A stretch of DNA of 64,000 nt from positions 47,246,001 to 47,310,000 of the forward strand of contig NC_086097.1 in assembly GCF_963921235.1 (NCBI RefSeq), read 5' to 3'. The DNA comes from Mobula hypostoma. Its lineage: Eukaryota. The position numbers were made by a program, and so were the translations under genes. This document shows, piece by piece, positions 1-64,000 of this stretch. The notes beneath the pieces were generated by a model, which saw nothing but the letters and a program-made list of their open reading frames with translations, made no database searches and was not told where the DNA came from. Within the stretch, counting starts at the first letter, position 1. Each line of letters starts with the position of its first letter.

Positions 1-925
1 AACGTGGCTGCCTCTTTCTTATCTAGGTAGGGTCTCATACCCTCAGGGACACAACCTTTAAACTGCTCGATCAGGATCAGCTGTAGCAGTCTGTCATAAT
101 CCCCCTCTACCCCCTTCGAGGCACACCAACGCTCACAATATGTCTGCATCTCACGGGCAAACTCTAAATACGTGCGGTCCCACTGCTTCCTCGCATTCCG
201 GAACCTCTGCCGGTATGCCTCCGGGACCAACTCATAAATCCTGAGGATGGCCTCTTTCACCACCTCATACCTCTGGGTATCTTCCGCAGACAAAGCTGAG
301 TAAGCTTGTTGGGCTTTCCCTTTCAGTACACTCTGAAGCAAAACAGCCCACTTATCCCTCGGCCAGTCCTGACTTGTAGCAACTTTTTCGAAATGGAGAA
401 AGTACCGATCCACGTCGGTATCGTCAAATGGGGGAACTAGCCTAACCTCCTGGGTCGCCCGGAACCCTCTACCATGGTTCGGCACGGGCCCCTGCTCAGC
501 CCTTATCTTTAACTTCTCCAGCTCAAATTTCCTTTCCCTCTGCCTCTCTCTCTCTTCTCGCTCCCATTGCCTCTCTTCTCTTCTCTTTCTAACTGTATCT
601 CTCTCTCTCTCTCCTGCCTTTCTAACTGCTTCTCTTCGTGTTCTAACTGCCGTAACCGGAACTCGTGCTCGAGTCTCAGTTTTTCAAGCTGCACCTGTAC
701 TGCGTCTCCAGCAGGTTTTTCAATAGACACCACCTCCAGCTCGCCTTGGGGAAACACACCTTTAGATACATAGTGCTCTACGATAGCTCTGTGTATCTCC
801 TCTCTCCTCATTGTCGACTTCCCCTTAGCAAGATTCAACCGTTTGGCCACAGCTACCAATTCCGATTTCCTAGCATCCTCTAATGCCTTCAAGGTCGGCG
901 CCTTTATAATTTGCTCAGCCTCCAT
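1..925 (-). pseudogene. gag of a Gmr1-like Ty3/gypsy LTR retrotransposon (coiled coil followed by SCAN-like capsid region); one frameshift; runs off the window edge
   Basis: ORF starts at ATG 925 (MEAEQIIKAP...). After a frameshift in the AG-rich tract near 575 it continues without stops to base 1: VRLVPPFDDTDVDRYFLHFEKVA...WAVLLQSVLKGKAQQAYSAL...YELVPEAYRQRFRN...LLQLILIEQFKGCVP. Confidence 0.85.
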
Positions 926-1000
926 TTCTGCTGTTTGTCTTTTCTTTCTTTCGGGAATTTTGACCCAATCATTTACTCCGTCCCAAATTTAGCGTTCAAA

Positions 1001-1019
1001 AACGCGGACGAGAACCCCA
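1001..1019 (-). promoter_or_regulatory. Primer-binding site, tRNA-Pro-like (degenerate)
   Basis: Minus strand reads TGGGGTTCTCGTCCGCGTT 4 nt after the LTR end. The canonical tRNA-Pro PBS is TGGGGGCTCGTCCGGGAT. Confidence 0.6.
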
Positions 1020-1023
1020 CTTA

Positions 1024-1878
1024 TGTTACGTACCCAGTAACTGGGTTGCCAAACCAGCAGAAATGGATCACTCAGTTGGAGTCTGGATTACTAGAACTAA
1101 GAAAGTTTTATTAAAGAAACAAGCAACACAGTACTCTAATCAAAAGGATAATGAATGCAACAGTTCAGCAATGATAAACATACATGTACACAGAATTCAG
1201 ATAACAGGATCAATCAAGCTCTATCATTGTCTAGGGGTAAATGACCAGTTTCAAAGTGACGCAAAGTTCAGTTCAATTTAGTTCAGTTCAGTTCGCAGTA
1301 ATCGCTGCCGTGGGAGATGGACAGTGTGGGGGAAGGAGAGAGAGAGCAAAACGAATGAATATTCAAGGCTTCCACACAGACCTTTGCAGTCAGCTTTCGG
1401 GCGAGTCCTTTGTGATGTCATCTGAGGTCACCGACCGTGACCCCTCCGTTTCCAGATACGATCGTTTCCCTGCGGTGAACCTGGCACCCAGGCAAGGGTG
1501 GACACACACCAGGTTCCCGCCGATCGTGCCTTTCCACCCTGTGCGTCTATGGCCCAGTACTTCTCACCGACTTGTGAGAGACGCACCGCTTCCAGGGTCT
1601 TGTTACCTCGGGTGTCGTGTGTGTCCTGCCTTAGCGAACCTGTCCCTTTTTATCCCCCTGCTGGGGTATCGCCTGTCCATCACTTCAAACAGTTCAGGGT
1701 TCAAAGGGGGAGCCGATCTTGACAGCTCTCCTTCCCCTTGATTAACATCTCCAAATGCTGCTCCTCCATTGTTTTCCTTATCTCTCTCTCTCCTGAAGAC
1801 AGGTGGCAGACCAACTGCTGATTCCACTGGTGCCGGCCCAGGCCAGCTACATCTTAATCTATGTGTATTCTTGTCACA
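1024..1878 (-). mobile_element. 5' LTR (855 bp) of the gypsy element
   Basis: Minus-strand termini TGTGAC...GTAACA. AATAAA at 1112-1107 and TATA-like GATAAAAA near 1650. Directly followed by the PBS and gag. Confidence 0.8.
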
Positions 1879-1959
1879 GTCTGAAACCTTCTATCTTGCA
1901 CTCTGTCAAGTGCATATCCAGTGACTTTTCAAATATGTTGAATTTTTCTGCCTTCTCCA

Positions 1960-3197
1960 TCCTTGACACATGATGTCTGTGACACATGGAGCCAATGCAG
2001 ACTAACCTCATCTGCTGGTACATGATCCATATCCCTTTAAATCAGAAATGTTCATGTATCTGCTTGACTGCCTTTTAAACATCACTGGCATATTTCCTTC
2101 CATCACCCTCTGATTCCCCAGCTACTAGCAGTAAGTTCCAGGCATCTACCATTCTGTTTTTATAGGGAAAAAATACTTGCCCCACTTATCTCCATTAAAT
2201 GTCCCCCCCCTTACCATAAATATATGCCCTCCAGTATTTTTGGCCCCCGGGAAAAGGACTCTGACTATCTACAATAACTATGCACCTCATGATTTTATAT
2301 ACTTTGCTTCTGTCTCCTGTCAGCCTCCACAATCCAAGCTAGTCCAACCACTTATCACAGCTAATACAATTTAATCCTCTTCTGCACCCTCTCCAAAGCT
2401 TCCAGTCTGTCCTGTAGTGACTGGAACTGCACAGTGCTCCAAAAGTGGCCTAACTGAAGTTTTATAGAGTTGCAACATAACTTGCTAAAACTTTCTACTT
2501 GACTGATGAAGACAAGTATGCTCGATGTGTTCATTACCACCCTGTCTGCTTTGTCTCTTTTGGGAGCTCTGGACCTGCACTGCAAGATCCCTCTGCACTT
2601 TGATGTTCCTAAGGGTCTGTCATTTACTGTACACTTTCCCCTTGCATTTGGCCTTCTCTCACGCACACCAGCTGCATTTCTGCACCCATTCTCCAGCTGA
2701 ACTACGTCCTGCTCTGTCCTTTCACAACCTACTTCACTAAACAGAATTTTTGTGTCAGCTGCAAACTTACTAATCTTTTCATCTACAGTTTCATCCAAAT
2801 CATATATGCATATCACACACAGCAGAGGTCCTGGCACGGATCCCCAAGGAACACGACTACAGATCTCCCGTGAGGATGATCCTTCTGGTACTATCTTTTG
2901 TGGCTAGTCAGATTTGAATCCAATCTACCAGGTCACCAGGAAGCCCATGCCTTTATTTTCTGGATCAGCCGACCTTATCAGATGTCTTCCTAAAGGCCAT
3001 GCAGATGTCATCCACTGTCCTACGCTCATCAACCAGCTTCATTATCTCCTGGAAAAAAAGTTATAAGCTATGACCTGCTCTGTGCAAGGCCATGTTACCG
3101 CTTCTAATAAGCCCATGCTTTTCCCATTCCTAAGGATCCTCTCCAATAGCTTCCCTAAGGCTGATTGGCCTACACTGAGCTCGATTAACCATATTGC
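1960..3197 (-). mobile_element. Old, decayed CR1 LINE, 3' part; continues at about 8822-9270 and 10270-10570
   Basis: ORF 2361-2837 has the RT remnant GPLLCVICIYDLDE..ISKFAADTKI and LERVQKR. CR1-like sequence resumes after the nested insertions. Confidence 0.7.
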
Positions 3198-3703
3198 GCA
3201 AGTTGACTCTGATTAAGAAAGCATATGGTGCATTGGCTTTCATCAACCGTGGGATTGAGTTTGAGAGCCGAGAGGTAATGTTATAGCTATATAGGACCCT
3301 GGTCAGACCCCACTTGGAGTACTGTGCTCGGTTCTGGTCACCTCACTACAGGAAGGATGTGGAAACCATAGAAAGGGTGCAGAGGAGATTTACAAGGATG
3401 TTGCCTGGATTGGGGAGCATGCCTTATGAGAATAGGGTGAGTGAACTCGGCCTTTTCTTCTTGGAGCGGCAGAGGATGAGAGGTGACCTGATAGAGGTGT
3501 ATAAGATGATGAGAGGCATTGATCGTGTGGATAGTCAGAGGCTTTTTCCCAGGGCTGAAATAGCTAACACGAGAGGGCACAGTTTTAAGGTGCTTGGAAG
3601 TAGGTACAGAGGAGATGTCAGGGGTAAGTTTTTTATGCAGAGAATGGAGAGTGCGTGGAATAGGCAGCGATGGAGGTGGATATGATAGGGTCTTTTAAGA
3701 GAC

Positions 3704-6700
3704 AGTAGGTGCAGGACTAGGCCATTCGGCCCTTCAAACCAGCACCGCCATTCACTGTGATCATGGCTAATCATCCATAGTCAGTACCCTGTTCCTGCCT
3801 TCTCCCCATATCCCTTCACTCCGCTATCTTTAAGAGCTCTATCTAACTCTTTCTTGAAAGCATCAAGAGAATTGGCCTCCACTGCCTTCTTAGGCAGAGC
3901 ATTCCACGGATCCACAACCCTCTGTGTGGAAAATTTTTCTTCTCAACTCCATTCTAAATGGTCTACCCCTTATTCTTAAACTGTGGCCTCTGGTTCTGGA
4001 CTCCCCCACCATCGGGAACATGTTTCCTGCCTCCAGCGTGTCCAGTCCCTTAATAATCTTATATGTTTCAATCAGATCCCCTCTCATCCTTCTAAATTCC
4101 AGTGTATACAAGCCCAGTCGCTCCAATCTTTCAACATATGACATTCCTGCCATCCCTGGAATTAACCTTGTGAACATACGCTGCACTCCCTCAATAGCAA
4201 GAATGTCCTTCCTCAAATTTGGAGACCAAAACTGCACACAGTACTCCAGTTGTGAACTCATCAGGGCCTTGTACAACTGCAGAAGGACCACTTTGCTCCT
4301 ATACTGAACTCTCCTTGTTATGAAGGCCAACGTGCCATTAGCTTTCTTCACTGCCTGCTGTACCTGTGTGCTTACTTTCAGTGACTGATGAACAAGGACA
4401 CCTAGATCTCGTACTTCCCCTTTTCCTAACAGGACACCATTCAGATAGAGATCTGCTTTCCTGTTCTTGCCACCAAAGTGGATAACCTCACATTTATCTA
4501 CATTAAACTGCATCTGCCCAGTCACCCAACCTGTCCAAGTCACCCTGTATTCTCATAACATCCTCCTCACATTTCACACTGTCACCCAGCTTTGTGTCAT
4601 CTGCAAATTTGCTAATGTTACTTTTAATCCCTTCATCTAAATCATTAATGTATATCGTAAATAGCCGCGGTCCCGGCAGCGAGCCTTGTGGTACCCCATT
4701 AGTCACTGCCTGCCATTCTGAAAAAGACCTGTTAATCCCTACTGTTTGTTTCCTGTCTGCCAACCAGTACCCTACCCCCAATACCATGTTCTGTAATTTT
4801 GCCCACTAACCTCCTATGTGGGACCTTATCAAAGGCTTTCTGAAAGTCCAGGTACACTACATCCACTGGATTTCCCATGTCCATTTTCATAGTTACATCC
4901 TCAAAAAATTCCAGAAGATTAGTCGAGCATGATTTCCCCTTCGTAAATCCGTGCTGACTCGGACCTATCCTGCCACTACTATCCAAATATGCCGCTATTT
5001 CATCTTTTATAATTGACTCCTGCATCTTCCCCACCACTGATGTCAGACTAACTGGTCTATAATTGCCTGTTTTCTCTCTCCCTCCTTTCTTAAAAAGTGG
5101 GATAACATTAGCTACCCTCCAATCCGCAGGAACTGATCCTGAATCTATAGAACATTGGAAAATGATTACCAATGTGTCCACGATTTCTAGAGCCACCTCC
5201 TTAAGTACCCTGGGATGCAGACCATCAGGCCCTGGGGAATTATCACCCCTCAGTCCCATCAGTTTACCCAACACCATTTTCTGCCTAATGCGAATTTCCT
5301 TCAGTTCCTCTGTTACCCTAGGCCCTCTGGCCACTATTACATCTGGGAGATTGTTTGTGTCTTCCCTAGTGAAGACAGATCCAAAGTACCTGTTCAGCTC
5401 GTCTGCCATTTCCTTGTTCCCCATAATAATTTCACCCATTTCTGTCTTCAAGGGCCCAACTTTGGTCTTAACTAATTTTTTCCTCTTCACATACCTAAAG
5501 AAGCTTTTACTACCCTCCTTTATATTCTTGGCTAGCTTACCTTCATACCTCATCTTTCCCCCCTGTATTGCCTTTTTAGTTATCTTCTGTTGCTCCTTAA
5601 GTCTCCTAACCTCTGGCTTCCCGCTCATCCTTGCTATGTTATACTTCTCTTTTATTTTCATACTGTCCTTGACTTCCCTTGTCATCCACGATCGCCCCTT
5701 ACTCCCCTCAGAATCTTTCTTCCTCTTTGGAATGAACTGATCCTGCACCTTCTGTATTATTCCCAGAAATACCTGCTATTGTTGTTCCACTGTCATCCCT
5801 GCGAGGGTATCTTTCCAGTCAACTTTGGTCAGCTCCTCCCTCATGGGTCCATATTCCCCTTTGTTCAACTGTAATACTGACACTTCTGATTTTCCCTTCT
5901 CCTTCTCAGATTGTAGATTAAAACTTATCATATTATGGTCACTACCTCCTAATGGCTCCTTTACCTCAAGTTCCCTTATCAAATCTGGCTCATTACACAA
6001 CACTAAATCCATAATTGCCTTCTCCCTGGTAGGCTCTAATACACACTCCTCTAAGAATCCATCTCTGAGGCTCTCCACAAACTCCCTTTCTTGGGGTCCA
6101 GTACCAACCTGATTTTCCCAGTCTACCCGCATGTTGAAATCCCCCATAACAACCGTAGTATTACCTTTGCGACATGCCAATTTTAACTCTTGATTTAACT
6201 TGCACCCTATATCCAGGCAACTGTTTGGGGGCCTGTAGATATCTCCCATTAGGGTCCTCTTGCCCTTATAGTTTTTCCAGTTCTATCCATACTGACTCTA
6301 CATCTCCTGATTCTATGTCCCCCCTCGCAAGTGACTGAATTTCATTCCTCACCAACAGAGCCACCCCACTCACTCTGCCCACCTGTCTGTCCTTTCGATA
6401 GGATGTATACCCTGAATATTCATTTCCCAGCCCTGGTCCTCTTGCAGCCATGTCTCTGTTATTCCCACAACATCATACTTGCCAATTTCCAACTGAGCCT
6501 CAAGCTCATCCACTTTACTTCTTATATTCCGTGCATTCATATATAATACTTTTAACCCATTTAAAGTAATACTTTTACTCCCCTCACCTTTCACATTGAT
6601 TCCTATTGCACTTGGCCATACTCTCCGATCCCTTTCTGAGCTTTCTGCCCCATTAATTCTGTTGTTCTCTCTTTCCCTTTAACTCCATCCTTATATTTCC

Positions 6701-8682
6701 AGTTCGTCCCCTCCCCCCCCCCCCCCCACTACTTAGTTTAAACACACCCGTGCAGCAGTGGCAAACCTGCCTGCCAGAATGCTGGTTCCCTGCCTGTTAA
6801 GATGCAACCCGTCCCCTCTGTACAATTCATCCTTACCCCAAAACAGATCCCAGTGGCCTAAGAATCTAAATCCCTGCTCCCCGCATCAGCTCCTGAGCCA
6901 CACATTCAGATCCCCTATCTCCCTGTTCCTGCCCTCTCCAGCATGAGGAACTGGAAGCAAACCGGAGACAACCACCCTGGAGGTCCTGCCTTTCAGCCTT
7001 CTTCAGAGTTCTCTGAAGTCGTGCCGCAGAATTTCTTTCCTCATCCTCCCGACGTCATTTGTGCCGACATGCACCACCACCTCCGGCTGTTCGCCTTTAC
7101 CCTTGAGGACGCCCTGCAATTGGTCTGTGACGTCCTGGATCCTGGCACCGGGGAGGCAACACACCATCCTTAAATCCCGCCTGTTGCCGCAGAAACCCTT
7201 TTCTGTACCTGTCACTATGTGAAAAAGACTAAGGAGCTGGTGGTAGATCTGAGGAGAGCTAAGGTACCGGTGACCCCTGTTTCCATCCAGGGGGTCAGTG
7301 TGGACATGGTGGAGGATTACAAATACCTGGGATACGAATTGACAATAAACTGGACTGGTCAAAGAACACTGAGGCTGTCTACAAGAAGAATCAGAGCCGT
7401 CTCTATTTCCTGAGGAGACTGAGGTCCTTTAACATCTGCCAGACGATTCTGAGGATGTTCTACGAGTCTGTGATGGCTAGTGCAATCATGTTTGCTGTTG
7501 TGTGCTGGGGCAGCAGGCTGAGGGTAGCAGACACCAACAGAATCAACAAACTCATTCGTAAGGCCAGTGATGTTGTGGAGATGGAACTGGACTCGCTGAC
7601 GGTGTGTCTGAAAAGAGGATGCTGTCCAAGTTGCATGCCATCTTGGTCAATGTCTCCCATCCACTACATAATGTACTGGGTGGGCACAGGAGTACATTCA
7701 GCCAGAGACTCATTCCACCGAGATGCAACACAGAGCGTCATAGGAAGTCATTCCTGCCTGTGGCCATCAAACTTTACAACTCCTCCCTTGGAGGGTCAGA
7801 CACCCTGAGCCAATAGGCTGGTCCTGGACATTTCCTGGCATAATTTACATATTACTATTTAATTATTTATGGTTTTATTACTATTTCATTATTTATGGTT
7901 TTAGTACTATTTAATTATTTATGGTGCAACTGTAACAAAAACCAGTTTCCCCCGGGATCAATAGACTATGACTATGACTATGACTATGACTACCATGGCT
8001 CTGCCTGACTTCTGTCTCCTCGGATTTGTTTCAGCGCCAATTTTTGACTCGCAAATCTGTCCGCCTCTCAGATTGGCAATGTCTCTGTCCCGACAGCTTC
8101 CAAGAGGGTGAACCTATTTTCAAGAGTCTCCTGTACTCCAAGCATCCATCCCTTCCTCATTGTCGCGCCCCCCCCCCCACCTTTCTCTCTTCCGGTATCT
8201 TCGGTGTAACGATGTGGCTGTTGGTCCTGTCCAGAAAACTCTCGGTTTCCCAGATGAACCTGAGGTCATCCAGTTGCTTCTCCAGTGCCTCAACACGGTC
8301 CTTCAGGCGCTGAATCTGGATACACTTTCCACATTTGTAGCAGCCAAAGGCACCATCAACATCCCTGACCTCCCACATCATGCAAGCAGCACACTGAATC
8401 AGTTGGCCTGTCATTTCTTCACCACTTCTCACCCTCTCCAACTGTGTCTCCTCCCTCAGCCTCCTTGCCGAAGACGCTCGAGACAAAGACTTGCACTTTT
8501 CTCACAAGGCACTTCCCTCGACAAGGCCGCTCCCCTAGATCAAACCTTGATGATATTAGCTGATATTTTGACTGATTCGTTTCACTTGTCGCACCTCGTC
8601 CGACCTCGAACATTTGTGTTGCTGGATGGTCCCGTCTGGTTTTTAAATCAACCGCTCCTTCTCAGCCAATCCCCTCCTGGAT
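3704..8682 (-). mobile_element. Near-full-length CR1 LINE: ORF1 (Cys zinc finger, coiled coil, SGNH esterase) and ORF2 (APE endonuclease plus RT), disrupted
   Basis: ORF1 has CAAC..CGKC (8157-8486) and CCLPGARIQDV...VVVHVGTNDV (about 7003-7200). ORF2 pieces: LYMNARNI..GITETWL (6370-6594), YRPPN..MGDFN..SDHN (5776-6249), NYRPVSLTS..YLDFQKAFDKVPH (4732-5748), GVPQGS..KFADDTK (4503-4787), C-terminus 3890-4543. Confidence 0.93.
7219..7992 (+). mobile_element. 5'-truncated L2/Rex-Babar-type LINE with (GACTAT)n tail, inserted in CR1 ORF1
   Basis: KTKELVVDLRR..YKYLG, MFYESV..AVVCWG, HPLH and TERHRKSFLPVAIKLYN motifs. Ends gggatcaata(gactat)n. Confidence 0.8.
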
Positions 8683-9279
8683 AGACTCCAGGACAAGTAC
8701 ATGGAGCTTAGAAAAATAGAGGGCTATGGGTAACCTGGGGTAATTTCTAAAGTAAGTACATGTTCCGCACAGCATTGTGGGCCAAAGGGCCTGTATTGTG
8801 CTGTAGGTTTTCTATGTTTCTATATTGCCCTTAAGCAGAGGAACAACATTAGCTATTCCTCAGCCCTCTAGGACCTTGTCTGTGACTAGAGAGGATAGGA
8901 GGATCACTGTCAATGCTCCAGCAACTCTTCTGTTCCCTCTCTGAATAACCTGGAATAGATAGCATCAGGATCTGGGATTTATCCACTGTAATATTATTCA
9001 CGAGTCCAATGTCACCACCTTTTTAATATAACATGCTTTAGAATATCCGTGTACCCCACACTATGCTCTCTCCTCCATGTCCTTTTACTTGCTGAAATCT
9101 GATGCAAAATACTCCTTTAGAACCTTGCCCAATTCCTCTGGTTCCTGTCTTTTCCCAAACTACCTTCTCCCAAACTACCCACTTGCTTTCAGTTCATGTA
9201 CAAAATGCCTTGGGATTTTCCTTAATCCTACTTGCTAAAGGCAATTACTGGCTTCTTTGGTCCTTCTGTTTCTTTAGGG

Positions 9280-10270
9280 TCAGAAAAGTACAGCACAGAA
9301 GCAGGCCTTTCAGCCCGTCTAGTCCATGTCAAACTTCAAACGTTTACATCTTTCCTATAGGCAGGTGACCAAAACTGCATACAGTACTGATACTCCAAAT
9401 TCGGCCTCACTAATGTCTTGTATAACTTCAACACAACATCTCATCTCCTCTACACAATACTTCATTTCTGAAGGCCAATGTGCCAAAAGCCTTTACTACC
9501 CTATCTACCTGTGACACTTTCAACAAATTATGAACCTGTATTCCCAAGCCCCTTTGTTCTACCACACTCCTCAGTGCCCTACTGTTCACAGTGTAAGGCC
9601 TACCCTGGTTGGTCGTACCAAAGTGCAACACTCACACTTGTCTGCATTAAGTTCCATCTGCCATTTTTCAGACTATTTTTCCAACTGGTCCATATCCCGC
9701 TCCAAGCCAAGATAGTCTTCCTCACTTTCCACTACACCACCTAATCTTGGCGTTATCCACAAATTTGCTGATCCAGTTAACCACATTATCATCCAGATCA
9801 TGATAGAGGTAACAAACAACAATGGAGCCAGCACTGATCCCTGCGGCACTCCACTAGTCACAGACCTCCAGTCAGAGAGGCAACCATCTACTACCACTCT
9901 CTGTCTTCTCCCACAAAGCCAATGTCTAATCCAGTTTACTACCTGATCTTGAATGCGGAGAGACTGAACCTTCTTGACCAACTTCCCATGCAGGACCTCA
10001 TCAAAGGTCCACGTAGAAACCATCCACAGCTTTGCCTTCATCAAGTCATCAACTTTCTGGTAGTTTCCTTGAAAAACTCTAGGACTGATCTAAGACATGA
10101 TCTACCACACACAAAGCCATGCTGATAATTCTCAATCAGTCTATGTCTATCCAAATACTTATATATGTGGTCCTCAGAATGCCTTCCAATAACTTTCCCA
10201 CTACTGATGTCAGGATTACCGGCCTATAATTTTCTGGTTTATTTTTAGAGCCTTTCTTGAGCCTATTAGA
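9280..10270 (-). mobile_element. CR1 LINE 3' fragment with internal deletions
   Basis: ORF 9673-10044 (RRQRVVVDG..VTSGVPQGSVLAPLLF). CR1-type 3' end near 9280-9330. Confidence 0.75.
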
Positions 10271-10981
10271 ACTTAAACTTTATTTGAGTTCTTTCAGCTT
10301 TTTTAACGGCCCTGTCTGAGGCTACGTTTGTCAAATCTCTTATCATCCAATGTGCTGGTCCTGAATTCCAAGCAGTCCGTACGTTAGTGACTCCCATGTG
10401 TCAGATGTGGACTTGCTCAATCACAACAGCAGCCCTGAGCCCACTCTCTCCACCTCCTACCTAACTATGCTGTAATTTGCCTTCACCTGATTTAGTACTT
10501 TCCTCCAAGATCCAGGATATTAGCTATCCTAAAACTAATTTAGTTGGGATCGCTGTTTCCCAAATGCTCTCCCTTCCATTTGCTCTGCTAGATATATACC
10601 ATGGAGTAGTTGGAAATACATCAGAAGTGGTCGTTGGTTGGGTTGAGTTGTTCTCTGATCTTCGCAATTTACTTGCAAATGTTTCATCACCATGTGAGGG
10701 AAACTTCAGTGCACTGTTGATTGTGGTGAGTCCTCCGAATGCTTGCCCTTTATATACTTTTCAGTCAGCTGATTGGGTGGTATTTTGGAAACAGTTTTTT
10801 TTAGTTTAGTTTTAGTTTCAGAAATTAGTTTCCAGATTTAGTTTCTGAAAAGACGTCCAACCAGCTGATTGAGAAGTATATAAAGGCCAAGCATTCGGAG
10901 GATGCACCACAATCAACCGTGCACTGACCGTGCCTCTTCGCAGGGTGTCAAAACATTTGCGAGTAAATTGCCAGGATTGGG

Positions 10982-11705
10982 TGATAAAGTTTAAGGGAAT
11001 GGGGGATTCTCACGATTTCTGTAAACAATGAATTAAGTACTGACTATGTCTGTGACTGCAGTGTGTTTGAATAATGTCTCACAGCTGCCTTCTTTGGAGC
11101 AAGATAAGGGTTAAGGTTCGCCCAGATCCACATAAGATGTCTCTGGGCTTTTCACACCTTTTGATTTTGGCAAAAAGCAGTACCTGGTGGAAATTAGACA
11201 GAACATTCCCTTCTTAATTAAAGCACAGATTTGACATATGTTCTTATCTTTGTCATTAACTTGTGGCTCCAGCAAACCAGGTAGGACATTCTTTTCTTTA
11301 ATTAAGGTGGCTGGAGTGTTTAACAAATTGATTGTACTTTTGTATCAATAGTCCATTGACTTGGCCGGAATGGTTATCAAACTGATTGTTCTTTGTATCA
11401 ATAGTCCATTGACTTGGCCGGAATGGTTATCAAACTGATTGTTCTTTGTATCAATAGTCCATTGACTTGGCCGGAATGCTTATCAAACTGATTGTTCTTT
11501 TGTATCGGTGGCCTTATAACTTCTGACAATTCTGACATCGGGCAGTGAACTTGTAGAACCGCCAGGGACATGAGAAAGGGTCTCTCCCTGATGTTGGGTC
11601 CAAGTTCACTCGCCGGCTGAGCTCGAAGAAATAAATGGGTGAAAAGATAAGTAACGACAATCTTTTTGTGCTGTCGTTATTTGATCCAGCAAAGTTACGT
11701 TTACA
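10982..11705 (+). mobile_element. Solo LTR (724 bp), copy 1
   Basis: TG...CA termini, TATAA near 11515, AATAAA at 11630-11635, flanked by 4-bp tggg/cggg. A homologous inverted copy lies at 48836-50329. Confidence 0.85.
11341..11506 (+). repeat. Three tandem copies of a 53-bp unit in the LTR U3-like region
   Basis: tgtatcaatagtccattgacttggccggaatggttatcaaactgattgttctt starts at 11341, 11394 and 11447. Confidence 0.95.
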
Positions 11706-12441
11706 CGGGGAACGACTCTACCCAACTATGGTGCAGTCTTTCCTTGGTTGGATTATCTACATACTGTTTCAATAAACCCTCTTTTATGTACCTAAAATGT
11801 TCAGCACATGGAGGCCAGATCCAAACTGTAGAATAATTCAAACAAGTTACAGATCTTTAGTATTTGTCCCTCACAGACTGGAGTAAAGAAAATCATCCTC
11901 AACTCTAGCTCGCTGGCTAAAAAGTGACATGACTCTTGGATAGGACAGACTTGAGGAAGGAAATGTGCCTATTTTACTAATGAACAGATAGACCAGATGA
12001 ATATTCCTGCAGCATCAATTACCATTACTAGTAATGTATTTTTCTTTCTAGACTTCAAATTGATTTACTCACTTGTACTTAGCATATTTAAACGTGTGTC
12101 CAGCCTTTGGGTCCCAACATGCTCTCTGTACCCTCCCATTTCTTGTCTGTATGCTGTCTTTTTGTCGTCCCCAAATACATTACTTAGCACTGCTCTGGAC
12201 TGAATTCCATTTGCTTCATTTCTGCCCGCCCTTGCTCATTAGTAGCAGAGAAAATTTTGTGCATCCTCTGCAGAGGCCTCCATCGTTTCTCTCACACTTG
12301 GGTCTGAATTACTAGGTCGTACAATGAAAATATACCTTGTACTGATAGACATTCTTCCAGATTAGAGCATCCATCAGTAAAACAGAGTTAGGTCTAACTT
12401 TCCTATGGATCTTGTGCAGTTTTAATAAGCTGTGCCATCGT

Positions 12442-12648
12442 AACAAACAAAATGCTGGAATGCTGGGAGGAACTCTGCAGGGGAATAAAGAGTTGACGTT
12501 TCAGGCTGAGAGCGCTCATCAGGACTGGGCTGTGCCTGGAACGTTGACTCTTTATTCCTCTCCAAAGATGCTGCCTGACCAGCACTGTGTGAGTGTGTGT
12601 GTGTGTGTTACTCCAGATTTTCAGTATCTGTAGAATCTTTTGTATTTA
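12442..12648. mobile_element. Short decayed fold-back PLE remnant with hammerhead-like motif on the minus strand
   Basis: gaataaagagttgacgtttcagg is inverted against cctggaacgttgactctttattc. Minus strand reads cagtcCTGATGAgcgctctcagcctGAAAcgTC. Confidence 0.65.
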
Positions 12649-12914
12649 TAGTGTTCCGTAGAGATGCTTCAGACTTAAACTAGACTGGAATTTTTGCCAG
12701 CCATTCTTGAATAAGAGTAGAAAAACATAATAATTAACTACTGGACTAGAGTATGATGTGGTAAATTTAAGTCTTTAAGTTGAAAGGAAAATACTTGACT
12801 AGTAATGGTAATTGCAGCTGTAGGAATGTTGGAAAACACATCTGGTTTATATATATATTATTCAGGAAAGAAAATTTGCCTTCTATACTCAATCTGCCAA
12901 TGCGTGACTTCTAA

Positions 12915-14530
12915 TCTGCTTGTTTGTCGGCCCTGTGGGATCAAGGATGATTTGTTTTTACTCCCAATTCTGAAGGTGATTAATGAATTCTGACTCGGAT
13001 GCTCTCTGTCACAAATTGTTTGGATTAATACTCAGTTTGTATTTGCCCTCCATGTGCTACTGTCAGAGTGGCTTGAAGTACCTGGTGCCTTTAAGGATAC
13101 TTCTCAGTTGTTCTAAGAGTTTTTAAACCAAGGATTCTGGTATAATGATGAGAATGTTATGGAAGCTTTGACAATGTTTTTTTAAAGTGTTTCTTGTTCT
13201 TTTGGGACATTGCTTAGACTGATGGGACCGTCAGATAAAGTAATTGTTTCTGGAGTCAGGCATGGACTTGCTATAGCTTGCTTATTGGAATTCACTGAGT
13301 ATGATCGGAGCCTCTGTTGGATTTTCTATCCTGCTAATGGATTACATGGCGAGAGTATACAATGGGACCAGGAATGGCAATGTTTGGTTGTTGGTAGGTA
13401 GGGTTAATACCTGACTTTCAAGAGCTCTTGTGAGGTATGTTCTGGCTGGACTTTGTCCTTAAACTGCTGGAGAACAGTGCGGAAAGAACAGGTGTTGTTT
13501 TCTCCCGGTAGGGATTATTTTTTATTTCCAAGTGCTCCCAGTTTTGTCACCCTGCAACCTTACCCTTCAATCTCTTTGAATTATGGAGGACAGCATGTGT
13601 ATAAATGTCTCTCTCCAGCAGACTTCATTATCATCATGACTCCAGTATTTCTGCTATTTTTTAATGTTTCTTAATTGTACATATGATTTTTTTGTGTTCT
13701 ATTGCTGAGCAGCAGTGAACCATCCGACTGGCCTATCAGAGTTCTCTTTGGGAACTAGTTGACTTGACCCGCATTTCTGATCTCGCTATTGTTCACGATT
13801 GTACTTATTTAAAAAAAACAATAATGTGCACACTGTTGCTCAGTTATGGTTGATGCTGCTTTCTTTGTTCTTCTTGGATTTGTTTTGTGATGAAGATCAT
13901 CTCCATTATGCCTTTTACTGGGTGGAACCTGCATTCGTCTGCGGTGGAGCTCTTCAGTTTATGGAAGAAGGCAGCTGAGGAAGACTCTTGCAATGTTTTC
14001 TCTTTGGCAGACAATGCGAAGACTCCCATTTGCGTAATTACTACATCCAGATGTTTCCTTTCTGGAAAATGATCCTGACTCCGACATCCGAGAACACCCT
14101 GTGTAGTCTCCTAGTGTCAGATGAGAGGCATGAGGCATGAATTTGCAACATAAGTGCTTTTGACTGCATGTTAGTATTTTAGCAGTGTTTTGATCTGCTC
14201 CAGAGGCCTTGTTGGTTTTGACTTATGGGTGGCCTCTTGCTGGGTTGGGGATGTGACATGATTACAGTGGATAGCATACTGTGGCACAAAGTGAAGGACA
14301 AGTCAGTGACAAGGACCTTTTACTTCTATGAAGTGCTCCTTCAGCAGGCACTATTTGTCCTTGATTAGCTCTCTTTGGAAGCGTCGTAGTTGCTTGAGCC
14401 ACATGTTCTGGACAGTGTGAAGAATCCATATATCTCACTTAGCTTCTGCATCTCCTGCAGTGACTTCACCTACCACCTGTTGTGTAGCTTGAGGATATTT
14501 TGTACTTGGTCATGATGGTAGCTTCCAGTC
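12915..14530 (-). mobile_element. Old RTE-clade LINE remnant
   Basis: ORF 13844-14029 ECRFHPVKGIMEMIFITKQIQEEQRKQHQP resembles the RTE RT motif QCGFRPxRGTxDMIFxxRQxQEKCREQ. Boundaries are approximate. Confidence 0.55.
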
Positions 14531-15158
14531 TAGGAAATCATGACATTTGCAACTTACTAACACGTCTGTCATGATCATTCTTACCTATGCAGTTCTGCTT
14601 ACTGGGACAGAAACTGAGAGATTCTTTGCAAGTGCTAATTTGGAAAGGCTTTTGTTAGTTGTGACAGTACAGTGGCTGTTGGTCCAGCAGTCATTAACTC
14701 CTGCCATGGAGCTGGTGCTGTAAACATTCAGGCAGTCCTTCACAAGAGAACTGCACTCTTTTGAGCACTGTATCTCAAAGGATGTGTTTGTTTAGAGAAG
14801 AGTGCAGTGCTCGATGATTCACAAACTCCACTAGTTAAATTACAAACGATAAAGCTGTGCTTATTGAAATCTAAAATGTTAAGGATCAGAATCAGATTTA
14901 GCAGCACTAACATACGTTGTGAAATTTGTTTTGCCTCAGCACTACTGTGCAAGACATAAGCTCCTGTAGGTTACAAAAAAAAGACTGAAATTCCCAATAT
15001 TTTGAGGGGAGCTGATTAGATCTAGATTCAAGATTGTTTAATGTCAATTCCAGTACATAATTGTAAAGGAAATCAAAATAATTGTTAATCCAGATCTGAC
15101 GCAACACCAAAAAGAACACAATAATAATAAAATAAAACAGTAAATACTGAAGACTCCT

Positions 15159-15192
15159 GTCCTGATGAGGGGTCTCGGCCCGAAACGTCGAC
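15159..15192 (+). ncRNA. Minimal type I hammerhead ribozyme motif (intact core) at the start of a PLE fragment (15159-15293)
   Basis: gtc CTGATGA g gggt-ctcg-gccc GAAA cg TC gac: stem I gtc/gac, 4-bp stem II, palindromic ACGT stem III. Predicted cleavage after 15189. Confidence 0.8.
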
Positions 15193-16237
15193 TGTACTCT
15201 TTTCCATAGATGCTGCCTGGCCTGCTGAGTTCCTCCAGCGTTTTGTGTGTGTTGCTAGGATTCTAAGCATCTGCAGATTTTCTCTTGTTTGAGCTATTTT
15301 ATATACATTGTTTCTGTGCCTATAAAGTGACCTTGTATCTGTATATAAGGTGACTGATGGGAACCTAGTGATGGTTGGGGATGTAAAATAGAAAAACTAT
15401 TTCAATTACTTAGACCGTCTAGGATCAGAGCAAGAACCTGCCCAGGAAGTAAGGGGGTAAAGTGACTTCACTAAACAGTGGAACAAGCTTGAAGCCCACA
15501 CCTGTTTCTGAATACCTAAGTGTAATTTTAGAAGTGACCATGGCACATATTTAATTCATTTAGCATTATTGGTTCCTTCCTAGGCAGTTGCCTCTATTTC
15601 ATTTCCTCAGCCAAGTTTCAGCGGCAGCCATTGTGAAATGTTTCATCTTGTTTTTCACTATGACTCTGGTTTCTTAATGTAATGTGATTATGCAAGTTGC
15701 TTCCTCAGTAAGCTCTACATTGGAAGATGTTCAACAATCTTATTTCTCTTGATGTTTCAGAAGCATTTGCAGTCCTGGGGCTAGTCTCAATGTAACAAAC
15801 TGCTCTACACTGTAGATGCTTGTCAGTTCCTTATTCATTTACATGTGAGTTGGCTGATAATGAATTGGTGTCATTTTCTGTTCAATTGTAGTGACTTCTG
15901 TTACAGTATTGGGTTCTTTATATAGTAGGTTAGCTCTAGCATGCTAGTATTTGCCTTTTTGATCAAAATAAGTTGTGTTGCATCTAGTCAATTAAAATTT
16001 GAATGTGGTAATCCTCTAACAAAACATCTTGTGATCCTGGGTATGAGATTCCAATGTAAGTGTGATGCAACTTAATAAAACATCTCATGATTAAAGTTTC
16101 TCCAGGCAGGACAGCTTTTATTTCCCATCCCAAGTTGTTCTTGACAAGGTGGTGGTGTGCTGTCTTCCTCACTTGCTACTTTTGTGTGCTAAATTCCCAC
16201 AATGTTGGGTACGATGTTCCAGGACTTCAACCTGGTG

Positions 16238-16741
16238 ATGTGGAGAGCATTCTAACTGGCTGCATCACTGTCCAGTAAGGAGGGGCCACTGCACGGGATC
16301 AGAAGAAACTGCAGAAAGTTGTAAGCTCAGCCAGCACCATCATGGACACCAGCGTCGCCAGCATCGAGGACCTTCAAAAGGCAATGCCTCATAAAGACAG
16401 CAGGAGACAGCATCCATCATTAAGGGACCCCTGCCCCCCCCCCCCCATCAACAGGACATGCTCTCTTCTTATTGCTGCCGTCAAGGTGGAATCACAGGAG
16501 CCTGAAGACACACACTCAACATTTTAGGAACAGCTTCTTTCCCTTTGCCATCACATTTCTGAGTGGACAATGTACACTATCTCAATATTTTTTGCTCTCC
16601 TTTTGGATTACTTATTTAATTTAAAAGACATTTCTTATTGTAATTTACAGTTTTTATTATGTATTGCAATGTACTGCTGCCTCAAAACAACGAATTTCAT
16701 GGTATACGCCAGTGATATTAAACCTGATGCTGAATTCTGAA
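16238..16741 (+). mobile_element. L2/Rex-type LINE 3' fragment
   Basis: VESILTGCITV coding remnant and typical 3' UTR ending aaacctgatgctgaattctga. Confidence 0.7.
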
Positions 16742-19700
16742 GTATTCCAAGTGAGGATAGTGTGTGACATGGAGAATAGTTTTCCCGTGTATCTGCTTCC
16801 CTTTGCCCGTCCTTTCTTTTTGGTGAAAGGCACAGATTTAGGGGATGTTGCTACGGCAGCTCTAGTGAGCTGTAAGTAATGAACACTGCAGCATTGCATT
16901 AGAGGACTGGAGAAAAGCAATGCTTAAAATAGTGCAGACTGCTCTGTACTGGATAGTTTTTGAGCTTTTAATGTTCTATTAGAGCTGCAACTGTCAAGAT
17001 ACACATTCCTGATTTGTGTCTTGTGGGTGGCAAAAAGGCTTTCCAAAGTCAGGTGAAGCAGTTCCCTCCTGAATAACTAGCAGCTCCAACTGTTAGATGA
17101 GAACTAAAGTCAGAATTGATATTATCTAGGTTATGGAAATTTGGCTATAAAAACAATTATTAATTCAGGTTCTGTTCTGCCACTGTGTGTGTGTGTGTCT
17201 TGAGTTTGCAATTTCCGGAACTATTTAGTAAGGTAATTCTAAAACACTGCTTGTGCTTTAAAAAAAACATGCTAACTTTGCATAGGCCTTCAGAAAATAG
17301 ATTTCATTAGATAAAGTTGGGTTTAGCAAATGCATGGTGGCATTGTGTACTGTGACAGGATCTGTATTGTATCAGTAGCAAGAATTCAACCTCGGTAAAC
17401 CAATTGCAGTTATTAATATGACCTCTGATATCTTGCATGGTATATCAAAAATAACTCACCACTTCTATAGGGAGTGCATATATGAACGTTGTTTTTGGCC
17501 AGCTTTGCCCTCTAGCAAGTTAATTGGATGAATAGCTCAAATGTTTAGGTGAGGTGACAATATGTTGATTTTTGGGTGACTAATTTGGAGTGCAAGAGAA
17601 AAGCCTATTTATAATTTGGCTAGCATCATTCTGTACGGAAGTATACCACTTCTTAGGGAAATTTTTGTAACAGAAATGTCTGAAAATGTGCTTGAATACT
17701 TCTGCATCATCTTAGAAATAAAAATAATTGAGTCATAAATTATATCCTTGCTTCTTTGTATGACTTGCAATTAAATTTCTGCCTTGATAATAAGTTCCCT
17801 GGACCGTAGCGTTTGGCTATTTCTTATGCTTTGTTAAATGTTGCATTGCAGTGAGTCCTTGAAGTTCTATTGGTTGAAGGGGTAGATGTAATGCATGGGA
17901 AAATATTTCATTCTAGGGACAGGCACCACCGCCATTATTTGACTGTTACATCACTGTCTATCTACTAATGGTCCTAATGAATGTTTTAGTGCATTTGATA
18001 CTGGAATTGAGCTTCCCAAGCTGATTAAAGCACTTACCTTGGCTCTAGTTTCCTGCTGCAACAGAAAATGAAGTGCAAAGTTCTTTGTTAACATGTTCAT
18101 CATGGTAGATATTATGTTCTAAGCTATGATAGAAGTATGCATAATAATTTGAGGTATTAAGCCTGTCTTTAAAAATAATACCAGGCACCAGCTTTCACCT
18201 GCAAAGTGCATTTATTTCTAGATTTTGCTTAATTGACAATGTTGTGTTTTCTAGTTAGTGAATCAGAAATTATTTAATTTTTCAAACCTGACTATAGCAG
18301 AGTCCAATAGAGCTATTTAAGCATTGCTAGCAAGAAAAAATCTGCTATTAAAATATACTTCAACTTTCCTGATGACTGATCTAGTGTGTGCAACGTGCTG
18401 CTGAGTCATAAGATTAGAAAGGTCACACTTAGTTCTTAATCTGTCTTGAGTTATTTTATCTCAGCAGAGGGCAAGGTAGGAGTTTTACAGTTTTTCATTA
18501 GCTTTGAAATCACAAGTTGAAGTCTATAATTACATGATTGCTATTCAGTGCACCAGTGGGCGGAGAAAGGGTAGGGGAGGGTTCAGCTGTGCTGATTTTT
18601 GTTTTACCTCCCCCCACCCTCAAGTAATATAATAGTTTGTTGAAAATTATCTTTTTTAAAAAAAACCCAGCACCAGAGCAAGGAGGGAGAAGCCAGTTAA
18701 TAATGAGCAACTAAATAGGTCAAGGTTATTTAAGAACACAAGTAATGGGAAATTGCATAATTCAGTGTACCTGTACCTGCTAGATTGAATCTTGTTTCAT
18801 TTGTTCCATTATTTTCAAGTTCACACTTTGACCTCACTAGACTTAAAGGTGTGGTTGTATTAAGAAAATGGGAAGTATATTACTGTTCTTTTTTCAATTG
18901 GATATTAATGTCAACTGAGGGTTTATGTACTTCCAGAGTACATAACTATCTGGTTAAACCCTAATTTCCATACATTTTGCTTTGTGTTACTTGAAACTCT
19001 GCCAATGCATTTCCTTTATCTTTTCCAAACAGAAATAGGTGTTTACTTGACTATTTAATAACTGTCATGGGATAGCAGCCTTCCTACATTGTGATTATGT
19101 GTGCTGATTCTTCCGTTCCCAAATGCAACTGGGAAATTTAAGAAGTGGTATTTGAGATGACCATAATTGTATTCAATATTCTGATATTTTATTTCATGAT
19201 CTGTTTTTGTTCTTTAATGCCCTAGACTCTGCAGACGGGTGATGTAATGACCCTTGCTACTAATGTTGAACGATAAGTGTTCTAATGGGCACAATGCGTT
19301 TGATCAGTCACGAGTACTAGGGAACGGTGATAAACTGGTGGTATTTTGACCATTGTATGAAGAGGAATGTAAAAACTCAGCACACCATTTGGGATAGATT
19401 ATTGTTTTGAAAGGAATCTTAAAAAAAATTTTGAATGTTAAAACCATTATTCTAAACAAAATACAGAGAGGTGGTTCAGCAAAGATTATGACTTGAAATG
19501 CTTTTGAAAATGCCAATGAATTCAAGCAATTTTCATTGTGTGTGTGTTTTTAATAGCAGGATTAGATTGCAAAAGGCTAAAGTGTTTTCAGTTTACTCCC
19601 ATGATAAACTGAATGAAGATTATCACAATAGGCTGTATGGAAGAACAGTCTGTCTATAGTTTTTGGATTTCACAGTGATGATTGCTCAATCATTAAGTTG

Positions 19701-19969
19701 AATAAAGTTGTTTAAGATTTTCTCCTTTATAATTCTGAGTACCAATAGCCTTGCTGTTAGTCACTTTGGAAAGTCTTGGAAAACAGTCATCTAATTTTTC
19801 AACCTAGTTCTTTCTGTATATTTTAAAATTGAGGGTTAAATGTTGATCAGAGCACTTGCAGAACCCCCAACCTATCTTATCATCTCCATTTCCCAGTCCA
19901 GTGACACAGCTTCCCTTTACCCCGCAAGTGAGAGGGAAAATGCAAAACAAATCAAAAATAATAGCAATA

Positions 19970-20096
19970 AAACATAAGAAAATATGCAAGTGCTGGAAGT
20001 CAAAGCAACACACACAAAATGCTGGAGGAATTTAGCAGGTCAGGCAGCATATAGTAAACAGTCAACGTTTCAGGCCAATACCCTTCATCAGGACTC
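19970..20096 (-). mobile_element. PLE terminal-repeat fragment with hammerhead motif (20060-20095)
   Basis: Minus strand agtcCTGATGAagggtattggcctGAAAcgTTgact, followed by the family tail gctgcctgacctgct...cctccagcattttgtgtgtgttgc. Confidence 0.75.
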
Positions 20097-20364
20097 AAAA
20101 ATCATCAGTTGCTCATTCCTTAAGCATGTATTTTATTCTCATATAATATAACACAATTACCTGCAAAGCTTGGAAAAAGTGAACTGTGTTGTATACACAA
20201 CCTGTTCTACAGGATCCATTCGGATGTTTTGATACAAGTTTGTGTTATGTTGGAGTAGTAAGAAACATTGAAAAGTTCAGTTATGTTTAACTTGTTTTTT
20301 TTAGAAAATGTTAACAAAATTATTCTTTACATTATTGTTCTTCTCTAGATTGTCAAAGTTCTAG

Positions 20365-20724
<360 letters not shown>

Positions 20725-23482
20725 TAACATGGAACCTAAGCACTCAGACTTCAATTCGTCCTCCATTTGTTCTTGTACATAACAAATGTGTTTATTAATA
20801 TAGTTTTGCAGAAAAGAATTGAATCCTTGACTTCATGATGTTTTTTTCCCTCTGGTAGATGAAGGGTCCTAATCTGTTCAGCAGCTGTGTTTAATTTTTA
20901 ATTTTTAATTTTTGCAGTTTTCAAAATTGTTAAGGAAGCTTTATTCTTCTGATCTTCTCAATGTGGTACATTTATTCTGAAATTCTAAGCCTCTTGCATG
21001 ACATGTGTAGTTATATCCTGCAATCTATATACCTGGCTCAAATATTACAGCTCATTTCTTGGTATAATGGTAGATATTTAAATTTTTTTGGTGTTAATGA
21101 AAGAAGAGATGGGTTCCTTCTCCATCTTTTCCTCAGTTGCTTCAGTGGTGCTCTGGTCATCCTTCAGAAGTGCTTTATCATGTGAAAGGCCTGAAATATT
21201 TCCATAAGCTGTGGTGCTAAATTATTGCAAGTGTTTTCTTGGGCCTTGTGACATCAGTGAAATATATTAGGATATTCAATATGCTTTGTAATCTCATGTT
21301 TTGACATTTAATGAAAACATGTGAGGTGCATTTAACTGTACCCATTCGCTGACTGCTACTTCAGAAATATTAAATGATTTTCATCGAGGACAATTAAGTA
21401 CTTTTTAAAGATAGGATTTAAATATCAGATTGAGTAGTTGAACTAGAAGTATGTTATAAGTATAGCCTGAGTCAGCGAAAGCTTTGACATGGATAAGGGA
21501 GAATACCAACGTTGCAAATTTATGTTTGTGGCTAGTCAAAGATACTTGGTGCCAAAATTAAAGGAACTTTGAAGGAAATGTTCCAGCATGGGTTTGAGCA
21601 TCATTGAAAGTGTGGACCAAGTTGCATGCTTGTTATTTATTTAATAAACTGTGTGTGCAAAGTGACTAAGACGATCAAGTTTGGAACACGAAAACTAAAT
21701 GGAAAACATGTTAAGTATAAAACAGTTAGGGTGGGAGAATAACAGGACCTGATGGAAAAAATGAAGCTCATTGTGCTTAAGTATGTTTGGTACTTGGAAT
21801 ACACTGTGTAGTAGTGCGTAGATTTTTATAGTTGAATTGGTTGCAAGGTCATAGGTAATTAGTTTATTGTCACATGTACTGAGATATAATGGGAAAAAAA
21901 CTGCATGCCATTCATACAGATTACTTTGAAACAGAAGTACGTCAAGTTAGCACAAAGAGAGGGGCAGAAAGTCATAACAACTTGATTTGAGACTCTTAGA
22001 CCATAGCCTCAATATCTTTCAATTCCGTGAAAAAGAGAAATTAGTGCCTCATTTTAGTAGATGTGTTCTTGATGCTGAGATACATCCTAGGATGCATTGG
22101 GACATATCATCAGTGATGTAGCCTGGGGTCATTGGGTGTTTCCAGTCAGACATTCTCACCTAGACTACTCAGCCAGGGCTGATCAGGCCCTGGCATGTGT
22201 CCCAGCAGCACTGGTCCATGGGTCACACCTCTTGATCCAGAGCCATCTAGAGGCTCACTCAAAGCCTCTGAGAAGGTCCTGATGGCTCTTTTCTTTGTAG
22301 CTCCTGTAATGCCAAGGAGAGAGTAGGTTCTGCAGAGCGAGCAGCCAGAGAAACCTCTACGCTCCAACTCTATAAGCTCGCATCATGCACCCCACCCCTG
22401 TCTCTGGCACTGCTCTACCTGCTCCTGGTATTTGGCTTTCTTGTGCTCAAATTTCTCTTCAGTCCGATCTTCCCAAGAAACTATCAGTTGTACCATGACC
22501 ACCTGCATCGAGGTTTCTGACAGAATGTCCATGTCAGGCCTCAGGGATGATGACGTGATGAAGTCAGGGAACTTTAATAGCTTGCTAAGATCAACTTTCT
22601 GTTGCAGTCAGATGCCATGATGAGCAAGCCTGCTGGTGGTCTGGGCTAAGGCTATGGTTGGTCTCCAGCTTTGACAAAGGCTATGGGATTTCTGGGTTGG
22701 TGGAGGTGCATACCCAGTAATAGGGTCAAAGGTTATGTGGAGAAGGCAGGATAATGGAGTTGAAAAGGAAAACAAAATCGGTGATGATCAAATGGCAGAG
22801 CAGACTTGATGGATTGAATGGCCTAATTTTGCTCCTAGGTCTTATTGTCTTATTATGTTCTGCCCATTTTATGGGGAAGAGAAAAACAAGGACAATAATA
22901 TTCAATATTATTTCAGTACAACCTGGAGAACAGTTTGCATTATGTGCAGTTAAGTGTGAAAATTTTACAGTGCTCTGCCTAGTTTACTGCTGCTCCAGTA
23001 GACGTATAGAAAGCATATATTGCCTCCTGATTTCTCCATTTGATTATTTATTCTCAAGAGTATATTTTTATTAAATATACACTTGTATAGTCCAAGAAGT
23101 TGTATTGCCTTCATTAATCATACCAAGTATATGTTTACATTTGCCTATATTATGGACATTCTTTTGACGTAGCATCAAACTTCTATTCCCAAGAAACATT
23201 CATCATGATTAAATTGACAGGTTTTTACAGTCCTGTTCTGCATTATCCAGTGGTGGGAAAACCTAACCCTGACCTTTGCCCCCGAAGAATCATTGTGGCA
23301 GCTTCAGTGTCTCGATCAGTGCATTCCTGCACATTGGAATGTTTGTCTGTGGCTTTATGCTGTAACCAGCTCCTTGCACTGGAAGGAGAGCAGGTTTCAG
23401 ACAGGCTAAAGTATGTCTTCCAGCAACTGTCAATGTTGTCTTATGTTGCATCTCTGGGATTGGCCAGCAGAGCAGCCCAGTG

Positions 23483-25330
23483 TTTCAAAGTTCAAAGTAA
23501 ATTTATCATCGAAGTACATATATGTAACCATAAACAACCCTGAGACTCATTTTTCTTGTGGGCACACTCAGTAAATCCATAATAGAATCAATGAAAGACC
23601 ACACCAGTATGCAAAAGAAACAAGCTGTGCAAATACAAGTAGGAAGAAATAACAGTAATAAATAAATGAGTAATAAATACCGAGAACATGAGATGAAGCG
23701 TCCTTGAAAGTGAGTAGATAGGTTGTGGGAACATTTCAGTGATGGGGCAAGTGAAATTATCTCCTTTGATTCAAGAGCCTGATGGCTGAGGGGTAACATC
23801 TTTTCCTGAACCTTGTGGTGTTAGTCCTAAGGCTTCTGTACCTTCTTCCTGATGGCAGCAGTGAGCAGAGAGGATGTCTTGGGTGGTGGGGGTCCCTGAT
23901 GATGGATTCTGCTTTCCTGTGACAACATTTCATGTAGATGTGCTTAATGGTGGAGAGGGCTTTACCTGTGATGGACTGGGCTGTATTCACTACTTTTTTT
24001 TGCCCTTGTTTCAAGGGCATTGATATTTCCATACCAGGCTGTGATGCAGCCAGTCAATATGCTCTTCACTATACACATCTAGAAGTTTGCCAAAGTTTTA
24101 GATGTCATGCTGAATCTTCGCAAACTCCTAAGGAAGTAGAGGCACTGCCGTGCTTTCTTCATAATTGAATGTGTACGCTGGGCCAAAGACCAGACCTCCA
24201 AAATATTAATACTGAGGAATTTAAGAGTTGCTGAACCTCTCCACCTCTGATCCTCCAATGAGGATTCCTTCAGTTTCCTCCTCCTGAAGTCAGTAATCAA
24301 CTCCTTGGTCTTGCTGACATTGAGTAAGAAGATGTTGTTAAGGCACCACTCAGCCAGGTTTTCAATCTCCCTTATTCATCACCACATTTAATTCAGCCTA
24401 CAACATTGGTGTCATCAGCAAATTTGAATATGGCATTGAAGCTGTGTTTAGCCACACAGTCTTAAGTGTAAAGTGAGTAGAGCAGGGGGCTAAGCACACA
24501 GCCTTGTAGTGCACCTGTGCTGGTGGAGATTGTGGAGGAGGTTGTTGCCAATCCGAACTGATTGGGGTCTGCAAGTGAGGAAATCCAAGATCCAATTGAA
24601 GAAGGTGGTATTGAGACCAAGGTCTTGAAGCTTATTGATTAGTTCTGAGGGGATGATGGTATTGAATGCTGAGTTGTAGTTGATAAAGAGCATCCTGATG
24701 TATGCACCTTTGCTGTCTTGCTGTTCCAGGGTTGAGTGAAGAGCCAGTGGATAGCATCTACTGTGGTTCTGTTGCTCCGGTAGGAAAATTAGAGTGGATA
24801 TAAGTCGCTTCTCAGCCAGGAGTTGATCTGTTTCATCACGAACCTCTCAGAATACCTCATCAGTGTGGACGTAAGGGCTACTAGACAATAGTCAGAGGCA
24901 GGTCACCACATTCTCCTTGGGCACCGGTATTGAAGCCTGCTTGAAGCAGGCAGGTAACTCAGACTGCCAAAGTGAGAGGTTAGCAGTCTCAGTGAACACT
25001 CTAGCCAGTTGATCAGCACGGGTTTTCAGTGCTTGGCCAGGTACTTCGTCTGGGCCAGATGCTTTTCGTGGGTTCACCCTTCTGAAGGTATGTTGACCTC
25101 AGAGACTGACATCACAGGATCATCAGGGGCTGTGAGAGTTCGTGAAGGTTCCTTCATGTTTTGATGGTCAAGTGAGCATAAAAGGCATTGAGCTCATCTG
25201 GAAGTGAAGCCCCATTGTCACCTATATCGCTTGATTTAACTTTATAAGAGGTGATGGTATTCAAGCATCCTTTGTTGATTCAAGTCTAGTGTGGAATTAC
25301 CACTTTGTCTGTGAGATGGTTTTCCAGAGA
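23483..25330 (-). mobile_element. Decayed L2/Rex-type LINE (RT region to 3' end)
   Basis: [36 protein letters not shown] and LPSGRRYRSLRTNTTRF motifs. Tail ttcaaagttcaaagtaaatttat. Confidence 0.8.
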
Positions 25331-25859
25331 TTGTAACTGGATGCTCAGGATGACAAAGATCACTGCATCCCTTTCCAAGTGTAAAAGGAGACAGGCGAAG
25401 GCCTTCTCGCTTCAGTTAGCTCGAGGGCAGTAGGCAATGCGCTGAGACTAGCTATGCATAAAGGATCTGATGGGAGGGGCTCACCTCACCATTAATTAAG
25501 TCAGGCGTTGGTGCTCGTTTAAATGTTTTGGTGATCGAGCATCTGGGCAGGGAATCATCCAAAGACTCCACTTATTCATTGAACACACTGTGCAGGTGTA
25601 TGATTGACATGTCAAGTGTTCTATTTGCACAACTTGTTTTCCTCCAAGGGTCAGATAACACAGTATGGTGCAACAGAATGAAGTGCTCTGTGGGAACATT
25701 GCCAGGCCCATCCTTTGCCACATTGGGTTGTCTGGAATATCAGCATTTAGTGATCTCTATACGAAACAGAAGACGGACCAAATGAATGCTGCAGGACAAG
25801 GGAAGGGAGTACGAACTCCACTTGCACCATGTACGGCAGCGCAAGTTCAAATTTAATTA

Positions 25860-26862
25860 CACTGGGCAATAAAGATTTAGCTTCCTGAATACTTTTGGGT
25901 GTATGTGATGGATTTTGGGCTGCTGAGCATGAAAATCACAATGAAATTTCCCTATCATGTATAATTTTTGAATTCTCCTATATTTATCATTTCGATTTAT
26001 AATTCAAGTCAATTAAAATGTTGGTCACAGTGTAAGCTGAAAAGTTCCCTATCTTGTCCAGGCATGCCTGGGCATGCTTAGGCAGGGCGGATTCTACATG
26101 GCAGGACAGGTTTTAGCAGTAATTATTGGGTTCAGGACTGTAAGGATGGAATTTGCTATCAAAAGGCACAAAAATTTCTGTGAAGGATTTTGATATTTGA
26201 GACAGATGCTTCCCAGAATAACTGATGCCAAGATTAAGGAAAGCATTTTTGTTGGTGCACAAATCAAACAGGTCATCAATGACAGGCAATTTGAAGAATT
26301 TCTAGTAGGACCAGAGAAAATCACATGGAAGGCATTCAAGGAAGTTGTTGAAATTTTTCTCGGCATCTACAGAGCACCAAACTACATGCAGCTGGTTGAT
26401 AGCATGCTTCAAGCATATAAAACCATGAAATGCAACAGGTCACTAAAGATTCATTTTCTGCATTCCCATTTAGACTTCTTCCCTGCAAATCTTGGTGCTG
26501 TTAGTGACGAGCATAGTGAAAAGTTTCACTGGGACATTGAGGTCATGGAGAAAAGATACCAGGGTAACTGGAATCCATCAATGCTGGCGAATTATTGTTG
26601 TACACTTAAGCGAGAAGCCTCAGACACTGAGTACAAATGAAAATCATTAACAAAATACTTTTAACAGTTGAACTATTGCAAAGCATCAGCACCATTATGC
26701 AATTAAACACATTATATTAAATAAAAGTTAATTTGTTGTTTCTCCAAATTCCTACGTGATACAGTAGTTTGAAATTATATTTGTGTTCATCTTCAAGCAG
26801 TCTATCATAAACAAAAAAAATTCTGAGGAAGCAACACTTTTGAAAAAATTTGTTGTCCAGTG
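25860..26862 (+). mobile_element. Internally deleted Chapaev(3)-like DNA transposon (1003 bp) retaining the transposase C-terminus
   Basis: Termini CACTGGGCAATAAA and TTTGTTGTCCAGTG form an imperfect TIR; flanks tta/ttg. ORF 26197-26640: DAKIKESIFVGAQI..AFKEVVEIFLG..SLKIHFLHSHLDFFPANLGAVSDEHSEKFHWDIEVMEKRYQG..MLANYC. Confidence 0.8.
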
Positions 26863-27635
26863 TTGTCATTCAACCAAATATGGTGATCCATGAATACAGC
26901 CAAATAAAACAGCATTCTTCCTGGGTCAAGGTGAAAAGCGCAGTACTAATAGTCATGCACAGCACAAGGCAGATATAGCACATATAAGGTAACAAGTAAA
27001 CGGACATTCACACAAAAATATATAGAGCCCAAGTCCCTGAGTGACATGTCCTGTAAATTGATGGTGCTTGGATGTTACCAGCAAGTACAAGCAATTCTCA
27101 GCAGTCTGCAGAAGAACGTATGCACACAATCCAGCTTGCCTTCTACCGAGCGAACACTGGAGGGGCCAGCTGTCGACCCAGGATGGACACTGTGCTACGC
27201 TGCTTTCAGTGTCTATTCTTCTGGACTGCTGCAACAGGTAAGCTGGTTAGAACTGAAATCATGCAGCCCTTACCCACTGTCTGTCTCACTAATATACAAG
27301 GGAAACAGACTTGAAGCATTTTATCTTACCAATGTCCAACAGGGTCTTGCTGTCGCAAGAGAGATGTCAGGACTATCACTTGCTGGACTGCACACCACTC
27401 ACCAACTCCGATGCCTTTCCGTGGCAGGCAGTAGTACGGTCCGCACCAAGTCCAGCTTCTTCGCCAACGAGCAGCTCACTGATAGGTAGACCTGCAGTTA
27501 CTTGGAAGTTCTTAATCTCCAGCACTGTCTTGCGATCCTAAAAAACGATGTTTAAAATAGACAAAAACACCTTTGGTTGGCCCTCGCAAGGCCGCTGCAT
27601 CTGAACGCGCCACCATCCTACTGGAAGGGAGCCGC
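26863..27635 (-). mobile_element. Non-autonomous LINE-derived element whose tail (25844-25859) was split off by the Chapaev insertion
   Basis: Minus-strand 5' end cttccagtaggatggtggcgcgttc. The tail aagttcaaatttaat|tgtcattcaacc rejoins across the transposon. Confidence 0.5.
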
Positions 27636-28542
27636 ACCTTTTATCTGATAGTCAGTTTCTTTTCTGCAATGCCATTTTCAGTTTCTCGTGAATGCCACGG
27701 AGTGTTTCTCAGCTCCATAAAGCATATTCCAAGCACTGTCTGGTAATCTGAACCTTCCTCATGGATTCTGTCAAACTCATTTTCCAACAGAACTAGCCTG
27801 ATCCAGCCCCAAAAAACTGAAAACAACTCAACCAGTAAGCCATTGCTCCAAGGAGCTCGACTTCTCTCAAGAGAATGCATAGACCAAGTCAACATCCAGA
27901 GTCAGCAGCTGGTCTGCTGTTGATGTAGAGGATATAGAGAACTTCTTTATAGAAGTTCCATGAAGCTTCTCTGAGAAGCACAGTCAGAGTCCTTAGGAAG
28001 AAGAAACATACAGAAGTTTTATCCTGCACCAAGGAGAAAACTCTGAATTAAAAGGCTTTGAGGTTTGCTGGCTCGTCGAGGTCCTCTTTGACCTCTATCC
28101 CTGATGCAGGAGCAGATTCTGCATAGTTTTAGGAGTTGACATATTTACTCTGACGTTCTGAACATTCTTGAGCATATAAAAAAAACCTACTGTTAAATTT
28201 GCTTCCCACCAGTGTGCTAGAGAATAAATAGAGGTTTCATAGTTCTACTATTTAATCCCTTTTCAGTGTTTTTGGGAGCTTCTATTTCTCCATATCAACC
28301 TTCTGATCTTTCTTTAGGAGGCATTGACCTCAGGCAAGTATGATATCTTGAAATCTTGATTAGTTTGGACACAAACAGGAAGCCATTTGGGACCAGATTG
28401 ATCTTGATCAATTATAATTACTCCATCTGCGGGGTTGCTGAAGGCACTGCACAGCTCAGTAGTGTTTACCACTTCAGTCAAAGGTGTGGCGGTGGCCTCC
28501 AGTTTACTGTCGACTCTGCTCAATCGAACAGTCTCATCACTG

Positions 28543-29132
28543 TTGAGGCCCTCCGTTGGTCGGGTTCGACCTTGGATATCGTGTCCTAACTGTACGTGAT
28601 ATGCAAGCATTGGCAGTACGATATGGAGAGCTGGCTGCTGCCCATGCAGCAGGCTCCCCTCTTCAAGAACTGATGAACACAAAGGAACGGCACAGACCGA
28701 TATAGTTTACCACCAGCCATGTTGCAGGATTTGCCAGTCAGTATTGAACTCAATGTAGGACTGCCTTAGGGACTCTAGTTCTGGATTCTTCCTCAGAGTT
28801 TACTCCCGAAGCCTTCCCCATGGGTGGGTATAGCCGCAAGGCAGCAGAAGTTTGAGATCAAAAGTTTTCCTTCTCCAAGGTGGGCTGCCAACCACGGCTG
28901 ATGATCCCCATCTGCCTGAAGCAACTGCTTTTTAGGCACCAGTAACCAGTCTTTGCCCCTTCTCTTTTCAGTAGAAATTGTTTCACCAGGCTTAGTAGCT
29001 AAGCTACACTTGTAAGCCAGGAGCTAGACTTGGTTGTCAGAGATTATTTTAGACCCATGTTATTATGAGCGTTTAATAGGTAATGGGGGCTTATCCACAC
29101 TACCTTCCCTGGCTATGACAACCTTAAGGAAC
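28543..29132 (-). mobile_element. Non-autonomous RTE-derived element (590 bp) with 14-bp TSD, inserted in an older RTE relic (about 27640-30640)
   Basis: cagtctcatcactg (28529-28542) and cagtttcatcactg (29133-29146). The minus strand has catcagccgtggttggcagccc..ggagaaggaaaac, which I recall as typical of RTE 5' UTRs. Confidence 0.6.
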
Positions 29133-32100
29133 CAGTTTCATCACTGAAGCACAGAAAATCCAGTCAGGAACTTGCAAGTGGCAGTTGGTCTACTGGAAGA
29201 CAGCCAGGCATTTGTCCTCCGGGTTGTAACTTGTGCATTGAACTGGACTGGATTGACTTTTGTATATCACATCTCCTACCAGCCATTTCTTTGACTTTTG
29301 TTGATGGTGAAGCTGTCTCTCTGCAGCCAAATACCCAAGCTACAGGACAGCAGTCACCATCTGACCACTAGGTTGCCTGTGGGACCATCATTGCAGTTGC
29401 TGCCAAAGGTTACTTAGTAGGGCAGTTCCTGTTCCTGACGAAACAGCAGGTTGGACTTTATGTTGGTGAGGTATTCCAAGGATGCTATATGTTGTATGAT
29501 GCTTTTCACATTGCGTATGTTAATTGATACAATTTTTTAAAAGCATTGTTTTATTTTAATTTAAAATTCAAATTGCATCACGGTAGTCAGCTATTCTGTC
29601 CCAGAATGTCTACTGTGTCTGTAAACATCAGGCTGAGGCATTGGTCTTGATCTCCCCCAAAAACTGAGTTCAGCTGCATTGAACCTGGTGGGGTGACTGA
29701 AGGAAGACCATTTTGTTTCTCCCTCACTGTGTCACCACTTCTGGTTCTGGGCTGCTGGATACGTATTTGCTCTTGAATTTCTGGAGCGGAGCTGTGTTGG
29801 GCAATGTGCTGTTTCTGGGTTCTAGAAGTTTGGGTTGGGTTGGCTGATGAACTGTTCCCAGCCTCCTATAGCTAAGGTGAAATGGACTCTGCTTCTCCCT
29901 CAGGTTCTTGACTGGGACTTCTTTTCTGTCTCCTCTTCATCCCTTTTATTTAGTGCTGCCTCATCATTCAAAGAGGAGCAGCTGCTGATGTCTGCCTGGG
30001 ACATTTGTTGCTTTTTTTTGCCACCGAACTCTCAAGGACCACTTGACAAATTGTTGAAGTGAAATGGGAAACAAAAGGTTGCTGGAAAAGCAGTCTCCTG
30101 CTTACCTTTGCCAGTCATCCATTGATGGTGGTGGGGTAAGGGTCTCACAACTGAGGTCTGGCAGCTTGCTTAGACTGCATTTTTTTCCTTTCAGTAGCCA
30201 TGCTGTCAGCTGGAGGAGGCAAGTTGTATTCTCTCGGGGAGAACTTGTTATGAGCTCTCCTCTCTGTGTATCTGAAGAAACATTTGAGACATCCCTGTGG
30301 GAGTGGCTTCCCTTTCCATGTTCATTGTTCCCCTTGCAGTCTTTTGCTTGATAGTTTCAAGCCTGCATTTACTGCAAAAGGTGTCATGAGTCCCGGTTTG
30401 ATGTAAATATGATGCATTCTGTGATGTCCTGCATAGACTGAGTAGATGAAGCTTCCCCCAATAGCAAAGCTGGAGAGTGGAAAAATAGTGGCTCCTTTTC
30501 CATCTACTCTAAATGTTATCTCAGCCTGACAATTGTTTTCTTGGTGTCTGAAAAGATGGTCAGTGTAGATGGTGTTTCTAACTCCCTCGATGTACCCAGA
30601 TAAGGGCATCCACAACTAGAATGTGAGCCTTGCACTGTGCACTATTGGGAGAATGTGCAGAAATGAACAGTGCTTCATTTTTTTCCCCTTTTTTCTCCTT
30701 TTTCTTAGAAGGCCCAGAGCAAATTTAAACAGGGTTACCAAAGGTAGCATTAAATTATTTAGAAATTCTGCAGATAGGAGGTTCCTGTTGCTTTGAATCC
30801 ACTGAATATTTTCCTGAGGGATGACATGGCCCTTCTTGATATCCCATCTGTCACAATGGTTTAACTTTCACGTTGATTTGCTGACATGACTGACAAAAGA
30901 GCAAGTACTATTGCTGGCTATGCTTTCAAATATTTTGAATGCTGGGGTTTTGGATTGCAATGTATACCTGACTTGCATGAAACAAAGTTGGGCTTTTTAT
31001 TTTGAGAATCTCATTTAAAGAAATTTTTTTTTTAAATTTGTGGAGAGTTTTGATTGTGGGCAGATAATCTCTGGTAGAGAATATTAACATTTCAAGTTGT
31101 TCTTCAGCATTTTATTAGAGTTGAAGATTTCCAGAGAAGAAATTTTGTCACACATATGGTCTTTTTAATAATCTGTGTCTCTTCTCCCTTTGTCACTCCC
31201 CATCACTATAAGATCTTCCCTCCATCTGTATATTGTTTTGGCAACTGTGTTCATTGAATTTATTCTAATTGACTCTTCCTTGTTAAGTTTTTTGGGGTAC
31301 AAGCATTGAAAAAGGCAGAAGGATAAATAATGTCTATATTATCAAAAATAAATACAAGAATATGCTCCATAAATATTTCTTGTTCCTCCAAAGTAATAAT
31401 TTTTTAAAAATCTGCTTTCATTGATATTGTTTAAATGTAATTCTTCAGTCAGAAGCAAAACCTAGTCATTATAAAGACGCGCTAGTATGAATTTTATAAT
31501 CTATTCACTTCATTTTTAAAAGTAATACAGTCCTGATGCATCTTTCCTGCAGTGTCCTGAATAGAATTCTGAGTTGAATTGGAAGCAAAGGATAAAAGAT
31601 ACAAAAAAAGTGAGTTGAAGAACACCTCGTGGAATTATATTGATCCTGATCCACAATGACATGAAGTTGATTAAATCACTAAAATCTTTGTGCCATCAGA
31701 TCACTACCTACTTCCTCAGAAGCTTTGAGCTTCACAGAGCCAATGCGCAAAAGTTAAAATTTTTCATAAGCAGGTTAGCCTTAAAAAAAAATTGATGCAG
31801 CATTTGTAGAGTCCTTGACTGCTGCGCAGTTACTGCAGGAGGGAAGTCATGTGACTCTGATCTGATGAGCAACGTGTAATGCAATGACTTTCCTAGAGCA
31901 ATTGTATTTGCTTTATTGAAAGCTGACAACCAGTCGAAATGAATATCCTTGTTAACTGTGTTTTATATCTACTACCAGCCCATTTCTGTATTCAGTTTTT
32001 TTTGTGATTTCTCAGGCCTATGAAAGATTAAGGCAGTTATTGTTCAATAATACATCAGGAAATGTATTCCTCTGGTTTAAAAGATCATTAGCCAACTCAT

Positions 32101-32544
32101 CTTTACGTTGATATTATATCGGCCACTGAAAATACTTGCCATTTAAAACGATTATTTGCAAAGTGGACCACATTAATATTCCTATTTAAAAGGTTGAGGT
32201 AAACATTACAGTAGAGATTTTGTGTTGCACTTTTGAAAGTAAATACAAAAACATGAGTGTGACTTTGTGAAAATGCTGAGGTAAAATATTGTTCTGTTCA
32301 GTGAGTGTGGAATGTTTTGGCCATTTGGTCATTTTTAACATCCTTTCAATGATACAGTGTAATTAGGCCTCTTTAGTTGCATGATCAATATTTCTGATAT
32401 GGTATAATCTATTTTGGTGTTAATGTGTATCTAATCTAGGACATAGTGAATTATAATGCTAAAAGTCTCTATCTTGATAAATGCTATTTAGTTTCATTAA
32501 ATAGTAACTTCAAAGGTGAAATTGTACCTTGCAGTCTTGAGATA

Positions 32545-33920
32545 TACTGCAACTTCTACCTGTTATCCAAAATCCCAAAATCTGAAAACCTCCAAAATCC
32601 GATTTTTTTTTTCCCTGACATGACATCGCAATTGGATAATTCTGCAAGGCACAGGGAAGGTCCCCAGGCGATGTGCAGGTTTCTGCACACCACAGACAGT
32701 TCTGAGAAGTGACCTCCACATATCTAATGAACAGGAGTTAATGAAACATAGAAAATCCCTAAATAAATAAGGCGGGAGGAGAAGATGGCAGCGCGCTGCG
32801 CTTGCGCAGCTCTCCGGTGAAAATGATATTGTATCCATTAAATAGAGGCCGTGGACAATTCTGATTTGATGGAGAATGGACGTGAAAGCACAGAGGAACA
32901 TCTGGAGAATTTTCTGAAACGCCCGTTCGCTGCTGTCGTTACTGTGTGGTCGTGAATCTTTCGGAGGGTAGGCCTCAAAATCCCTGGCCTTGCCTGCTTT
33001 TGGCGACCGAGAAGGAGGTTGAATCATTCAGACAGAGATGGTGCTCAGTATTCTGTGTCGGAAAGCTGATCAGAGCTCGAAGTTTTCGGATGACTCGGAG
33101 TTGGATGGTGGTCGGCATGGCAGGGAGAGTTTTTCTTCCTTCTCCCGTCTGCGTGAGATGTGGGACATTTGAGAAACTTTGAACTTTACTGTGCTCACGG
33201 ACTTCTTCATCAATTTATGATATTGTTACACTGTTGTAACTATATGTTATAATTATGTGGTTTTGTCAGCTTTTTCAGTCTTGGTTTGTCCTGTGTTTTG
33301 TGATATCACACTGCATTACTAAATGCTAATAAAAGAGGACTACGTATCTTCATAATCATATCATAAAGTGAAAAATGAAGATCTTGACCATGTATTGAAA
33401 GAGTGGATTCATCAGCATCAGAGTGAGCATATGCTGCTTAAAGTATGCTGATCATGAAACAAGCAAAGATCTATCTCAACAAATTGAAAATTGAAGGTAA
33501 TTGTGAATATGCACAGAAATTAAAGAAAAGGCATGGCATTAAAATTTTAAAGGTTTGTGGTGATAGAGTCTGCTGATCACGAAGTAGCAAAGAAATTCAT
33601 TGAGTTTGCCAGGGTCGTTTCTGATGAAAATTTAATATGCTGAATGGCTGCATCAGTACATGTGTGATGAACAAGTTTAAGACAAAGACTACTTAGCAGC
33701 AGCCAAGGCTGTGGTAGCTATTAAAAAATTATATAAAACTACTTTCAGGGTATAGATAGAAGCTGTATATGTAATGTAAATGGATTTCGTATTTAGACTT
33801 GGATCCCATCCCCAACTATCTTAATTATATAGCTGAAGATATTCCAAAATTGAAAAAAATACCTGAAATCTGAAACACTTTTGGCTGCAAGCATTTTGGA
33901 TAAGGGATGCTCAACATGTA
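32545..33920 (+). mobile_element. Tigger/pogo DNA transposon relic (Tigger4/Zombi-like), internally deleted
   Basis: Subterminal (aaaatcyg)-type repeats at both ends; right end ggataagggatgctcaacatgTA. CENP-B HTH remnant KNEDLDHVLKEWI..IMKQAKIY..KKRHGIKILKVCGD at about 33370-33570. Confidence 0.8.
32771..33365 (+). mobile_element. CpG-rich non-autonomous retroposon inserted in the Tigger relic
   Basis: Starts gggaggagaagatggcagcg and ends aataaaagaggac...cataatcatatcat. The Tigger coding sequence rejoins across it. Confidence 0.6.
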
Positions 33921-34239
33921 TTAATACAGTTGAACAAATTTCTAAGTACTTTTCTCACATAATATTGTTTGCAAGGTGGTGCATAATGGATCTCATTTGC
34001 TATCAAGCAGTTAGTGCCTCACAGTTCCAGAGTCCCATGTTCAGTCCTGTCATGGGTGCTGTCTTGTGTGAAGTTGGTGCATTCTTCCTGTGATCAAATA
34101 GTTTTCTGCCAGATGTTAGAAGTAATTTAGCCCTTCAGTATGTTAAGTTCCAAAATAATCAAAAAGGAACTGATAGGCAAGCCAGATAATTTGTAGGGAA
34201 GGAGGAAGGAAGCCAATGAGATTGTTCTGTTGGGAATCA

Positions 34240-34375
34240 TAAACACAAGAGATTCTGCTGATACTGGAAATCCAGAACAACACACACAAAATGCTGGAGG
34301 AACTCAGTAGGTCAGGCACCATCAGTGGAAATAAATAGTTAATGTTTTGGGTCTAGACCCTTCTTCAGACTGGGA
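34240..34375 (-). mobile_element. PLE terminal-repeat fragment with decayed hammerhead
   Basis: Same tail as the other copies; core degenerate (CTGAAGA...cAAAAcaTT). Confidence 0.65.
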
Positions 34376-35489
34376 AAGAAGGGGGATTCTGGTGACTTCC
34401 CCCTCGCACTGAATATTTTGGATGTTTAAGTTGCATTCCCAAGCAGGTGTCTCTTTCCAAGACACTCTGTATAGGGGGAAAAGCCACCTGCATGATGCTT
34501 TCTGCCTGGGGTATCCTGGAGATCCCCCCTCCCCCCCGCCCAGGTGCTCCTAGAATTGGGTTGTCGGCTAAAGTACATGAGTGCAGTCTATCAATGCAGG
34601 CACTTCGGGGAAGTTTGCAATGAAGCCAACTGCCCACTTCTGTTCTGCATTCTCCTGGGCTGAAGGAAAAACTGATGAGGTATCTCCTTCATTGTAGGTT
34701 TTGTGATGACTTGAGACTTTTAGTGACATACTGAATGCTCCTTCTCACAGGCCAGGAATTCCCAAGAATGAAAGGGAACATTGCCTTTTTGCTTGAAGGA
34801 GGCTTTGAGAACATCCTGAAATTGTTTCCTCTGTCATCTTGATTGAACTTGGAGTAAAATGTCTTGTTTCATAAGTCTGGATTTGTGCAATTTGGCCTTT
34901 GCTAACTGAGGCTAATTGGGAGAGGATTCATACCTGATTTCGTACCAGTGAATTTGGAGCATTTTTTTGGATGGTAACTTATTTCAAATGCCTTGATATA
35001 CCTGTGATTGTTGAAGACTCTGAGCCCTATAAAGGGGCAGGAATATCAGCTTTTTGCTCGATGGTTTGTGCCAAGTTTGAGTTCTTCATCTTCAGAGTTT
35101 TCTGCTCAGTAGAAGTTAGTACAATGGCAGTGTGCTCCTCCGCTTCTATTCTGGCCTCCTACCTTCAGCTATTGGCTGTCAACAACATGTCTGTGCATTG
35201 GGCAGGGTATATGTGGTAGGAATTTCACTGGGGACAGGGCAAGGTCTGCAGATGTGCAAGAGAATAGGAACTTGATCTTCCGAATAACAGTGAATACATG
35301 TTTGTGTTGTGCAGAAAATTACAGCATTGGTCTGAAATGATCCTGAGCAGAAAGTGTTAGTGACCCAAATTTCGTGGGCAAAGCAGTTAACATGATTGAA
35401 GTCACTGGATGTCACAGTTTTCCTGCAGAACAAAGAATGCAGCGTGAATACTGATCCTAAGTAGCACCAGTTAAAGGGAAATTCAGCAA

Positions 35490-37435
35490 TGTTCAAAGTA
35501 AAAACTTTCCTATCAGAATACATAGATGTCACCACATACAACCCTGAGATTCTTTTTCCTGCGGGCATACTTTATACTGTATACTTATACTTTATACTTA
35601 ATTGTCGCCAAACAATTGGTACTAGAACGTACAATCATCACAGCGATATTTGATTCTGTGCTTCACACTCCCTGGATTATAAATATTAAAGATATTAAAA
35701 ATCGTTAAAATCAGTAAATATTAAAAATTTAAATTATAAATCATAAATAGAAAAATGGGAAGTGAGGTAGTGTAAAAAAACCGAGAGGCAAGTCCGGATA
35801 TTTGGAAGGTACGGCCCAGATCTGGGTCAGGATCTATTCAGCAGTCTTATCACAGTTGGAAAGAAGCTGTTCCCAAATCTGGCTGTACGAGTCTTCAAGC
35901 TCCTGAACCTTCTCCTGGAGGGAAGAGGGACGAAAAGTCTGTTGGCTGGGTGGGTCCTGTCCTTGATTATCTTGGCAGCACTGCTCCGACAGCGTGCGGT
36001 GTGAAGTCAGTCCACGGACGGAAGATTGGTTTGTGTGATGTGCTGCGCCGTGTTCACGATCTTCTAAGTAAATACTCAGTAAATCTATAAAATAGTAACT
36101 GTAAACAGCATTAATGAAAGATCGGGAGCATAGAAGACAACAAACAGTGCAAATACAGTTATAAATAAATTGCAATAAATAACAAGAGCATGAAATAACA
36201 AGATAAAGAGTCCTTAAATTGAGATCGTTGGTTGTGGGAACATCTCAATAGATGAGTGTAGTTATTAACTTTTGTTCAAGAGCTTGATGGTTGAAGGGTA
36301 GTAACTGTTCTTGAACCTGGTGGTGGAAGTCCTGAGATACTTGTACTTTCAGTCTGAAGGCAGTACCAAGAAAGAGCATGGCCTGGGTGGATGCTGTTTT
36401 CCTACAACAGCATTTCACATACATGTACTGTGCAGAACATTCTGACAGGCTGCATCACTGTCTGGTATGGAGGGGCTACTACACAGGACTGAAAGAAGCT
36501 GCAGAAGGTTGTAAATCTAGTCAGCTCCATCTTGGGCACTAGCCTACAAAGTACCCAGGACATCTTTAGGGAGCAGAGTCTCAGAAAGGCAGCGTCCATT
36601 ATTAAGGACCTCCAGCACCCAGGGCATGCCCTTTTCTCACTGTTACCATCATGTAGGAGATACAGAAGCCTGAAGGCACACACTCAGCGATTCAGGAACA
36701 GCCTCTTCCGCTCTGCCATCCGATTCCTGAATGGACATTGAAGGTTTGGACACTACCTCACTTTTTTAATATACAGTATTTCTGTTTTTGCACATTTTTA
36801 ATAATCTCTTCAATCTGTGTAATTTACTTGTTTATTTATTATGTTGTATTTTATTTATTATTACTTTTTTTTCTGTCTGTTAGTTTATGTAATACATTGA
36901 ACTGCTGCTGCTAAGTTAACACATTTCACGTCACATGCCAGTGATAATAAACCCGATTCTAATTTTGAATAGTTGGGAGGGCTTTACCCATGATGTACTG
37001 GGCCAAATCCGCTAGCTTTTGTATGATTTCCTGCTCAAAGGCATTGTTGTTCCCATACCAGGCTGTAATGCAGCAAGTCAGCACGCCTTCCACTACATAT
37101 CTACAGAGGTTTGTCAAGGGTTTAATGACATGCCAAATCTCAGCAACCTTCTAAGGAAGTAGAGGCACTGTTGTGCTTTCTTTGCAATTACATTTATGTG
37201 ATGGGTGCAGGACATGTCCTCTGAGATAGTGATACCCAGAAGTTTAAAGTTACTGATCCTCTGGTGAGGACTGGCTCGTTGTCCTCTGGTTTCCCTCTCC
37301 TGAAGTCTACAGTCATTTCCTTGGTCTTGCTGACATTGAGTGAGTGGTTATTAATATTACGCCACTCAGCCAAATTTTCAACTTCCCTTTTGTATGCTGA
37401 TTCATCACCAGCTTTGATACGGCCCACAACAGTAG
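35490..37435. mobile_element. Nested cluster of L2/Rex-type LINE 3' fragments (minus host; inserts at about 35600-36065 minus and 36425-36970 plus)
   Basis: HSLNVSKTKEMTVDFRR (37194-37427 minus) and HPGHALFSLLPSCRRYRSL..RFRNS (36532-36741 plus). Several microsatellite tails. Confidence 0.7.
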
Positions 37436-39514
37436 CTGGTAGCTGGTTGGATGGTTGGTATATGAATTAATTAAAACGTTGTATAAGCTGGTTGGTAAAT
37501 GAATTATTAAGAAGTGTTGTTTTCCACAACAGGTTGCAGACAAATTTTGCAGTATTGTGATGTCATTAAAAGGTGCTTTTAGTCACATCAAAATATCTTA
37601 AAGAAAAACAAAACTCCTTCCAAAGATGTGTGTGAATTTCTAACAAGCAGAAAGTAACCAAGCAATGTGTGGATAGTTGTTCTGTTCTGAGTTAACTTCA
37701 TGTTTGAACCGCACATTTTGTTGAGCAAATGAATTTCTGCTCTTCACATCATGGGTTTAAAATCTAATGTCTTTGTGAACATGGATTTTTTTTTTTGCAA
37801 ACTGACCAACTTTGTGTAGCATGCTTCCTGTGCCAGGGATTAGAAATGGGCTTCACTTGGAATTTCAGGATATGGCTCTGATTCAGCTTTGTGTGTATAT
37901 TAAGACTTTATATAAATATGTACTTTATAAACTATGTGGAGTATTTAAATTAAATTCTATGTGCATAATATGAGTAATCCATCAACAAATAAGTTAGTGT
38001 AAAGGGGTTACTCTTTTCTCTCTTTAATGCCAATTGACATCCTGACACATTTTTCTTCCAGAAGAATTTGGAAGATTACAGGTGACCCCAATATTCCTTA
38101 CATTTTTATTTTGCTCTCAGTTTCTTCCATTTGGAATTTCCAAATGCAAATCATCAGAAATCAGTGATCTGTTTACCTCCAGTTTGGGTGTTGTCTTTTA
38201 TATTATTTCTCTTTTTATCAATCTTCAGTGATAAACATTTCTGGTGATTCTGTAATTGCAATATATGCTTAGTCTCTGAAAGTTCAGACAAACAAATGTA
38301 GTTCTGCTTGTTCTTTTATTTATTGTCTCGTATCCACTCTTATGTGAAGGAACAAAAGCAAGAAAACAAAGAACTTAATTTCCTTTACCCTTTAATCATT
38401 TATTTTACATTTCTTCAAATTTCTTTTAGCTTTCCTCAAATTTCTGCCTTTATTTTCCCAGATTAATCCCAGCCTTTGCACTTATTCTGCTGGCATATGC
38501 TAGAACTGAAACTTTTTATTTACTAATTCTATTGATACTCAGTGCTTCTGTCTGTTTTTCATTTTGTTAACTTTTCTATCTTCCTTTGCTCCTGACCTCA
38601 GTGTAACTTTATCTTCAATTTATCTCTTCCTCTTAGCATTCCACTACTGAAGTTAATAGTGTTATGGCCATTACTCAGGAATGGTGATGGAAATGTAATG
38701 ATGCCATTTCAGATCTAGCAAAATAAAGTGGTTTGTAATTGTATATATTTTTAAATTTGCTTTTTGTCCTCCTGTCATAGTTTAACTTCAGGTTTGCTTA
38801 CAAATGTATCTTGTTTTACTTTGGTGTGGACTGCTCATTTGCTAAAAATGGTGCTCAATAGCTGCTGTTCATCGTCCTGGTCCTGCGACAATGCTGTTCA
38901 TCACAGTACTATTGGGACAGTACTGACTGTTTCCCTGTAGGCAAAGTTCCACCATGTATTAATAAACAACTGCAGTTGCATAATCAGTTTATTAAAGATA
39001 AGCATCAGCTTATTGTCTGAATTCTTGTAGCTCCTGCAATTTGTTAGTGACACGGTAAATCAAGTCCTTGCCATCACCTGGTGAATGATGATCAAAGCCT
39101 GTTCTCTGAAGCCAATACTACATATTAAAAATTTTTGCAGTAATTGCATGGGAGGACAATGGTTACCTTTATAGATACAATTCAGCATTTAAGCACTCTA
39201 TTTTTCTGCATTTATGGGAGGTATTGTACCTTCATTTAATTCTCAGTCTTTAGATGGTGGTGATGGGTACCAGCTTAAAGCTCAGCTCCAGCAGCTTGTG
39301 CTTGAATTTTGATTTTCAGTGCAGGCTCTTCACAAATCCAACCTGATGCTGTAGGCAAGTGCCGTATGGTCATGCAACTGGCCAGAGGGAGTATGGGGTA
39401 TTAAGTGCTGAATCAAAACAGTTAATTAAAAGATCATATTTTTAGTCAGATCTAATTATTTGTTTCATACTTTTTTCAATATCCTTGAAGTTTGCATTAA
39501 AAATTGTGTTCGTA

Positions 39515-39990
39515 TTCAAAGTTTAAGATTGTTTAATATAATTTCCAGTACATAAGTGTAAAGCAAAATGAAATAATTGTTACTCCACATCTGATGCAAC
39601 ACCAGAATCACAATAAGGTAGAGAACACAGTAATAATAAAAACACAATAAATATAAATACGTAAGATAGCTTATATACATTGATTATATGTGCATAATGT
39701 AACGTGAGGTACAGGAGTGTCCTGTTGAGGTTATTTGCCTGCACCAGGCCCCGAGCTCTTCCACCTCCTCTCTGTAGGCAGTCTCATCTTTGCTGGTGAT
39801 GAGCCGCACCACTGTCATGACAGTGTGATTGCTCAGGTGCTTGGCCGTGAACTCGTGTGTGAGCAGAGTGTACAGCAGCGGGCTCAGCCCACAGCCCTGG
39901 GGGGCATGCGTGTTGAGGATGATGGGGAAGGAGGAGTATTTGTGCATCCTGACTATCTGATGGTTGGGAAGTCCAACACCCAGTTTATTT
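39515..39990 (-). mobile_element. Deleted L2/Rex-type LINE fragment
   Basis: APQGCGLSPLLYTLLTH..DETAYREEVEEL. Confidence 0.7.
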
Positions 39991-42108
39991 AGACTGACGA
40001 GTAGGAGTTTGTTCAACAAGGTCAGTGGGACGTTTTGAATGCAAATATATAGAGTTGTGATTTCCTGATGTATTTGTAGTATGGTTTTCAGGGATACAAG
40101 TAGAATCTGTTGCAGCATTAACACGTTAGGAATGATTGTAGTTTCTTAGAATTAGTTTATTTTCACTACGTATAAAAAAATACTATGAAATACCTGTTGA
40201 CCAATTTCCAGTGGCTAGTTGAATTGTGGGCTTCTTCTGTTACTGAAAACTGAAGTATTTTCTGGTTTAATTAAATCTAAGAGCTACATTTTTTTAAAAA
40301 TGGAGGGAGGCATCCATTTTTAAATAGCATCAGAAAACAAAAGTACAAGAAGCTGTTTTGTCCTCCTGTCCCAAACTATATCACTAACCCAGTGAAGCAA
40401 TCTGTTGGCAAGTCAGTGTGTTGTGCCAGCCCAGTAAGATGCTTTTTAATCCGTGATATCCAAGCTCACTCTTTGCGGGGAAATCTATCACCAATATCAT
40501 TGCCCTGCTTTCTGTACGTAACACTAATGTTACCTCCGCAATTAACAATTAATCCACTTTTCCTTGAAACCACAGAATGTTAGATCTTGCTGTTAAGTAT
40601 TTGTCACAGTTGCCTTTCGGATTTCATCCTGATCAGCATAATAAAGGGAAAGGAAAGATATTTTCTCACAGCAATAAAACACACTGGAAGAGATTGGGAT
40701 CATGGCTCAGTGAGGAACTGACTTGAATCTGGTGCGTGTTTTCTTGTAAACCAGTGAGCAGTTCTGTTATTAGTGCATCTCTTTAATGTTATTGGATTGC
40801 ATGTAACATTAAAATCTGACCGTACTATTAACAAACAAGATTTAATTAGGAAAATATTTAAAAGCATTTTAATAGTTTTATCAAGTTATTTTAAATTAAA
40901 AATGCAGTGCTCTCAGTTAAACATAACTTGATTATGCTTCTTGGTATTAGGTCTTGTTCTGAATAAGTACAGAAATGGGGAGGAAAAAAGGACCAAGTTG
41001 AATTCTTTATTTCATTTGCAGAGTCTAAGGCTTGAATAGCAAACCTATTGAATCTCCACCTGCAAATTTTAACAGAATCAGTTTGCAGATATTGATTTTG
41101 TTTCATGATTATCAGGATTAGATTAGAAAAAGACTTGTGATTAAGGTTGACTGATTATGCAAACATATGCGGGCAGACATGATGTCAAGCATTTTTTTTT
41201 GGCATTATCATGTGATTCCGCTGGAGATGTGTTCAAATGGTGCTTGCAGATGGTGCTTTCAGAAGCAGCTGACTTATAAAGTCAACAAGCAGCCTCTTTT
41301 GGAGTAGGATGAGTTTTCACAATGTTTGAAAAATATTTTAAGGATTAATGTATTTCTGAAGTTGTTTAGTTTGATTCTTAAATTTTGAATTTGGTGAACA
41401 ACTACATGATGTGCTCTGACTGGTCAGCGTTCGTTTGCCAGGTCCTGACTCAGTCCTGTTATGTCAGTACCAGGATGGAAATAAAATGTTTTCTTCAAAT
41501 TAGATCGTACACAATTGTGCAAGGAATAAATTTGGACTGACGTTGTAAGCAATTATTTTTATTCAAGAATTTGCGGATATTCATTTTACTGAAATGCCTC
41601 TCTTCCCCCCACCTCGCCCCTCCAGTTCAACACGTGGATGAACAACACAGGCTACCGCTGTCTACACCCACTTCTTGCCCTGCACCTACCATCCACACCT
41701 CCACATACCAACTGCTTTTGTCCCAATCTTCACCTCCCCCAGCCCCACCTTCCACCAACTCCCCAGTCATCATGCTGTCACCTTCACTACTGTGTGGGTG
41801 AGAAGGGCTCTGGGGAAACTCAGGCACGGCAAAGCATTGGGACCGGATGGTGTGATCCCTGAGGTCCTGAAGGAGTGTGCTGAGCAGCTGTGTGGATTTC
41901 TCCAGTGCATGTTCGATCTGAGTCTCAGCCTGGAAAGGGTCCTGACCGTGTGGAAAACATCTTGTGTGCTCCCAGTACCCAAGAAAGGCTAACCAAAGGT
42001 CTTGAATGATTACCAAAACACAAAATAATCTGCAGATGCTGGGGTCAAAGCAACACTCACAACACGCTGGAGGAACTCAGTAGGTCGGGCAGCATCCGTG
42101 GAAACAAT

Positions 42109-42146
42109 CAGTCGACGTTTCGGGCCGGAACCCTTCGTCAGGACTG
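42109..42146 (-). ncRNA. Minimal hammerhead ribozyme motif (intact core)
   Basis: cagtc CTGACGA a gggt-tccg-gccc GAAA cg TC gactg, with 5-bp stem I. Confidence 0.8.
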
Positions 42147-42503
42147 TAGGGGGAAGGGGCAGAGGCTCTATAAAGAAGGTGGGGGGAGAGTGGGAAGGAG
42201 AAGGCTGGTAGGTTCCAGGTGAAAAACCAGTAAGGGGAAAGATAAAGCCCTCCCTTCCTCTATCCATATGTCACTCTGCCCCCTCCCCCAGCTGCCTATC
42301 ACCTCCCTCATGGTTCCACCTCCTTCTACTACCCATTGTGTTTTCCCCTATTCCTTCTTCACCTTTCCTGCCTATCACCTCCCTGTTTCCCCTCCCCCAC
42401 CCCTTTATCTTTCCCCTTACTGGTTTTTCACCTGGAACCTACCAGCCTTCTCCTTTCCACCCTCCCCCCACCTTCTTTATAGGGCCTCTGCCCCTTCCCT
42501 CTT

Positions 42504-42541
42504 CAGTCCTGACGAAGGGTTCCGGCCTGAAACGTCGACTG
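42504..42541 (+). ncRNA. Minimal hammerhead ribozyme motif (intact core, G-U pair at base of stem II)
   Basis: cagtc CTGACGA a gggt-tccg-gcct GAAA cg TC gactg. Confidence 0.78.
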
Positions 42542-43945
42542 ATCGTTTCCACGGATGCTGCCCAACCTGCTGAGTTCCTCCAGCATGTTGTGAGTGTTGC
42601 CTTGAATGATTACCGTCCAGTAGCCCTAACCTCACACATCATGGAGACCCTAGAGAGGCTGGTCCTGGCTCACCTCCTGCCCCCAGTCAAATCAGCCCTC
42701 GATCCCCTGCAGTTTGCCTACCAAGAGTACATTGGACTCGATGATGCTGTCATCTACCTGCTGAACAGAGCCTACTCCCATTTGGATAAGCGGGGCAGCA
42801 CTGTGAGGATCATGGTTTTTGATTTCTCGACTGCCTTCAATACCATAGAGCCCTCATTGCTAGGGAAAACCTTGATTCAATGCAGTTGGCACTTCTATTA
42901 TTACCTGGATAATGGACCAACAGAATGGCAGACCACAGTTTATGCAGCTTCAGAGCTGTGTGTCAGACATGGCTATAAGCAGCATTGGGGCCCCACAGGG
43001 GACTGTATTGGCTTCCTTCCTGTTTACCCTGTATAACTCGGACTTTAGATACAATTCTGAGTCAAGTCATCTGCAGAGATTCTCTGATGAATCAGCAATA
43101 GTTGGATGTTTAAAGGGAGGATGGGTGGATGAATACAGGGCCCTGGTGGAGGATTTTGTCAAATAGTGCAGGGTGAATCATCTGCAGCTCAACATAAGTA
43201 AGACCTGATGGTAATGGACTTTGGGAAGACCAAGCCTGCATTGTTCCCTGTTACCATTGATGGTGAGGATGTGGATGTGGTGAGGTCCTACAAGTACGTG
43301 GGGTGCACCTGGATGACAGACTTAAGTGGAACACCAAGATAGAGGCTGTGTACAAGAAGGGCTAGAGTTGCCTCTACTTCCTGAGAGACTGGGGTCCTTT
43401 GGAGTATGCAGGCTTCAGGTGTTCTACCAGTCTGGTGTCACCAGTACTGAACAGAGCCTACTCCCATTTGGATAAGTGGGGCAGCAGTGTGAGGATCACT
43501 GTGAGGACCTTGCGGTGGTGAACTGGGGCAATGGCATCAACATGGGTGATGCCAACAGGCTCAACAAACTGTTTAGAAAGGCTAGCTCTGTTGTAGGAGT
43601 CAAACTGGACACACTGGAGGCTGTGTTAGAACAAAGGACCGTCAGAAAAATCCTGGCAATTCTGGACAATGTTTCTCATCCTCTGAATACCACCTTGGCT
43701 GAACAGAGGAGCACTTTTAGTATAGACTATGACAACTGTGCTGCTCCAAAGAGCACTATATGAGGTCATTCTTACCCTTGGCTATTAGGTTCCTTAATGA
43801 GTCAACCTATAGCCTGGAAAGTGATGACCCCTCCTATGAGACTGTTTGAGGTAAATTGTTTTCCATTCTTTCTTCTCTTCTAATATTTGTACACCCATGC
43901 ACTTGTAATGCTACTGTGGCACTAATTTCCTTTGTGATCAATTAA

Positions 43946-44754
43946 GTCTCTCTCTCTCCCCTTTCCCTCCTCCCGCTCTCCTTCTCTTCCCCTCCTCCCC
44001 CTCCCGCTCTCCTTCTCTTCCCCTCCTCCCCCTCCCGCTCTCCTTCTCTTCCCCTCCTCCCCTCCCGCTCTCCTTCTCTTCCCCTCCTCCCCCTCCCGCT
44101 CTCCTTCTCTTCCCCTCCTCCCCCTCCCACTCTCCTTCTCTTCCCCTCCTCCCCCTCCCACTCTCCTTCTCTTCCCCTCCTCCCCCTCCCACTCTCCTTC
44201 TCTTCCCCTCCTCCCCCTCCCACTCTCCTTCTCTTCCCCTCCTCCCACTCCCACTCTCCCCCTCCTCCCCCTCTCCTTCTCTTCCCCTCCTCCCCTCTCC
44301 TTCTCTTCCCCTCCTCCCCTCTCCTTCTCTTCCCCTCCTCCCCCTCTCCTTCTCTTCCCCTCCTCCCCCTCTCCTTCTCTTCCCCTCCTCCCCCTCTCCT
44401 TCTCTTCCCCTCCTCACCCTCTCCTTCTCTTCCCCTCCTCCCCCTCTCCTCTTCCCCTCCTCCCCCTTCTTCTCTTCCCCTCCTCCTCTCCTTCTCTTCC
44501 CCTCCCCCTCTCCTTCTCTTCCCCTCCTCCCCCTCTCCTTCTCTTCCCCTCCTCCCCCTCTCCTTCTCTTCCCCTCCTCCCCCTCTGCTTCTCTTCCCCA
44601 CCTCCCCCTCTTCTCTTCCCCTCCTCCCACTCTCCTTCTCTTCCCCTCCTCCCCTCCCACTCTCTTCCCCTCCCCCCACTCTCTTCCCCTCTTCCCCTCC
44701 TCCCCCTCTCCTTCTCTTCCCCTCCCCCTCCTCCCACTCTCTTTCTCTTCCCCA
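43946..44754. repeat. Polypyrimidine/polypurine minisatellite (31-bp units grading to about 25-bp units)
   Basis: (ctctccttctcttcccctcctccccctcccR)n followed by (ctctccttctcttcccctcctcccc)n. Confidence 0.95.
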
Positions 44755-45209
44755 GATATTTTGAGGTCCAAATTTTTGATGGTTTATAAATTATTGAAAT
44801 TTAATTTCAAAGTATGCAAGTAAATTTGTTGCACTGTTCTTAACATCAAAAATACTTTCATGGTTCCTGTGGTAAATTCTCAATTTGCTTCAGAATGGAT
44901 TATTTTTCTCAGTGGCAGTCTTGAACTTCATTCATACAGAGATTTGCATTTAAATGGAAGGTTGTTGAATTGCCATTGTATTCTTGTCATTAGGGAGAAC
45001 AAGAATCTTGATGTCTGCTGGACAAAATGTGAGAACAAATCAGATTTACAGAAGTTGTAACACAGTGAGAAAATGTGGGTTCTATACCTGCTCTTGCTAC
45101 TACTTCACAATTAATAGTCCACAACAGGCAGAGAAAAGCCACCATTTCCCCGTTTCAGCTTGCATTAAGTATTTCTTTAGTTTTACATTTGGACTGGGCC
45201 ATTGTGTTT

Positions 45210-45710
45210 CTATACCAGGCTGTGATGCAACCAGTTAAGATATTCTCCACAGTGCATCTGTGGAGGTTTGTGTATTGCTGAATTGAATCAAACTTCTAGG
45301 AGAGCAGAGGTGCTGTTGTGCCTTCTTAGTGATAGCACTTGCATGCTGGACCCAGGGCAGATTCTCTGATGTGTTGATGCAAGGAATTTAATGCTACTGA
45401 CCCTCTCCACCTCCCTTCCCCGATGAGGACTGGCTCATGGACTTCAGGCTTCTTCCTGCTTTAGTTGACAATCATCTCTTTGGCTTTGCTGACGTTGAGT
45501 GAGAAGCTGTTGTTGTGGCACCACTCAACCAGATTTTCAGTCTCCCTCTACTATGATTTGTCACAACCTTTGATTCAGCCAACAAAGTTGGTGTTGTTAG
45601 CAATATTAAAAATGGCATTGGAGCTGTACTTAGCCTCACATCATAAATAAAAAAAAGAGTGGGGCAGAGGTCTAAGCACAGAACCCTGTGGTGCACCTTC
45701 AGCACAGGTA
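45210..45710 (-). mobile_element. L2/Rex-type LINE fragment
   Basis: Homologous to the 24030-24520 region (ataccaggctgtgatgca..., ggcaccactcaacc...). Confidence 0.65.
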
Positions 45711-46229
45711 CACCTAGTAGGTCCAGCTACATATTAGTTCGAATACTTTCTTGGACACACATAAATTCTGCCACATCAATTCCCTTAGCACTAAGGCAAT
45801 CCCAGTCAGTTTTAGCAAAGTTAAAATCACATACTATTATAACCTTATTATTCCTGCACTACTTTGATATTCCTACATATTTGCTTCTCTAATTCCCACT
45901 CACTATTGGGAGGTTTATAATATAATCCCTTCAAAGTGATTTTTTTTCTAAGTTCTACCCATCTGGCCTGGCCAGATATTCCCCTCTGGGATATCCTCTT
46001 TTAAGTAGTGCCATAATCCTCACTCTAGTCAATAATGCAATTCCCCTCCTCTCTTAACTCCACCAATGTCATGCTGGAAACACTGGTACCCAGAATGTAG
46101 GTTATTTTGAGCTTTCCATTTGTAAGGATTTACTAATTGAAGCTAGAGTCTGAGTACTTGGCTGGTGTCTGGCAGGATATGGATTATATTTGTCAGATTT
46201 GGGCATCAAACAAAAGTCCAAGCAAACAA

Positions 46230-47105
46230 AACCCATTCCCATTCCGACATGTTGGTCCATGGTCTCCTGTACTGCCGTGATGAGGCTACTGGCAGGTTGG
46301 AGGAGCAACTCCTCATATTCAACTCCTCATATTCAACCTGGCAACATGAACATCAATTTCAAACTTCCAGAAAATTTTCCCCCTCCTGATTTCCTTTTCT
46401 TCCATTCCCACTGTAGCCTCCCTCTTAAACTCTTCTCTTGTCCTCAACTACTTATTATCTCCCTCTGGTGCCCTTCCTCCTTTCCCTTCTCCCATGATCT
46501 ACTCTCCTCTCCGATCAAGTTCCTCCTTCCTCAGCTGTTTATTTTTTGCAGCTGTCATCTCCCAGCTTCTCACTTTATTCCCCCTCATCATGCTTTACCC
46601 AGCACCTTCTAGCTCGCACTCCTTCCTCTTCCCCAACTATCTTATTCTGGCATCTTCCCTCTTCCTTTCCAATCCCAATAAAGGGTCTCTGCTGAAAACA
46701 TCCATTGTTTGTTGCTTTCCAAGATTGCTACCTGACCTGCTGAGTTCCTCCAAAAAAAGAAGTCCTCTAGCTTAAGTCAGAATGACTCTGGTTGGGCCAG
46801 TTTTTGACTGGGCTTAAATGAATGTATTTTAATAACACTTCAGAAACTCAACATTATCCACCATCCTCCTTCAGCCCTTAACCTTTCCCACCCACTTGGC
46901 TTCACCTATCACCGTCTAGCTAGTCTCCTTCACCTACTCCCACTGTTTTATTGTGGCTTCTTCCTCTTCTGGGTCCTGAAGAAGAGTCTCAGCCCGAAAC
47001 ATTGACTTTTTTTCATTTCCGCAGATGCTGCCTGACCTGCTGAGTTCCTCCAGCATTTTGTAGGTTTTGGTTTGGATTTACTGCAGCTGCAGACTTTGTT
47101 GTGTT
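46230..47105 (+). mobile_element. Two decayed PLE 3' fragments: GIY-YIG C-terminal remnant, 3' UTR and hammerhead-like motifs (about 46670-46705 decayed; 46973-47006)
   Basis: HSHSDMLVHGLLYCRDEATGRLEEQLLIF..QPGNMNINF and gtcCTGAAGAagagtctcagcccGAAAcaTTgac. Confidence 0.7.
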
Positions 47106-47248
47106 AATTATTTACCATCTATTCAAAATCTTGATTGGCATCCAGCCCCCAATCTAGTTTTTTTTCCTTCTTTCTCCCTTCCATCCGCAATCACCCATAG
47201 CTCCCACTACCCATCACCAGTGTATCTATTCTCTTCCTAATCAGAACG

Positions 47249-47760
47249 GTATCATTTCGGATCTCCCCCTCCCCCTCCCACTTTCAAATCTCTTACTAGC
47301 TCTTCTTTCAGTTAGTCCTGACGAAGAGTCTCGGCCCGAAACGTTGACTGTACCTCTTCCTAGAGATGAACTTTGATGTGTGTTGCTTGAATTTCCAGCA
47401 TCTGCAGAATTCCTCGTGTTTGCATTTTTAAATTCACTACTGCGAAGCCTCTTCCAGTGATGCCTACACTGAAGAAGTTTAAATCTTCTCTTCGGGAGTT
47501 CAGTGAAACCATCTCTCACTGCTCCCCATCTGTAATTTCTTCGACTCTCCAACTTTTCTACCACATTTTGACTCAGACTCGCTATCACAGCTTCTCCTAT
47601 CATTTCGGATCTCCCCCTCCCCCTCCCACTTTCAAATCTCTTACTAGCTCTTCTTTCAGTTAGTCCTGACGAAGGGTCTCGGCCCGAAAGGTCGACTGTA
47701 CCTCTTCCTAGAGATGCTGCCTGGCCTGCTGCGTTCACCAGCAACTTTGATGTGTGTTGT
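47249..47760 (+). mobile_element. Internally deleted PLE: terminal repeat, ORF start, terminal repeat, with tandem hammerheads (47314-47349 and 47662-47697)
   Basis: Direct repeat tatcatttcggatctcccc... at about 47249 and 47598. The spacer encodes MPTLKKFKSSLREFSETISHCSPSV, homologous to 63010-63140. Confidence 0.8.
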
Positions 47761-49053
47761 TTGTATTTAGGATCTGAAATCCTTGTTTTGACTCTTCCAT
47801 CTCCCTTATGCTTCAATTATTGGTTCACAAATCTCTTAAATAGCATCCTTTGCTAGGGTGAAACTGAGCTTGTCTAAATGTGTTAAGCTTGGAGTATTCA
47901 GAAGAAAAGATTAGCTTAACCTTCTAGAAGCTTGCTTTGAATTTAATTTGATCATACAAATGCTGCAAGTCTGGCATTCATTGCCCCTTTCCTGGTTGCC
48001 AGAATAGGTGGTGATAAAACATCTAAGACATTTCAGCAGAGATTGAACCACAAAATCAAAAGCAAGTTATTGGGACTGGTGGGATTTTTCTGTTTGCTGT
48101 ATGTGAGATCACAAACAAAGTCAAAGTTTATTGCCCCATCCTTATGGTCCTTGAAGGGTTACTGTTTCTATGTCATACAGACTGTCAGAATGCAGTTCAG
48201 TAGGGAGATTTAATATTTAAATGCAGCAATGTTGAGTAGGGGCTGTATTTCAAATCAGAAATAGTGTTGAGGGGGAACTTACAGGAGTTCTCGTACAGTC
48301 ATTTTCCCCTTTTTCCAGAAATGGATCATGGGTTTGGGAGGTGCTGTAAAGGAAATCTTGCCAATTTTTTTTGGTGCTACATTTTGTCTAAGTACTGCTG
48401 ATGGCAAGAAGGAAGAGCTAGAGTGGAGGATTGGGTGACAACCAAACAATGTTTTACTCTCTGATACCGTTTCTTCAATTTGACAAATATTATTCTGGCA
48501 AGTGGAGATTATTCTGTTACATTCATTTGTGTCTTGTCAATGACAGCATAACAGGGAGTTGAGAGCTGCATTGTATCCAGATTCAGTTTCTGAACCTTTG
48601 TAAACATGGTATTTAAATGACTGCCCAGGTGCGCTTGAAGAGGATATAGTTTCTAGGATCCTTCTAATGGCAATGCCTTTTCACATCAAGGAAGCTGTTA
48701 AGGGGGTGGTCCATTGTTGTGCTCTTGTTTGGTGCAAATGTACTTTATATTGCTCAGCCTTTGCCTGAGTCATATCTAGGTTTTAGAATACTCTGGCGTA
48801 AGCTATCATCTGGGAAGTTTCCTGCACAATCGAATTGTAAACGTAACTTTGCTGGATCAAATAGCGGCAGCACAAAAAGATCGTTACTTATCTTTTCACC
48901 CGTTTATTTCTTCGAGCTCAGCCGGTGAGTGAACTTGGACCCGACATCAGGGAGAGAACCTTTCTCATCTCCCCGGCAGTTCTACAAGTTCACTGCCTGA
49001 TATCAGAAGTTATAAGGCCACCGATACAAAAGAACAATCAGTTTGATAACCAT

Positions 49054-49940
49054 ACAGGAGGAATTTTGCAGATGCTGGAAATTCAAGCAGCACACATCGA
49101 AGTTGCTGGTGAACGCAGCAGGTCAGGCAGCATCTCTAGGAAGAGGTACAGTCGATGTTTCGGGCCGAGTCCCTTTGTCAGGACTAACTGAAAGAAGAGC
49201 TAGTAAGAGATTTGAAAGTGGGAGGGGGAGATCCAAAATGATAGGAGAAGACAGGAGGGGGAGGGATGGAGCCAAGAGCTGGACAGGTGATTGGCAAAAG
49301 GGATATGAGAGGATCATGGGACAGGAGGCCCAGGGAGAAAGAAAAGGGGGAGGGGGGAAAACCCAGAGGATGGGTAAGGGGTATAGTGAGAGGGACAGAG
49401 GGAGAAAAGGGAGAGAGAGAAAAAGAATGTGTGTATATAGATAAATAATGGATGGGGTATGAGGGGGAGGTGGGGCATTAGCAGAAATTGGAGGTCAATG
49501 TTCATGCCATGAGGTTGGAGGCTACCCAGACAGAATATAAGGTGGTGTTACTCCAACCTGCGTGTGGCTTCATCTTTACAGTAGAGGAGGCCGTGGATAG
49601 ACATATCAGAATGGGAATGGGACGTGGACTTGAAATGTGTGGCCACTGGGAGATCCTGGCATGAACATTGACTTCTCTAACTTCTGCTAATGCCCCACCT
49701 TCCCCTCGTACCCCATCCGTTATTTATTTATATACATACATTCTTTTTCTCTCTCTCTCACATCCCTTTTGCCAATCAACTGTCCAGCTCTTGGCTCCAT
49801 CCCTCCCCCTCCCACTTTCAAATCTCTTACTAGCTCTTCTTTCAGTTAGTCCTGACGAAGGGTCTCGGCCCGAAACGTCGACTGTATCTCTTCCTAGAGA
49901 TGTTGTCTGGCCTGCTGCGTTCACCAGCAACTTTGTGTGT
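49054..49940. mobile_element. Fold-back PLE insertion (887 bp) with 14-bp TSD, GIY-YIG C-terminal remnant and two hammerhead motifs
   Basis: agtttgataaccat at 49040-49053 and 49941-49954. The minus arm translates DLPVATHFKSTSHSHSDMSIHGLLYCKDEATRRLE*HHLIFCLGSLQPHGMNID. Minus hammerhead 49150-49185 is mutated (CTGACAA). Confidence 0.88.
49848..49883 (+). ncRNA. Minimal hammerhead ribozyme motif (intact core)
   Basis: agtc CTGACGA a gggt-ctcg-gccc GAAA cg TC gact. Confidence 0.8.
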
Positions 49941-50962
49941 AGTTTGATAACCATTCCAGCCAAGTCAATAGACTATTGATACAAAAGTACAATCAATTTG
50001 TTAAACACTCCAGCCACCTTAATTAAAGAAAAGAATGTCCTACTTTGTTTGTTGGAGCCACAACTTAATGACAAAGATAAGAACATCCGTCAAATTTATG
50101 CTTGAAATAAAAAGGAATGTTCTGTCTAATTTCCATCAGGTACTGCTTTTTGTCAAAATCAAAAGGTGTGAAAAGCCCAGAGACATCTTATGTGGATCTG
50201 AGCAAATTTTAACCCTTATCTTGCTCCAAAGAAAGTAGCTGTGAGACATTATTCAAACACACTGCAGTCACAGACTTAATTCATTGTTTACAGGGATCTG
50301 AGAATCCCCCATTCCCTTAAACTTTATCAGAATAATGCACAATTAGCGGTAAGCAATGCATTTCTGACCTCTTAATGGAAGGAAGGTCACGTAGGCAGCT
50401 AAAAGTGGTTGGAGTTACTTACCTGAGAATCTCTTGAAGGAAAGATCTGGGGCTGCCATGTTCAACCAATACCAACCACTGCCACCTTGATTGCTCCAGA
50501 AATGACTGCAGTGAAAACAGAACCAAGGGGGAAATTGTTCATTGGTTTCAGTTTTGCCAAGCCTATACTTGTTCCTTTTTGTCAAGGATGTTCCTATTCA
50601 TCTTGCCCATGCATTCAGTTTGTTTACTTGAAGTAAGGCTGACTTTGAGCATTTCTGGCAAAGTATAAACTGATCATTAGAACAGAAGTTAATGTTAGAT
50701 GACTGCTGCATGTAGATTTTCATGGAGAAATATTTGTAATGTATTTTTCACATTGTTTTGTATCCCAGTGTACACTTTATCGTGTTGTAGACAAAGCCAA
50801 ATCCTTGTCACTCTTGCTGAAATCACCAAGATAACCCTGCCCTAAATAAACTGTACCCATTGGCTAAATGGTGGTTCCTCCATATCTCATGTTTTCTGCA
50901 GTAAGTTTTATTGTTCAACATTGAAAAGTATCTTCATCATGTAAAATATACTTTGGTTGTGA

Positions 50963-51310
<348 letters not shown>

Positions 51311-51409
51311 TAAAACAAGTGAGTGGGGTCAGTCAGCATATTTTGCGTGCCACAGTCCCCATGAGTCATAATAAGGCACTTGTCAAGATCCAATAAAAAG
51401 AAGTTGGAT

Positions 51410-54400
51410 TTAAGTGGAGCAGCTATTATGTGAGTGGGCCAGTGCTAGAGTGGGGTATTGAGGCTTTAGCTCACTGAGGAGACAGGTAAACCATAGGTAG
51501 ATTTTTTTTGCTGCTCTTTCTTTCTTTCTTTCCTTCTTTCTTGTTGCATATTTAGAACAGTGGAATGCTCTTGCAGGATGTGGGAAGGTGGGGAGACCTC
51601 CAGAGACTGTGATGACTATACCTGCAAGAAGTGCATCCAGCTTCAGCTTCTTAACAGACAGTGTTAAGTAGTTGGAGCTAGAACTGAATGAACTCCAAAT
51701 CATTTGAACGGTTGATAGACAGGACTTTCAGGAAGGTACTTACACCCAAGGTGCAGGACACAGGTAACTGGGTGACTATAAGGAGGGGCAAAGGGGATGG
51801 GCTGCCAGTGCAGAGTACTTTGACCGTTCCTCTCAACAACAGGTATACTGCTTTGGATACTGTTGGGAGAGGGGGGAGATTGACCTAGCAGAGGAAAGCC
51901 GTACTAGTCAGGTCTCTGGCACTGTTTGGTTCTGCGGTTCAAAAGAGAAGGTGGAAGGGGGGTTGGAGAAGAGGTAAACTGTGAAAGGGGATTCATTGGT
52001 TAGGGAACAGAAAGGAGGTTCTGTTGATGAGAACGAGATTCCCAGATGATTTGTTACGTCCCTGGCTCCAGGTTCTGGGACATCTCAGATCGAGTCCACA
52101 GCATTCTTAAGTGGGAGATTGAGCAGCCAGAGGTTGTGGGCCATGTTGGTACTAATGACGTGGGTAAGAGGGTTGATGAGATCCTGCAAAGTGAGTTCAG
52201 GGAGTTAGGTGCTAAGTTAAAGAACAGGACCTCCAGAGTTGTGATGCAGGATTGCTACCGGTGCTATGTGTTCGTGAGGCCAGAAATAGGAAGATCATAC
52301 AGTTTAACACATAGCTAGGGAGATTGTGCAGCTGGAAGGGCATCAGATTTTTGGATCATTGAGCTCTCTTTGAGGAAAGGTGGGACCTGAACTGGAAGGG
52401 GACTAATATCCCAGCAGGAAGGTTTGCTAGTGCTGCACAGAGGGTTGCAGGGGGATGGGAACCAGAGTGCGGGAACAAATAATGGAGTGATTGTGGAGAA
52501 AGATGTTGTTAAGCCAACTGTATATACAAAGTCAGGAATCAGAAGTTCGAGCAAAGTGGGCCTGATATTCTGAGCTGCATATATTTCAAGGCAAGGAGTA
52601 TTGTAGGAAAGCTGGGTGAGTTTAGGGCATGGATTAGCACATGGAATTATGATATTGTAGCCTTTAGTGAGACTTCGTTGCAGGAGGGGCAGGATCAGCA
52701 GCTAAGTGTTCCAGGGCTGCATTGTTTTAGATGTGATGGGGTGGGGTGGATCAAAGGGGGAGGGGTTCCATTGCTAGTTAGAGAAAATATCACAACAGTG
52801 CTCAGTCAGGACAGCCAGGAGAATTCGTCTGGTGAGACTTAATAAGAAAGGTATGACCACATTAATGGGATTATATTATAGACACAGGATTTAGCAGTAC
52901 AAATTTGCAGAGAGATTGCAGACCATTGCAAGAAACAAAAGGTTGTGATAGTAGGTGGTTTTAACTATCCATACGTTAACTGGGACTCCCATACTGTAAA
53001 AGGGCTGGATGGGAAAGAGTTTGTTAGATGTGTTCAGGAAAGTTTCCTTAATCAGTACAGAGAAGTCCCAACTTGAGAGAGTGCGATGCTAGAGAATTAG
53101 ACAGGGCAAGTGGCAAAAGTTTGTAGGGGTACACTGCATCTAGTGATCATAACGCCACAAGTTTCAAGGTAATTATGGAATAGAATAGGTCTGGTCTGTG
53201 GGTTGAGATTCTAAATTAGAGAAAGACTAAATTTGATGATATCAGTAAGGATCTGGCAAGTGTGGATTGGTTCAGGCTGTTTTCTGGCAAAAGTGTACTT
53301 GGTTTGTAGGAGGCCTTCAGAAATGAAAATTTGAGAGTATAAAGTTTGTATGTTCCTGTCAGAATAAAAAGCAATGATAACAAATTAAGGGAACTTTGGT
53401 TTTTGAGAGATATTGAGGTCCTGTTTAAGAAGGAAGGTGCATAGTAGGAAAAGGCGGGTAGGAACAAATCCTTATTTGAGTATAAAAAAATGCAAGAAAA
53501 CATTTCAAATGAAAATCAGGAGGGCTAAAAGAAGACATGACAAGGTGAAGAAGAATCCTAAGGGCTTCTACAGAGAAATTAAGAGCAAGAGGATAGCAAG
53601 GACAAAATTGGTCCTCTGGAACATCAGAATGGTAATCTGTATGGAGCCAAAAGAGATGGGGGAGATCTTCATTGGTCTTTTTTTTCATCAGTATTTACCC
53701 GGGAGACAGACACAGAGTCTGTAGATGTGAAGTCTATATGGGCAATGTGGCAACGAGGTCATGGACCCTGTACGGATTACAGAGGAGGAAGTGTTTGCTG
53801 TCTTGAGGCAAATTAGGGTGGTTGAACTCCCAGGACCTGACAATATGTTCCCTCCGTCCCTGTGGGAGGCTAATGCTGAAATCGCAGGGGCCTTGGTAGA
53901 GTTACTTAAAACAACCTTGGTCATAATTTTATAAGACATTGTCTGAGGATTAGAGAATAGCTACTGCTATTCCGTTGTTTAAGAAAGGCTCTAAGAATGA
54001 GACAGGAAATTATGGGGCCAGTGAGCTTGAAGTCAGTAGTAGGAAAATTATTGGAATTTATTCTAAGGGACTGGATATATAAGTATTTGGATAGACAGGA
54101 ACTAATTGGGGATGGTCAACATTGCTTTGTGTGTGGTCAGTACTGTCAAAACAATCTTACAGTTTTTCAAGAAAGTTACAAAGAAAGGCTAGGTCTTACA
54201 CAGTAAACAACAGGGCACTGAGGAGTGTGGTAGAACAGTGGGATCTGGAATACAGATCCATAATTCTTTGAAAGAGGCATCACAGATAGAGTCATAGAGA
54301 AAGTTTTTGGCACATTGGCCTATATAAATCAATGCATTGAGGACAGGACTTGGAATGTTGAAATTTTATAAGACATTTGTAAAGCCTAATTTTGAGTATT

Positions 54401-54932
54401 GTGTCCAGTTTTGGTCACCTGCCTGTAGGAAAGATGTAAATAAGTTTAAAAGAGTGCAGAGAAAATTTACAAGGATATTGCCAGGACTTTTGGACATGAG
54501 CTATAACGAGAGGTTGAATAGGTTAGGATTTAATTCCCTAGAACATAAAAAATTGAGGGGAGATTTAATGGAGGTATACAAAATTATGAGGGATATAGAT
54601 AGGGTGAATGCAAACAGGGTTTTTCACTAAGGTCTGGTGAGACTGCAACCAGAGGTCACAGGTTAAGGGTGAAAGGTGAAATGGTTAAGAGGAATATGAA
54701 AGGGAACTTCTTCACTCAGAGGGTGGTGAAAGTGTGGAATGAGCTGCCAGTGTAAGTGCTGGATGTGGATTTGATTCAACATTTAAGAGAAATTTGGATA
54801 GGTACATGAATGGGAGGGGTGTAGCAGACTATGGTTTGGGTGCAGGTCGATGGGACTGGTCAGATTAATAGGTGGGCACAGACGAGATGGGCTGAAGGGC
54901 CTGTTTCTCTGCAGTGGTGTTCTATGACTCTA
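51410..54932 (+). mobile_element. Decayed CR1 LINE spanning 5' UTR, ORF1 and ORF2 with deletions
   Basis: VPLNNRYTAL, PEVVGHVGTNDVG (esterase), PVSLKSVVGKLLE and EYCVQFWSP..RVQRKFTR..RGDLMEVYK. Tail ttctatgactcta. Confidence 0.85.
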
Positions 54933-55610
54933 ATAGTATCCAAAAAATGGAATCTAAAGCTGAGGAGAAAGATTGTTTTGAAATCAGAGCAAGTGATAAC
55001 TCTCTGTTTAGGACTGAAGAAACGGAAGTTACAAATTGTTGTTTAGAGTTGAAAAATACTTGTATAAAGTTGCTAGCTGTGATTTATGAAATTGTATAAA
55101 TAGATTCCTACTCAGCTCTTAATTCCTTAAATATTAACAAAGGCATAAAAATAAACAAGAGAATGTGGAATAAATCTTGCATTTCAGCCAAGTGACTGGA
55201 ATGTGATATTTGCTTTAATAGAGCATTTCACTCTTGCATGTCTTCTTTCATAATGGAGCTGGTATTGATACAAATCATTATACCAATTTATATGTTTCCT
55301 GGATATCCAATCCCTTACTTCCTCTCCCTTTGTAAACATCCTTAAATACCTTGGATCTCAGATGCCCAAACTTTCCCTTTAATTTAAACAGTCCTTGTAA
55401 ATTTAAGACATCCTCATCATTTCTCTATATTCATGAGAAATTTACTCCCCTGAATCCTATTTGCAACTGCTCACCCTAGGTCCTTCCATGAGTATATGAA
55501 GATAAATCTTGTTTGTATGCACAAGGTGAGAAATGAATGATTGCTTTTGTCATCCATGCTTTGTTTAACTGTAGAAGGTTAAAAAGTTTTAAAAATCTGC
55601 TGAAGATGTA

Positions 55611-56092
55611 GCAGCGCACATAAAATGCTGAAGGAACTCAGTAGGTCAGGCAGCATCGATGGAGGGGAATAAACAGTCAACGTTTTGGCCTTCATCAGGG
55701 CTGGAAAAGAAGGGGCAGATGTCAGAGTAAGAAGGTGGGGGAGGGGAAAGAGTACTAGCGGGCAGGTGATAAGTGAAGACAGGTGGGTGATGGGGAGAGG
55801 GAGGCTGAAGGAAGGAACTGGGAGGGGATAGATGGAAGATTAAATGGCTGAGGAAGAAAGAATCTGATAGGAGAGGCCAGTGGACCATGGGAGAAAGGGA
55901 AGGAGGAGGGGCCCCAGAGGAATATGATAGGCGGGTTAGGGGCAGAGAAGAGGGGAGAAGGAAACTGGAATGGGGAAAAAAGAGGAGGGAGAAATTGATG
56001 TTCATGACATTAAGTTAGAGGCTACCCAAATGGAATATAAGGTGTTACTCCTGCAACCTTGGAGTTGCCTCATTGTGGCAGTAGAGGAAGGC
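55611..56092 (-). mobile_element. PLE 3' fragment (GIY-YIG C-terminal remnant, 3' UTR, hammerhead with stem II deletion)
   Basis: Minus strand LYCHNEATPRLQE*HLIFHLGSL..MNINF; core CTGATGAaggccAAAAcgTTgact. Confidence 0.75.
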
Positions 56093-56169
56093 AAAACTTG
56101 TATTTAAATATTGTGTACAGTGTGACCACCCCCCCCCCCCACTTACCCTTGTGTAAGAAAGGATGTACT

Positions 56170-56660
56170 AGGATTTAAGGTGATCCAAGAGAGAGTTACT
56201 GGGTTAATTCCTGGAACAAAAGTGCATTTGTGTAAAGAAATTGTATCTGTATCCTTTGATGTTTACATGAATGAGAGGCAGAGCTGATCTTATTGAAAAC
56301 ACAAGATACCATGATGGACAGGTTAAATGCTAAGATGCTTAAACTAGCAAGAGAGGCTTGAACTCGGAGACAGAGGTACAAGATTAGGTTGAATATAAAA
56401 CCAAGATGCATAGGAATTTCTTCTCAAATAGTGGTGAATTTCTTGGAATTTCTAATCCCAACATGTTATGAAGACTAAATCACTGGAAGCATTTAAGAAA
56501 GAAGTACAGTACCTATGCTTTTGAAAGATGGAGGAATCAAGGACTCTGGTGAACTAGCTCAGAAGAGTGGATGCGTGGACAGATCAGCCATGATTATATT
56601 GAAAGATGAACAGGTTTCATGGACCAGATACCTTGTTCTTGCTCCTTTTTTCTTGTATCT
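56170..56660 (+). mobile_element. Old CR1 3' fragment
   Basis: gagctgatcttattgaaaacacaagat... and agatcagccatgatt, matching the other CR1 ends. Confidence 0.55.
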
Positions 56661-56979
56661 CACTGTCGGGTGTTACAGGAATCAAATAGAAAGATAGTTT
56701 TATATCTAAGTGTGGTGAGTAGATGTTCAATGAGAAAAGAATTAAGGTTGGCAAGATTGGTTTCTCTTTGGGCTACTTGTAAGCATTGAAGTAGTAATAA
56801 ATTAATGTGCATGAGAATGGGGAAGTTTATTTAACAATAAGGGGAGGTGGGGGCGAGAAGAGAAACCAGGAACTTAAAATGGAAGTGTATGGCATTGCTA
56901 CAAACTTTCAAGTACTGCAGAGTGATGAAACCATATCAGAGGTAAGAGTGAATTGTCATGTTGAAACCATCATTTGGTT

Positions 56980-57066
56980 CAGAGGTTCCCAACCTGGGGC
57001 TCATGGACCCCTTGCTTAATAGTTTTGGTCCATGGCGTTTTTTAAAAAAAAAGGTTGGGAACCTCG
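56980..57066. mobile_element. Short hAT-like MITE
   Basis: TIRs cagaggttcccaacct and aggttgggaacctc-g. No clear TSD. Confidence 0.6.
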
Positions 57067-58111
57067 ATCTCGTTAATAGTTTTCGGGGGTGAAACCTGAT
57101 GTGTTAGATACTCTTGGTTAGTTTTCTGAGTTAGTTGTTATCTCACACGTCCAATACGAATTTGAAATGTGAAGACATGTAATTGATTATTCTTTGTACA
57201 TATTGATCCTTGTAGGTGAAGAAGGATCTATCCATTAGTACAAAATGATATTATCTCAGGTGTAATTATGCAGTAGCTGTAACTATCTAACACTTCGTAA
57301 AATGTCAAAATAAACAAAATGGTTTGGAATTTATTTAATGCAAGTTGAGTGGTTAAGAATAATGTTTGAACCTGAAAATATTTAATGTAAAGACTAGATT
57401 GCAGTTGGCAACAAAGATATTTTCTTACTTTTTATTGGTCTGGTTTAAATACAGCTTTTGGAGGGGGAGCAATAATCTGAGTTTGCATAAAGAAATGTTA
57501 AATAAATAGTAAAGCTGAAGTTTGTCTAGATCATAGTACTGAAGGTTAGTAACAATGTATCTCCTTTAAGAAAAGAATTCACAGGAAATTTGGGTCATGA
57601 GCCTAGGATTTGTTTCTTGTTTCACCCTTACTGGTAAATCTTGATCTGATTTGATCGTGCTTTCAGTAATCTCCTTTCGTCAGCCACCCTGAAAAGGTGA
57701 TTTATGGATCAGCAGAGGAAAATTTAAACCTGTGTTTAATAGACATTGAAGTTTTCTCCGAGGCTCATAATTGTGAATAGAATTCTTCCTATTTAGTTAT
57801 CTATTAGCTCAGAAATGGACCACACTTACAAATTTTAGAAATAACATTGCACTAAATATTTATTTCACTTATTGTTAACAGGATGAGAGATAATCTTTTA
57901 ATCATACAGACCATCTGTATGTGGGATGATTGCATCCAACTGTTTGACACAAATTGGAAAATATTTGACAATGTGTCAGATGATGGAGGTGCTCCCCAAA
58001 TAGACTGCAATATTTATTGCTGACATTATCTTAATCAAGATTGCACTATGAACTGTCATCTAGGCAATATTACTGCTGACACTTTAAGCACTAAGAATTG
58101 ACAAAGTGAGG

Positions 58112-59622
58112 TGGATGTCCCACTCTTCTGAGGCTGTGCCCTTTGGTTCTAGACTCACCAGCTATAGGATACAACCTCTCCAAATCAAGACCTTTTGATA
58201 TTTAATAGGTTTCAATGAGACCCCCCCCCCCCCACAACAAACACTGGCCCAGAGCCAACAAACTCTCATTAGGGGTTAACCCTGTCATTTGCAGAATTAT
58301 TCTTGTGAACCTCCTCTGGTCCCTGTCTAATGCTAGCACATCTTTTCTTAGATAAGGTGCCCAAAAATGCTCATAATACTCCAAGTGCAGTCTGAACAAT
58401 GTCTTATAAAGCCTCAGCATCACATCCTTGCTCTTATATTCTAGTCCTCTTGAAATGAATACTAACATTGCATTTGCATTCTCTACCACCAACTCAACCT
58501 GCAAATTAACCTTTAAGGACTCCTACACAAGGCCTCCCAAGTCCCTTTGGACCTCTGATTTTTGAATACTGGACTTGACAAAAGCCTAGATGTGTGCATG
58601 AAAGTCTGACTGAGTGGTACCTTAACAATTTCTTATTCAATGTCAGCAAGACCAAGGAGCTGAGTATTGACCTCAGGAGAAGGAAACTTGAGGTCCATGA
58701 GCCAGTCCTCACTGGAGGATCAGAGGTGGAGAGGGTCAGCAACTTTAAACTCCTTGGTGTCAATATTTCGGAAGACCTCTTCTGGACCCAGCACATAAGT
58801 ACAATTACGAATAAAACATCGCAGTGCCTCTACTTCATTAGATGTCATGCCAAATATTTGCAAACTCCTAAAACTCTGACAAACTTGTATAGGTGTGTGG
58901 TGGAGAGTGTATTGACTGACTGCATCACAGCCTAGTATGGAAACACCATTGCCCTTAAACGGAAAATTCTAAAAGAGAGTAATAAATACGACCCAGTCCA
59001 TCATGGATAAAGCCCTCTCGTGAAATGCTGTCACAAGAAAGTAGCATCCATCATCAAGGACTCCAACCACTCAGGATGTGCTCTCATTTTGCTGCTGCCG
59101 CCATCAGGAAGAAAGTGCAGGAGCCTTGAGACTCACACCACCAGTTTCAGGACCACTCAACCATCAGGCTCTTGAACCAAAGAGGATTTCACTCATCCAT
59201 TCATTGAAATGACAGGGTTAACACACAGGAGAGTTTATTGGCTCTGGGCCAGTGTTTGTTGTGGGGCGGGGGGGGGGGCGTCTCATTGAAACCTATTAAT
59301 ATCGAAAGGTCTTGATTTGGAGAGGTTGTATCCTATAGTAGGTGAGTCTAGAACCAGAGGGCACAGCCTCAGAATAGTGGGACATCCATTTAAAACAGAG
59401 ATGAAAAGGAATATCATTAGCCAGAGGGCGGTGAATCTGTGGAAGACATTGAGTATATTTAAATCAGTGGTCAATAGGTTCTTGATTAGTCAAGGCATCA
59501 AAGGTTATGGAGAGAAGGCAGGAGAATGGGGTTGAGAGGGATAATAAGTCAGCCATGATGGAATAGCAGAGCAGACTTGATGGGCCAAATGGCCTAATTC
59601 TACCCTTATGTTTTATAGTCAT
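58112..59622. mobile_element. Composite: minus CR1 (58112-58565), plus L2/Rex fragment (about 58590-59200), plus CR1 3' end (59207-59622)
   Basis: ORFs 58202-58504, 58594-58935 and 59317-59535. 58112-58290 is inverted against 59207-59388. Confidence 0.8.
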
Positions 59623-60092
59623 ATCATATTGCTATATGCTGAAATCTTTCCTGAATTCTTTCAGTCCTGATGCAGGGCCTTGACCCCAATTTGCCCCTTT
59701 AGCCTCTGCATGCACTAATTGACCTGAGTTCTTCCAGCTTTGTGCTCCAGAAGCCAGGTAGCTGTCCAATCTGCTGAAAAGTGTTCATTTCCAAAGGACT
59801 GAGTTGTATTTGCATCTGGTTCATACCATATCAGCTTGCCGCTTTCATGTAGTGTTAAAAGAAAGCTGCCTGGGGGATAGTGATAGAGTGGGAGAGGGAT
59901 TATTGGTGTGGGGTGAGCACACCGCCCTGCCTTGTACACCGAGTCAGTATGAGTCAATGCTTTGAAAGGGTGGGAGATGGGAACTTTGAAGATTAAATGC
60001 CAAGTTTGGTGTGTATATGTGATGACTTTAAAAGAAATAATGGGGAAAGTAATTTTATTTGCAAAGAGCAAAAGGAACGTACTGAATTTTAA

Positions 60093-60443
<351 letters not shown>

Positions 60444-60755
60444 GGGACAAAGAAATGTTATTTATCAATATATTTGTTTCTCGCTAAGGAAGGTACAGTG
60501 TAGAATGAAATTCTACAGAGATGTGTTGACGTGTGATGTCCTGTGGATGCATGCCTTGATTATGGCATCTGATTAACATTTTACTTTTACAGAAACTAAC
60601 TGTGAAAGAAATAGCATACAACTTGATGCAAATTCAGTACTTGGGCTGTAAATGGAATGAGCAGTGGGATCTAAACCATTTATAAATTCCATGTGGGCAT
60701 AGTGTATTGACCTTCTTTCAGCAATGCCTTGTTCGTTTAGTTTAATTGACTTTCT

Positions 60756-60761
60756 AATAAA
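60756..60761 (+). promoter_or_regulatory. Candidate TRMT61A polyadenylation signal
   Basis: AATAAA about 310 nt after the stop codon, followed by T/GT-rich sequence. Confidence 0.5.
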
Positions 60762-61835
60762 TATTTTGTTTACTGAGGAATATTAAGTGACTTGTGTTTA
60801 TAACATAATATTGAATACAGTTAGATCTTTATCAGTTCAGGCTACATGCATGCAAATATGATTTAGATGGAGAACGATCTTAATGGCTGATTTATGATGT
60901 CTGTACTTGTTAATTAACAATGAACATTTGTGAAATACTGACGTAAAGCCATTCAAATATTCTATTGTGGTAACACAATTTGAAAATGTTGACTAACAAG
61001 AAAATTAATTTCTGATGCTATAATTTCTATTTGTTTAAGTTATTAATATTGTAATGCAGAATATTCTGCTGTGTTTTATTTAAATGTCTCCAAAATGAAC
61101 CAAGCCAAAGTATTTGAAGTTTTGGGTAGTGCTGTTGAACCCACCCAATCTTCCCTGGTAAGCAACAAATCAATATCTGCTCTGGTCTGCCTAAAAGAAC
61201 TTTGCAACTCTCTCAGTAATAATATATTATACAGTAGAGACTTAACATGTCACAGTATTTCAGATAACTCATTGGACAGACAAATGGTACTGAGGATTTG
61301 TTACTTAATTATCTTCAAGCCCTCAGTACCTGACTTGCTGTCTTTGGGCTAATCAAAATGTGAGATCCCCGTTATCATGGATTCACTCTAAAAACTTGGC
61401 TTTTTGATATATTTGTTGGTAATGAATTCAAATATTGACATAATTCAAATGCTAAAGTTTGACTTGACTTCCTGTTACAGTGAGCACTTAATATTATGTC
61501 ATGAAAATTTTTTTAAAACGTTAAAATTTTGAAGGATAGAAATGAAGTTTGACCATGTCATCGATGTATATTGTGCATTTCTTGGTGATACAAGAAAACG
61601 AAGGATCAATGAAGAGAGCAAGACAACAGTTCTGAAATATTACTGGATTATCAGAGTTCAGTCATTTCAAGGATTTTGTGTCTAATTTTATATGTAGAGT
61701 CATGGAGTCTTAGAATCACAGAAACAGGTATTTGGTTCAACTTTCCTTCTTCACCAAGTTGTTTACCTGAGCTAGTCTGTTTGTCTCTATTTGGCCAGTA
61801 AGTATCCCTCAACCTCTCTGAGCCATGTACCCATC

Positions 61836-62392
61836 TACAGTGCAGTTTTGGTCCCCTAATCTGAGGAAAGACATCCTTGCCATAGAGGGAGTACAAAGAA
61901 GGTTCACCAGATTGATTCCTGGGATGGCAGGACTTTCATAAGATCAAAGACTGGATGAACTAGGTTTATACTAGTTGGAATTTAGAAGATTGGGGGGGGG
62001 GAATCTGATTGAAATGTATAAAATTCTAAAGGGATTGGACAGGCTAGATGCAGGAAGATTGTTCCCGATGTTGGGGAAGTCCAGAACGAGGGGTCACAGT
62101 TTGAGGATAAAGGGGAAGCCTTTTAGGACCGAGATTAGGAAAAACTTCTTCACACAGAGAGTGGTGAATCTGTGGAATTCTCTGCCACAGGAAACAGTTG
62201 AGGCCAGTTCATTGGCTATATTTAAGAGGGAGTTAGATATGGCCCTTGTGGCTAAAGGGATCAGGGGGTATGGAGGGAAGGCTGGTGCAGGGTTCTGAGT
62301 TGGATGATCAGCCATGATCATACTGAATGGCGGTGCAGGCTCGAAGGGCCAAATGGCCTACTCCTGCACCTATTTTCTATGTTTCTATGTTT
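61836..62392 (+). mobile_element. Young CR1 3' fragment within an older minus-strand CR1 (about 61700-62780)
   Basis: ORF 61975-62298 (NLIEMYKILKGLDRLDAG..TRGHSLRI..FFTQRVVNLWNSLP) and (ttctatgt)n tail. Confidence 0.85.
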
Positions 62393-62974
62393 ACATGTCG
62401 TTTAAATGCTCTAATTGTACTCGTCTCTACCATTTCCTGTGGCGGCTTGTTCCACGTGCCCACCATCCTCTGTGTGAGAGGTGGACCTTGCCTCTAAGAT
62501 TCTCTAAATCTTTCCCTGCTCAACTTAAACCTATGCCCACAAGTTTTAGCCTTCTCTGACCTGGTTAAAAAGACCAACCATTCACCTTACCTATGCCTCT
62601 CAAAATTACCCCTCAGCCTTCTACACTCTATAGAAAAATGCCACAGCTTATTAAGACTCTCCTTATAGTTCAGACCAGTAACACCCTCATGAATCTTTTC
62701 TACACCCTTTCAAGCATAAGGACACCTTTCCTCTAACCAAGAACTGCACACATTACAACAATACCTTGTACAACTGGTATTTAAAAGCCAAACTGCTGAA
62801 GGCAAAGTCAGTGTAAATTTATTATCAAATATGGCTATGTCACCATATAATACCTTGAGATACATTTTCTTGCAGGCATTTATAGGAAAATAAGGAAATT
62901 CAATTGTTTATGGAAAAACTATACGAACAAAGGCTAACAAATAAATAATGTGCAACCTGATGGTGTGCGACCTA

Positions 62975-63550
62975 AGGTTTCACTGCTCCACTGCAAAGTC
63001 TCCATGAGGGATACCAACCCTGAAGAAGTTTAAATCTTCCCTTCGTCAGGAGTTCAGTGAAACCCTCTCTCACTGCTCCTCCACTGTAATCTCTGCTGCT
63101 CTCTGACTTTTCGACCATCTGTTCACCCAGACCTGTTACCGCAGCAACGTATCCTTCCTGGGAGCCAGTCTTCTCCACCATCTTGCGATGAATATTGATT
63201 TTTTTTTCCTCTGTTGAACAAAATGTCCCCCCTCTGCCTCCTCTATTCCTCACTCTGACCTTTAACTACTTCTCACCTGCTTATCACCTCCCCATGGCTC
63301 TCCTCCTCTCCTTTCTCCTGTTGTCCACTCTTCTCTGCTAGCAGATTCTTTTTTCCCCAGCCCTTGACCTTCCCCAGCCCTTGACCTTTCCCACCCACCT
63401 GGCTTCACCTATTACCTTCCAGATAGCCTTTCTCCTCTCCCCACCTTTTAATTCAGGGATCTTTTTCACCCCCCCCCCGCCCCCAGTCCCAATGAAGGGC
63501 CTCGGCCCGAAAATTTGACTGATTACTCCTTTCCGTAGATGCTGCCTGAC
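62975..63550 (+). mobile_element. Internally deleted PLE (ORF start fused to ORF end and 3' UTR, decayed hammerhead at about 63484-63521)
   Basis: ctgaagaagtttaaatcttcccttcg..gagttcagtgaaacc as in 47460-47590, joined to atgaatattgattt (MNIDF). Confidence 0.7.
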
Positions 63551-63825
63551 AGTCAGACAGAGGGACAATAGCCTTGCTACTCTCAATTTTGTCTGCCAAA
63601 TAATGAGTTTGAAGGAATGTCGGTCCATCAGACAAGAGAGTCGTAGCTAGTCACAGGGAGGAGATTTCCTTGTCCATTTTCTCTTTTTCTGCAGTAGGAT
63701 ATGATATGTCTATAATGTTAGTTAAGTGGCTTGGTTCATGTGCTGTTGCTTCAGTAACCATTGGAACCTCTCTACCAATTTACAGGCAACTTCCCTAATA
63801 TGTGTACTGAGTATTTTACATGGTC

Positions 63826-64000
63826 ACACACATAAAAGTTGCTGGTGAATGCAGCAGGCCAGGCAGCATCTCTAGGAAGAGGTGCAGTCGACGTTTCAGG
63901 CCGAGATCCTTCGTCAGGACTAACTGAAGGAAGAGTGAGTAAGGGATTTGAAAGTTGGAGGGGGAGGGGGAGATCCAAAATGATAGGAGAAGACAGGAGG
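63826..64000 (-). mobile_element. PLE terminal repeat with hammerhead motif (63886-63921), runs off the window
   Basis: Minus strand agtcCTGACGAaggatctcggcctGAAAcgTCgact. Same subfamily as 47598-47760 and 49054-49260. Confidence 0.8.

Follow-up and report, generated by a model that had tools for sequence, protein, structure and literature searches.

The scatter of short hammerhead-like motifs along this stretch of Mobula hypostoma DNA (64 kb, analysed whole and referred to here as the window) raises the question of which element carries them and whether the individual copies are still ribozymes. A preliminary description had proposed a dense family of minimal hammerheads belonging to Penelope-like elements (PLEs). 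Such hammerheads, dispersed in vertebrate genomes, were described in 2014 (Cervera & De la Peña, PMC4209133), and dimer cleavage (Lunse et al.) is cited in a review (PMC6765202). In the literature searched, no paper dealt specifically with this PLE/hammerhead family in cartilaginous fish; these fish are not named in the passages of PMC4209133 consulted, whose supplementary species lists may name some, and retrozymes have been counted in one chondrichthyan (bioRxiv 10.64898/2026.07.22.740005).

Results

Seventeen hammerhead-bearing copies of a PLE end, one of them weak, were found in 13 insertion units of the window, which bears out the earlier count of at least 12. Sixteen were recovered by nhmmer at E<1e-8, the seventeenth (59658) having an E value of 0.1 and its tail portion 0.81, and a search for the full motif with at most three substitutions gave 11 matches in the window and none in any of 30 dinucleotide shuffles. 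A covariance model derived from 14 copies returned one additional copy (55674-55703), otherwise nothing new, and did not recover the weak copy at 59658. All 15 positions listed previously are among the 17, together with two absent from that list, 12530+ and 46672+. The density, given earlier as about one motif per 5 kb, is 17 copies in 64 kb, but potentially functional motifs number just three to five. In an Rfam scan, none of the hammerhead families matched at E up to 1 and the seven unrelated matches were weak, a null result that we took as uninformative because the motif is 36 nt long and without helix III.

On its sequence, the motif is confirmed as a minimal, dimer-type hammerhead ribozyme motif of PLE ends, of a known kind. 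Twelve copies were scored systematically against the motif criteria and the other five were judged from alignments. The motif has the full set of 13 conserved core positions, both stems, an additional base following A9, G10.1-C11.1 and the palindrome; the core bases CUGANGA ... GAAA ... UH, in type I order, occur in 10 of the 12 scored copies, and the palindromic ACGU, which has no loop III, retains CG at 15.2/16.2 in eight of them. This agrees with the preliminary assignment to minimal type I hammerheads with a palindromic stem III, as these are described in the text of PMC4209133; the stem II loops ctcg, tccg and attg were also as claimed, and motif scoring confirmed the predicted cut position after 15189. 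Stem II has 4 bp, versus 7-8 in the schistosome families of PMC4209133. Stems I and II are paired in register in 89.6 % of 125 cells, versus 14-43 % when slid. Pairing of stem II is largely kept, as had been stated, through identity and G.U wobble, but none of its four pairs has changed on both sides; in stem I three of five pairs show compensatory change, in one cell each (14 copies). The covariation score from these 14 copies was 0.204, not clearly above shuffled data, 33 of 500 shuffles reaching that value (17-245 of 500, depending on the measure), and folding z-scores of the unit were unremarkable (+0.41, +1.45, -1.16, -1.27). Modelling of the motif indicated that helix III within a monomer is sterically disallowed, the monomer being predicted to fold as an inactive hairpin that sequesters core bases; nearest-neighbour energies were -16.7 kcal/mol for the active dimer versus -25.8 for two inactive hairpins and -34.1 for an alternative duplex.

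The copies share an architecture running from a GIY-YIG C-terminus through a pyrimidine-rich spacer and the hammerhead to a tail with a long or a short end. They are listed here with the host exons (strand in brackets).

12432..12529 (-): left arm of an inverted pair; pLTR copy with the short end, beginning at the stem I edge; hammerhead 12490-12527, in which stems I and II are both damaged
12526..12647 (+): its inverted partner, long tail with a GT run; begins within stem II; no target duplication found
15157..15294 (+): micro-copy, hammerhead satisfying all criteria, long tail; predicted cut after 15189; 5' end at the stem I edge
19965..20098 (-): micro-copy, long tail; hammerhead close to intact, with G.U at 10.1-11.1, a GUU site and an AUUG loop; 5' end at the stem I edge
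20365..20710 (+): host coding exon, tRNA m1A58 methyltransferase catalytic subunit (Pfam GCD14)
34238..34385 (-): decayed copy, long tail, ~15 nt of spacer; one base missing ahead of the core, stem III changed at CpGs
42001..42614 (unstranded): inverted pair with exact 14-bp target duplication, 42001-42014 / 42601-42614
42015-42247 (-): arm of that pair, long tail; hammerhead satisfies all criteria; predicted cut after 42114
42248-42600 (+): arm of that pair, short end; near-intact hammerhead
46231..46753 (+): GIY-YIG C-terminal remnant (46231-46360) and spacer, leading to a dead hammerhead at 46670-46707
46864..47110 (+): copy, long tail, stem III palindrome broken
47250..47767 (+): partial tandem, two pLTRs around a probable ORF start; second pLTR with short end
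47313-47350 (+): hammerhead of the first pLTR, stem II mismatch, followed by tail
47460-47591 (+): probable ORF start inside the partial tandem (N-terminus HMM)
47661-47698 (+): hammerhead of the second pLTR, palindrome broken
49040..49954 (unstranded): inverted pair with exact 14-bp target duplication, 49040-49053 / 49941-49954
49054-49658 (-): arm of that pair, long tail, carrying the GIY-YIG remnant 49491-49658; its hammerhead is dead (G8A, broken palindrome)
~49659-49940 (+): arm of that pair, short end; hammerhead satisfies all criteria; predicted cut after 49879
50994..51260 (+): host coding exon (Pfam GCD14)
55594..56092 (-): GIY-YIG remnant (55988-56092) and spacer ahead of a hammerhead that has lost 8 nt in stem II; short end
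59658..59743 (+): weak copy in advanced decay, retaining just the motif's 5' half; E 0.1, tail E 0.81
60118..60443 (+): host last coding exon (Pfam GCD14)
62990..63550 (+): copy with an internal deletion that joins the probable N-terminus of the ORF (63026-63163) to the final ORF codons; spacer, dead hammerhead 63484-63521
63826..64000 (-): copy, core bases intact, stem II damaged, short end; continues past the window edge

The GCD14 exons belong to a host gene that we take to be TRMT61A; the copies are spread both within this gene and beside it. The inverted pair at 42001..42614 was inserted into an older LINE RT remnant.

Most copies are better described as mutated relics than as ribozymes, decaying mainly at CpGs. 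All structural criteria are satisfied in 3 of the 17 motifs (15159+, 42144-, 49849+) and nearly so in two. Six cores had been described as intact; these three are, but 42504(+) and 20060(-), with G.U at 10.1-11.1, are near-intact, and 63886(-) combines whole core bases with a stem II damaged by a G.U closing pair and an A x C mismatch. Substitutions in the 12 scored copies run at 0.22 for CpG sites versus 0.06 for other sites, 21 of the 26 CpG changes being of deamination type. For the two youngest subfamilies, constrained hammerhead positions are identical in 30 of 30 cases versus 49 of 99 in the flanks, and diverged subfamilies agree in all catalytic bases and in the 15.2/16.2 palindrome, N7 and loop II alone being variable. 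Since the motif is kept between subfamilies while the flanks have diverged, selection appears to have acted on source elements and not on the copies.

Protein homology and a PLE-specific insertion anatomy support the PLE origin that had been proposed. GIY-YIG C-terminal remnants lie at 49491-49658(-), 46231-46360(+) and 55988-56092(-); the earlier report of three linked copies is correct in number, but the PVATHF part is limited to 49491-49658(-), and the remnant at 46.2 kb belongs to the previously unlisted 46672+. The remnant at 49491-49649(-) shares 87 % identity with one Mobula hypostoma ORF across its full 53 aa, and 74-75 % with four Hypanus sabinus ORFs (five matches from seven candidates). 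Four of these five ray ORFs combine a region resembling the RT YxDD motif with a match to GIY-YIG (E 5e-4 to 2e-3, below the Pfam cut-off), so that through them RT and C-terminal GIY-YIG are found in a single ORF on the same strand as the pLTR. A CX2-5CxxC linker occurs in all four and in each of the 15 long relatives that were checked; it was read in these ORFs, the window itself containing ORF ends only. Because the longest remnant matches a ray ORF with RT, zinc linker and GIY-YIG, a Neptune-type element is indicated: the data point to a Neptune-type, endonuclease-positive PLE, Nematis having the same linker and Penelope and Poseidon lacking it in the text of PMC8557442. Pfam assigned no family to any of the three window remnants because they are too short. 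A search for a full-length ORF from the host found none, the nearest full-length relatives being at most 52 % identical, and none of the 46 long matches is named from a ray. When an HMM of the N-termini of 35 relatives was run against the six-frame window, 63026-63163 ranked first (E 0.004) and 47463-47591 second (E 0.49); a word search with the probable ORF-start peptide gave one candidate and none scored, and HMMs of 13 and 10 sequences gave no significant match to the probable ORF start. An ORF start downstream of the motif is thereby supported at modest significance.

Three inverted pairs are present, two of them (42 kb, 49 kb) with exact 14-bp target duplications; the other 9 of the 11 units examined have no clear duplication. 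At the 49-kb site, a paralogous repeat shows the insertion-free state. Two 3' end points, ~35-40 nt apart, fall at ~+92-95 and ~+130-133 from the motif start: seven of the 17 copies have the long end, six the short one, one runs on and three end earlier or unclearly, and in 3/3 inverted pairs one arm is long and the other short, a pattern known from PLEs (PMC8557442, PMC11167929). Truncation at the 5' side is seen. Five of the 17 5' ends lie within ~20 nt upstream of stem I, three of these within ~3 nt, and the remainder vary from ~-60 to -475, reaching into the ORF. None of the 17 copies begins at the cleavage site, and no tail-only copy starting there was present among 17 matches at E<1. The one partial tandem (47250-47767) runs into the ORF start and is the sole direct pair, split by ORF-start sequence; tandem arrays of hammerhead monomers without ORF sequence are absent. 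Micro-copies are 65-85 % alike across motif and tail, and the window has no clear microsatellite targeting.

In DNA run X1, 139,374 contigs aligned to one 666-bp copy; the element was absent from two raw-read runs, X21 giving 16 low-complexity reads and X22 none. By extrapolation, we infer a genome copy number of ~10^5 or more. A contig-depth drop in X17, a contig run that we guessed to be RNA, was considered as evidence of cleavage (~3-fold across the cut versus ~2-fold in X1) and rejected, because contigs cannot show ends and the copy has four mismatches there.

Discussion

We consider it very probable that the insertions are 5'-truncated, partly inverted or internally deleted copies, in the genome of a batoid ray, of an EN+ Neptune-type PLE, now carried as inert passengers. 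The copies show the order of parts in a source element, made of head-to-tail units: the ORF end, a ~300-nt pyrimidine-rich spacer, the hammerhead, two adjacent end points ~95 and 130-135 nt from the start of the motif and, with modest significance, the next ORF start at ~+170. The element's GIY-YIG would nick the target, and RT would initiate internally at one of the two tail sites and copy back through the hammerhead, usually halting early. Every insertion, however short, would carry the motif because RT begins in the tail and passes the hammerhead first, as copy anatomy and the anole work outlined in PMC11167929 suggest. The hammerhead core would form only when two copies share the ACGU helix in tandem source transcripts, probably aided by the element's protein, and the dispersed copies, decaying via CpG deamination, are most likely inert.

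The ~135-nt micro-copies from the stem I edge may be complete 'strong-stop' cDNAs, a suggestion that we make tentatively and hold to be rather doubtful. Either the source RNA would start just upstream of the hammerhead or a hairpin closed by stem I would stop RT, so that RT initiating in the tail would come to its end at the edge of stem I. If so, 10^5 or more copies would form a base-resolution record of vertebrate PLE transcript start and RT initiation, the template would be an uncleaved hammerhead and not a cleavage product, and the purpose of PLE hammerheads would become testable from genome data alone.

A real, if minority, possibility is that the motif is kept as a protein-binding or RT-positioning hairpin or as a promoter element, cleavage being incidental or absent. 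The inactive monomer fold and the lack of copies starting at the cut are consistent with this, as are findings given in PMC11167929 for the anole, where hammerhead mutants inserted normally in vitro and no RNA-seq ends fell at the cut; however, the anole motif does cleave with protein help (PMC11167929), and variation confined to N7 and loop II is what selection for the catalytic fold predicts. It is improbable that the short copies form a separate retrozyme- or SINE-like non-autonomous family that amplifies through a short or circular RNA of its own and borrows the PLE enzyme in trans. The 5' ends clustered near stem I, the two internally deleted units (47250-47767, 62990-63550) and the proposal that animal retrozymes are non-autonomous PLE derivatives (bioRxiv 10.64898/2026.07.22.740005) would suit such a family, but there is no array of identical monomers, the other 5' ends reach into the ORF, and the absence of copies beginning at the cut is contrary to a cleaved-monomer template; the micro-copies are, moreover, too dissimilar and therefore not one young family.

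Intact sense copies might also pair within one pre-mRNA, cut it and alter host gene output, given six sense copies in the 30-kb intron 20711-50993, among them the perfect 49849+ and near-perfect 42506+ and 47315+ motifs, 2.5-7.3 kb apart. We think this very improbable: minimal PLE hammerheads cleave poorly even as dimers according to the text of PMC4209133, dimer energetics are unfavourable, the nearest pair (47315+/47663+) has a broken palindrome, and CpG core bases are decaying in both orientations. The chance that a LINE or SINE tail merely resembles a hammerhead is negligible; the Rfam result and weak stem covariation speak for it, but the complete set of core, stem and palindrome features and the direct linkage to the end of a GIY-YIG ORF speak against it.

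Compared with known systems, the family that we attribute to a Neptune-type PLE is ordinary in kind, its abundance being the sole unusual aspect; the dense family proposed earlier is supported as to abundance, but it consists mostly of relics and its situation was already described. With the minimal hammerheads of metazoan PLE pLTRs (fish Xena, Poseidon and Neptune) it shares, in the account of PMC4209133, type I order, no loop III, palindromic 15.2-16.2, a stem I of 4-5 bp, the extra base between 9 and 10.1, G10.1-C11.1 and mostly single dispersed copies with some opposite-strand pairs 100-700 bp apart. Neptune-clade EN+ PLEs, as outlined by Craig et al. (2021, PMC8557442), similarly have a C-terminal GIY-YIG with CxxC and His ligands, the CX2-5CxxC linker (seen here in host-relative ORFs), 5' truncation, partial tandems, an inverted 5' copy and a 30-40 bp tail at one end; a difference is that the window shows no clear microsatellite targeting. 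The Poseidon element PAc of Anolis (Frangieh et al., 2024, PMC11167929) also has a pLTR hammerhead and two adjacent end points bounding a downstream tail. However, its ORF begins at stem II with RT starting inside the ORF, whereas in these copies the probable start codon comes ~140 nt after the cut, which places motif and both end points upstream of the ORF, and Poseidon is without the zinc linker that the ray-related ORFs have. Non-LTR animal retrozymes share the type I hammerhead and PLE pLTR origin but form tandem arrays of hammerhead monomers (bioRxiv 10.64898/2026.07.22.740005), whereas the copies here are dispersed, variable in length and in several cases joined to ORF remnants.

The ray copy number, being extrapolated, is probably at least 10-fold above the 'remarkable' ~4,000 of coelacanth and ~9,000 of Xenopus (PMC4209133). 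Nothing in kind goes beyond the 2014 description, and the value lies in the data set: if the window, with 17 copies and 3 fully intact in 64 kb, is representative, a ray genome would contain dated copies in the hundreds of thousands, each with its ends recorded. Such copies could reveal which hammerhead bases are kept by source elements, where RT starts and stops, and whether introns purge intact sense-strand copies.

Hammerhead copies and their state

Eleven matches to GTC-CTGANGA-N-stem II-GAAA-CG-TH-GAC at three or fewer substitutions were found in the window and none in any of 30 dinucleotide shuffles of it; the bare core pattern gave 17 matches, where the shuffles averaged 2.9. A profile built from the motif and its tail identified 16 copies at E<1e-8 and a weak one at 59658, and the hammerhead copies total 17, grouped in 13 insertion units, in the 64 kb. 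An Rfam scan of the window gave no hammerhead match. The preliminary description had proposed a dispersed hammerhead family carried by Penelope-like elements (PLEs), and motif anatomy, GIY-YIG linkage and insertion anatomy bear this out; all 15 of its positions were recovered, with 12530+ and 46672+ additional (copies are named by motif position and strand). The family is a further member of an already described kind.

The layout is that of a type I ribozyme, with a 5-bp stem I, CUGANGA, one extra purine and a 4-bp stem II with a 4-nt loop, followed by GAA, ACGU, H and the 3' strand of stem I. ACGU is self-complementary and shareable between two copies and, because it has no loop, helix III cannot close within one molecule. 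The motif fits the features listed for minimal hammerheads by Cervera and De la Pena (PMC4209133). Twelve copies were scored base by base and the remaining five judged from alignments. Six had been claimed to have intact cores: three of these (15159+, 42144- and 49849+, the only such copies among the 12 scored) are intact in every feature assessed, whereas 42506+ and 20094- have a G.U at 10.1-11.1 (their sole deviation, except that 20094- also has a GUU site) and 63920-, like 47315+, has a stem II mismatch. The motif is broken in 12525-, 46672+, 46973+, 47663+ and 49184-, and 12530+, 34371-, 55702-, 59662+ and 63486+ are truncated or mutated.

Identity of the carrier element

Three copies had been linked to a GIY-YIG C-terminal remnant. 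The remnants located, all on the hammerhead strand, are:

46231-46360, plus strand, GIY-YIG C-terminal remnant
49491-49649, minus strand, GIY-YIG C-terminal remnant
55988-56092, minus strand, GIY-YIG C-terminal remnant

Five ray ORFs match the remnant at 49491-49649, translated with X at its single stop, at 74-87% over its whole length. One is a chimeric prediction; the other four contain an RT YxDD-like motif region, a CX2-5CxxC linker and a GIY-YIG domain with CxxC, with Pfam scores below cut-off. Their full-length relatives (800-950 aa, at most 52% identical) have RVT_1 and the same linker. As Neptune and Nematis have this linker and Penelope and Poseidon lack it (PMC8557442), the element is, judged by these ray ORFs, likely Neptune-type.

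Insertion anatomy

Three inverted pairs have outward-facing motifs. Those at 42.0-42.6 kb and 49.0-49.9 kb are flanked by exact 14-bp target duplications, and the latter lies within a repeat that has an insertion-free paralog at 11.0-11.7 kb; in nine of 11 units examined no duplication was clear. The repeat, of about 700 bp, has two copies about 90% identical, 10982-11705 (-), in which a unit of about 53 bp is triplicated, and 48836-50329 (+), split at the same motif by the PLE pair. Where duplications fix them, 3' ends fall at about +92-95 or +130-133 from the motif start; the 17 copies comprise seven long ends, six short, one running on and three other, and each of the three inverted pairs has one long and one short end. 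These classes correspond to the optional 30-40 bp PLE tail described in PMC8557442; in an anole element the two tail ends were shown to arise from RT starting at either of two internal sites (PMC11167929).

Beyond the tail, copy 47315+ enters a frame at 47460-47591, whose DNA is 78% identical to 62990-63145. With an HMM from the N-termini of 35 relatives, 62990-63145 ranked first (E 0.004) and 47460-47591 second (E 0.49) in the whole window; smaller HMMs and a word search gave these ORF-start stretches no support. The run-on and the ranking point to a unit of ORF end, spacer, hammerhead, tail and ORF start, i.e. the PLE terminal repeat (pLTR). At 62990-63550 (+) a probable ORF N-terminus reads in frame straight into the final ORF codons. 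The large internal deletion that this implies may be a single event or may mark a non-autonomous family.

The 5' ends, read by eye in a small sample, lie between about -475 and the interior of stem II; in five of the 17 copies the start is no more than about 20 nt upstream of stem I, and in three of these no more than about 3 nt. None of the 17 starts at the cut site, and the window yielded no tail-only copy. That micro-copies (insertions of about 135 nt, hammerhead plus tail, starting at the 5' edge of stem I) mark where the transcript begins and derive from an uncleaved template seems to us rather doubtful.

Behind the copy structure, ends, duplications and decay observed here, a mechanism may be proposed in which the PLE endonuclease nicks the target and RT starts internally at the tail; early termination combined with this start would leave each insertion with a copy of the motif. 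Cleavage is predicted to need two copies and probably help from protein. Nearest-neighbour energies, which omit core tertiary contacts, make the active dimer (-16.7 kcal/mol) less favourable than two inactive hairpins (-25.8), in agreement with low in vitro rates of minimal hammerheads (PMC4209133), protein-assisted cleavage in the anole element (PMC11167929) and activity of one in nine Xenopus dimers (bioRxiv 10.64898/2026.07.22.740005).

Decay and selection

Stem pairing, described earlier as largely kept, is indeed kept in 89.6% of 125 cells against 14-43% in slid controls, but in none of the 4 stem II pairs had both members changed, and 33 of 500 shuffles reached the covariation score. Substitutions per site were 0.22 at CpG and 0.06 elsewhere, 21 of 26 CpG changes being of deamination type; such changes convert G-C pairs to G.U and thereby mimic kept pairing. 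In contigs of X1, a DNA sequencing run, rough estimates place G8 in about 70% and G16.2 in 72% of depth, the reference copy being mutant at both, and C11.1 is T in 39%. Between subfamily majority sequences, constrained positions agreed at 30/30, 29/31 and 28/30 and flanks at 49/99, 55/96 and 64/90 (Fisher P 4e-8, 1e-4 and 0.012), a comparison of few copies with some gap artefacts in the flanks. This pattern would reflect purifying selection acting on the source elements, with the copies decaying neutrally.

Abundance

At 82% identity or more, 139,374 X1 contigs align to one 666-bp copy, which is not a copy number; they span its spacer, motif, tail and ORF end. If the window is representative, each Gb would hold about 2.7 x 10^5 relics, and intact motifs would number about 5 x 10^4; batoid genomes are put at 2.2-4.0 Gb, and high published hammerhead counts are about 4,000 and 9,000 (PMC4209133). 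PLEs are reported from all vertebrate lineages studied, elephant shark included (PMC4350176), and an internal promoter is reported for Drosophila Penelope (PMC2377424). The PLE-hammerhead literature searched contained no paper devoted to cartilaginous fish.

Genomic setting

The window is vertebrate DNA with abundant LINE remnants and one RVT_1 match, and by its named homologs the host falls among batoid rays. Three host coding exons have Pfam GCD14 matches and readable splice sites:

20365-20710, plus strand, host coding exon
50994-51260, plus strand, host coding exon
60118-60443, plus strand, host coding exon

By this domain evidence the gene at 20365-60443 (+) encodes the putative tRNA m1A58 methyltransferase catalytic subunit (GCD14), presumably TRMT61A. 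Its two coding-region introns (30 kb and 9 kb) are crowded with repeats and contain 11 of the 17 hammerhead copies, seven sense and four antisense. The first 12.4 kb (1-12400) hold no hammerhead or pLTR copy and are occupied by larger LINE and LTR-like remnants. Among these, a long broken LINE, which we take to be CR1-like, lies at 3700-8500 (-), with RT (RVT_1 at 4732-5772) and ORF pieces upstream. A 159-aa frame at 509-988 (-) and a 148-aa frame at 26194-26640 (+), neither with a Pfam match, resemble the N-terminus of an LTR-retrotransposon gag and a DNA-transposon protein remnant, respectively. Broken frames at about 34400-34700 (-), directly upstream of copy 34371-, resemble a Harbinger-type DDE nuclease. 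At 43909-44823, a purine/pyrimidine-skewed low-complexity tandem repeat of about 900 bp produces spurious long ORFs on both strands.
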